Origin: Macrostomum hystrix
Lineage: Eukaryota; Animalia; Platyhelminthes
Assembly: GCA_950097015.1 (NCBI GenBank)
Contig: CATNEN010000038.1
Coordinates: 22,506,001-22,570,000 of the forward strand
Reading direction: 5' to 3'
DNA length: 64,000 bases
Shown: positions 1 through 64,000 of the stretch, piece after piece
How the letters are laid out: each line of letters begins with the position of its first letter
Numbering within the stretch: the stretch's first letter is position 1
The notes under the pieces: generated by a model
The model's database searches: none
What the model was told of the DNA's origin: nothing
The model's input: only the letters and a program-made list of their open reading frames with translations
Made by a program: the position numbers and the translations under genes

Positions 1-193
1 TGCTCACATCGAATCCTAAAGAGTTAAACACCGAAGGCATCAGCGCTGCTAGCGACATTTTGAAGAATCAGGCGAATTTTCTTCTGTCAAGCTCGCAGGA
101 CACCAGCACCGGCGCGTCCGACATTGCTAACGCTGTTGGGCCATTGTTCGAGGCTTCTAGCAACCTGCTAATGGCTCAAGAGGCAACGTCTAC

Positions 194-236
<43 letters not shown>

Positions 237-3200
237 GGCAGTGGTAGTGGCAGCGGCAGCAGCAGCAGCAGCAGCAGTAGTCAGCCGGCAAAGCCGAACA
301 CGAAGCTACTGAGCACTCTGTCAGCTGGAGGGTCTGCCATCCTCAACAAGCAGGTGGTCGGCGAGAAGGCCACCGTTGTGATTGGCGGCCAGCTGGCCTT
401 GTCCTGCAGCAAAGCTGAGAACTACAAAATGATTGATTGTGAGCCGATAAATTGACGATTTCTTTATTTGATCCTAGCCTTGTATCTAGCGCAAGCATCG
501 CACAGAACAATGGGCAGACAGGCAATCACCCAAGTTTATGCAGCAACAAAGGATAGTAACCTATGTTTTAGGTGAAAACTGAAAATGAATTAGTGATCAG
601 TGATGAGTGATGAGTATTCAGTAGAAATAATTAATTATTTAGAGTTAAGTGTCTTGCTAAAGGACACAGGGAACTGTTCCTGTGGAGTCGAGAATCGAAC
701 CTCCGACCTTCAAGACGTCAGTTTGATGCTCTCAGCACTAGGCTAACCATTAGCTGAGTTAGCGAAATAGACGCATAGAACAAGGTGAAAATTAATCTGA
801 GTACGGATGGATAAAAACTCAAATAGGGAGGATGTGTATTCAAGGTCGCATGAACTTTCTGAACACCTAAAAACCCCTTCGCACAGCCACACTGGAAGCC
901 GGCCGGCCCACCGAGTGCGGCAAGGTGAAGTTCGGCAGAACCAAACGCGCCGACGGCAATGATCTCTTCAGCCAATACAATCCGGACTCGAAGAAGTTTG
1001 AGAAGTCGCCATTTGTTAGTTCGCAGTTCTCCACACTAACAACGAACATGTTTTCCATGGCAACTGGCGGGGCCAACCTGTCATCGAATGTATTCATTTT
1101 GACAACGCAGGACGGAGCCACTGGCACCACTAATCCGTTTGAAGTCACAGATACGTCGCAAGATTCTGAGATTGAAGTGCTCATATCTACCAGGTAAGGC
1201 CTTAAAAATAAAAATAACAGTAAATAGGGCTGTGGGTACAACGACATCAGTTTGAAACGCAGCCAGCAAGGCAGTTGGAAGTTTCAATGAATCTCTCATT
1301 GGAAAGTAAATACCCAAAGAATATTGTGACTAAGTTTTTCTCAGATTCCTAAAACGGATTGTAGCTCGTAAGAATGTCGGGGGTTCGACTCACGACTACC
1401 CTGGAAAAAATTGGCGTTCGTTAGCAATGAATTTAACTCTGAATTGCTTCAGTTAACGCAGCTTTTAATGGGTAATTAGCGGAGATAACTGAGGGTATGA
1501 AGTTTCCGAGTCCATGGACTGAACAGCCGTACGCAGCCTTCAGATGCGCCGCGCAATAGCTGTGGCTGTTCTGTCGGCTGCACATCTGGCCCTAATAGTG
1601 CAGTTAAGGTAAATAAAAAGTTCAATGACAAGCAAAATGTTTTATTTATCAGCAAAATCAATACCGGGCCAACCACTATGTGACAGTAAGAAGCTTTGAA
1701 CAGCTTAGTGTCCTATGTACACCCACCAAATTATTCTTTTTCTATGGCTTCAAATAATAACAAAGAGCGTGCTCAATCTCACAGAGACGGCGGCACTGGC
1801 ACTGAGTCTGCCTACATGGAGACGCTGCCTATCAGTGAAAAAATGCGGACTCAAATGACCGAGGTCACGCCGGACCAGGGCCTGTTCGTCAAGCTGACTC
1901 GCTTCCTCAACTACACCGTGCTGATGGAGAATCTCACCGAGTCGTCTAACCAAACTATACAAGTGAGCAGCCCAAGCTCAGTTATTATTGTTCATCCGTT
2001 TCTAAGGACTGACAAATGCACGTGAATGAGTCCATGGACACTTACCCGCAGATCCCACAGCGCATCCTGCTAAACAATTACACCTTCTATGAGGGGGAAT
2101 TTGAATTTCACGTCTACCTGCGAGTTGGCCAAGCGCCAACTGAGCAGCTGTTTGACTACTTCTGCAAACTGCCGCTGGAGCAGCCGCCGAACTGCACCAA
2201 CAGCGCCGGCGCCCCACAACCGGCTGCCGAAAGCAGCGGCACCTTGACGGGTTCGACAGATTCCACCACCACTGCTACTAGTACGACTACTACTACTACG
2301 ACCTCGACTACGACAGCTACAACTACGTCGACAACAGGTAGAAATACGTCACCAACGACTACAAGTTCGACTAGTCCCACGTCAAGTCCTAGTGGCGGTG
2401 GAAAATGCGCCAGCAGGTGGCAGACGGCCGATCCGTGGACGTGCTTCCTGCCACCAGAGATGCTGGCTGTGTAAGTCATGGCCTACTCATACTCACTCAC
2501 GATCCGAGTCTATATACACAATCCATAAAAAATGTGTGACAAATTAAAGTAATCCAGATTTAAACCGCTGAACGCAGACCCGTTGGCAAGGAGAAGATCT
2601 ACATGGGCGTGAGAGCTGTTCGTCTGGACCTGAAGAACGAGACTGGCCAGGGCTTGAACTCTTCCATATTTCGTCGGATTCCAAGCGGAGTACAGTATCG
2701 CGACAACATGACAAGCCAGAGATTCGACACGACGGTCATCGATCCGGCTTTCTACGTTGTTGTCGGCTACGAGAGCTTGATCTTCAGCTCAGGTTGTCGC
2801 TTTTACAATGAGACATCCAATGCGATGGAAAGCACCGGAGTCCGGGTAATTTCTGAATGGGTGGTTCAGTAGGACTTTAGTTACGTTAAATTCGTGTGTT
2901 GCAACTAATAAATGAATCTGCGAACTTCCCTTGCAGTTGGGCCAGTGCTCCAATCCGTTCCTGACACAGTGCTTCACTCGCCATCTGACCTCGTTCATGT
3001 CTTCCTTCTACGTGCCACCGATTCAGTTCGACCCTAACAACTCGGGCTGGTTGAAGCTGGACAGTAATCCCATCGCCTTCGCTCTAGTTCTGTCTCTCGT
3101 CAGCTTCTACTTTATCATCATTGTGTGGGCCAGCAAGAAGGATCGGGAGGATGTGACGAAGGTGGGCGTGACGCCTCTACCGGATAATGACCCGCGAGAT

Positions 3201-6200
3201 GAGTTTGAGTACGAGCTCACCTTCTGGACTGGTGCGCGCGGCGGCTCCGGCACGTCGGCCAATGTCTCCCTGATCCTCTCCGGAGACGAGGGCGACACTC
3301 TGCCACGTCTGGTCCGGGATCCGGAACGCCTGACGCTCCAACGCAGCGGCGTTGACAGCTTCCTGATGCGCACGCCGGCGTACCTTGGCCGGTTGACGCA
3401 CATGCGGTTGTGGCACGACAACGCTGGCAGCTCGCCCAACTGGTACTTCTCTAGGCTGCTGGTGCACGACCTGCAGACGGGGGACAAGTACTATTTCATT
3501 TGTAATCGGTGGTTCGCCATCGACAAAGACGATGGAATGGTTAGTTGGGTTTTTGAGACCATTGTGAAACTTCGATACAAAGCTTGAGACTTCGAAAAGT
3601 TCCGTTGGTCTTTCTTACACTTTAAGAATAAAAAAATTCACAATTCGATCATAATAACAACAGGTCGACAGAATTATCGCCCTCTCTGGCAAAGAAGAAA
3701 TCAACGGCTTCGAGAATGTGTTCTGGACTCGCTCACAGAAGAACCTGTACGATGGGCACCTGTGGTTCAGTGTCGTCACTCGTCCGGCCAGGTCAAAGTT
3801 TACCCGCTGTCAGCGCGCTACCGCTTGCCTCTGTCTGCTGATGAGCACTATGATGGTCAATCTGATGTTCTACAACCAGTCCAAGTACGTAGAGAGCCCC
3901 AAACTGATCGAGATCGGGCCGGTGAAGTTCACACCTCACAGTATCTACATAGCCACGGTGTCTACTCTGATCATTCTGCCCGTCAACGTGTTGATTGTTC
4001 TGCTGTTCAAGAACCGTCGAGATCGTGTCCAGGTCAAGAAGGTGAGCAAAGCTGCTACAAAACAAAATTCTCCTGTGAAAACATAAGTTGAGCACTCGCT
4101 CAAAAAGTAAACCATTACTTGATAAAAAAATGCCGAGTATTTTAATTAAGAATATCTCGCTCACTCAAGGGCTTCGAGCGCGGAGGCGAGATGGAGCGTG
4201 GCGCAGCCGACCGTCGACGAATCGCTGCAGCTGGTCGAATTTCGCATAAAGATGAACTCGACGAAGGCAGCCGTCAGGACGAAAATCAGGCACGTCGCGA
4301 CATGGAGCGCGCTTTGGACTCTTCGCGTCTGGACGCTGACGATGTCAACTTAGGCATGGCGACGGATCGCACGCAGAGTAAGAAGGCGATCCCACTGACT
4401 CATCTGCGCGCTGCTCACCCGGATCAGTTCGGCGCTATGCCCGACGCCGTCAGCCAGAGCAACCTTCGCTCCGACACCACCGGAGAGCACAAGAAAGGCA
4501 TCCTGGCTGTCTTCAAGTCAATCTGGTCTCGCATCTTCCCGCTGCCCTGGTGGTCATACTACATCGGCTACGCGCTGAGCTTCGCCACGGTTGCCGTCTG
4601 CACTTACCTCATGGTGGAGTTTGCCAACGTTCTCGGCGAGGCTAAGACAGCCGAGTGGCTGGCTAGCATGGCCCTGACCCTTCTGCAGTCGATCATTCTG
4701 GTGCAGCCAATCAAAATCCTGGCCATCGCACTGGTTTACGCTCTGCTCATTCGTAAGCCAGAAGAAGACCAGGACGAGCTAACCAAGGAGCTGGCCATGA
4801 TGGGCGTCGAGCCGATGCACAAGACGCTCACCATGCGCGATCTGTCGAACCCGGAGGTGCTGTCGAAGCTGGCCCGCATCAAGCATTCGGCTCCCCCGCC
4901 GCCCGACGCTCGCCTATTGGAATTCCAGCGTCAGCAGCGACTGCACGAGCTCAACATGCAGGCCGTGATCCGCGACGTCATATTCTACGTCGTTTTCTTA
5001 GTGTTTTTAATGATGTGTGCGTACACGAATCAGGACTACAGGTCCTACCTTCAGAATACCATGGTGCGCAACAGCGTCACCAAGGGTTACTACATAGTCA
5101 ACAACACTCCCGCTGCTCGTGCCTCCGCGCCGCCAAAGTTCGACGACATCGATCAGTTCAAGGCAGCCTTCGACTTCGTGAACGGTATGCTCATACCGAC
5201 GCTCTATCCAGTGGCGTGCTACGATGGTAAGCCGTGCACTCTAATTCAGGGCAGTAACTGGACCCAGGATCCGAGCTATCTGCTCGTCCGACAGGCCCAA
5301 ATACGACAGCTGAGACTAGCTCCCAAGCATAGGTGCAAAGTTAGCAAATACTTCGTCGACATCATAACAACCTGCCGCGACGAGTACTCACTGTTTAGCG
5401 AGGAGGACAGAAACTTTGGGCCAGGCTGGGTGCCATACAATGCATCCGTTCCCAGTCACGTGGCTAATCCGGAATGGCAGTTCACAGGAGCTGCGAAGGT
5501 CTATGGCACACCGTACAGTGGTCAGCTGAGCACCTACGGTGGCGGTGGCTACATCGCGACTCTTGGAAGAACCAGGGCGTCAGCTTTGGCGAAGATGAGC
5601 CACCTGTTCGATAACAGCTGGTTGGACCACAAGACTCGAGCCGTTTTTCTAGAATTCCTGATTTACAATGCGAACACGAATCTGTACTCGTTTGCCACTC
5701 TACTGCTGGAATTCTTCACTGGCGGCGGCGTCATCCGCGAGCCGAAAGTTTCAACGCTGAGGCTAGATCGCTACGTTGGCGTCAATGCAGTCTTCTTCAT
5801 CGCTTTGGACGCCCTGGCTGGAATCTTCATCCTGATATTTATGGTGCGCGAGATCCGCGAGCTCCACAAAAAGAAGTGCGAGTACTTCAAGGAGTTCTTC
5901 AACGTGTTGGACTTCTCGCTGATCATCGCCTGCACCGCGTCCATGGGGCTCTACATCACGAGGATTGTGGTGCAGAAGCTGGTCGCTTGGTACATGAACA
6001 AGTACCCGGACAGGTTCATTAACTTTGCCTGGCTGGTGATGTGGGACGAGCTGAACCAGTTCTTCTTGGGCACGGTGGTGTTCATCTTTACCGTGCGCTT
6101 CCTGCGTCTACTGTACTTCAACAAGAAGATCCGCATGCTCGGTCAGGTGCTGCAGTATTCGTCCGGTCCGCTGGGCTACTTCGGCATCATCTTCGCTATC

Positions 6201-7628
6201 TGCTTCTTCGCATTCGTGCAGGCCGGCTACCTGATGTTCTTCACGGTGGTGCCTTCGTTCAAGTCGCCGATTAGCACCATCCAGACGCTGGGTGTGATGA
6301 CGCTGAGTAAGTGATTGACATTGCTTCTCTTCAGGCTGCGTCTGATGCCTTAGATGCTAGATTATTATCATTCGGACTGCCAAGCAATTTTGCCGTCCAT
6401 TTTTTTACTAGCTTAGGGGACTTCTGTCGCGCATCTTCTGAAATAAGAATTAAGTCGCTAGCCCTTCAGATCGCTTATGAAGCCTCGATATAGGCCTAAA
6501 CTCAACTATTATTTGTTGAAGGTGCAGCAGTTCCATCTAGATAAAGGTGAAGTCGGAGATGATGCAGGCACATTCGGGTGGCATGCTGATAAAGTGCAAG
6601 TTTGTGTATAGGGATGTGTGAAATACACAAGCTCTTATGGGAAAAATCTGACCTTCGGCCAGAAGCGTTGAATATCTCGACGGTCTGAAGGGCTGGCGAC
6701 TTGATTCTTGTTTCAGAAGATGCACAACAAAACGTTGGCCCGTGTTCTTGAGCTTCGTGCGCTTGCGTTGTCTTGGATAGCAAAAAAGCTCCGTTCGGGT
6801 GTCAGCGGGGGATATCCCTATACTATAGTACTATAGTAGTTCTACTGTTGACATCAAGTAGCAGGCTAACTCGAATTATTTTCAGACAAGTTCGACTTCA
6901 CCAGCTTCTCAGTTGGCGCTGGCAAGATGGGCATGATCTTCTTCTTCATCTACATGCTGTTCGTGTCCTTCATCTTGGTGAACTTCTTCCTGACGATCAT
7001 TCTGATTTCATTCAAGCAAGTGAAGGACTCCTGGTCGGAGGAGACCAACGAGTATGAGATTGTGGACTACTTGACTGGCAAGCTGAAGAAGATGTTCGGC
7101 ATCGGCGCCAGCCGAGATGCCCAGGGTCGCCTGGACTCGCGTTTCGCTTACATCGCTGGTGAGCTAACTGTAACAATCACCTGTCAGACACAGAATCACA
7201 CCTGTCTGACACACTATCACACGTGTCAGACACACAATCACACCTGTCCGACACAGAATCACACCCGTCATACACAGAATCACACCTGTCAGACATAGAT
7301 TCGCACCTGTTGATTATAAAGTCGCCTATCTACGGCAAATATTAACTTGTGAGAAGTCAAAGGCCGATTTTGCAACCGCAAACTAATTCACCAAACAGAC
7401 GAGCTGGACATCGAAGAACAGGAGCGCGAAATTCAATTAAAGGTGGACAGCATGATGGACCGGCTACTGCTAGTGATGACTGGCGAGCCACCCGACAAGG
7501 ACCACCTCAAGCAGCAGCTGCAGCGAAGCGGCGACGACATCACCGGTGTCGGCGGCGGCGGCGGCAGCGATGGTCGCGCCCGCCGCGTGGGACCAGGCGG
7601 TCGCGAGATTCTGCACGGCGATCACTGA
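1..7628 (+). CDS. Polycystin-1 family (PKD1/PKD1-like/LOV-1-like) protein, 5'-truncated by the window; approximate exons <1-438, 887-1194, 1785-1962, ~2052-2470, 2578-2846, 2937-3539, 3664-~4041, ~4170-6307, 6886-7158, 7399-7628
   Basis: GPS motif CRFYNE...TQCFTRHLTSF (HL/T), then TM1, a PLAT/LH2 domain (YELTFWTG...RLWHDNAGSSPNWYFSRLLVHDLQT..YYFICNRWF), HLWFSVVTRPARSKFTRCQR, a TOP/polycystin domain (YGGGGYIATLG, WLDHKTRAVFLEF) and PKD channel helices; GT/AG junctions largely keep frame. Confidence 0.93.
640..752 (-). mobile_element. tRNA-headed SINE (family B), 5' part, intronic
   Basis: Minus strand has an A-box-like TAGCCTAGTG, a B box GGTTCGATTC and then GCAAGACACTTAACTCT; similar to 25152-25432. 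Confidence 0.6.
1360..1615 (+). mobile_element. tRNA-headed SINE (family B), intronic
   Basis: GGTTCGACTC B box; shares TCCATGGACTGAA.AGCCGTACGCAGC...CTGTGGCTGT...CACATCTG with 25340-25410. Confidence 0.65.
6431..6723. repeat. Intronic inverted repeat (~43-bp arms), possible MITE or foldback remnant
   Basis: 6431-6473 GCATCTTCTGAAATAAGAATTAAGTCGCTAGCCCTTCAGATCG is nearly the reverse complement of 6681-6723. Confidence 0.7.
7176..7310. repeat. 21-bp minisatellite (ATCACACCTGTCAGACACAGA) in the last PKD1-like intron
   Basis: About 6 degenerate units beginning ~17 nt after the GTGAGC donor. Confidence 0.85.
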
Positions 7629-8397
7629 TGAAGATGCTGAGAATTCAAACAATTTTTGAGACTTGAGAAAGATTAAACAATCAAATTTTCAGGCCTGGAA
7701 TTTCAACTGACACCATAATTAACTATTAGTCAGGCAGTTTAAAGTTTCATCGTCATTTCTCTTTTTATAGTGGTCTTTTATTCCTGATTATTAATAGCAG
7801 TAAGTATGGTAGGTTGAATTTCTAAAGAGCAGGGGGGCACTTACCAAATAATTCTGCAACATGGCTTAATATACTCGTAATTTCAAGATAAAGTATGCAT
7901 TCAGACAACTTATTTCTGATACCAGTAAATACTAAAATCAAATCAAAGAATTTTATTTATTCTAAAGTTTAAATTACAACGAAATCCTATTTTCTTTCTA
8001 ATTGAAAAAAAAACGAATTAACAAATCGAAAATCTTTTTAAAGCATCTTCTAAATATCGATAATTCTTACAGTTCTAAATAAAGATTTGTATCAATCAGC
8101 AAATACAAAATTTAATTACATTCTTCAATAAAAGAGAACATTTTTTCTCTCTCTGGCATCGATAAAAATGTGTACTTGGACTTTACTGTGATTGTGTCTG
8201 ATCGAATAATGCATAAAGATACTGTACCTCAAAAACAGACGGTAAGAAAATTTAACATTCAAATTTTTCGAGATTTCGAGCTATCGGTAGTGAGGGCAGT
8301 GAGTCTCCCAGTGTATGATAAAAGTTTTAGGAGTTCAATTGTGAGCTTGACCAGTTCTGTCGGTTCTCAAATTCTCAATCGCGGCTAATCGATGATT

Positions 8398-9503
8398 TCA
8401 AGGTGATCCGGACACCATGCACTCGTACGTCTTCATTGAGTATTCGTTTGTCAGCGGGTAGACTGCAGCTTCGCTTCGGAATGTCAATCCACTGGCCCAC
8501 AATGAGCCAGTGAGGTTCAGGGCAGTCGGAGGTGTGTAGTACCTGCCGTTCGGATTGAAACTGTGGCAGCTGGTGTACCACCACGAGCCTTGATAAGTGA
8601 TTGCGCAATTATTCGGTGAGGTATCTTGATCCTTATCAGGTGTGCTGAACGAAACATTGTTCATGTACGAGATATAATTGCGAGGGACGGTAACAACGTT
8701 CGAGTTGTCGGTGTCCTGCTCTCCGACGCTCACTCGGTATCCCTGGTCGACGCCCTGCACTGAGAAGTACGTGTTCTCCAACCAGTAGCGAGTGCCGTTC
8801 CAGTCGCTCATCTCCCACCTCACTCGCCTGTCGCCGGCCCGAGTCAGCGGGTGAATAGCCTCCAGACCCATCCAGTAGTTTCTGTCCTCTCCCTGACCGA
8901 ATTCCGTCAGGTAGTCAGTCCAGTTGCGGTAGAAATCCACCGAGCCGTCCACTCGGTGCTGGAAGGTCCGCCAGCAGGTGCGTCCGAGCTCATCGAGACG
9001 CCTCACCTGCAATTTGAGCGTGAATTATTAATCAGCTGCTTCAAACCAACCTGAAAATCAATTGCGTATTGGGAGAGAACATCTGCCGTGAGCTGGGCGG
9101 AGTAACAAAGCACGATCTGGGCTTGGGATTAGCTCTTGCGGGCTTCCCCCGTCACAATGGAGTGGACACAATGAGACAGGCAAAAGCTTCGTCATTTAAT
9201 TACCAGCAGCAGAGGCAGGCTTGAGTTCCTGGCATTGCGGCACTTCCTGCAGCCACTTCGCCCCAGCTGGCAGCTGTACAGACGGCAGGTGCCGAGCTCG
9301 CCAGAACTGAACCGGACCGCCTGATGTCGCGACTCAGCCAAGATCGCGCAATCCGAGTCGCTTCTAACATTGTTGACAACGGCATCGAGCTGTTACTCAC
9401 TCAGGTCGTCCCTCTGCTCCGCCCAATGGCTCTGAGCATCGGCTGCTTGGTGACAGCCGAGGCACAGAAGAAGCAGCGTCACGAGAAGAGTGAACACTCT
9501 CAT
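8398..9503 (-). pseudogene. Fibrinogen-related domain (FReD) gene copy A; exons 9503-9204 and 9006-8398; in-frame TAA in exon 1
   Basis: FQHRVDGSVDFYRNWTDYLTEFG, YWMGLEAIH, FSTPDKDQD, NCA..YQGSWWYTSCH. Exon 1 reads GAG TAA CAG (9393-9395) where copy B has GAG TAC CAG. Confidence 0.75.
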
Positions 9504-11097
9504 TGTCAAAGAGTTCCAGAAGATGCTTTGCTGCTAGCACTCGTTTTACTTCTAGTTTTTTTCTACGAAAGCTTTTTAATAAATAGCCCTGAGATGGCCT
9601 CATATTTATTGGCATCAAGTTCAAATCGGATGTTTCGCATCCTCCGCTTTGGTGGCCGTTTTTTTAAATTATTCATTGGGACTAGGTGGGCATTGATGAC
9701 TAAATATGTCCAATAGGGCGAAGTTTTAGTGCCTGTGTAGGGACGCAATATTAAGCACGCAAGTTCAACTGTTTTATCTAATTAATCAACAATGATGATC
9801 TTCAGCACTGAGGCTGCGACTGTCGATCTGAACCCAGCGAGGATGCGATTCTGATAACTGACCCCTGAGCACATACGGACGCGAAGATACTGCATGCAGG
9901 TACACACTTAAAATAAGAGTGGGTATTTTGTGCGTCATGATGTAAGATGTGTCATGTCTCATGATGACCTGGCGGCACAGTGACAGATTCCTTCTCAGCT
10001 CAGGACTTCAATGCCAGAGCCTGATGCGATCCTTCTCACCCCCCTATGAGCGCATGATGTTGATGTTGTTTTTTCAATTGTATGCGCACAGGTAACAGCA
10101 TAGCTGGGTTAAATTTGGACAGTTAAAGCTATATCAGTGAATATAGTTTCCGAATTGGAAATAAAACCTTTCGTTTAAAGTGCTCGTTTATAAGGGGTTC
10201 AGGTAGCATTTTCAACTGATTTGGGGTACATTTTGGTGCCTAATTTGTCCTTTTATCACCTTCAAAATGGGTTTACTACTCAGACGCTTGATAACCCTGA
10301 TTTGGATACTGTAGAGATTGGGATTCAATGCAATTCTAATAATTCATACAGACTAAATTTAATCAAGAATTATACACATTTATATGACATTTGTTGCACC
10401 CTACTTACTACTTACTTGCTTGCTTACTTACTACTAGTACTTACTACAATGTCAGTAGTGTAGTTAGAATATAAATACCTTATTTAAATAAAATAATATT
10501 TTTTGGTTGATCCTTTACAGTGTGATAGCGGAGTCACTATGAAGTCATAGTGACGTCATGGTGACAACATTGCGCATGATCATGCAACATGAAAACTGTC
10601 TAAATAAACGAGACACCTGAACGCATAGAATCCTCAGACTTTTCTGGTGAAATGAACTTCGATCACTAAAAGGTCTAGACTTACGGCTTGCTCAACCAGT
10701 GCTGACTTGTGTGCCAGGGGGCCAAACTTGATTAACAGTCCGGTCTTGATGGCCTCCGCATTGGGCAGGTCAAGAGTATTTTGTAGAGAGGAATCACTTA
10801 CAGGCCAGACTAGCTCGTAAATGATCTACCATCCGAGATATCTGAGGAACGATTGTTGTGAATAGCACAGATATTCCGATATAGTGCTTGCAGAAGCTGT
10901 ACAGACCTGACAAACGAGAAAGGTTTCGTAGTCTTACTAATTTGAGAATAAGTACTACTGCGTCTACTGCTCCTAGCGCCGTATAACATCGAGTCTGGTC
11001 ACCAGAGTACTAAGATAACACACCAACTCTTCAGTACTACTCAACGGAGCTACTTAATAATAATAATAAATGCAGGAGGGCTGCGAGCAGTGGCCCA

Positions 11098-11396
11098 TCA
11101 TTTAGTGACACTATACTCGCAGCCAGCGAGGAGGCAATTCTGCCCATTTCGCTGACTCCTGAGCACACACGCACACAGATACCGTACGCAGGCACACGCT
11201 CACACAGGTGTGTACATCTGCCCTGACTTTCTCATCGTCAGGCAGTGTACATTTCACTGTGCCTTGGAGGTTGGCCCTCAAGGGCGTAAATTGCACGACA
11301 AACCCCCAAAGCCTACTCTCAGCGGCTGCGCCCCAAATAAATGTGGCCTCGCCGTGGAATCGAACTCAGGGACCTTGGTGCGAGAGGCAAACGCGT
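11098..11396 (-). mobile_element. tRNA-derived SINE (family A), slightly 5'-truncated
   Basis: Reverse complement of the adjacent copy at 11398-11683 and of 34948-35142. Confidence 0.75.
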
Positions 11397-11397
11397 G

Positions 11398-11683
11398 GGT
11401 GCGTGGCAGAGCGGTCTAACGCTTTTGCCTCTCGCACCAAGGTACCTTGAGCTTGATTCGGCGGCGAGGCCACATTCATTTGGGGAGCAGGTGCGGAGAG
11501 AAGGCTTGGGGACTTGTCGTGCAATTTACAAGTTGTTGGTGGCTAAACTGAGGCACAGTAAAAGTGTACATTGCCTGACGATGACAAATTGCAGATATAC
11601 CCACCTGTGTGAGTTTGCGCTCAGTGAAATGGACAGAACTGCCTCCTCGCTGGCTGTGGGTCTAACTAGCTGTCACCAAATGG
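11398..11683 (+). mobile_element. tRNA-derived SINE (family A), near full length
   Basis: A box TGGCAGAGCGG, anticodon-loop-like CTCGCAC, degenerate B box (family consensus G[CT]TCGATTC); six copies in the window. Confidence 0.78.
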
Positions 11684-14338
11684 TGTGCCAGCTTTTTTAT
11701 TGTAGTGTCCAGCGCCAGCACCAAGTTCAACATCTTGTGCCGCGGCGGCTTCAACTGACGGGCCGAGTGCTATTTCTCATAGCCTGTTCAGGTCGCGAGG
11801 CTCACACCTGGAGATAACAAACTTCTGTTTCTAAGTATATTTTTAAAGCATTGAAATATTTTTCTCTGACTAACAAGCAGGCAGTAAGACAGTCAGTCAG
11901 TGAAAAAAATTTTTAATTCAATAAAATTTTTACTGATTTCTTAGTATTCGAAGCTTAATAGTTTTCGTTGGAGTTTAATTTGTGACTAGATTGAAGGTGT
12001 GCCACCTTAGCAGGTCGAAGTGCATTAATTGCTCAATATTTCGAAATTATTTTTTACTTCTGATCATGTCACCCAATAAAATGAACAAAAAACTTAATAA
12101 ATATTCATTAGCGGCCTTTGTACTGAGGATACTCACTGAAGCACTTTAATAGAGCAGACTACTGCATCATTGACTCCTGTATCAAAATCTTGATGAGCGC
12201 TAATATCTCCTTGACTGACTGACAGCCGAATGTGGGATCCACATATGGAGGGAGAGGCTGAATTTTTGTTTTTATTAGGGAACAAAATAAACAAAATTAA
12301 AACAGCGGGAGGGAGCGCGGAGAATCGGAGAGTGAGAGAGACAGTATGAGATCTATCTACCTATTTATCAATGCCCATCTGTCAAAAAACGTAAAACATA
12401 ATTAAAGGAAAGATTTATCCAAACAGCACTTGTTTTGTACATGCAACAACACGAATGGGCAGACACACACATGAGCGGTGCCATCAAGCCACGTTACTAT
12501 ATATATTATGTTGTGTTACTTCAGTACGTAGGGTATAATTAATGGGACTGATAACATCTGTTATTTCCTAAGCAACGTATCTTTAAAATGCATATAATAA
12601 ATCTACTAATTTTACGTTGCGAGAATGTACTAATGTACCAGCGATTATTGACACTTTCATATAGTACAAAATTAGGATTGATGATGACAGACTGAAATGC
12701 ATTGCACTTTAAAAAGTACTCGCCCACTTCAAAGTACGCACTTTAAATGAATACCAGAGTACTCTATTGCTACGCCCTTAAAGAGTACCAGAGTACGAGT
12801 ACTTAAGAGTGCTCAAAGAGTACACTGTGAAAACACTGCCTTAAACAGAAACTGGGTTCGAGGAACGAAGACAAGTACTTTACTTTTAATTAACAAAAAA
12901 TATATAAAAGCAGCGAGATGAAGCCCGGTTTAGCAGTCAGCTGCAGCAGCAGCTACTGGACTTCCCGACCAGCCCCCTCTCAATATTGTTAGCGATCGTA
13001 GCAGCCGCCCCTTGGTTTGGGTTGCAAAAATCACTCGCCACGCTAGCAGTAGCCGCCCCTTTGTTGCAAAAGCAAGTGCCTCCGCCTCTGCCACATCCGC
13101 GATCACTGCCACCGCTGCGACCTCTGCCACTGCCACTGTAGTATTTGAGCTGTGTCTTATAGTTTTGCCGCCGATAAAAAATAATAATGTTTTGAAGCCT
13201 GAAATGTAGATATCCAGAAGCTTATTGTTTCCAATTATAGATGCAGCCCTAAACCAAATACTGTAGAAAGCAAACAGTTTTGCAACACAAAAGACCCTAA
13301 AAATGCTAAAATATTGTAAACTACTTAGATGCTAAGTTTTTTTAGTTACAGATGTCCTGTGTGACTAATTAATTATAATTTACCATTCATTAATTTTTTA
13401 TCACAAAGTTCTATTAAATAGACTTAAAAATCAAAGTGAGCCACATGAATTAACATCATATACTAAAGTCCAATAAATAATACTCATAATAGAAAATCTT
13501 GGACATTCTGTATATTTGGGTTAGGAATTCTAAAAAGAAAATCTGAACAATACAATTTATGCTATTGGTAGAAAAATACTAAATAATAATTTATATATTT
13601 AAAATTAGATTAAAAAAACTAAATATTGTTTATTAGTTATTCTACAAATGGGCTAAGTAGAATAGCTAACAATGGTAATAAATTTACAAAGTTGAAAGTG
13701 AACATGCTACCTTAATAAATTGAAAATTTCTGTAAAAAAAGTCTTATAATTAACAACATAGTTAGGTTTTAAAAACTTTTTAATACTCGGATTCTGTTCA
13801 CTGTGTCTTTATATTAAAATGAGATTTTCCAATAAATTAAGCATTTTAAATGTATATTTTAACACCCATGTGAAATCACAAGATATGCCTTTGCAGTGAA
13901 ATGCTTTGCCATTCAATACAAGTTACCCAACATTAGGTAGGGCCTAGGCCTAGGCTAATTATTTAGCTAAGTCCATAATTAGACATAGTAGCTTTAAAAA
14001 TGCAAAACAAATCAAATCAATCAATCAATATCCAAATCAATGTTGAGAGAAAAGTACTGCCATGCCTAAAACAAAAAGCATTGAGCATTTAACTAATCTC
14101 ACAGTAGTTATTGCCTAAAGGCAGTTAATTGCCAAACAGGCAAATGGTTTGTTTTGTAAGTGCTTTGCTTATAATAATTCTGCAGCCATTGCAGCCCAAA
14201 TTGCACTATAAATCGCCAAAAGGCAATTAATTGCAAAAATGCAAATGGTGCATTTCAAGAGCTTTGCTTTGGTAAAAATTTAGCAACTATCAATCAAAAA
14301 ACTGCATTATTGCATTAAACTGCTAAGAATCTTGTTTA

Positions 14339-16231
<1,893 letters not shown>

Positions 16232-17055
16232 TAATACATAAACACTTCTGCTTAATTATCTACGCCTTCTATAAGTAAATAATGTTTGAATAATAAATTA
16301 TTATTCAAATACTATACATCAGTTAGTATTTAAAAGAAAACTATAAGCTTACACTTACAATGTAAAATAGGTCTATGTAACAATTGAATTATTTACAAGT
16401 AAAACTTGTACTTGTAGCATACAATATATTGTAAAACAAGTATTTATAAGGTAGTAGAATACTTTACTAAAAATAAAGTAAAAAGCGAATATAATAGCTA
16501 CACATTAAAGGCTTGAAAAAAATTCAGATTTAGATAGTGATTGCTTGGTTAAGTTGCTTTGAAATTTTTATGTCAAATTTGCCGTACGACAAAAATTTCA
16601 TGCTACTGTTAGCATAGCCGATTTGAATTTTTTTTCTTGTTGAAACCATATGGAACAGAGCGACTAAAATGTACAATTTATTTATTTAAAAATTATTTTA
16701 ATTTAGTTTCTAAAGCAACTTATTTCTTTCTTCAATTACATTTTGTTATACAATTAATAAAATGCTTATTTTCAAAATATCCACTTAAAAAGTAAGTTCA
16801 ATAGCTTTAAAAATGCGCACGTTTTTTCACTTCACGGCTCCAAAAAGTCACCATAGAAGATTTTTGCAGGACGCAAGACTTTTTACGTTACAAAATAGCA
16901 CTTTTATGTGCATTTTTTATTCAGTGTCAAAAGGCTTTTAAGTCACCTATTTGGTATTTTTTTCTTTTAAAGATTTTTGCGAAATCAGGTCTTTTTAACT
17001 TATTACGAAACTGTGGACCCACACTTTTACGCAACGCAATGCGCATGATGTCATC

Positions 17056-18120
17056 TTAAAGCACTTGCTAAATGCTATTTATTGACACCACACTGAAGGC
17101 CTGGCGTAGCATCGTTAATAAATGGCAGCGTGAAATATAGCCAAAAAAAGCATAGTACCGGAACCTCGTAATTCGGTAAAATGTTAATAGCGTCAAAATA
17201 CGAATTTTCGCACACTAACGAAGATGGCAGTCATCTGTACGTGTTTACTGGGCACAATAGTGCTCTTGGAAGCTAAGAACCTCATAGCGAAAATAAATAT
17301 ATTTTCCGCCCTATGTAGTGCTCAAATGGGTTGTTTTTGCACAAAATCACGTTTTTCGATTTTGAGAGTCAATTATAAATTTTTTTTTCAACTGACAGAC
17401 GTGAATGTCACTTTTTCTGAGAGTAGTCATCTAGATGTTTCTAATAAGTACAAATATGGGTCATTCTTATGCTTCACCTATCCTTGGTATAGGTACAAAG
17501 TCATTATTTCATTTCCAGCAAGTCACGTGACCTGGCCTGAGGTGTACAACGCATCGTGCAATGCCAGCGAACATACACTCAAATTAAAGCACTTTTTAAA
17601 TGCTATTTATTGACACCACACTGAAGGCCTGGCGTAGCATCGTTAATAAATGGCAGCGTGAAATATAGCAAAAAAACGCATAACACCGGAACCTCGTAAT
17701 TCGGTAATTGTTATTAGCGTAAAAATACGAATTTTCGCATACTAACGAAGATAGCAGTCATCTGTACGTGTTTACTGGGCACAATACTGCTCTTGGAAGC
17801 TAAGAACCTCATAGCAAAAATCAATAAATTTTTCACCCTATGTGTGCTCAAATGGGTTGTTTTTGCACAAAATCACGTTTTTCGATTTTAAAAGTCAATT
17901 ATAACAAAATTTTGCAACTGACAGACGTGAATATCATTTTTTCTGAGAGTAGTCATCTAGGTGTTTCTAATAAGTACAAACTTTGGCTCATTCTTATGCT
18001 TCACCTATCCTTGGTATAGGTACAAAGTAATTATTTCATTTCCAGCAAGTCACGTGACCTGGCCTGAGGTGTACAACGCATCATGCAATGACAGCGAACA
18101 TACATTCAAATTAAAGTACA
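17056..18120. repeat. Tandem duplication of a ~528-bp unit (2 copies plus the start of a third)
   Basis: TTAAAGCAC...TAAATGCTATTTATTGACACCACACTGAAGGCCTGGCG recurs at 17056 and 17584; a degenerate restart at 18111. Confidence 0.9.
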
Positions 18121-18936
18121 TCTAAAATGTAGTTCAATGACACCAAGCGCGTCGCGCTCCGGTAATCCGCTCAAAAGTTACAGGCTAAAAAGTATGTTCG
18201 ATATGCAAGCCCCCCGTACCGTCGTTAAAGTACATTTCTGTACCGGCAGCGACTTCAATAAACTAAGACGAAATTTCAAGATATACATCTTGTGCGCAAT
18301 TTAGTTGTGCACCTTGCCTAAAAAGTCTGATTTTCCTAGCATGTCGTGGTTTCTTATTTTTTGTACATTTGTATCATGAAAAATGCATAAAAATAGCCTA
18401 AATCACGTTTATCGACTTTAGCAGTGTATGGCTCAGAGTCAGTGCAACGAAACGGCTCAAAATGTATTATAAACATGTAGATCTTACCTAAATGACCGCA
18501 TTTATGTACTTTTTAGAGTCTTGCAACAAGGTTGAATTTCCTTTATTTCGGTTCGAATACCTACCCGTCGAATATTCGAATGTAATTAACAGGTGCGAAT
18601 GTACAGTTAAAGTGAGTATCTTGGTTAAAGTCGTGCGTCATGTAAGAGTCCCAGGTGCCATCGTTAGAATGACGCAGCTCAAAGGTCGCGCTGACGCGCG
18701 ACCTTTGAGCTGCGTCAGTTGAAAGTTGATAAAAATGCGCATTTTTTGACACTTAAAAAACACACTTTTACAGAATTACCTATCAAGGTAAGCATTTAGC
18801 GGAAAATAACCAATCAGTGTCTTGAAGGTCTGAAAATTCGCCAAAAGTTGGGTTCAATCAATTTTTGACTCCATATTGTGAATCCTTATTTTTTGAGATT
18901 CAAGATTTGGACGGGTCTAAAAAAAGTCACTTTTTT

Positions 18937-18971
18937 GTTGCCATGGCAACCAAGACGCGTTGCTATGGAAC
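18937..18971. promoter_or_regulatory. Two RFX X-box-like motifs inside repeat DNA
   Basis: GTTGCCATGGCAAC (perfect palindrome) and GTTGCTATGGAAC. Confidence 0.4.
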
Positions 18972-19130
18972 TTTCAAGTCGCTCATCTTGTAGCCCTAAA
19001 TGTTTTACGTCCATTGAGGGGTCACACATGGTTTCATCTCAAGTGGTTTTAATTCTGCATCAATTTTATTTTCTAAAACGTTGATTTTACGTTGGTGGAG
19101 TCTCAAGCACATCTTATCTCGGTCTCGTTT

Positions 19131-19222
19131 GTCCGAAAAAATTGCCAACGAGGAGCTACGCTCGCTTCGCTCGCTTCGCTCCTCGTTGGCAATTTTTCCG
19201 GACTGCACTTCGACCTAACTAG
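19131..19222 (+). mobile_element. Helitron-like 3' terminus (long hairpin followed by CTAG|T); 5' end unresolved
   Basis: AAAAATTGCCAACGAGGAGC...GCTCCTCGTTGGCAATTTTT stem, then CTAG ending at 19222. Homology to the copy A flank resumes at the next base (paralog site CAA|TTGTGAGCTTGAC). Confidence 0.7.
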
Positions 19223-19281
19223 TTGTGAGCTTGACTTAGTTCTGTCGGTTCTCAAACTCTCGATAGCTGCAATCGATGATT

Positions 19282-20460
19282 TCAAGGTGATCCGGACACC
19301 ATGCACTCGTAAGACTTCATTGAATAGTAGTGCGTCAGCGGGTAGACTGCAGCTTCGCTTTGGAATGTCAATCCACTGGCCCACAATGAGCCAGTGAGGT
19401 TCAGGGCAGTCGGAGGTGTGTAGTACCTGCCGTTCGGATTAAAACAATGGCAGCTGGCGTACCACCACGAGCCTTTAAAAGTGATTGCGCAATTATTCGG
19501 TGAGGTGTCCTGATCCTTATCAGGTGTGCTGAACGAAACATTGTTCATGTACGAGATATGATTGCGAGGGACGGTAACAACGTTCGAGTTGGCGGTGTCC
19601 TGCTCTCCGACGCTCACTCGGTATCCCTGGTCGACGCCCTGCACTGAGAAGTACGTGTCCTCCCACCAGTAGCGAGTGCCGTTCCAGTCGCTCATCTCCC
19701 ACCTCACTCGCCTGTCGCCGGCCCGAGTCAGCAGGTGAATCGCCTCCAGACCCATCCAGTAGTTTCTGTCCTCTCCCTGACCGAATTCAGTCAGGTAGTC
19801 AGTCCAGTTGCGGTAGAAATCCACCGAGCCGTCCACTCGGTGCTGGAAGGTTCGCCAGCAAGTGCGTCCGAGCTCATCGAGACGCCTCACCTGCAGTTTG
19901 AGCGTAGCTAGGCCTTCAAATCATTCGGTAAATCCGTTACATATTGGGAGAGAGCATTTGCTGTGAGCTGGGCTTAGTTACAGAGCAGTATCTGGGGTTG
20001 GGATTTGCCCTTTCGGGCTTCCCCGTCAAGACTTCGCTTCGGCAAGGCGACGCTGAAGGCGCCGTTGCAGCTCATACAGCTGCGATGTATTTTCACTGCG
20101 GCAGGGAATGGGGGTAGTGCATGGACACAATCACAGGCAAAAGCTTGGTCATGTAGTTACCAGCAGCAGAGGCAGGCTTGAGTTCCTGGCATTGCGGCAC
20201 TTCCTGCAGCCACTTCGCCCCAGCTGGCAGCTGTACAGACGGCAGGTGCCGAGCTCGCCAGAACTGAACCGGACCGCCTGATGTCGCGACTCAGCCAAGA
20301 TCGCGCACTCCGAGTCGCTTCTAACATTGTTGACAACGGCATCGAGCTGGTACTCACTCAGGTCGTCCCTCTGCTCGGCCCAATGGCTCTGAGCATCGGC
20401 TGCTTGGTGACAGCCGAGGCACAGAAGAAGCAGCGTCACGAGAAGAGAAAATTCTCTCAT
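19282..20460 (-). CDS. Secreted fibrinogen-related domain (ficolin/FREP-like) protein, copy B; exons 20460-20161 and 19890-19282; ~302 aa
   Basis: Signal peptide MREFSLLVTLLLLCLGC, a Cys-containing N-terminal segment, and a phase-0 intron into the FReD; open throughout. Confidence 0.88.
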
Positions 20461-21450
20461 TTTCCACAGGGATAGGTCGTCTTACGACTCTGTGAATTCC
20501 TGACAAGAGCTACCGGTATATTGAAGGTAGAAAAATGCTGCAATTGCCTCCTACTTATGAGTCTCTGTTTTGCTAGCTCGTGCTACACAGACAACAATTG
20601 TTGCCATGAAGTTTCCGCTACCTCCGCTCTGGCAGAAATGTGTTTGTTAATTATTTACAAATTGGCTGAAGGAACGATGGGGAGGAGATGTTGAGCCGGT
20701 GGCCCTCTTCTGGCAACAAGTTTCTGCGTTCTGCTTCAGAAAAACAAAAGTTCTCTATTCTGAAACTTGGATGTGCCGGGCAAGAGTGGCTAGCAAGTAT
20801 AGCCCTACCATGTTTAGAATTTTCAAATGCAATACATTTTGGTTGGTTACTGCAAGGTGAGCCTCTCCGTTTTCGTCGCGCAACTAGCTTTCATACCGAT
20901 AGAATCCGCATACCCCAGTTAAGGATTCGTCTTACAACAGTGGTTTTAGTTTCAGTTCTAATATTTGATGGTCGTTTAGGCAAAGGTTTTCATTTTGAAT
21001 GTACAGTGACTACTTATTGCGCCTTAAGTGGTTCAGTGCTTGAAAATTAAAAAAATCCGAATTGTACAATATGAATGCGTTTAAAAAAGTTAAACACAGA
21101 AGAACATGCTCAGCGGCGCATCAGTCAGAGTAAAAAGAATCAATTAAATCAAATCAAATAACGTCGTGCCATTTCAATTCAGTTTTTTTTGTTTTAAAAT
21201 TTTCTTTATCAAAACAAAATTAAATTCGGTCCAGAAAAATCTAGCTTGATAACTAAGTCGTGCAAACTACTTAAAAAAGTCTAACAGTAGCAAAAAATCT
21301 ATGATCACGAGGCTCCTACTTCCACCACAGCGCAAGAATCGTCAGTTGTCATAGCCATTTGGTGCGGCCAAGAATCACCAAAACTGTCATTAAAATATGG
21401 ATGAACTGTTTTTATTACCAACTGGCTGTTCGAGTCATCTGACAAGCTGC

Positions 21451-23202
21451 TTAGTTGCCAGTCAGGGATGCAGCAGCCAGAGCTGCAGCGGCCTCGTTTA
21501 ATTCCCAATCGCTGCCGCTGACAGAATTAGCAGCGGCGCAGCCGATGTCATTATCGCAGCTGGCCAGACGCCGGCCGAACTCGCCTAGCTGCAGTCGAAG
21601 GCGATCGCAGCGGCGTTCCAGCAAGCGAGTCTCGCGAGCCAGCTCCTCGCGTGCTTGGCGACGACGTAGGCGAAGCTCGCGTCGCGCACGCGCTAGTGCC
21701 GCTTCCGTCTCCGGCTTGGCCTGGTGTCGTCGATGACTGCACGTGGAACATCGCCGCTTTTCTTGAGCGTCAGCAGCCACAGCTGCAACAACAGCATTTG
21801 CAGCTGTGTTAGCTAGTTCAGCTTGCTGGCGGCAGTCACTGACTTGACGCTCGAGATTCCGCTGAGCCAGCCGGCTGTCGGCTCGAAGGTCGTCCAACTG
21901 GCGCTCCAGGCGGTAGAGCTCGGCGCGGGACAGAGCGGACGAATCGTGATGTTTTCGAATGCTGCTTTGATTGCAACGGTGCCGTCCGACTTGGCGCTTA
22001 ACCGATAGTGGCGATGCGACATAAAGAATTTTGTCCTCATCTGCTGCATCTTCCATGGCGTCCACGCTGACTGCCTCGTGACCATCTGAGCGCAGACGCT
22101 CTTTAATGAGTCGCAGTGGCGCCTGCAGCTCGAGTTGAACACGGCGAAAATTTTGCAAAGCTTGATCGTCTAGTCCAGCTGATGCTTGGTGATGCTTAGT
22201 TGATGCTGAGGCCACTCCAAACAGGCGCGCTTTTGTAGCAGTGGTGACGTCGGCTTCACGAAACGCTGAAGCAATCGCGTGCTGCTTCTTGGTATCATTA
22301 GCATCGCGCCGCTCTGTTTCTGTTTTGCAGTTTTCTACACATTTTCTCGTGTTTTCCAGACTGATCGATTGATGTTGCCGTTGCTTATTCAGATGTTGAT
22401 GAAGACTATGGTGCCCAAAACGCTCTCTGCTGTTCCCGCCAGCTTTGTCGAGGCCGTCGGCCCAGTTGTTGGCACGTCGGAGCGGCTGTTTTGGCGGCTG
22501 GTCTCCACTTGTCACGTGTTCTGGTGGAGATGGTCGTGAAACAGCTGACGGTTCTCCACGCGGCGTGCTCTGCTCGCGGCCTGAGGTACAGTGTTGCTTA
22601 TCAAATGATGACTGACAGGAGTGTTTCAGCTGCCAGTCAATCACCTTTCTGTTGGCAATTGTCTGAACTACGCCAATCGCATTATTGGCGTGGCTACGCC
22701 GAATCAGAAGTTCCTCCGCGGTTGGAGGAGGCGGCAGTGGCGGTGGCTGCGGTAGCTTGACAAATGGCCTCTGATGCTGCGGCACAGGGGGCGGCGGTGG
22801 CATTGGTGGTGATGGCAGCGGTGACAAATGCGCCGGTTGCTGTTGCTCGCTGTCAAACTCGTCGTTGACATCTTCTCCGTTGCCGTCACTAGGAAACGAT
22901 CTTATCCAGCTGCCATCAGCACGCATCGGGGTTCTCGGAGCGCTGGCCTTGCGCTGATTGGGAAAGCGCAGCAGGCCATCGTCTGAGTCGGGCACTGCGG
23001 CCCCGACACGACGAATTGTTGAATTACAGGACGAAGCGCCGGCTCCATTGGCTAGCAGCAGAAGGTGCAAAGGTCGCTCCGGCGAGTTGACGTTGATTGG
23101 AGGAATTTGCTGGAGGTTCAACTGGGCACGATGCATCTTCAGTTGGTGTCTCTGAAGTTCTTGGTGATGTCTGTGACATCTGGGATCGCCTTGAAGCCAC
23201 AT
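21451..23202 (-). CDS. Uncharacterised 583-aa protein with a Pro-rich region and C-terminal coiled coil
   Basis: Long GC-rich ORF; in-frame TAA directly before the ATG; acceptor at ~23228 and donor at ~23725 suggest a 5' UTR intron. Confidence 0.7.
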   Translation of the reverse strand: MWLQGDPRCHRHHQELQRHQLKMHRAQLNLQQIPPINVNSPERPLHLLLLANGAGASSCNSTIRRVGAAVPDSDDGLLRFPNQRKASAPRTPMRADGSWIRSFPSDGNGEDVNDEFDSEQQQPAHLSPLPSPPMPPPPPVPQHQRPFVKLPQPPPLPPPPTAEELLIRRSHANNAIGVVQTIANRKVIDWQLKHSCQSSFDKQHCTSGREQSTPRGEPSAVSRPSPPEHVTSGDQPPKQPLRRANNWADGLDKAGGNSRERFGHHSLHQHLNKQRQHQSISLENTRKCVENCKTETERRDANDTKKQHAIASAFREADVTTATKARLFGVASASTKHHQASAGLDDQALQNFRRVQLELQAPLRLIKERLRSDGHEAVSVDAMEDAADEDKILYVASPLSVKRQVGRHRCNQSSIRKHHDSSALSRAELYRLERQLDDLRADSRLAQRNLERQVSDCRQQAELANTAANAVVAAVAADAQEKRRCSTCSHRRHQAKPETEAALARARRELRLRRRQAREELARETRLLERRCDRLRLQLGEFGRRLASCDNDIGCAAANSVSGSDWELNEAAAALAAASLTGN

Positions 23203-25151
23203 TTAACGGTGCGTCTGTTTACCTCACCTGATAATTAAAATGAAATGTTAAACTAAATTTTGCGTCTGGTTCTTAGGCATGATTGATTATAAACGTGCAT
23301 TAAAATTAAAAAGACAACGATATTTTTCCCGTGGGGAAAGACCAAAGCCGTCAGCATCGTAGAGATATGCATGCAGCGATTCTAGTCGAAGACCCCCGTG
23401 ACAAGAACAAGTATCATTGCTCTGCGTAGATAAATTTCTATATGGCAAATGTTTATCGGTTAAAAACGAAAATATGAGCAATTTTATCAATCCAGAATAG
23501 TCAGCAATGATAGCCGACATTATTAAATTATAAAATTTTGTGAGCAGAAATAATATGCCTATATTGGTGGTTTCGCCAGCAGACACACCCCGACAATAAT
23601 CGTTGAATATCTCGACGATGTCCATTGTTTGTGGTTATAAATGTAAATGTTGTAAATATGTTGTAAATGTTAAATGTTGACATAACGAACAGTTGTTGCC
23701 ATGTTTATTTGCTCGTTAGCTTACCTTCAAATCATAAGCTGTCGCTAAGGTGCAGACCCAGACTTCGGTTTTTTCTTGAGAGCAAAATAATTAACCGCGG
23801 AAGTGTAAATCTCTCAGCTCATTTTTAAGGTAGTTTTTTAAAGTAACGCTTAAATTCCTGCTTTACATCATCTACTCCTACAAGAGTACATCATTTAGTA
23901 TGTACTGTGTTCACTCGACTATGTACATGCTGCACAGGCGCAGATGAAACGTTCATCCAACATCGGTTGTCTCTGATTGGCTCAGTTTGATAAGCCTGGC
24001 TTTCTCAGCCAACGAAACCTCAAGCATCGTCAAAAATAATGGGCAGCGGGCTGGGGGGGTTGGGGTTGGTGGTCTGGGCCGGGGTTTGAAGGTGTGAAGT
24101 TTTTGCCTTCTCTGAACTTAAAGCTTCCTCACTTCCGTTCTTTAATGATTTAGAGCGTTTAGTGCGCCGTTGTTTATCTTATTTTTTACTTTCTCGTTAT
24201 CTCTTGATATAGTGTTTTATCGTTTTATAGATATTTATAGGGTTCTTTAGTTTTAAATAATAACAACATGCAGAGACACTTAGAATTGCTAGCATTTGCA
24301 CTAACTAACTTACTGAAACGATGAATTTAAGTTTATTAGTATTAAAAATTAAAAGCAACGAATAGGCAGACACAATCAGAAGCAAAAGAACAGAAAATAT
24401 ATAATCGATAGTCAAATCTATACTATTTTGATATACTTAACTTGATGAAATGAGTGGCGCTTTACTTTGAATAAAAATTTAGAGTTATTTTACAATTTGT
24501 ATTGTTTGTTTTAAAAAACGGACATACACGAGCTAATGGGCTTCAAGGCTTGCAAAGACTTTTAAATCATTACATAAACATGAAAGACACTATAACCGCA
24601 TTGGATTAACTGGGTTTCATTAATCATTAAGAAAATAATAACTCAATTGAGATTATAACAAGATTGGTTGCTAGAATACACACTGTACCAATATAGAGGA
24701 CTAGGATTTAAAAGCGAACATATGATAGTCTCGAAGACAACAATTCAGATATAGGATTAGTGCTAGTGGCCTTCCATTCATTGGCCTCGATATTGTCGAA
24801 TTAGACCCCACCTGCCTGTCCACCGCATTGTACGACGCGTATAAGCCGGAAGTTGGGCTAGCTGTTGCTGGGCGGTGTAATTAGAGCTGACTGGCCGGGG
24901 AATTAATCGTTCGGTTGGCTAAAATAATCAAACAAATTGTGTGCTATCAGATTACAAAGCGGCTTTGCTAGCTAAAACAATCGGAATAATGTTTATTGGA
25001 CGAGGAAAGTCACGTGCTTCAATTTGAGAGGGTGTCAAATTAGGGGTTTTCCCCAAGTTTTTTTTCTAAAAATAGCCGCATCTGAAGAACCTCTCTTGGC
25101 TGGATCCTAATCTCACAACTTAGTCGGGAGTCTTTGAATTAGTTACCTTTG

Positions 25152-25432
25152 TCTGAGGTTGACTGAGGGGTTGTTAGAGCGTCGTACTCACAACTTGAAG
25201 GTCGGGGGTTCGATTACCCACTACTCTGGAACAATTTGTATCGTTCTACAAGACTCTTAACCCTGCAAGTACACCAAGCTGACAACTGTTAAATGGGTAC
25301 CAGAATCATCTGGTAATTGACAGTTGGCATGGCGTCTCCCAGTCCATGGACTGAATAGCCGTACGCAGCTGCCCAATAACTGTGGCTGTGCAATCGGCAA
25401 CACATCTGACCCAAATAGGGCAGGTGTAACCA
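25152..25432 (+). mobile_element. tRNA-headed SINE (family B), near full length
   Basis: B box GGTTCGATTA, CORE-like CAAGACTCTTAACCCTG...AAATGGGTAC, and a 3' domain shared with 1510-1600 and 42560-42590. Confidence 0.65.
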
Positions 25433-25763
25433 ATTATATTCTGAGGTCGCCAACAAGGATCCTAAAAAACGTCAGTTCTAGGCAATTAAATGAAGATCAG
25501 TTCTAGCCCTGATCCAACAGTTAAACAACATGGCAATAAACGTAGTTAATAAACTACCAAGCAATTTTTTAAAGAACACATAGTTCTGAAAATGGTGAAA
25601 CCGAATCCGTGCAAAAAGTGCTTTATTAACTAAGTGCCTAAGTGCCACTAAAAGTGCAATCAATCAATCAATAGTGCATGTGTACTTGTGAGACTACGAA
25701 AGATGTTTACAAATTGCGCAATTTTTACAAAACAGTCCTTGGACTACAATAGAACTCCTTGAA

Positions 25764-25951
25764 CGGTGAGAGGCAGAGCGGTCTTACGCGTCGGCATCTC
25801 GTGCCAAGGTCCTAAGCTCGATTCTACGGCGAGGCCACAGTCAAGAGTGCACACTGCTTGACGATGGGAATTCAAAGCAGATGTACAGACCTGTGTGCTC
25901 AGAAGTCAGCGGAATGGGCGGAATTGCCCATCGGGTCTACTGTCACCAGAT
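25764..25951 (+). mobile_element. SINE family A, internally deleted copy
   Basis: GGCAGAGCGGTCTTACGC...CCAAGGTCC..GCTCGATTC..CGGCGAGGCCAC. Confidence 0.72.
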
Positions 25952-26300
25952 TTTCAACAAACAGCACTGCTACCATTAAAGTGTTGAGGATGCTTAGCAA
26001 CTGCAATCGCAGCCATTGTGATTAGAAGAAAACGGTAAAATCTAGCAAAACATGAGCACACAAATTGAGCATTTAAAAAATCTACGCGCTTTTCTTACAC
26101 AGAAAAAGTAGACTAATTTACTGTGGCAGTATCCTATTATTGTGCCGCTCTCTCAGTTGTGGCAACTGAAAAAAGTTGTGACCTTCATTGAAAGCATTTA
26201 TACATACGGATCTACCACATTGCTTAAGCCCGTTATGTCAATAATACAGGACTATTGAAAACTTATAATAGTTACAATAGTTAGTAATTAAAATACTCAC

Positions 26301-29300
26301 CCTGTGAGCTCGAGCCCTGCTCAAATGCAACGCAGCCGAGTCTAGCGGCTGCACGGATGCTCCGACCAGGTCTGACTGCTGCGTCAGCTGAGTTGGCAAG
26401 GAGCGCTCCAGAGTTGGCGGCGATGAAGTTGCTGCGAAGCCCAGGTGACCAACGCGATTGAAGTGTGACAGCGACCTTGCAGTGATTGCACAACAACTCA
26501 ATTACTGATTTCTATACGGGTTTTCCCGCAAGCTTTTCTAAAAATAGACACAACGCCACCCCACGAGGAGAATCCGGCTCTGTTGCTATTTTAAGAAACT
26601 CTACTTCTTGGGAAACCCCAAGAGATTCTCACCGACGCCTTTGCAAGATCTTTGCCGGTCGCAGACTTTGTACAGGCCTGACCACTGACAGGCTCTGATT
26701 GGCTAGCGTTGGCTGTTGCTGCTGTTGCTGCTGCTTGTACTTCTGCTTTGACAACGCCTCATCCGAATCGGAGCCATTAGTGACGTCCGGATTAGTTCCT
26801 GAGCTGGCAAAATCGTCCTGTCCAGCTTCGTCCTGATTGGCCAGCAGGTGCTGCAGGCGGTAGCGAATCTCTTCAAGGGAGGCCAGGCTGGCATTCGCTT
26901 CCGATTGGATCTCGTCAGCGTGCTGGTTTCCATGTAATCACAGGTATGATGGTCAGCAACAAAAAGACTTCTCATGTAGTTGATTTGGCAAGGGGAGAGA
27001 GATGTGATATCGGAGAAATGAGAAATGGAGAAATGAGACAGGGGAGAAATAAGACAGGGGAGAAATGAGGCAGGGGAGAAATGAGGCAGGGGAGAAAAAA
27101 GACAGGGAGAAATGAGACAGGGGAGAAATGAGACAGGGGAGAAATGAGACAGGGGAGAAATGAGACAGGGGAGAAATGGGACAGGGGAGAAATGAGACAG
27201 GGGAGAAATGAGACAGGGGAGAAATGAGGCAGGGGAGAAATAAGGCAGGGGAGAAATAAGACAGGGGAGAGATGAGACGAGAGCGTTGAGACTTCAGACA
27301 TGCATTTGTATATTGATTTGTGCGCAAGCTAAACTACTTAAAGTAGGAACAAATGTGGTGTGTAACTGAATTGAAAGTCTAAAATGTTTGAAAATGCAAT
27401 CAAGAGGGCTCATTGTTTTAAATGTGACAGAGCATTGTAATGCAATGCAAGAAATTTGCTTTCGATATGCATACTACAATTTTTCGAGGAAATGGACAAC
27501 AGCAACGTGCGTTATAATGAACAACATCTATTTATGAATATTGCTTTAGGTTTTTACGTCATCTTTCGATCGCAGAGACCGCATGTTGACGATCCACGTT
27601 TTGGAGATCTGTGTTTTTCATTTAGATTTAACGAGTGACAAGTTTTTGAAGAAATGTAACTCGTTTTTGTTATATCGATATATCGCCTAACCTATGAACA
27701 CAAACCCATCCATTCATTTCATTTTCCGCGACGTAATTTTAAATTGCACAACAAGCCCCCAAGCCTTCTCTCCGCGGCTGCGCCTCAAATGAATGTGACC
27801 TCGTCGCGGAATCGAGCTCAGGGACCTTGTTGCGAAAGGCGAATGCGTTAGACCACTCTGCCCCTTGTCTTAATAAAATAACAAGGTAATTTTGTAGCTT
27901 AAATCATGCATATTTAGGTGTAAAAATAGTTTTAATCTTCATTTACTAAGGCGACTACAAAGTAAGATAAGACACAGGTATGTATCATAAGCTGGACTAT
28001 GCTAACAGACAAAAAATGAATCCTTAAATTTACCAGGAACAATGGCTGTCGCCAGGTGGGCATTATTAACTGCCTCTTTAGCCTGAAGTTATCCTTTAAT
28101 AAAGAAGATCAGATTTGATTGTAAATAAATCATTTGAGTGCACAAATATCGTTCTAAAAACGAGGTTTTTAAAACGGCTTTGAAAGTCAGCTCCCAAGGG
28201 GCGGAAAATGTTGATCCACACGGTGGAATTTCATGAAAATCGGTCATTCGGTTTGGGAATTTGAAATACTCCCCGGGGTATTTCCATAGGGGAAAAGATA
28301 GCGTGGTCTTCCTACTGTTAAGCATTTATCAAAATTGAGTGGGACTGGAACAAATAGCTCACCGAGTAGATGATGTCCCTGCCGCTCTCCTGATTAAGTC
28401 GCGAGTGCAGACTGAAGATCTTCTGCGGGCCATAAAACAAACAGGGTTGAAACTAAATTAAATTAACTGTCGGTGATAGGTCGCGACACTGAACTGTCTT
28501 CGAGGTCGAACACGAAATCTAACAGATTTGGCAGTCTATCACATATAGTAAAACAAATTTTAATTACGTTTCTTAATAGAGGCCTTAAATGAAATAGGTA
28601 AAACTAAATTCACAAAATATTAACACCTTATTCGCTCGCTCCAGTAGTCGCTCCTCACTGAAGCACGGTATGCCATTGTTTGTGCGGCCCTCGAATTTGC
28701 TGACAAACATCGGATACTGCTTGATCTTGACCCGACCGCTGGCGCTACCTCCGTTGTCGTCGGCGGAGCAGGTAGGCAGGCCAGGTGATGACTTAGCGCC
28801 GGCAGTCTAAGTAAAGAAAAAAATCGATATTTTATCATGTGTTTAGCGAATGAACGAACTCACTGATTGGTTAAAAAATATTGCGGGCGTTCATCAAGGA
28901 TAAATCTGTTACTATTTTTAGATTTATCAGTTGACCATAGTTTTTAGACTAACAAATCAGATTGGCTGACAGTATCGACCAGGTTCATCAATGTACACCT
29001 GTTACTATTTTTAGATTTATCAGTTGACCATAGTTTTTAGACTAACAAATCAGATTGGCTGACAGTATCGACCAGGTTCATCAATGTACATCTGTTTCTA
29101 TTTTTAGATTTATCAGTTGACCATAGTTTTTAGACTAACAAATCAGATTGGCTGACAGTATCGACCAGGTTCATCAATGTACATCTGTTTCTATTTTTAG
29201 ATCTACTACAGGCCACTGATAAAACCTTGTACATATTTAAGTCAAGTTTAGGAAACGTACATTGATGCTTAGTCTGATGTACATTTTAATGACTTCTTTA

Positions 29301-32300
29301 CCTTTTGCTGATCCAATTGAGCTTGGTAGTCAGTACCGTTAGCTTCATTTTCACCTGTCTGCAATGGAAAAAGTTTAACTACGCGTTAGGTGTGAAGATT
29401 TTCGTTTAAAGAATGCTAGCGGCTTACTACTATATAGGTAGAAAGCGATGCTAATATGATCGCATGTAATAATCAGGGTCGCAGTAGAGAAGAGGGTAAA
29501 ATGGTATTTACAAGGAAGGTATAAGCATGAACTGAAGACAGAATTATTTGACGGTCAATGTAGAAAAGTACACAAAGCTGCTTATTAAGCTATTAATATA
29601 CGGTTTAGGCTGCTATTGTAAACACCGATAATAAACATAAGTGTTTGGCATCGATGCAACAAAATGGTTATAATAATTGTAGTGGCTGTATTTTTAACCT
29701 GCTGGTGAATGCGACGCTTGTCAGCGAATAAACTTGAAGCCACTTTGAGTGGCTGGCCTAGTGACAGTCTGCGCGTGTTGCTGCTGCTGCTGTTGCTGAT
29801 CCCGATGCTACCAATCTTACCACTCTGTTGTGCAGGGGCTTTGCAGCACTGCGTTGATGGCTTTACAATGGTAAAGTTTCGCGTTGATACAATTTAACTA
29901 GTACAAGCTTGTTTAACAAAAATTTGGGCGAGTGAATAGCGAATATAAGGCAGAGGACATGGCGAGGCAAAGCCAAGGGTAGAGCGAGAAGATAACTAGG
30001 GGATGGCGAGGGCATGGCGAGGGAAGGGCGAGGGAAGGGCGAGGGTATAGTGGGAAAGGACTGCGGGTATGGCGAGGGAAGGGCGAGGGTAGGGCGAGGG
30101 TATGGCGAGGGTATGGCGAGGCAAAAGCGAGGGTGGGGCGAGAAAATTGCGAGTAAATTGCGAGGCGATGGCGAGCGCGAAATAGGGCATCCGTGGAAGC
30201 GAGGCTACGGCGAGACTAAGGCGAGATTCTCAGAGAATGATTTGATATCTTAACAAATATCTTAATAAATGTAAAGCGTGTTCAGGAATAAAAGTGCGGG
30301 TTAAACCAGGTCACAGTAGCTTGGGCTAGGCACCCAATGATAGGACAATGCGAATGTCGAAGGTTGAGACGGTTTACAACTATCGGACTTCTAGAAAAAA
30401 TTTCTTTAATTAACCTTGTCGACTACTGACAGTAGCTGAATCTGCCGCAGTCTCACCTCTGGATCTTTGGTCTCGCGTTTCTTGACGCCGCTCAAATCCT
30501 TCTCTTTCTTCTTCGATTTTCGCTTTCGCCTCTTGACCGGCGGCCCCTGCGGCGGCTGCGGCAGCTCCGGCTCCGACTCTGAGTCTGAGTCGCTTGAGCT
30601 GGAGTGTCAGGTGAGCAGGCGATTGTTGAAACAAAAATTCCCAAACTCACACAGTCTCATCTCTCCCCTATCTCATCTCTACCGTGTCTCACCTCTACCG
30701 TGTCTCATCTCTCCCCTGTCTCATCTCTACCGTGTCTCATCTCTCCCCTGTCTCATCTCTACCGTGTCTCATCTCTCTTGAGCTAAAAAGACTCACTCAG
30801 ATTCATCCACATCAGTTATGTTTAGCTGGCGAATGACGCTGCTGCAGTCCTCCATTGAGCTGAGAGCCAGCTGCTCCATCAGCCTGCCAGGGTTCAGTCG
30901 GCCAAGGCTGCACCGATTGGCGTCAGTGTTCAGCGTCGACTTGCCACCACTGATGGCAGTTCGCAGGGTGTCCAGCAGGACAGTTCGCTCTCGTCTACTC
31001 TCCATGACAGAGCCTTCAATGTCAATTTTTCTTATGAAATTAGGGCGAAGGCGAGTCGAGGGCGAGGATGATTCGAGGACGAAGATGAGGCGAGGGCGAA
31101 AATGAGGCGAGGGCGAAAGTAAGGCGACGGTGAATATATGGCGAGGGCGAGGATGAGGCGACAACGAAGATAATTCAAAAGCGATGACTATAGTTTTATA
31201 AAATAAATTTTCAAACCTTGATCGCCAGGGCCCTTCAAGTCTTCAGCTGTCAGCGTGGTTGCGTCACGACCGACGCCAGCGTCTCGCAGAAGGCCCATCA
31301 CCAGGTCCAGTGTCATTTCGACCACGATGCCGCGCTGCCGGCTTGGGTCCTCCTTCACCTGCTTGTACTGCCACACCGCACTAGCCAGTGAGTGGCCCAT
31401 GGACTCGAGGTCTGCGGTGTTGAAGTGCCTGGAGTCCGAGCTGTTACAGACATGAGGGTTCGCTTGTGAGTGATCACTGACAATGTGTCCATAATTTATT
31501 GTTGAATTCACACAAAGCACTCACACAGAAGCACTCGTCCCGCTGAAGGTCGCTTCCATTGTGAAGGAATTCTCAATGCCAAACTGGCGCCACATCACCA
31601 CGCGCCCAGTAGCCTCTTTGCACTTTCTGATGTTGAACTTGCAGCCCCTATAGGAGAACAGCTGGGGCGAGCAGCGGGACACTAGCCACGGAAAAAGGCG
31701 CTCGTTTAGGAAGCCCTCCGGATTGACGCGAAGTCGAACAGAGTTTACCTGCGGATTGTAAGGGGTGTAGAAGGGCGTTAGGTGGTTGTCATGGCGTGAG
31801 GTGGTTGTCATGGCGTGAGGTGGTTGTCATGGCGTGAGGTGGTTGTCATGGTGTGAGGTGGTTGTCATGGCGGGAGGTGGTTGTCATGGCGTGATGTGGT
31901 TGTCATGGCGTGAGGTGGTTGTCATGGCGTGATGTGGTTGTCATGGCGGGAGGTCATCCAAAAATTGGGCTTGTGATGATATAATCATCAATGAGTGAAG
32001 TAAGGAATAAGTCCAGTAGTGATGTAATTTGAGATAGACTTCACCTGCTCGACATCCACTCCCCGGTATTGGGAATCGCAGCCATACATGAAGACGTTCG
32101 GCTTTCGCGAGTGGCCGTGCAAATCGCAGTAGAGAAGCACCGGCCGCTCCTGCAGCAGGCGCTCCAGCATTCGCTTTGTGTAGAACACTGTCGGGAAAGC
32201 TTCTGGCCTTGGGTGCCGATAATTTCGATTCAAATCGCGCGCCGCTAGAGAGGTGCGATAATTGCCAACTATCACACCGTCTGGATTCAGCATCGGTACC

Positions 32301-35300
32301 AGCTGCAGGTTAATGTTTTTTATGAGCCAGCTTAGCGTAGAGAAAAATCAACTAGATGGGCATTTGACAACACCACTCTTATTCACCAATCTCACTTTCA
32401 TTGGTCAGCTTCACTCTCATTGGTCAGGCTCGCTCTCATTTGTCAGTCTCACTCTCATTGGTCAGTCTCACTCTCATTGGTCAGTCTCACTCCCATTGGT
32501 CAGCTTCACTCTCATTGGTCAGTCTCACTCCCATTGGTCAGCTTCACTCTCATTGGTCAGTCTCACTCCCATTGGTCAGTCTCAATCTCATTGGTCAGCC
32601 TCGTGGTCGTGGTTTACCTCTAGTTGATCAGTCCCACCCTCATTGGTCAGTTTTCTCTAATTAGTCAGTCTCACTCTCTCACTCTAAAAGGTCAGCTTCG
32701 CTATCATTAGTCAGCCTCACTTAGTCATTTAAATGACTCCCATTGGTCAGTAATTTTTATTGGCCACTTGCAATTATTCAGCAGTTCCAATTGGTGAGCC
32801 AGCTCAGCCAATCAGCGAAGAGAAGCGAAATACTAAATACAAAACCAAACAGCGCGAAAAGTGCAACCTTGAACAAAAACTGTCTTCGAAGGGCGCAGGC
32901 GACCTGACTGTCACCAGTCAGAAAGTCGATGAGACCCTTCATCATCCAGCTGCTATTGGCCTCGCCCGGATGTACGCGTGCCGTGACAACCACGCCAGGT
33001 TTGCTGGCAGCGTCTACTGAGTGGTCTGAATCAGGATAAAGTCAAAGTCAAGGTAAGATAAGTGAAAAAGTGCGAAATTTCTGATCGAGAGCATAAGCTG
33101 CTAGTTGAAACTGCATGATCTCAGGATACTCACCATCATAATCAGTGATGGTGAGTAGGAAGCATGAGTTCCCAGCTCGCGTCTGGCACAGGACCTCCTC
33201 TTTGACGTAGCGCCTCCTTGATTGGTCAGTCTGCAGGGCTGCGAGATCGGCTCGCAGGTCCGTATAGGTGTACGGATAGCTATGGGCCAGGTAGCAGCTG
33301 TCCTCGGCATGTGTGAACTCCTGGACATTCAGGATGCGAAACGCTACTTCAGTTACGAGTAGATATTTCAGAGACTAGATTACACCAGATACAGGTGGGA
33401 ACTGTGTCAGACAGTTAAGCACAGGTGAGGATAATGTCAGCCACTTTAGCACAGGTGAGGATAATGTCAGCCACTTTAGCACAGGTGAGGATAATGTCAG
33501 CCACTTTAGCACAGGTGAGGATAATGTCAGCCACTTTAGCACAGGTGAGGATAATGTCAGCCACTTTAGCACAGGTGAGGATAATGTCTGACACTTTAGC
33601 ACAGGTGAGGATAATGTCTGACACTTTAGCACAGGTGAGGATAATGTCTGACACTTTAGCACAGGTGAGGATAATGTCAGACACTTTAGCACAGGTGAGG
33701 ATAATATCATACACAGCAACACAGGTGTCACAGCTCACCATCTGCCACTCCAGCTGGTAGTAGACCATCTCCCTGTGCAGCAGCGTCGACTGCAGCCTGG
33801 TGACATTCCTGGAGTATCGAATGTGGTGACCGGTTCGATGCCAGCCGAGATTGTTGCTGGCCGCAGATTTCTCCGAGTACAACAGCGGCTTCATGCCCTC
33901 ACCGTACAGACTGGTCGGCTTGAGCAGGTTCACAATGACAAACTTGTAAACTATTCTTGGTTGGGCATTCTGCACCTTGAAGTAGAACCACTGGGTGTGA
34001 CGCTTGGTGTACAGGTCGGTTCTAAGCACTAGCTCGTATTCGAACATTCCTCTGTGGAGAGTTAAACATTGTTAAATTCGTGGGCTGGTTGAGCATTGCT
34101 GAGCATGGCTGAGCATTGTTGAGCATGGCTGAGCAAGGCTGATCGTGGTTGAGCATAGTTGAGCATAGCTGATCATGACTGAGTATGGATGAGAACAGGT
34201 GAGCACAGCAGAGCATGGCTGAGCATAGTTGAGCATAGTTGAGCATAATTGAGCATGGCTGAGCATGGATGATCATGAATGAACATTGGTAAGCACAGCA
34301 GAGCAGGGCTAGGGCATGGCCTAACAGAGCCAGATTCGAATTGGACTCACACTCGTCGAACTTGTCGCAAATTTCCTGACTCGAATCGTGACTCGAAAGT
34401 TAGCGACGTGCACAGGCCTTCCGGCACTGGCGCAGGCGTGTAGTGCCTCGGACAGCGCTCGCTATCGTACACTATTTGAGTACCACGCCATCGACCCGTG
34501 TATTGAGTTGCTTGAGTGTCTACTGTTAGTAGCGGCTCGCAACCTGGCAAGATTAATTTGTGCCAAATATTATATTCAGTAGATTGTTGTCAATGACTAC
34601 GAATTCCTGTCAAGTCTAGTTAAACGCCTCACAATGCATTTAGGGTTTTACTACTAAATCAATATAGGAAAGATTGCGCCACAATACATTCTGTGCGTGA
34701 GTGTGTGCGCAAGTTCAAGCAAGGATATTGTGCACCACTTGCTCCCGTTAAACATCCCCTGAGCCAGACATTGTGGAGCTGGATAATTGTTGGGCACTGA
34801 GGATGAAGCTTGGTTCACAGAAGATTTTTACTTGTCAAACTCTCAACTAGCATCATATGCTCCAACATGATAGCTCAGCTGAGCACATCTGCTAAGTCCT
34901 TGGACTGTAGTCAAACACACCCACTAAGATTTTAACCCGATGCAACATTTGCCTCTAGCACCAAGGTCCCCGAGCTCGATTCCGCGGCGAGGCCACATTC
35001 ATTTGAGGCGCAGCCGCGGAGAGAAGGCTTTGGGGGCTTGTCGTGAAATTTACGCCCTTGAAGGCCAGCCTACATACAGCACAGTGAGAGTGTACACTGC
35101 CTGACAATGAGAAAGTCAAGGTAGATGTACACACCTGTGTGAGAGTATGCTTTGGGATTATTAAAAGGGTTTAATTACCTCTCTATAATAATAGATAGAC
35201 TATTTGAAATGGAGGCAAAGAAATACACATAACTTCATTGTCAGGTTAATTAAACTAATTATTTGTTTTACTCGGTAGCAAAACACTTTGTAATGAAATC

Positions 35301-38300
35301 CATTTAGTAACACGCATAAGTATTAATTGCTTCACAGGCTGATCTGTACACAGGCTTTGGAAGTGCAGAGCAATAAGTCAATTACTCATAATAATGACAG
35401 TTTGATAAGTAAAATCTAATTATGTTGCTTTTAGAAGTGAATTCCTTTAGAAAATAAATTGCAAAAGACTTGACTCTGAGCCAGCCACTATACTCAAGAG
35501 AGTCTGTAACCAAGCAGTCTTTAGGAAAAATTGTTTTAAAAAATTAAAACAGACAGTCAGACGCAATCTAATATAGACAGTGTTGTGTGAAACAGACCTT
35601 TGCACTGTCTGTGAGAAGTCTCATTGTGCTCATGCTCATGCTCACAGTGCCTCTGTCTGCAATCTAAAGGTAAAGAACGCCTTAGAAAAACTTTTCGAGT
35701 CTTTCATGGTCTCAAATTTATTTCATATTCTTCCAAGCCACTGCTCTGTTTTGCCGGCGTTTCCGCTGACACAATGACAGTTTTGAAAAAAAACTCTTTA
35801 GAAAGACAATTTAGGAATAATGACCTATTTACGAGCAGAGAAGAATGCAATTAGCTTTATTTGTTGGAATTTCTACTGGTAACTCTTTTAGAGATTAATG
35901 CACCATCATATAGGTTTCGATATTTTATTAAGGTTACAAATTGCGTTATTTTAAACAGCGATTTCTGTTATGTCTAACGGAACTTGATTACCCACTAAAC
36001 TTAATCAATCTGCTTTCCAAAGCAGATTTTATCCTAAAAGTGCACGTGGTTCAGTCTAGCAAAGTCAAGTCAAGTTACCCGGCCTTTGCCGACGACGAAA
36101 ACTATTTCCAGCGGGTCCCGTTGATAAGGACGCCATTCCGCGGACTGCGCACAACGTGGTGTTTGCTTGTTTTAGTTTGGTTTCCTAGGAAACTAGTATT
36201 TGATTGGCTTGTACAGGGAAGACTGACATCTTTGTAAACTCGTAGGCATGAGAATAAGAGGATTATGAAACTTAGTTTCAATTCTGTTTAACGTGCTCCA
36301 CCTGTCTAACACTGCCAATCTAAACAAATTTTAGAATATCACAAGAATATTTTAATGAAAAAAGTTAAAAACATTTATATTGGGTGGCATCTATTCTTTG
36401 ATCTTTAAATATCATACCATTAAAACTCTCTACTTACCTACTTAAAGTAGCTCAAAGTAAAAAAAATTATATATATATATTTCAAAATTTAGTACGCGAT
36501 TGAATAGCAGCGAAATAAGCAGGCGACACTCACCTGGATTTCGCAACGGCAGCAGCAGCGGCTCGTGCTCCGGCGATGGCAGACGTCGATGCTGCGGAGT
36601 CGGATGACAGGGCCCGAAATCGCGTGGCCAGAACGGGCCGTGTTGGTCTCGCAGCAGGCCGTACTGGTCCCGGTAGCGTCCATCTGACTGGCGCGTCATC
36701 ACCGAGCCGTCGGGGAGGCGGCCGGCAACGGAAACGCCGACGCCCACGCGGCTGACGCCAACGCCGGCGCAGGCCTGACGAAAGCCGTCTCTGGTGAAGT
36801 TGCTGAATAGCAACAGGCGCTCCTCAGCTGTCAGATCGCCAAACTGGCGCATGGCTTCCAGACCTTGACGAAGCTGGGCAGACGGTGCAGAACTAGAAAC
36901 CACCTGCTGCTGCTGCTGCTGCTGCTGTGACGTCCAGGACGACGACAATGTCGTGGTTGTCAGCTGGCGTGTTGCTGATATTAAAGGAAGAGGTTCGAAC
37001 TGATCGACAAAAGCGTCGGCATCGTCGGCCTCCTGAAGCTGTCGCCCACAGTCGGCCTCTTCGTCAGCTCCACCATAATTGGCAGCTCCGACTCGGAATC
37101 GGGCGACCCGTCGATTGACTACAAACGGAGACTGCGATGCGACTGCGGCCGATGACTGCGCGATCTCTCGATCAATGACGTCATCGTTCTGATACGGATA
37201 GGCCTCGCTTTCAACGCCGGTTATTGTTCTCCGGAGAAGGCGCTGATCGCCGTAGAATCGCCCAGCTGCCCCCATCATCGCTGCCGACGTGGCCGATGAG
37301 GCCGCTGCGTTGCGCAGCTGCGTCAGCTCCCGCTCCCTCTGGGCGGCAGCTTTCAGTCGGGCCAGTTCGCGACTCCGGCGCTGCCGCTCCGCTGGCGGCG
37401 TGTCGAGGGCTTCGCGGACTCGCCGGCTTATCTCGGCTTCAAGTTCTCGACGAAGCTGCTCTCGCCATTCTGGGTTGCCTGCCACCGCCCCATGAAGCAG
37501 TTAATCATCAATAATAATTTGATCCAAATACTTTACTAATAACTATTAAAAGTTCAATCTTTACTGGTTATTTTTATTCGAGACATTTTAGGCTCAGGAA
37601 TTTTCCAAGAGAAACGTATTTAGGGATTTTCCATAACCTTTCAGGCTTCGGAATTTTCCACGATATGTCAGGTCTGGGAATTTTCCATAACCTTTCAGGC
37701 TTTGGAATTTTCCACGATATGTCAGGTTTGGGAATTTTCCATAACCTTTCAGGCTTCGGAATTTTCCACGATATGTCAGGCTTCGGAATTTTCCATAACC
37801 ATTCAGGCTTCGGAATTTCCCGCGACATTTCAGGCTTGGGGATTTTCCATAACCATTTAGGCTTGGGAATTTCCTATGACCTTTCTAGCTTCGGAATTCG
37901 ACATGAAATTTTAGGCCTTTGAATTTTCCATGATAGTTAATGTAAGGAAATTTACATGATTTTTTTGCTTTATTTAGACTTCTTATGACCTTCTATTGAC
38001 CATGGAAGGGCCTAAAAATTCATGCTAAACATATTGTAAAATTAAAGAAAAGGTCAGTTAGGCAAGATGAAGTGACTGGTTGAAATCGATTCCTCCCTAA
38101 AAAGTTGCATAAATAATGGTTTCTGAGGGAAGTGTTCAAAGAGAACTGATGGAAAATAGAGGTGGAGAAGTGTGGGCAGATCAATCGTGCAGCCAGCTGT
38201 ACTACTCAAGCTCTGCCTACTCACCTGTCATGTCAATCTCCTGCTGTTTCGCCCGCTGTAGCAGTTCAATCTCTTCGTGCTGCTGTTTCATTCGCAGTTC

Positions 38301-38420
38301 TCGATCCTCGCTAACAGACAGCACCGATTGGTGCCGGCGAAATCTCTGGAGTTGCTGCTGCTGCTGTTGCTGCTGCTGCTGAGTCGCTGATGAGTCCTGT
38401 TTATCGAGTGTTGTTTCCAT
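26301..38420 (-). CDS. AGBL2: Cytosolic carboxypeptidase 2/3-like tubulin deglutamylase (M14D). Core exons 38420-38225, 37478-36534, 34543-34351, 34051-33739, 33320-33134, 33025-32868, 32302-32045, 31748-31525, 31440-31217, 31013-30797, ~30598-30415; further low-complexity exons to ~26301 and possibly ~24760
   Basis: FESRFESGNL, YELVLRTDLYTKRHTQWFYF, YLAHSYPYTY, ARVHPGE (Zn), PMLNPDGVIVGNYR, DLNRNY, DLHGHS, SFTMEATF; core splice phases consistent. Confidence 0.9.
27012..27278. repeat. 16-bp minisatellite (GAGAAATGAGACAGGG)n, intronic
   Basis: About 16 units seen directly. Confidence 0.95.
27742..27862 (-). mobile_element. SINE family A 5' fragment
   Basis: Matches the reverse complement of 11405-11530. 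Confidence 0.72.
28906..29203. repeat. 93-bp tandem repeat, ~3.2 copies, intronic
   Basis: CTGTT[AT]CTATTTTTAGAT at 28906, 28999, 29092 and 29185. Confidence 0.95.
29958..30225. repeat. Degenerate 11-bp GGCGAGGGTAT minisatellite, intronic
   Basis: Repeated GGCGAGGG; a related array lies at 31043-31162. Confidence 0.85.
30653..30778. repeat. 16-bp minisatellite (TGTCTCATCTCTCCCC / TGTCTCATCTCTACCG), intronic
   Basis: About 8 units; near reverse complement of the 27012 array unit. Confidence 0.9.
31780..31953. repeat. 19-bp minisatellite (GGTGGTTGTCATGGCGTGA) x9, intronic
   Basis: Seen directly. Confidence 0.95.
32385..32752. repeat. 19-bp minisatellite (CATTGGTCAGTCTCACTCT), intronic
   Basis: About 12 good units plus degenerate ones. 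Confidence 0.92.
33418..33725. repeat. 30-bp minisatellite (ACAGGTGAGGATAATGTCAGCCACTTTAGC) x10, intronic
   Basis: Seen directly; begins ~13 nt inside the donor at 33738. Confidence 0.96.
34088..34320. repeat. 10-bp minisatellite (GAGCATGGCT / GAGCATAGTT), intronic
   Basis: Fills most of intron 34052-34350. Confidence 0.9.
34948..35142 (+). mobile_element. SINE family A copy
   Basis: GCACCAAGGTCCCCGAGCTCGATTCCGCGGCGAGGCCACATTCATTTG. Confidence 0.78.
37588..37935. repeat. 27-bp minisatellite with a 54-bp dimeric higher-order unit, intronic
   Basis: Alternating GGAATTTTCCATAACCTTTCAGGCTT and GGAATTTTCCACGATATGTCAGG. Confidence 0.9.
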
Positions 38421-39159
38421 TTTCCCTAATAACTATTGACTTCGAGAAAATTATGGACAATAGTTATTCCGCCTGTAGCAATAGGTTAGTTAGCGGCATT
38501 AGTCATCGCTTGTATGACGTCCTAGGTTCGATTCTGTTCAGCTGGCAAGTGTAACCTAAAAAATTAAATTTGTTTGTACTCGTAAGTTGATCTTGTGTAT
38601 AGAAAGGCAGCTTTAAAAAGTTGAACTCACGAGTAATACGAATTTGCTTTACAAATTAGAACCTACAATAAAATTAGCAAAGTCAGCTGACTAACTGGGT
38701 TGCTATGGCCTCAACAGGACAGGAAGTTGAGTGTTGAAGTAGTTTCAAAGCGCGGAGTCTGCACCCTGATGGTTAAAGGAGTGTGGACTGAGACAAACTT
38801 CCTTGACAACAACCAGTTAGTTATAGCAGTTGTGAGAGGAGAGACTGGCCGCTGATAGAACAGCTTTAGTGAGATTTTGAAAGCATCGACTCAGAAAAAT
38901 ACACCATTGGATAGCTTGAAGAGGCTAGAGCAGAAAATCTGATAGGAAACTGGGTCCGTTCTATAGTGCCAGCGTATCTCTGTTTAATTACAGAAATTTA
39001 CACTGCCGGGATGGGACCTTGTATAGTCAAACATATCTTGCTAACGCTTTTATGGTACGAACTGTAAATGCTCACAGAGATAAGCAGAGTAAGAGGCACT
39101 AGAGTAGAGAGGAAGTCAAGAGAAGGGAAGGGAAACAGGAGAGAAAAGAAGGACATATA

Positions 39160-40080
39160 GGACAAGAGGAGATGGGACAAGATGAGATGGGACAAGAGGA
39201 GATGGGACAAGATGAGATGGGACAAGATGAGATGGGACAAGATGAGATGTGACAATTGGAGAAAGGACAAGAGGAGATGGGACAAGAGGAGATGGGACAA
39301 GAGGAGATGGGACAAGCCGAGAGGGGACAAGAGGAGATGGGACAAGAGGAGATGGAACAAGTGGAGAAGGGACAAGAGGAGATGGGACAAGATGAGATGG
39401 GACAAGAGGAGCTGGGACAAGAGGAGATGGGACAAGAGGAGATGGGACAAGATGAGATGTGACAATTGGAGAAGGGACAAGATGAGATGGGAAAGAGGAG
39501 ATGGGACAAGATGAGATGTGACAATTGGAGAAGGGACAAGATGAGATGGGACAAGAGGAGATGGGACAAGAGGAGATGGGACAAGTCGAGAGGGGACAAG
39601 AGGAGATGGAACAAGTAGAGAAGGGACAAGAGGAGATTGGACAAGAGGAGATGGCACAAGATGAGATGGGACAAGAGGAGATGGGACAAGATGAGATGGG
39701 ACAAGAGGAGATGGGACAAGATGAGATGGGACAAGAGGAGATGGGACAAGATGAGATGTGACAATTGGAGAAGGGACAAGATGAGATGGGACAAGAGGAG
39801 ATGGGACAAGAGGAGATGGGACAAGAGGAGATGGGACAAGAGGAGATGGGACAAGTCGAGAGGGGACAAGAGGAGATGGGACAAGATGAGATGGAACAAG
39901 TGGAGAAGGGACAAGAGGAGATGGGACAAGAGGAGATGGGACAAGAGGAGATGGGACAAGAGGAGATGGGACAAGAGGAGATGGGACAAGATGAGAAGGG
40001 ACAAGAGGAGATGGGACAAGTGGAGATGGGACAAGATGAGATGGGACAATATGAGATGGGACAAGATGAGATGGGACAAA
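39160..40080. repeat. 15-bp minisatellite (GGGACAAGAGGAGAT), ~60 units, probably in a 5' UTR intron of AGBL2/3
   Basis: Seen directly; minus-strand donor AAG|GTAAGA at ~40157. Confidence 0.95.
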
Positions 40081-41904
40081 ATGAAAAAAGAGGAGACAAG
40101 TAAAAAGGAGACAATATAAATATTAATAAAGAACATAAAACGAGAAAAATTTCTTACCTTCCCTTCTGATGTGCTCAAATATTATGCTAGAAATTATCGT
40201 TGCAAAAAATATAAATTCAAGTTGTCACCGAATCCGCTGCAGCCATAGTCATATATGCAGGGACTTACAAAATAGTTTGGCCCCTATAGCCTGTACGATA
40301 AACACGCTATTGGCTGATGCCTGCCAGACGGACAGAATGAGAGAAAGAGAGAAAGGTGAGAGAGCCATGCACAGCTACCTGCAGCAGTACTCCGGGTAAT
40401 TAATGATTATTAAAAAAACTATCAAACTCAATTCTGGCTAACGGGCTCGATGCGCGAGAGAACACAAACAAACTCACACCAAACTACTCGAACACCGCTC
40501 AAACTATTATCGGAGAATCTAAATTCTCTCGTCTCTAATTCGTAAATTTTCTTCTCCTCTCTTGCTTGTCCCATCACTGGCTGTGTAGGCGAGCAATTCT
40601 CGCGTTAAACCAACTTCTCACATTTCATTATCAACGTATTCGTATTTCGAATACGTTTGAGTTGAGAAAACTGTGTGCGAGTACTGTTGTCGCATTTAAT
40701 TAGGTATTAATAAACGCAGAAATATTCATATTCACTTCAGTCAATTTGTCGCCTGCCTAATTGTGCACACAGTCGGTCCAATACTGCCTAGCAACGGCGT
40801 AGCAACTAGCGAACTATAGACACGCAATTCAGCTTGCATATTAATCTCGATTCAACACAAAAACAGTAGAAAATGTAAAAGCAAAGCGTCTGTTAATAAC
40901 CAACCTAATTGCTTTCCAAATGTCAGAAATGAGATAGTTCTGCCAAAAGCTGTGACAAAATCGCTACCTTATAAGCCTTATCGGTGCAGTCACGTTTATC
41001 TCTAGTTCATTAAGCTTCAGTTAAATACCTATTTCACACAACGATTAGGTTTCGAGCTAAAAGTACACATTGACCTGATGCCGTTCGAATCTCATTTAGT
41101 TTCGATTGCCAAATACTCAAACTTATAATAATAATAATAATAATAATAACGGAAGGGACATTTTTAGGAGGAACGTTAAAACTCTAACGGATTTTGAGGA
41201 TTCCAAGCTAAAAAAACTATTATCAATAATTACGCAATTAAAAACGCATTGCCTAGCGAAAAATATTTCTAAGAAACATGAATTTCCTCGCACTATATTT
41301 TGCTAATTTAAACAAAAAAACGAAAGCATCGTAAAGATTCTTAGAACAAATGCAATCTTTAATATTTCTTAACTCATTTTTAATTGGTGAAAATCTTCAA
41401 CTAAGTAAAAATCGATTTTATGTATTTATTTGTTTTTAAACAATTTTGAGGACAAAAGCTTAACTGAATGCACATAAGACAGGGGGTCGAGTTTGGATTA
41501 GAAAAACACAAGGTATGAAAGCGGATAAATTATTTATTCATTGCATTCGCTACTATGGAAAATTTATATTTTTTTGAGGAAATTTCAGCATTAAGATGTA
41601 TATTTATATTCCGGTAATAACTGGATAAATTTTATTAACTAGTAGATAAGCTACTATGTGATAATATATAATTATAACATAGGATACTGGTAACTATTTG
41701 AGTAACATAATAATAGATTAAAGTTCCTATTTAACTAGCGTAAGACATTGTGCAACAATAGGCGATGGGGTAAGTGCCAATGCAAGTCAGACTGAACATG
41801 ATTTAACTGCTGCATCAGCTAATAGAAATAACTGAATGCTGAATTGCTGTGCTAAAATGCTGTGCCTTGTTAACTTTGCCACAACTGAGAGATGTATGGT
41901 GGTG

Positions 41905-42262
41905 ATTAGAGAGATAGATAGGTAGGATTAGAGAGATAGACAGGTAGGATTAGAGAGATAGACAGGTAGGATTAGAGAGATAGACAGGTAGGATTAGAGA
42001 GATAGACAGGTAGGATTAGAGAGATAGGTAGGATTAGAGAGATAGACAGGTAGGATTAGAGAGATAGACAGGTAGGATTAGAGAGATAGACAGGTAGGAT
42101 TAGAGAGATAGACAGGTAGGATTAGAGAGATAGACAGGTAGGATTAGAAAGATAGACAGGGAGGATTAGAGAGATAGACAGGTAGGATTAGAAAGATAGA
42201 CAGGAAGGATGAGAGAGATAGACAGTGAGGATGAGAGAGATAGACAGTGAGGATTAGAGAGA
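41905..42262. repeat. 22-bp minisatellite (GATTAGAGAGATAGACAGGTAG) downstream of TMEM33
   Basis: About 16 units. Confidence 0.95.
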
Positions 42263-42714
42263 CTTGGGAATAAATAGATGAACAGCGTTAAAAAATTAGA
42301 AGTGCCTCAAGCAACGCTACCCTGACAGTCAACTAGTAACAATTAAGGGCATAAGTTGGACATAAGTACAAACTACAAGAATGAAAGCAAGTAACTTTCA
42401 AACGAAATTTAAAAGAAACAAAAGACTAATTGTAGATCGAAAGTGGTTAACTAATTTACTGTATATATATGTATTCAAAAGTAAGCAATAGAAAAAGTTC
42501 AGAATAATTTTTTTAAATCCGCTGGCTAACGGTCTATAATCCTGTGGCTGCCACCCCCTGTCCACGGACTGAACAGCTGTACACAGCCCATAGATTTCTA
42601 TCTATCTTATCCTACTAACTTGAGAGGTTGTCGGATCAGAACAAGCATTTCCACAGCTACAATATTCTCATATTTCTACTACATAAGTAGTGTGAATAGC
42701 AAATCGGAGACAAT

Positions 42715-44349
42715 TCAATAGACATAGTTCTGCGGCGCGTCAGGCGGACAGAAGCGCAGCACGAAGGCGACGCCGCCGCGGATGACAGTCTGGGCGAAGC
42801 GCGGACAGCTGGGCGACAGGCAGAACAGTTCGGCTCTCTGGCGCAGGTCGCGAAACACAGTGCGATTGTAGGGATTGCGCTGGGAACAATAGCGAAACGT
42901 TAGGAAGCGATAATAGAGAAACGGCGTGACAATGGATCCGTAGCCAGTGAATAGCATGAGAATCACGGCAGGCATGATTAAGATTTCATTCAGGGCTATC
43001 AGTGTTAGCATTGTGCGCGTATTCTGGTCGACCCAACCGGTCAGGCGAAGCACCTGCGATGGTTTAAAGCGAGTTAAAGTTGCGATGTTATATTTATAAA
43101 GGTTAGGATAATGCGTGAAATCTATATATCAATAAACTTCTTTAAAGTGTGAACCCCTACATTACTAAGAAGGTATATGTGACTCATGAATTCTCAGAGG
43201 ATATTGCAGGGTGTTAATCCTGAAGTTCCAGAGGATATTGCAGGGTGTTAATCCTGAAGTTCCACAGGATATTGCAGGGTGTTATTCCTGAAGTTCCAGA
43301 GGATATTGCAGGGTGTTATTCCTGAAGTTCCAGAGGATATTGCAGGGTGTTAATCCTGAAGTTCCAGAGGATATTGCAGGGTGTTATTCCTGAAGTTCCA
43401 GAGGATATTGCAGGGTGTTATTCCTGAAGTTCCACAGGATATTGCAGGGTGTTATTCCTGAAGTTCCAGAGGATATTGCAGGGTGTTATTCCTGAAGTTC
43501 CACAGGATATTGCAGGGTGTTATTCCTGAAGTTCCAGAGGATATTGCAGGGTGTTATTCCTGAAGTTCCAGAGGATATTGCAGGGTGTTATTCCTGAAGT
43601 TCCAGAGGATATTGCAGGGTGTTATTCCTGAAGTTCCAGAGGATATTGCAGGGTGTTATTCCTGAAGTTCCAGAGGATATTGCAGGGTGTTATTCCTGAA
43701 GTTCCAGAGGATATTGCAGGGTGTTAATCCTGAAGTTCCAGAGGATATTGCAGGGTGTTATTCCTGAAGTTCCAGAGGATATAGCAGGGTGTTATTCCTG
43801 AAGTTCCAGAGGATATTGCAGGGTGTTAATCCTGAAGTTCCAGAGGATATTGCAGGGTTTTAATACTGAAGTTCCAGAGGACACATGGAGAGTGTTAATC
43901 CTGAAACAAACCTGAGAGGCCAGCGGCAGCTGATGATTGCCCAGCACCTGCCTAGTGTACACAGTCGAGTGCAGCAGAGCAAACAGGAACACTGGCACCA
44001 GGGCCAGAGTAACAGGAGCCGGGGCCATTGCAAAGATAAGCACAAACAGCAGATAATGAGCATTGTCCTCGGCCATCAGACGTCTCAGTCCGTCAGCATT
44101 CATCCTGACCCCAGCCTCCCTAGCTCGGGTGTGCAGCTTCAAAGCGGAAGCCACACCGTAGGCTAGCAGAGCTCTGGTGTGCCATGCCGGAAGGGAGGTG
44201 AACAGATAAAGCACGGAGAAAGCCAGGGTGCCAATGCGGGCCATGTACATCAGCACTTCGTGATTGCTGCGACCAGCAGCTGGAGGTTGCTGCTGCTGCT
44301 GCTGCTGCTGACCAGAATTTTCAGTACCTTCTCCATCTGGTTGTTGCAT
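42715..44349 (-). CDS. TMEM33: Transmembrane protein 33 (Pom33/Kr-h2 family); exons 44349-43912 and 43053-42715; 258 aa
   Basis: ASALKLH, MAEDNAHYL, LALVPVFLFALLH, IALNEILIMP, PFLYYRFLTFRYCSQRNPYNRTVFRDLR; phase-0 GT/AG intron. Confidence 0.93.
43196..43905. repeat. 34-bp minisatellite (GAGGATATTGCAGGGTGTTATTCCTGAAGTTCCA) x~21 in the TMEM33 intron
   Basis: Seen directly; abuts the donor at 43911. Confidence 0.97.
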
Positions 44350-46236
44350 CCTCTGTTTCTATTTTACTATAAAGAAATTATAATATTTTCAAGACCGCAA
44401 CTAGCACTGAAAATCGAAAGTCGCACAATAAATTAGCTATAAATTAGAAAAAGTGCCAGATTTAAAGAGTATTACAAACTTGCTATGCTTTGCTTGGATT
44501 AGCATCTCATGTGACTTCAAAAGTCACTACATTAGCAGATATTGAAGTATGGTTGTTCTTGTCAGTTATATAGCTTAAAATAAGTGCTTTACAAAGCGTG
44601 ATTAAATAGAAAAATAATTATAATAGAAATACACAGCCAGATATAGTGGCAGATTGGTTGTCAGTTTCTGTGGTTCACCTATTTAAACTAGCATTTAGTA
44701 TATTCAGAGAGTGATTCAATAAACAGAATATATATATATATTGAATTAGTAATAAAAACTTTATTATAAAATCTTATTTGTAGCTAATATAGATCCTACG
44801 AGTATTACCTATATATACCTGTCTGCAATGTTTTAATGACAACAACTTATTGATTTTTAATTTTGGTGTGCCTTGTCAAGGCTTGGCACACCTTGGTCCA
44901 TTGCAGAGCTAGAAGGGGTCCAAACTATTGATTAATACATGACACTCAAGAGCCCAAAAAATCATATTGCAAGCACCAGCATGAGTGTCTAAGTCAAGAT
45001 TTTAAAACTTGGAGTTTGACTACAAGGGATTTGTTTCCACAAGCAATACTTTACCACAGTAAGAACTACTGAGTATGCTTGAATAAGTGCAGTCTATATC
45101 AATTAGAGCAAGGACACCTTTGCATAATAGCATCTTTAGATTAGTTAGGCAGCAAGAGCTTTCTTGGATAAAGGAGCAACTCTTGTCCTTATTGGAATAG
45201 AATTAAGAATTGAGAAGGATTGAGAAAGGTGCTCTTTAGCCATGCCTCTTTCTGCTGGCTGCTCAAGTCTTTTCAAAGAATTTCAAGCATGCGGGCATGC
45301 TGCACTTTAGAAAATTCCAAAAAGCGGGGATCCATGGATTGTCAAGTTTTTTCAATAGCTGGACTCTTATTGTTTAGCTAATTAGGTTGCTAGGATTTCT
45401 TTTGGTTAGGAATGTCCTATGGAGATGTAGAGTAGATCTAATGGATTGGTTGGTCGTTTTGTCATGGTGTCTAGGTTGTACAGTCTGGTTAAAAATTACG
45501 CAGTGTCCATGGTGTTAAGAAATACCTTGTACGTCACTTGAAAAGAACTGTGAAATGGTGCATTGAAAGTATAGGATTATATAGATAGTTGATTTAGCCG
45601 CCTAAGATATCTCATTGTTAAGCATGGAAATCGTCCAGGCTTTTTCTCAGACTCCAAGTCTCAAATTTAAGTTATCATAGTCAGATAGACAGACAGGTCT
45701 TAGAGATTTAGTATAACATGATTATTTTCTAATTATAGATAGTTCAGAGGCGAAGTATTATGGGACAATAAAACCTTTGTACAAAGCAGACAGCAAAAAT
45801 GTAACGCAACCATTTAATTTGGGTATTTTTTCAATACAATGGTTTTTCCATTGGTGAAATCTTCTTTCATGCTCCACATTTAACCTACACACTTACCATC
45901 CAGCCTTTAGTTTGGCATTATGCTTACCAACTAAATAAGTAAGAGGAGACACCGCAATATCTATAGGCTGTGGCCACTGGCTATTGACACAAAAACTACT
46001 TTGGATTTTGGTTGTTTTTGTGTCAATAGATCAGCATCACACACATTTTGGGCCTAATCCTATTGAAAAAATGGTACAAGTATAGTAAAATCAACTCTCA
46101 TTTTTTGTTGACTAGTAAAAAATGCCCCTAAATCAAAGTAAAATATTATTTTAATAAAGATAAAACTTTATTTGATTATCTATTTCTAACTTGATTATCA
46201 TTTTTATATAAACAAATTACTAGGTAACTAGGACTA

Positions 46237-46878
46237 GGGTAATGTATCATAAACCAAACAAGAATGTGTATTTTTTTAACTTCAAACCTAAGCTACAGAT
46301 TTTCTATTTAAGATATGATGATAAATCAAAAGCCAAGTTATAGAAAACAGTTACATTTTTCTAAAAAGTATCTGCTTTTGCTATTTTGACAAATAGAAAA
46401 AATGCTATTCCTGCTTTTTATCTAAAACCGAACAATGATTTTCATGTATCTTCAAACCAAACAGAGAATTTGATGTTTGGTTTTACAATTTGAGTGAGTG
46501 GTTTAATCTTATTTTAAGGAATGAACTATCATGAATTATGTCATTTGAAAGCATTTTTCATGCTCTATAAATAACTACATTTATGGTCATTTAATTGGCT
46601 AGCAACCACATACAATCCTCGTTATAAGTACATACTGAAAAAATATTGTTCAAAAGTATGCTTTTGCAATAAAAATTTCTACTGAAACATCAATATATTT
46701 TTTCCTCTTAATGCTTCATTGCACATCATGCCTCAGCTTGTAGATAATTTCTTCAGCTTTCAAATTAGGTGTTCTGTGAAACACAATAGCTTGTTTCTGT
46801 CTTGCATGAGACCAAGGAAGGAGTCAAAATTCTTGTTCGGTTTTGAGGATACACTGTTCGGTTGATGATACATTACCC
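46237..46878 (+). mobile_element. TA-flanked MITE, copy 2 (~642 bp)
   Basis: TA|GGGTAATGTATCAT...ATGATACATTACCC|TA. Confidence 0.92.
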
Positions 46879-46943
46879 TATAAATTATTAAATGTAGAGC
46901 ATGTTACATGAAGACAACCTATCTCAATCAGGCTAAAAATACT

Positions 46944-47348
46944 CCCTATTGGAATAAGTGGTATTTTCGCGGACGGCGTCCGGCGCACTTTTTCTTTTTC
47001 CTCATAGTCATGGCGCATGGCGCGCGTAGCGCGCCATGCAATGCGCCATGACGCACAGCAGCTCACAGGTAAGATGCAAGGAGGACATCACGCGCTACAT
47101 ACAGCGCTGCTGAACAAGGATGAGAAGCATGCACAGGAGAAAGTCAGCAGCACGGTGGAAATTCAGCAAACTGTAAGTAAAACGCTAGGATTTGAATGGC
47201 ACCCTAGGATTTGAAGATTTGAATGACACATCGTCCATACCACCTTAGGATTTGAAGATTGTCATGACGCACCGTCCAGGCCACTTTATGATTGCCATGG
47301 CGCACTAGATGCACTGTCCACAGTGTCTGAAAACTTATTCCAATAGGG
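46944..47348. mobile_element. 405-bp non-autonomous TIR element with 8-bp TSD
   Basis: TIR CCCTATTGGAATAAG / CTTATTCCAATAGGG; AAAATACT duplicated at 46936-46943 and 47349-47356. Confidence 0.88.
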
Positions 47349-50300
47349 AAAATACTTTAATTGGCCCTAATAAAAAATTGAAACAAAAACAAGGTCACTG
47401 CTCATGCTCTAGCAACTCTAACCTACCAACTTTGTTTCTCTGTCATTGTACCTTTATAGCAGTTTAGGGCTTTATTACTTTAAGTGTGTTTTTATTTGAG
47501 AATATGGAGTGGTAGATTGAGTGGCAGTGTTAGATATGAAGCTTAATTAAAAATATAACACACAGCGTTGAAATAGTTTAAACTAAACACAATATCTCGG
47601 CATTTGTCTGATAATGAAATTGTATCAAGTTTCTTACTTACTTTCTCAGCCTCAATGTAAATGTACCTACGACTACGTTTTATTTTTAGCTTATTAAAAA
47701 TTAAATGATACATTTTCCTTTACACAAGTCCTAACATTTTTTACGGTTAGATATGACTATACTTAAACGAGTTTTTACTAATAACTTGATTGGATTGGTA
47801 CTACTGTGACTCCATATATTTATGGTGAGTTAGAGAGATCGTGGACCCATTAAAGAGAACTATAGACTTACTTCGAGTCATCTCTGTCACTAAGTTAAAT
47901 GGCTGCCTAATATTTTTAAATAATAATACAAATCCATAGACATGTGTCTTTTGATTATTAAAAATGAAACTTTTGAACTAAATTATAAGACAAAAACAAG
48001 CAAACAGAATTGAAAAATCATACCATAATTTGTTATAATGTATAATCCTTTTACAATTTTTGTACTTTTCGCAGAACAACAACGCAGGAACCACTAGAAC
48101 TTCTCCTAGTGGTCCTTGCAATGGTAATGGACAACTAAAGTAGTCTGCTATGACTGTCAATTATTATAACCTGTAGAGGTAAAATAGAAACTGTAGACCG
48201 ATTCTAATATAATATAATTGAAAACATACATTGACATACATTGACAAAAGCTTTTAGGGCATATAAATCAATATTTTTTACAACACGCAATATTACTACC
48301 ACTTTACGTGAAGCGCAAAAATGTCACTGAACTTTAGTGATATTTTGTGCTTGTTTTAACTGAGCGTTTTCTATAGTACTTATAGTGCTATGCAAGGAAA
48401 ATAAACTAATGCTTTTATTTCCGCATGCGTTCTTTTAGGCATAGTCGTATACAAATAAAATAGGAAAAGTACACTAAACTCTAGACTCATAAAAATAACT
48501 ATATGGCGGCTAGTCGTCGATCCGACTGGAGTCTGGGGTAGGCAGCAATCAGACTGCATTCGGAATCCTTGGGTCAGCTGATATACAGTTAACTAAAGAC
48601 GGTTTGATTGCAGGGCACACTTTGGTTGAGTAATAAAAAGTTGGTCCCGTGTGTATAGGCGATGCGTCATCAAATTTATGACTACAGCCTTTCCTATTGT
48701 ACTTTACTTTCCCCTTCAAATATAAAAGATACAAACGTATATGATTTTGTGCCGAAATCAGGCCTCATTTTTCGAACAAGCCCAATTTTTTTGCTAAGCC
48801 GGTTGTTTCACTGGGACAGGTTCATTGCTAGCGGAAATGAACCAGATTCAGGATGTAAAAATGTGTTTCGAATATAGTAACTACTTATTGCCAAGCTTAT
48901 TGCCAAGAGGTCACGAGCTGCTTCGTCACGTGGGGCTGTTCCACAGACTGGGACAACTTAAAACGAACATAAAACAATCCCAAGTCTGAAATTTCCGTGT
49001 ATGTACTTTGTCTGTAACTTTGACTTGGCAGTTCTAAAAATAGCAGCACGTGATTCCCCTACACCCTAAGGAGCGAAGCGAGTTGAGCAACTTGTAAACA
49101 AAAGAACACGTTTCTAACAGAGATCCCTTCCAAAAATAAAACTGTTGTAAAATAAAAAAGCCTATTTAATAACTCTCCAAGCGGGGAAATTTAAATCCTG
49201 GATTGTATTATTTATTGATTTTGTGAAAAATGTAACTCTACAAAATAGACTTGCGCAGATTTATTTTAATTAAGTCTCTTAAAATAAAACCGCCCGATTA
49301 ACAAAATAAAAAACTTTTTGCTTAATTAGACAGAACTAAGAAATAATATCTGGTCTTAAATAAGGAAAATATTTGCTGATCTTTGCAATAACTGACCAAA
49401 AACGAACAGAGAGATAACTCTTACAATATGGAGCGAAATTAATTAGGTAATAAATGGTGACAAACGATGGACAAAAACACGCAGTTAAACAATAGCGACA
49501 CAACATAGAGAGGGAGCTATTCGGGTTTACGAAAATGTAAAAACAAAAAATACGAATTAGGTTCAGCGAATCGAAATAGCATTCGAACATTGTCAACTTA
49601 TTATTCATATTTTTAAAACAACGGATAAAAAGCGGAGCATAAGATTTTATAGGGTTTTATTTAGATGGAAAATTGCGTGAATTTTAAAATGAAAGCAGAA
49701 AAATATATAGATTTAGGAAAAAAACACTTGCTGGAGTCTTACAGTTGTTTAAGACCAATGCAGATGTTCTGTTGGAAAATAATAGATAGACTGTAAATAT
49801 GCGAGTGCATAGATCAATAATAGACTACAGGTCGTATGCATAGACATTTATGAATAAATATGAATATTTGTAAAGAGCAGATTTCATAGCAAAGAATCCG
49901 ATAAATATAATTGCACTAGACGCATTTCGTGCAAAAAAAGCATTTTTTCCATGACATATGCTTGCGAAAATATAATCTTTACTTTTTTTCTAACTGAAGT
50001 TTTTAGCTAAGTACATTGTTTGATAGAGATGTGATAAACATTTTCTTAATATGGCTTTTACAATAACAGTGCTTCAATAAATACGATTTCTCAGTCTATT
50101 AATTAATTAATTAATATATATATGCATATAGATATATGAAGATATATAGAGATATACAAATGTAGGCATAAATATTTTCTGACATTTCAACTGTTTCACA
50201 ACAGAGAGATTAACAAACTGGATAAATATGCTAATTTGAAAGGAAAATATTCTGATGAATCTGTCAACAGCAAAACACGTACGGACAGGGCCAAAATAAT

Positions 50301-51925
50301 ACGACACAAATTCTAATGGATAGAAAAATAGAAATATCTACCGATTTCTTTGATTCGATAAGTTTCTTTATAAAAGCAGCATCGCTTAGCTAAAAAAACT
50401 GCTCACCTGAACATCGAAGGGCACAATATTGTTGGTGTTACTACTTTGTATCAAGCCTTTGTAGTAGTAATATAATTTAACTAGAGCTAGTAATAAAAAT
50501 CAAATAATAGTACTAACTGCATTAAGTTGAAAAAATTTTTTAAACACAATCAGCATAAATACTTCGTTTCCAATGGATGATTATTTAGCACGGAACAAAG
50601 TGCACACAGCTGAGAGCATCATCGGGTGGGTTTCCAATTAATTTGGTCTAACAAAAGCATAGCAGCTAATAATTATACGACTACTAATGACCTTCAAATG
50701 ACACTTTGATAGAAAAATAGACAATGAAGGGCGAATTTCGCATATTAGGTTTGTTAGAATTGTAAAAATCTATACTAAGTAATTGGATTTATAAAAATAG
50801 ACGACTACAAACATGGACTATGCAAAATTGAATGCTTTTTTTAAACGCCTGAAACCGTGATTATAAAAAATATGCTAATTTGAATGCATTTCTTATCAAT
50901 GTACTCGGCTAAGCATTACAATTGTAGCTATAATGCAGTAAAAGCACGCTTGAGAATTAGCTAGGGTTTGCATTTAATTAGTTACCTGACTAAAAACATT
51001 AGAGGCAGATTACTTATCATCTTCTCAAAGCCTTCAGGATTGCTTACGTAGATTGCGGTTTTCTTGGGGGACTCAAAACCCACTTTAAATTAGGACATCT
51101 GCTGTTGGCAACCGTTTAACAGCTAATTGAAATAAACAATATAGATACACGTATCTAATGAGGACAAGAATTTGAATACCGCGAAGGCTTTGAGTAGATA
51201 ACACAATTCACATAGACAAGAAGTACAAAAACTAGCATAGCAAAGCACTGAAATGATTTACTAAATAGATTTTTGTTTGTTGATTAAAGGCTCGAGGTTT
51301 TTTTAAGAAATTTAAATACGAATTCGCAAGCAAAAAAGCTTGTACATAACTAAATTTGTAGAACCGTAAATACGAAATACAAAAATAGAAACATGAACTT
51401 TTAGTATGCTCCATTTATAAAAAAACACGAACCGGAAATCGTAGGCAAGCACACTAAGAATCTTAGGTCAACAGGATATAAAAGAGCTGAAGTATTCAAT
51501 TAAATACAATTTAAATGTTAGCTATGCTGATAATATTACATATTTAGAGATGATAAAAATTAATATTTGATCTTTAAAAATATTTGGTACCTTCAGAATA
51601 ATTTATAAAACAAAAGAGTAAACGGAACAGCAGTTGCGTTAGGAAGGGCTCAACATATAGGTGGGTTATTATAAAAATATACTAATTACTAGCCGTTTGT
51701 CACTTCAAATTGATCTTCAAATAAAAAACTCTATTTGGTGTTAGGGGAAATCATACACGCTATTTTCTGACTGAAAAGTAAAAAGTAAAATCAAACCTTA
51801 AAGTTGTTAAACTCTCAAACAGGAGTGAATCAGTTGATATCTATCTTAAATTAAAGACACAAAAACCTGTTAAATTGTTTGATAATCCCAATTTTAGAAG
51901 CAGCGTATCAATGCACCAGACAGGC

Positions 51926-54900
51926 TCACATCCAGCCAGGACCAACCAGCTGCGGCGACACCTGCTCTTCGCTCATAGATTTTTTGATGCCAGCAAACTG
52001 CTGCTGTTGCTGGTAATGACCGGGCATAGGCGGCACGTGCTGGCCCATGTAACCGCTGGCAAAGTCGCCTCCACCGGTCATCATGTTAGTAGGAGCATTG
52101 CCGCTAGCGCTAGCTGAATTGTTTGTCATTAGATCGACCGACGAATAGCGACGCTCACCCATAGCAGCAGCGGCAGCAGCAGCCGCGGCAGCGTTGTTGC
52201 CGTAAACACCGGGCATGCTGTTGGCAAACCAGGCGCTGGAAGCATTGGCTAACATTGGGCCAGCAACAACAGAGTTTGGAGCGCAGTTACCAGAATTAGC
52301 CACGGTGTCGGCCACACTGGACCGGCTCCACATGTCTTCCATGTCGTTAATCAGCTGGCGAACGCTAGTGTTGTAATCGCCGGCCACAGCGCCGCCCAGA
52401 CTGCCGGCATAGTCGCCAGCAGACATGACCGGACCGCCAGTAAGCCTTGACGCGGTCGGCATAGCGTATTTGCTGTCAACTGCAATAGAAAAAAATATCT
52501 AGTTCTTAGTGTTTCTGGATTGAGGACCGTTCACCTTATCCAAAAAAATTTACAGGAGGGCTTCTACACAAGGGTGTAAGCCCCAGCATGGGCGACAAGC
52601 CCCCAGCCTTCTCTTCGCGGCTGCGCCTTAAATAAATGTGGCTTTGCCGAATAATCGAGCCCAGGAATCTTGGTGCGAGAAGCTAATGTGCTAACCGCTC
52701 TGCGATTAAAAACCATGTTCAGTTTACAACACACAATACGAGCTGTGTGATGACTGTGAAACTGATCAATACGGCGTATAACTAAAAGTATTAATCATGT
52801 ATAGAAAATAGATTGCAAAGCGTTGAATTTAAAGCAAATCTGTTGACTTGTACACGAGAATGAGTGTCGAGTCCGACTGCATGCGCCGTTACAGTACCCG
52901 AGAACACACTCTTTTATCTAGAGGTGACTCACCGCCATTGCCAGCGACAGATCGATTAGTGGCGCCGCTAGTGACAGCGGAATTGACGCCGCCACCGCCA
53001 CTGACGGAGCCGCCCGAAGGTGCCGGAGTCTTGCGCTGAGTGTCTTCAACCTGGCGACGCTGATGAAAGTCGCGCACGAGTTTGGAGGCCTCGGCGGACG
53101 GTTCCAGGTCAGGGTCGAGCCAGAGGCCCTGGCAGCGCAGGGTGACATACTCGCAGATGAGCTGTTTAGCGAATTTCACCTTGTCCGTGGCGCCGCAGAT
53201 GGTGAAGTAAGTCTGGGGAGGCGGCAGGCCAGGAAAGGACTCCTGCTTGCGCGGCGTGGCAATGTGAGTATCGGACAGCTGTTGCACCCAACGAATGGTT
53301 TGGCCATTAGCGCCGACAATTAGGCCAACTTTGTCCTGCTCAACATAGAGTCGGTCTTCGATGCGATTAGGCTCGGTGCGTTGCATACGCTCCTGTTGAA
53401 CCTTGGTGAAGTGCTCGCTCATGCGCAGAATGATGCTCTTGGCCTGTGTTTATCAGTTGTGGTTAAGGATTTAAAGCTTTTAAAAATATTTTTCTATTGC
53501 TAAATTAGGGATTAGACAATTAGGAATTTTGTCCCTAAGTGGCTGAACTTTGTTTTATTAAGATATTAAGAATAGTAGGAAAATATGACTAAGGGTTCTT
53601 ACCTCAGCAAGCTTTTCTGGTAGGCCAGTCACTTCAAAAATTGGCGGCTCATCACGTGATGGCGTCTTTACCCAGACTTTGAGCTGTTCGCGAAGCTGCT
53701 TTATGCGCTGGCCTAAATCATGTTTTAAGAGAATTCATCTTATTTGGTTGGTAAATTGCTTAACTGGGAAATACTAGAATTTTACAAATTTATATTTTTT
53801 TTCATATCCGACTTTCCAAATGAGTCAGTCATAAGCATGATTAAAAAATTACTCATGAGATACTTTAGTCATACATCTAGATGTTGCTAAATTTGTTAAG
53901 TACTTGTAGCCAAGAGTCTTAAATTAAGAAAGAACCTGTCTCTGATATCTATTGCTACATTTATACTCCATATGAACTAATACATTTTAGATTGGAGTAG
54001 TTTACTTTTCTTATTAGAATAAATGACATTTGTAGATATGTGACTATCACATTCTTAATAAGCCTGTTACATCCTGAGGATCACAAATACATTGTTTCAC
54101 AAATTTTCACTTTTGTATTTTTTCATAATTTTTACTTAATACTTGTTGCATATCTTATAAAACTAGGGGACTTGTTGCCTATTTGAGACCCCCATAGTGT
54201 TTTAGATCTGTATGGTCTGTCCATAGGTCTTACTTTCTTAGCTGGTTATACTAAGTTTAACAATATATAAAAAATAATTGTACCTGGAAAAATATACCTA
54301 GAAAAAGAAGTTATCTAATTGAAGATTGAATACAATATAATAGATGTGCCAAGAAAAGATTCTATCACACAATTATGACTAAATTTATGGGGGTTATAGT
54401 ATTAAAGACTGCAGAATTTGTATGATTAAGGTTGATTAAAAGCTTTAGTAACCAGAAATTGAATAACTTAGTAACAATAATAATGATCTTCATAATGTCT
54501 ACATATTTTACTAATTCAACTGAAAAAATACTGAAAGCAACATTGTAACAGGTCAACATAATTTGTCTAGTAAAAGATATAGACTCCATATGTTTATTCT
54601 GGTTAAAGTCTTTGAACAATAAGGAAATTTGAACTGAATTAGAAAATTTAGTAATTTAGAAAATGATGCTCAATAAATATTAGATTTTGAGTCAGGATAA
54701 AAATGATCATGATGTTGCTAATCAATAAGATTGAAAAGCATATAAAATATTTAACTAAGAAACTGTTCTTTACTTAAATTACTTACAAAGTTTAGCTTTT
54801 AAAAGAAAAAGTGAAAAAACCCTATTTTTTTGACAAGAAATTGGTATCTAGCTAATAATAGCTTCTGGTCTCTTTGTCTGCTGACATCTTATCTGGCAAT

Positions 54901-56617
54901 AAACAAGATGAATTTTTTGTTGGCAAGTAAAATTCATAAGCAGATGAGTTGGCCAACTTGGTATTTACTAGAAAAAGAATAAAATTAAACATCCTGCTAC
55001 TACTCTTATAGCCAACTACAATTACAAAAGAGCTAGGACATTTCTGTTTATGGTAATTATACCATGCCAAAAACATGTCAACTATTTCTATGGTAACAGT
55101 ACACTGACAAAAAGGCTTGCTTATCAGCATGGAAGAATAGACAGATAGGCTCTTGCATTTTCTACACAAGGACTACTAGGGTAATGTATCATCAACCGAA
55201 CAGTGTATCTTCAAAACCGAACAAGAATTTTGACTCCTTCCTTGGTCTCATGCAAGACAGAAACAAGCTATTGTTTTTCACAGAACAACTAATTTGAAAG
55301 TTGAAGAAATTATCTACAAGCTGAGGCATGATGTGCAATGAAGCATTAAGAGGAAAAAAAGATATTGATGTTTCAGTAGAAATTTTTATTGCAAAAGCAT
55401 ACTTTTTAACATTTTTTCAGTATGTACTTTAGACGAAGATTGTATGCGGTTGCTTGCCAATTAAATGACCATAAATGTAGTTATTTATAGAGCATGAAAA
55501 ATGCTTTCAAATGACATAATTCATGATAGTTCACTCCTTAAAAATAAGATTAAACCACTCACTCAAATAGTAAAACCAAACATCAAATTCCCTGTTTGGT
55601 TTGAAGATACATGAAAATCATTGTTCGGTTTTAGATAAAAAGCAGGAATAACATTTTTTCTATTTGTCAAAATAGCAAAAGCAGATACTTTTTAGAAAGA
55701 TGTAACTGTTTTCTATAACTTGGCTTTTGATTTATCATCATATCTTAAATAGAAAATCTGTAGCTTAGGTTTGAAGTTAAAAAAATACACATTCTTGTTT
55801 GGTTGATGATACATTACCCTAGCAGATTACTCTTTTCCTAATGGTCCTTTCTTTGTTTTCTAGTAGATAAGGACATATCTATAAAGGCCAAGAAAAAGAA
55901 AAACAATGTAATATTTCAAAAGTACACATTAACAATAGTAAAATATATTTAGAAGAAAACATTATAAATACTAAATAGGCCAAACCATGTAAAAAGCTAA
56001 ATAGGTCAACATGGATTGCAAAGGCCAAGAACTTCAAGAAGCTAGCTAAAAGTTACTCTTGAAGTTGTAAATGAATAGTTAAAATATTTACCATTTTTGC
56101 CAACAATCTCTGCCACATGATCTGATGAAGGTACTTGAATGCGCTCAGTATTAGTCATATATCTTTTCTCTTGGCTAGATTCTAGTGGGTCTGGCATAAC
56201 ACCTTGGAGAATGTCAAGTGACTGCTTTTTAAGAGATATTTTCTGTTGGAGAGATTCAAAATCAGTGGAAGCGTACTGAATTGGCTTAGATCCACCCATT
56301 GGCATCATAAGGTTATAATTGTTCATCTGAGGGTACTGAGTACCCCCAATCTGGTTAAAAGCAAAATTCATTTCTGAAGCAGCTGGGTGGTAATTGCTGC
56401 TTCGTTGATACATGGCAGAGTATAGTGACGCGCCCTCACTGAATCCATTCTCACTATCGTACTTTCCATTTTCCGAGAATAACGTTCCCTGACCGTTAAC
56501 ATCCACAGGAAACATGGAGGATGGCGAGACTTGACTAGCCTGACTTTGGGGTAAAAAGTTGTCAAAGTCGATGTTTGCAGGTTGGAAGTCGTTAGCAAAT
56601 GCACTACCACTAGTCAT
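51926..56617 (-). CDS. mex-3: MEX-3-like tandem KH-domain RNA-binding protein; exons 56617-56092, 53712-53603, 53443-52933, 52479-51926; 566 aa; no RING domain
   Basis: TERIQVPSSDHVAEIVGKNG...KTPSRDEPPIFEVTG...SEHF and KH2 VGLIVGANGQTIRWVQQLSDTHIATP; exon lengths sum to 1701 nt in frame. Confidence 0.88.
52592..52703 (-). mobile_element. SINE family A 5' fragment in a mex-3 intron
   Basis: GACAAGCCCCC.GCCTTCTC..CGCGGCTGCGCC...TTGGTGCGAGA...CCGCTCTGC. Confidence 0.7.
55179..55819 (-). mobile_element. TA-flanked MITE, copy 3 (inverted), in mex-3 intron 1
   Basis: Reverse complement of copy 2; same TIRs and TA flanks; carries the empty hAT target GTCTAAAG once. Confidence 0.92.
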
Positions 56618-57911
56618 GTAGTCAGAGTGGGCAAGCGGCTTTTTATGACCAGCGTCCGCGGATAGCATTATTAGCAAAATTGAAATGAAATAAAACTAAT
56701 GAGATGACAACTACAAGCACAGTCGCATGCTGCCTAGACATTTGGACCAAAAGAAAAAAGTGTATTAGCTTACAATAAATGCGCAAAGCAGTTTATACAT
56801 AAGCACTTTAACAAAAATGAAGCCTGCGTTTTAGTTTACTCGTAAATTAAGCTATTGCAAAACTTTTTAAAAATAAAAACAGCTACATAAATACACATGT
56901 TTTATCTTATGTTGTATAACTGTTTTTGTAATCTGTTTCTACTACAATGAAAACTAAATTCGAATTATCTTTAACTTTTTCTTTTTTTTCAAGCAAAAAA
57001 TTTATGGCGGAACGCTTTTCGCACATGTAAATGAAGATTAAAGAATCGTGGTTTCAAAGGTGACTCTGCAAAAAAGCAATTGTTATATCTGAAACTTTTT
57101 GAAGGTCTTTGTAGCAAAGCTTTTTTCTTACGAGTTAACAAAAAAGTTAAAGCATTGAACTCGCCAGTTTCTATCTTTTAAGATAGAATTAATATGCTGT
57201 ACTCTTTATATTAGACTCATGAGCATAGTCTTATGCTTTGAATAGGAAAACGATCAGTAAAGTAATACAACAGCTACCATTGTATATTTTAAAATATTTT
57301 TCTGCTAGATATATATGTATTTGTATATGTAGTAGATGTAGTGTAGTAACGCGGCAGAAAAGCTTTTACTACTAGTTACTAGTTATAAACTCTTAATTCT
57401 GGTGTAAGAACTATGGCAAGTGAGAAAATGCCCCCTTTTGCAAGCTACAAAAAATTGCGCCTTTACATTTAATTTGTTTCATGGCAAGTTTTCGTGTTTG
57501 ATGCAGGATTTGCTTAAAATGAAATTTTTATTCTTTTTTGAAATAGTAATTTAATAGATTGATAATTTTAATACAACTTTACATAATTGCAAAAAAGGTT
57601 GAGCTAGTTCGTACATAGCGCATCTTCTTAAGAGAGCTTTTAAAACTATAAACTAATTTTTTTAACGATTTTAGTGGAACAGACTTCAGGGTTTGCGGAT
57701 AGAATGATATATTTCAATTGTGTTACGTTTGTCTATTTTAAAATGATAAGTATCTGGTTACTTTTTTCATGCACTAGCAAACATTACTTTTAATACTGAT
57801 CGTGCGTTACAAATATTCCATTTTTAGTCGTCAATCAACTCTTACGAAAGATAAGTGATTAAAAAATCGGCTTGATTTGCATTTTCTATCAAAGAGTCTG
57901 CAAAGAACATT

Positions 57912-57925
57912 GTTGTCATGGCAAC
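57912..57925. promoter_or_regulatory. RFX X-box overlapping the first ATG of TSNAXIP1
   Basis: GTTGTCATGGCAAC fits the GTHNYY-AT-RRNAAC consensus. Confidence 0.6.
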
Positions 57926-60900
57926 GGTTAGCAAGGCTGCCGCGGCAGCGGCAGGCGAAAAGTCGGTAACCTACGAAGTGCAAGGCCAAAAGTACGTCCT
58001 ACCGCCGCCATCGCTCACCAAGCCTTTAAACTCGGGCGCAGAGTCCAGCGGCCTGCTGGACACCTGGCCGGCGCACGCCTCTTGCCGCGCCGTCCCTGAC
58101 AGCCAAGTCCTACTCACCAAGGACAGCCGACTTGTTGTCATTGACGACGAGTCCGCCGGCCGGCCTAATTTACTGCCGAAGCCGAAGTTCCTGGAACAAT
58201 TAGAAGGCTATCTGAAGCGCGAATTGAAGTCGCACAATGTCACGGAGGTAGCCGCCAGCACCATTCGGCTGCAGATTCATCGAGAAGTGTTTGAGTACCT
58301 GATCGAGGCGTTCAAGACTTATAAGCCGCTCTTGGCTGTTATCAAACGCGAGTACGAAATGATGATCGCGCACCTAAGGGATGAGATTCGCCGACTGGAA
58401 CCAATGAAGGAGATGCTGTGGACCCTCAGCCAGGAGTGCGATCAGAAAATCATGGCCATCAGGGCTGAGGAGAAGGACGGTAGGTGTGCATTTGATTTTT
58501 TTACAAACTGGGCGGCCAGAAAGCGGCTTTTTGCGCGTTTACCTGTGGGACTATTAAGTCCCCTGAGGTTTATTACACATTATTCAGGCCGCATTCATTT
58601 CGGAGCTGGTTCTGCAATTTACGCTCTTTAGGCACATAGCTTTAAGTCACAGACTTAAACCCAAATCTAACCTAGGGGTCAGTAAAACAGGAGAGAATTG
58701 CGTCCTCGCTGGCAACTGTCACCTGATGATGTGCCTTGTGTCCCAAAAAATACACAGAGATGCGCCACCTCCGCTCGCTAAACCTGGGACTGCGCGAAAA
58801 AATTGATCGCATGCGCGAACAGCAGCGAGACCTTGAGCAGCAGGTTGAGACGCTAAAACTCGAACTAGCCGAAATGCAACAGCGCTACAGGGACGAGGCC
58901 GACAGTCGCAAGCTTCTGGTTGCGGATATGAACGAACTCCGCTCACAGCAGGAGGACCTCAGCATCTTCAAGAAGGCTGCCGACTCGGAGGACAGCGGCG
59001 AGGATCCTGTGCAGCTGCGCATCGGACTCAACCAGGTCTGCATGGACTCACCTTCACATGGATATCTCACAGCCTCTCTGTCTCTCTGTCTCTTTCTCTC
59101 TGTCTCTCTGTCTCTCTGTCTCTCTGTCTCTCTGTCTCTCTGTCTCTCTGTCTCTCTGTCTCTCTGTCTCTCTGTCTCTCTGTCTCTCTGTCTCTCTGTC
59201 TCTCTGTCTCTCTGTCTCTCTGTCTCTCTGTCTCTCTGTCTCTCTGTCTCTCTGTCTCTCTGTCTCTCTGTCTCTCTGTCTCTCTGTCTCTCTGTCTCTC
59301 TTTATCTCTGTCTCTCTGTCTCTCTGTCTTTCTGTCTCTCTTTCTCTCTGTCTCGCTTCCTCTCTGTCTCGCTTCCTCTCTGCCTCTCTTCCTCTCTGTC
59401 TCTCTGTCTCTCTGCCTCTCTGCCTCTCTGTCTCTCTGTCTCTCTGTCTCTCTGTCTCTCTGCCTCTCTGTCTCTCTGTCTCTCTGTCTTTCTGTCTCTC
59501 TGTCTTTCTGTCTCTCTGTCTCTCTGTCTCTCTGTCTCTCTTTCTCTCTGTCTCGCTTCCTCTCTGTCTCTCTGCCTATCTGTCTCTCTGTCTCTCTTTC
59601 TCTCTGTCTCGCTTCCTCTCTGCCTCTCTTCCTCTCTGTCTCTCTACCTCTCTGTCTCTCTGTCTCTCTTTCTCTCTGTCTCTCTGTTTCTGTCTCTCTT
59701 TCTCTCTGTCTCTCTGCCTCTCTGTCTCTCTGTCTCTCTGCCTCTCTGTCTCTCTGTCTCTCTGTCTCTGTCTCTCTTTCTCTCTGTCTCTCTTTCTCTC
59801 TGTCTCGCTTCCTCACTGCCTCTCTTCCTCTCTGTCTCTCTGTCTCTCTGCCTCTCTGTCTCTCTGTCTCTCTGCCTCTCTGTCTCTCTGCCTCTCTGTC
59901 TCTCTGTCTCTCTGTCCCTGTCTCTCACCCTGCTAGTCTCATTCAATCCTTACAGGCCAAGAAGTCCCAGGCCGAGCTGATAGATCGCATCACTCGCATG
60001 GAGGCTGACTACTCGGATGTGGTTCCCAGGCGTCAGTTTGAGACCCTCTCGGCTCAGTTCACCACTATGGAGGCCGAGTATGGCAACTACAAACGGGATA
60101 CGGACAAGCTCATAGATGAGCACAGGTGCGCTGATTACTTTTTATTCATTTTTTTCTCTAGAGTTTTTCCAAAAGATACTTTGCAATTTATATTTCTTCA
60201 ATACTTTAATACTTAATTTCAATACTTGATTTTTATTCTAGCATCAACTGTAAAAAAGCATTACTGCACTCAATACAGATGTTACATGGAACACTTAAAT
60301 TCTCATTCTCCTCTCCTCGCCTCTCCTGACATTTGTTACTCTCGTCTCCTCTTCTCTCCGCTCCTCTCCTTCTCCTTTCTCTCCGCCCTTTCCTCTCCTC
60401 TCGTCTCCTCTTCTCTCCGCTCCTCTCCTTCTCCTTTCTCTCCGCCCTTTCCTCTCCTCTCCTCTCCTTTCCTCTCCTCTCCTCTCCTCTCCTCTCCTCT
60501 CCTCTCCTCTCCTCTCCTCTCCTCTCCTCTCCTCTCCTCTCCTCTCCTCTCCTCTCCTCTCCTCTCCTCTCCTCTCCTCTCCTCTCCTCTCCTCTCCTCT
60601 CCTCTCCTCTCCTCTCCTATCCTGTCCTCTTCTCACCTCTGGGACTGGGAATCAGCACTCAGTGAGATCTCCTAGTGAGACTAGTTTCGCCAAATGTTTG
60701 GGTGCAAAAACCGATTTCGCTGACAACAGGCGTAAAGGCAGCTACAGGAAGTTTATCGACAGTCACACCCAGACAGACTGTGAGCCAATGATCTCGGCCA
60801 TAGACGAATTCGACGCTGGCAATGAGCGAGAAGCTAATGAACAACGGATGCAGTTGCGGCGCGGTAGTCTGCAGTCAGTGAAATTCGACCTTTCTGTAAA

Positions 60901-62924
60901 AACTAGTTATGTTTCAAAAGAGGTTCACACAAATATTTCTGCGCAGTCTGTGTATTATAGCTAGCGAATTCATTCACACGTTTTAAAATGGTTCGTTTTC
61001 CAAAGCTGTCTGTTGTTAATCAGTGTTTTTTATTCACCATAGTAAACTTGTTTGTAAATCTAGGTATGTAGAAAGTCCATGTTGCAATCACGCGTTTGTT
61101 TGTATCAGTTGGTCTCGATAAAAAACTGTTTATTTAATTTACTTTTTTTCTATACGATAACTTTCAAGGGCACTGCAGGACCTCTACGAGCAGGTGCTGA
61201 AACAACGTGATCAGTACTATACTGAAGCTGAGCAGCTCAAGGGCACAGCAACGCCAAGGTAATTAGACTCAGTGGGATTAGACTCAGTGAGATTAGACTC
61301 AGTGAGATTAGACTCAATGAGATTAGACTCAGTGAGATTAGACTCAGTGGGATTAGACACTGTGAGATTAGACTCAATGAGATTAGACTCAGTGAGATTA
61401 GACTCAATGAGATTAGACTCAGTGAGATTAGACTCAGTGAGATTAGACTCAATGAGATTAGACTCAGTGAGATTAGACTCAGTGGGATTAGACACTGTGA
61501 GATTAGACTCAATGAGATTAGACTCAGTGAGATTAGACTCAATGAGATTAGACTCAGTGAGATTAGACTCAGTGAGATTAGACTCAATGAGATTAGACTC
61601 AGTGAGATTAGACTCAGTGGGATTAGACACTGTGAGATTAGACTCAATGAGATTAGACTCAGTGAGATTAGACTCAATGAGATTAGACTCAGTGAGATTA
61701 GACTCAATGAGATTAGACTCAGTGAGATTAGACTCAGTGAGATTAGACTCAATGAGATTAGACTCGGTGAGATTAGATTCAGTGAGATTAGACTCAATGA
61801 GATTAGACTCAGTGAGATTAGACTCAGTGAGATTAGACTCAATGAGATTAGACTCAGTGAGATTAGACTCAGTGGGATTAGACACTGTGAGATTAGACTC
61901 AATGAGATTAGACTCAGTGAGATTAGACTCAATGAGATTAGACTCAGTGAGATTAGACTCAGTGAGATTAGACTCAATGAGATTAGACTCAGTGAGATTA
62001 GACTCAGTGGGATTAGACACTGTGAGATTAGACTCAATGAGATTAGACTCAGTGAGATTAGACTCAATGAGATTAGACTCAGTGAGATTAGACTCAGTGA
62101 GATTAGACTCAATGAGATTAGACTCAGTGAGATTAGACTCAGTGGGATTAGACACTGTGAGATTAGACTCAATGAGATTAGACTCAGTGAGATTAGACTC
62201 AATGAGATTAGACTCAGTGAGATTAGACTCAATGAGATTAGACTCAGTGAGATTAGACTCAGTGAGATTAGACTCAATGAGATTAGACTCGGTGAGATTA
62301 GATTCAGTGAGATTAGACTCAATGAGATTAGACTCAGTGAGATTAGACTCAATGAGATTAGATTCAGTGAGATTAGACTCAGTGAGATTAGACTCAGTGA
62401 GATTAGACTCAATGAGATTAGACTCAGTGAGATTAGACTCAGTGGGATTAGACACTGTGAGATTAGACTCAATGAGATTAGACTCAGTGAGATTAGACTC
62501 AATGAGATTAGACTCAGTGAGATTAGACTCAATGAGATTAGACTCAGTGAGATTAGACTCAGTGAGATTAGACTCAATGAGATTAGACTCAATGAGATTA
62601 GACTCGGTGAGATTAGATTCAGTGAGATTAGACTCAATGAGATTAGATTCAGTGAGATTAGACTCAATGAGATTAGACTCAGTGAGAGATTAGACACATG
62701 AGATCAGTCTCATGGATTCATAGCACTAGATCGGAATCTACTTATCCCATCACAGGCCGGAGTGGGAGCGCTGCGGTGAGTATATTTCAGGCGGCGCCGA
62801 CCGTTGGAAGGAGCTGAGTCAGGGCAAACGCTCGGACGAGCTGGTAGACATCATTCTGCAGGAGATGTCCGGCCTCACAACTGGCGAGGCTCAGATGCTT
62901 GAAGGGCTTGGCTACGATGACAAG
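57918..62924 (+). CDS. TSNAXIP1: Translin-associated factor X-interacting protein 1, 3'-incomplete; exons 57918-58479, 58758-59035, 59956-60125, 61169-61258, 62756-62924
   Basis: [66 protein letters not shown]; splice phases consistent. Confidence 0.88.
59073..59925. repeat. Polypyrimidine (TCTCTG/TCTCTCTG)n tract filling TSNAXIP1 intron 2
   Basis: Seen directly. Confidence 0.97.
60308..60620. repeat. (CTCTC)n microsatellite in TSNAXIP1 intron 3
   Basis: Seen directly. Confidence 0.96.
61259..62695. repeat. 15-bp satellite (GAGATTAGACTCA[G/A]T), ~95 units with higher-order variants, filling TSNAXIP1 intron 4
   Basis: Seen directly; starts at the GT donor. Confidence 0.98.
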
Positions 62925-63006
62925 GTTGGTGATGAGTCATAGAGTCATTCAATTTTTGTGATGGTACTTCTAAATTAATCAGCTTGAGCATGCTGTCAAT
63001 TTTGTG

Positions 63007-64000
63007 TAGGATTCGGTTTGAGTAGGATTCAGTTTGAGTAGGATTCAGTTTGAGTAGGATTCAGTTTGAGTAGGATTCAGTTTGAGTAGGATTCAGTTTG
63101 AGTAGGATTCAGTTTGAGTAGGATTCAGTTTGAGTAGGATTCAGTTTGAGTAGGATTCAGTTTGAGTAGGATTCAGTTTGAGTAGGATTCAGTTTGAGTA
63201 GGATTCAGTTTGAGTAGGATTCAGTTTGAGTAGGATTCAGTTTGAGTAGGATTCAGTTTGAGTAGGATTCAGTTTGAGTAGGATTCAGTTTGAGTAGGAT
63301 TCAGTTTGAGTAGGATTCAGTTTGAGTAGGATTCAGTTTGAGTAGGATTCAGTTTGAGTAGGATTCAGTTTGAGTAGGATTCAGTTTGAGTAGGATTCAG
63401 TTTGAGTAGGATTCAGTTTGAGTAGGATTCAGTTTGAGTAGGATTCAGTTTGAGTAGGATTCAGTTTGAGTAGGATTCAGTTTGAGTAGGATTCAGTTTG
63501 AGTAGGATTCAGTTTGAGTAGGATTCAGTTTGAGTAGGATTCAGTTTGAGTAGGATTCAGTTTGAGTAGGATTCAGTTTGAGTAGGATTCAGTTTGAGTA
63601 GGATTCAGTTTGAGTAGGATTCGGTTTGAGTAGGATTCAGTTTGAGTAGGATTCAGTTTGAGTAGGATTCAGTTTGAGTAGGATTCGGTTTGAGTAGGAT
63701 TCGGTTTGAGTAGGATTCAGTTTGAGTAGGATTCAGTTTGAGTAGGATTCAGTTTGAGTAGGATTCAGTTTGAGTAGGATTCGGTTTGAGTAGGATTCAG
63801 TTTGAGTAGGATTCAGTTTGAGTAGGATTCAGTTTGAGTAGGATTCAGTTTGAGTAGGATTCAGTTTGAGTAGGATTCAGTTTGAGTAGGATTCAGTTTG
63901 AGTAGGATTCAGTTTGAGTAGGATTCAGTTTGAGTAGGATTCAGTTTGAGTAGGATTCAGTTTGAGTAGGATTCAGTTTGAGTAGGATTCAGTTTGAGTA
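63007..64000. repeat. Highly homogeneous 16-bp satellite (GTAGGATTCAGTTTGA)n in TSNAXIP1 intron 5, running off the window
   Basis: More than 60 units with only an A/G variant. Confidence 0.98.

What the first reader, a model, noticed from the sequence alone, without database searches (positions are those of the whole stretch)
27000..64000. One intron, one private minisatellite: arrays fill introns from splice site to splice site
Seen: at least 10 AGBL2/3 introns, 4 consecutive TSNAXIP1 introns, the single TMEM33 intron and the last PKD1-like intron each carry a tandem array, mostly unrelated to one another (units of 5, 6/8, 10, 11, 15, 16, 19, 21, 27, 30, 34 and 93 bp). Arrays usually start within ~0-40 nt of the donor and/or stop ~20-60 nt before the acceptor. 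The mex-3 introns and long intergenic stretches (47.4-51.9 kb, 56.7-57.9 kb) have none. Inference: a local, transcription- or splicing-coupled amplification mechanism that expands intron sequence in situ, possibly biased to ciliary/germline genes. It loosely recalls satellite-filled introns of Drosophila Y fertility genes (established), but at small scale and with a new unit per intron.
Basis: partly seen in the sequence, partly recalled or inferred. Interest (0 to 1): 0.8.

Follow-up and report, generated by a model that had tools for sequence, protein, structure and literature searches.

The report
Flatworm introns swollen by local minisatellites
In this stretch of a Macrostomum flatworm genome about half of the introns carry a tandem repeat, most of those tested being rare elsewhere in the genome, which likely grew in place inside once-short introns much like the 'sequence stuttering' of bird genes, and within its intron a repeat sits no closer to the splice sites than chance placement gives.

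Summary
The arrays are real. 17 of 19 tandem arrays lie in introns, and 17 of 37 modelled introns carry one (AGBL2 11 of 17, TSNAXIP1 4 of 5, TMEM33 1 of 1, PKD1-like 1 of 9, mex-3-like 0 of 3). The DNA is from a Macrostomum flatworm, and RNA contigs confirm much of the AGBL2/TMEM33 model.

(1) Once the array is subtracted, its position in its own intron is uniform (P about 0.4), and only 4 of 16 reach within 60 nt of both ends; 'splice site to splice site' is geometry of a small host intron. (2) Not all are private or intronic: two share a 16-mer family that is hugely abundant genome-wide, and one lies in the TMEM33 3' UTR.

What remains: two-copy seeds are as common between genes as in introns, yet big arrays sit near exons, and short introns carry them as often as long ones. 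Best reading: local DNA-level expansion, with growth or survival favoured beside exons. It works like avian sequence stuttering but lacks exon-edge copies. The scan noted a similar pattern in a shark gene.

The parts
7178..7310 (+). 21-bp array, 6.3 copies, in last PKD1-like intron 7159-7398 (19 nt from donor, 88 from acceptor)
   Evidence: intron from open-frame exon chain, no RNA laid
24286..40507 (-). AGBL2/CCP2-like gene, 17 modelled introns, 11 with arrays
27012..27278 (-). 16-bp array, 16.8 copies, intron 26923-28362; genome-wide 16-mer family
28889..29202 (-). 93-bp array, 3.4 copies, intron 28807-29301; low copy
29953..30225 (-). decayed 11/22-bp array in the middle of intron 29359-30456 (TRF core to 30153); copy number unresolved
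30654..30776 (-). 16-bp array, 7.7 copies, intron 30599-30796; same family as 27012, opposite orientation
31042..31161 (-). 17-bp array, 7.1 copies, intron 31014-31216; low copy (part tested)
31774..31954 (-). 19-bp array, 9.5 copies, intron 31749-32044; low copy
32390..32602 (-). 19-bp array, 11.2 copies, with decayed halo to about 32800, intron 32303-32867
33405..33714 (-). 30-bp array, 10.3 copies, intron 33321-33738; low copy
34086..34277 (-). 10-bp array, 19 copies, halo to 34330, intron 34052-34350
37626..37933 (-). 27/54-bp array, intron 37479-38224; low copy
39160..40079 (-). 15-bp array, 61 copies, in AGBL2 5' UTR intron 38556-40157
   Evidence: (spliced loose end)
41904..42262 (-). 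22-bp array, 16.5 copies, in the TMEM33 3' UTR, not an intron
   Evidence: X3 contig 42163-42588 (depth 56.7) overlaps the spliced TMEM33 contig (55.5)
43187..43905 (-). 34-bp array, 21 copies, in TMEM33 intron 43054-43911 (6 nt from donor, 133 from acceptor)
47200..47293 (.). 41-bp repeat, 2.3 copies; the only intergenic hit with TRF score >=100
51926..56668 (-). mex-3-like KH-domain gene, 3 introns without arrays (control)
59073..59932 (+). 6/8-bp CT-rich array filling TSNAXIP1 intron 59036-59955
60307..60640 (+). 5-bp CT-rich array in TSNAXIP1 intron 60126-61168 (181 and 528 nt from the ends)
61262..62712 (+). 15-bp array, about 96 copies, filling TSNAXIP1 intron 61259-62755; nested 9-unit block and an exact 525-nt duplicate (61292, 61817)
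63001..64000 (+). 16-bp array, 62 or more copies, TSNAXIP1 intron from 62925, cut by the window end

Best explanation
These are minisatellites that likely grew in place inside ordinary short introns by DNA-level copying, and that likely grow or survive better beside exons than in long introns or between genes. Step 1 (shown): two-copy seeds occur at the same rate in introns and intergenic DNA. Step 2 (shown for one array, inferred for the rest): growth goes by block duplication, i.e. unequal exchange or repair template switching. Step 3 (shown): array minus its length leaves an intron of ordinary short size, so nearness to both splice sites is geometric. Step 4 (inferred): the exon bias comes from recombination or repair tracts that begin in conserved exons, or from exons shielding neighbouring arrays from large deletions; the window cannot separate these two. 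Step 5 (inferred): splicing acts only as a filter that tolerates arrays as long as the splice signals stay intact. A minority of arrays (2 of 11 tested) come from a genome-wide 16-mer family rather than from local sequence.
For: Seeds: 9 in 14,046 intron bases vs 17 in 21,408 intergenic bases, both about 3.6 times shuffled; small TRF hits 4:9 vs large arrays 17:1, Fisher P=3e-4. Residual plus one unit for short hosts: median 122.5 nt (n=10) vs 128 nt for array-free short introns (n=13), P=0.44. Position in own intron uniform. Against all intron bases pooled, arrays are exon-proximal (mean 72 nt, P=7.5e-5; AGBL2 only with recognised interspersed repeats removed, P=0.0025); 10 of 21 short and 6 of 15 long introns carry one. 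Exact 525-nt, 35-unit duplicate in 61262-62712 vs at most 9 units in shuffles. Longer arrays are more homogeneous (rho 0.56, P=0.013, n=19). 8 of 11 arrays laid look low-copy. Array introns are spliced out in RNA contigs of two studies. M. lignano has 15% simple and tandem repeats (PMC5730564 passages).
Against: One 64-kb window and 7 genes; arrays cluster by gene (P=0.004) and by region (21.5% of 27-64 kb vs 0.5% of 1-27 kb), so per-base P values overstate independence; per-segment test not significant. No orthologous intron was available to show a single ancestral unit. Edge decay, expected for homogenising arrays, was not significant (8 of 13, P=0.41). The short-intron excess is partly circular if arrays erased host sequence or long introns gained length later. 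Units resemble each other more than shuffles do (10 of 171 pairs at p<0.01), so some may share ancestry. 8 of 19 arrays were not tested for copy number. The block duplicate could be an assembly error; no reads were laid there.
Confidence: 0.55

Rival explanations
1. Transcription-coupled growth: seeds arise everywhere, but transcription (R-loops, transcription-coupled repair, replication conflicts) drives their expansion, so big arrays form only in transcribed DNA.
For: All 18 arrays with 3 or more copies lie in modelled transcription units, one in a 3' UTR; seeds are unbiased but large arrays are not; a weak tendency to CT-rich sense strands (12 vs 5, P=0.14); the 16-mer bin has an RNA/DNA depth ratio of 0.012-0.038 vs 0.003-0.007 for SINE bins (depth is a poor measure).
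Against: Long introns are transcribed too, yet hold 84% of non-array intron bases and only 6 of 16 arrays (P=4e-5); the mex-3-like introns (3 kb) have none; strand bias not significant.
Confidence: 0.2
2. Regional effect: the 27-64 kb part lies in a chromosomal domain (subtelomeric or high-recombination) where minisatellites flourish, and the intron link is partly chance clustering in a few genes.
For: 21.5% vs 0.5% array cover in the two parts of the window; gene heterogeneity P=0.004; per-segment Fisher P=0.37 or 0.066; avian stuttering is tied to chromosome type (PMC12954441).
Against: Inside 27-64 kb, 10 kb of intergenic DNA holds one 2.3-copy repeat against 16 intronic arrays (P=2.4e-4 per base); exon proximity holds within AGBL2 alone.
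Confidence: 0.1
3. Dispersed families: units are seeded by mobile elements or by excised and reinserted repeat circles, and only look private within this window.
For: The 16-mer at 27012 and 30654 is one family in opposite orientations with a crude 6e4 array-equivalents of depth in X1; variant contigs at 146-923 depth at the 31774 and 41904 arrays hint at relatives elsewhere; mild unit kinship; 8 arrays untested.
Against: Seven arrays show 0-9.5 array-equivalents of excess depth and the exact 22-mer depth (519 vs single copy 65-84) matches its 7.4 copies in the window; the two 16-mer arrays share no flank; no array overlaps the interspersed repeats found by self-BLAST.
Confidence: 0.1
4. Splicing-coupled amplification: the spliceosome or an intron RNA/cDNA intermediate templates expansion anchored at splice sites.
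For: Arrays are exon-proximal in the pooled test and occur per intron rather than per base; two start 3 and 6 nt from a donor.
Against: Uniform position in own intron; no splice-junction copies (own junction match 5.2 vs other junctions 5.5 nt; best proximal exon hit 24.7 bits vs 27.4-36.5 in shuffles); a 3' UTR array; hierarchical block duplicate typical of DNA exchange.
Confidence: 0.05

Closest known systems
Sequence stuttering on avian dot chromosomes (Hron et al. 2026, PMC12954441; read: abstract, passages incl. Discussion, section 7 part 1 of 2)
   Same: Introns each hold one or more locally expanded motifs, confined between exons, coding sequence intact, detected by TRF; proposed mechanisms are repair or meiotic exchange.
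   Different: Here an invertebrate; units shorter (5-93 bp); no exon fragments copied; SINE-like repeats present in the same introns; intron flanks about 39% GC; intergenic DNA spared (in birds it is also affected); length polymorphism only hinted.
Amphioxus 'mirage' minisatellites (Adh3, BflGb6, BflGb9; PMC3087553, read: passages and section 16)
   Same: Intronic minisatellites of 10-160 bp next to exons that do not disturb splicing.
   Different: Mirages span an exon-intron boundary; none of the 17 intronic arrays here matches its own junction better than other junctions.
Intron-enriched tandem repeats in Daphnia pulex (PMC3152781, abstract) and green algae (PMC3887541, passages)
   Same: Highest tandem-repeat density in introns; excess toward intron ends reported for algae; strand bias reported for Daphnia.
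   Different: The algal intron motifs are mainly GT/AC microsatellites; here 10-93-bp units dominate and cover a median 60% of the host intron, and the end bias disappears after residual-length correction.
Satellite-filled giant introns of Drosophila Y fertility genes kl-3, kl-5 (PMC6508621, abstract)
   Same: Transcribed introns made largely of tandem repeats.
   Different: Megabase scale, simple satellites, dedicated RNA-binding programme; here introns are 0.2-1.6 kb with mostly different units and no sign of a special programme.

Membership tests
Sequence stuttering (avian) | Introns heavily covered by locally expanded repeats, isolated between exons | tested here: met
   17 of 37 introns; median cover 0.60 in the 16 complete array introns, 0.41 over the 24 introns of 27-64 kb; none of the 16 complete ones crosses into an exon. 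A permissive extension of the 63001 array reached 19 nt into its exon, within the range of null extensions.
Sequence stuttering (avian) | Extensive length variation within the species | tested here: inconclusive
   Only contigs available. X3 shows 24-fold depth on the 22-mer cycle vs 7.8 copies in the window, a hint of a longer allele; RNA depth is unreliable.
Sequence stuttering (avian) | Occasional copying of exon-edge fragments | tested here: not met
   43 exons vs 37 introns: best proximal hit 24.7 bits, shuffled maxima 27.4-36.5. In birds only 3.4% of dot introns show this, so 37 introns give little power.
Sequence stuttering (avian) | Very GC-rich setting devoid of interspersed repeats | tested here: not met
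   Coding GC 0.53-0.58, GC3 0.55-0.71, same in genes with and without arrays; intron flanks 0.39 vs 0.40; SINE-like and MITE-like copies inside introns.
Sequence stuttering (avian) | Confinement to a chromosome class | not testable with these tools
   No whole genome held.
Mirage minisatellites | Unit spans an exon-intron boundary | tested here: not met
   Own-junction longest match 5.2 nt vs 5.5 nt for other junctions, 17 arrays.
Dispersed (element-borne) minisatellite family | Same unit at many loci | tested here: met
Dispersed (element-borne) minisatellite family | Shared element flanks around the array | tested here: not met
   Flank alignment scores 13 and 10 between the two 16-mer arrays, on 25-150 nt of flank; no shared flank in masked self-BLAST.
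Intron gigantism (Y-loop type) | Megabase introns of simple satellite | tested here: not met
   Complete array introns are 198-1602 nt.

The most novel reading that the evidence does not exclude
Macrostomum runs an exon-anchored minisatellite engine: every intron, whatever its length, has about an even chance of growing its own array, because recombination or repair tracts that start in conserved exons run into the next 100-200 bases of intron and amplify whatever seed lies there. It would be an invertebrate, moderate-GC counterpart of avian stuttering, in a transgenic laboratory animal where the mechanism can be tested.
Probability: 0.25. Interest if true: 0.65.

Novelty: new variant of a known kind. 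Interest (0 to 1): 0.4.

Why it matters
Macrostomum genomes are known to be repeat-rich, but the 2023 assembly paper says the nature of the repeats was left for later (PMC10468722), and my searches found no paper placing them in introns. If the pattern holds genome-wide it explains where much of this repeat load sits and why mean intron size differs among species, extends stuttering-like intron growth beyond birds and GC-extreme genes, and offers a clean test of birth versus growth versus retention of minisatellites. It is not evidence for a new splicing-linked mechanism.

Tried and rejected
Whole-genome tests: no genome held. Splice-site anchoring: rejected by residual-length test with two array definitions. 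Exon or junction copying: rejected. Acceptor exclusion zone: TRF edges stay 23 nt or more from acceptors (P=0.029 computed post hoc for 24 nt), but permissive edges come within 9 nt, so not claimed. Sense-strand pyrimidine bias: 12 vs 5, P=0.14. Edge decay: P=0.41. GC of flanks: no difference (P=0.68; computed before three intron ends were corrected). G-quadruplex motifs: 3 in the window, 2 of them in the 29953 array. Unit-similarity test used a doubled 15-mer and was redone; with 3000 shuffles no pair could reach the Bonferroni limit. The identity-length correlation had a duplicated row and was redone. An apparent 42-nt intron in AGBL2 exon 1 from the spliced aligner was dropped as an artefact. 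Rfam: no match. No RNA holder listed by record; runs X2 and X3 were read as RNA because their contigs are spliced. The first M. lignano genome paper (PNAS 2015) is not held; nothing from it is used. PMC7013459 had no relevant passage. Supplements of PMC5730564 (Table 4) and PMC10468722 (Table 2d) were not opened and may bear on repeat classes.
Full report
Source and gene models. The window is from a Macrostomum flatworm: best hits of an AGBL exon, a TSNAXIP1 exon and a KH-domain exon are M. lignano proteins at 89%, 97% and 97% identity. The species was not identified and no whole genome is held. Pfam supports a PKD1-like gene, two fibrinogen-C genes, TMEM33, a KH gene and TSNAXIP1. A spliced alignment to P0001 gave the AGBL2/CCP2 introns; the others were set by GT-AG ends and open frames. 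Runs X2 and X3 are not on record as RNA, but their contigs are spliced. The unlaid parts of three contigs equal my exon sums to the base (1914, 1409 and 173 nt). Loose ends show the TMEM33 intron and a 5' UTR intron of AGBL2 at 38556-40157. PKD1-like, mex-3-like, TSNAXIP1 and fibrinogen introns rest on homology or open frame only. Possible introns at 23.2-24.3 kb were left out of all counts.

Observation. TRF at score 100 or more gives 19 merged arrays. 17 are intronic, one (41904-42262) is in the TMEM33 3' UTR, since an X3 contig of depth 56.7 runs from inside it into the spliced contig of depth 55.5, and one (47200-47293) is a 2.3-copy intergenic repeat. 17 of 37 introns carry an array: AGBL2 11 of 17, TSNAXIP1 4 of 5, TMEM33 1 of 1, PKD1-like 1 of 9, mex-3-like 0 of 3, fibrinogen genes 0 of 2. 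Leaving out the UTR array, 17 of 18 fall in the 42% of non-array non-coding bases that are intronic (P=3.6e-6; 16 of 17 within 27-64 kb, P=2.4e-4). These values overstate the case: arrays cluster by gene (P=0.004) and region (21.5% vs 0.5% cover), and counting segments gives P=0.37, or 0.066 without the 2.3-copy repeat.

Splice-site placement. For the 16 complete array introns (the one cut by the window end was dropped), both ends lie within 60 nt of a splice site in 4 (6 with permissive edges). Scaled to the non-array length of the same intron, the nearest distance averages 0.48 against 0.50 expected (P=0.40; 0.38 with permissive edges). Non-array length plus one unit has a median of 122.5 nt in 10 short hosts against 128 nt in 13 array-free short introns (P=0.44). 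So an array that grows in a 60-170-nt intron must end near both splice sites. Units do not copy junctions.

What survives. Pooled over all intron bases, arrays are nearer exons than chance: mean 72 nt, P=7.5e-5; P=0.0025 for AGBL2 alone with recognised interspersed repeats removed. Short introns hold 16% of non-array intron bases but 10 of 16 arrays; 10 of 21 short and 6 of 15 long introns have one. This is partly circular if arrays erased host sequence or if long introns grew later. Two-copy seeds are as frequent between genes (17 in 21.4 kb) as in introns (9 in 14.0 kb), both about 3.6 times shuffled, and small TRF hits split 4:9 against 17:1 for large arrays (P=3e-4). The bias therefore acts on growth or survival, not on birth.

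Private or shared. 11 of 19 arrays were laid against DNA run X1 (single copy about 80). The 16-mers at 27012 and 30654 are one family in opposite orientation (84% over 122 nt), with bin depth up to 920,407, a crude 6e4 array-equivalents that is inflated by overlapping contigs; they share no flank. Seven arrays show 0-9.5 equivalents of excess, and the exact 22-mer depth matches its copies in the window. One is unresolved because its bin holds a CTG microsatellite. Other pairs share at most 11 exact bases; 10 of 171 unit pairs reach p<0.01, more than the 2 expected, largely among CT-rich units.

Mechanism. The 15-mer array in TSNAXIP1 has a recurring 9-unit block and an exact 35-unit, 525-nt duplicate, against at most 9 units in shuffles; this is block duplication at the DNA level unless misassembled. 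Longer arrays are more homogeneous (rho 0.56, P=0.013). Edge decay and strand bias were not significant. I commit at 0.55 to local expansion by unequal exchange or repair template switching, with growth or retention favoured beside exons. That human minisatellites mutate by meiotic exchange next to hotspots is recalled, not from a call. Transcription-coupled growth (0.2), a regional effect (0.1), dispersed families (0.1) and splicing coupling (0.05) are the rivals.

Comparison. It works like avian sequence stuttering (PMC12954441; abstract, passages and section 7 part 1 read) but fails two tested features (exon fragments; GC-extreme, element-free setting), and length variation is only hinted (X3 depth ratio 24 vs 7.8 copies). 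I do not file it as a member. It is not a mirage repeat (PMC3087553, section 16). Intron-biased tandem repeats are known in Daphnia (PMC3152781, abstract), green algae (PMC3887541, passages) and near alternative exons in C. elegans (PMC4039745, abstract). The Drosophila Y genes differ in scale and kind (PMC6508621, abstract). M. lignano has 15% simple and tandem repeats (PMC5730564, passages); this window has 12.7%. PMC10468722 leaves the nature of the repeats open (passages). Searches found no paper on intronic minisatellites in Macrostomum; the library lacks most subscription papers. Earlier scan notes describe a like pattern in a shark gene and junction-copy arrays in a brachiopod.

Verdict. 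A real intron-biased minisatellite load, explained mostly by in-place growth in short introns of a repeat-rich genome. The splicing-coupled reading is not supported. The exon-proximal growth or retention bias is worth a genome-wide test. Interest 0.4.

Noticed in passing
window 8398-9503 and 19282-20460 (-): Two recent fibrinogen-C (FReD) paralogues, 92-96% identical; the first has an in-frame stop at residue 37 of 303, the second is open.
   Followed up: partly
window 46234-46880, 55174-55822, 14337-14719 + 15890-16236: About 650-bp MITE-like repeat with terminal inverted repeats, three copies at 96%; the third is split by a nested insertion.
   Followed up: partly
window 14730-15890: hAT-like insertion with inverted ends, an 8-bp target duplication and a zf-BED remnant below Pfam's cut-off; the hAT label is recalled from those features.
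   Followed up: partly
window 11287-11531, 25765-25930, 27737-27862, 34945-35150, 52593-52703: SINE-like repeat with tRNA-like boxes (label recalled), several copies in introns; very high depth in X1; no Rfam match.
   Followed up: partly
window 17056-18145: Two-copy tandem duplication with a 528-bp period, 92% identical, intergenic.
   Followed up: no
window 21451-23202 (-): 583-codon open frame without Pfam match, covered by an X2 contig (21125-23225) that carries 100 further letters; separate gene or long AGBL2 isoform.
   Followed up: no
window 29331-30486: X2 and X3 contigs read through the AGBL2 donor at 30456 into the intron with the 11/22-bp array, as a retained intron would.
   Followed up: partly
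window 42554-42595: About 35-40-bp fragment of a very high-copy repeat inside the TMEM33 3' UTR.
   Followed up: no
window 34002-34186: A contig of run X9 (organism C) crosses from the exon into the 10-bp array with 4 other letters and 2 gaps, while neighbouring exon pieces differ by 1 letter each: the array is shared and changes faster.
   Followed up: no
P0001 and P0029: The M. lignano matches to AGBL2 and TSNAXIP1 both list a longest contig of 541,198 bases, suggesting conserved linkage.
   Followed up: no
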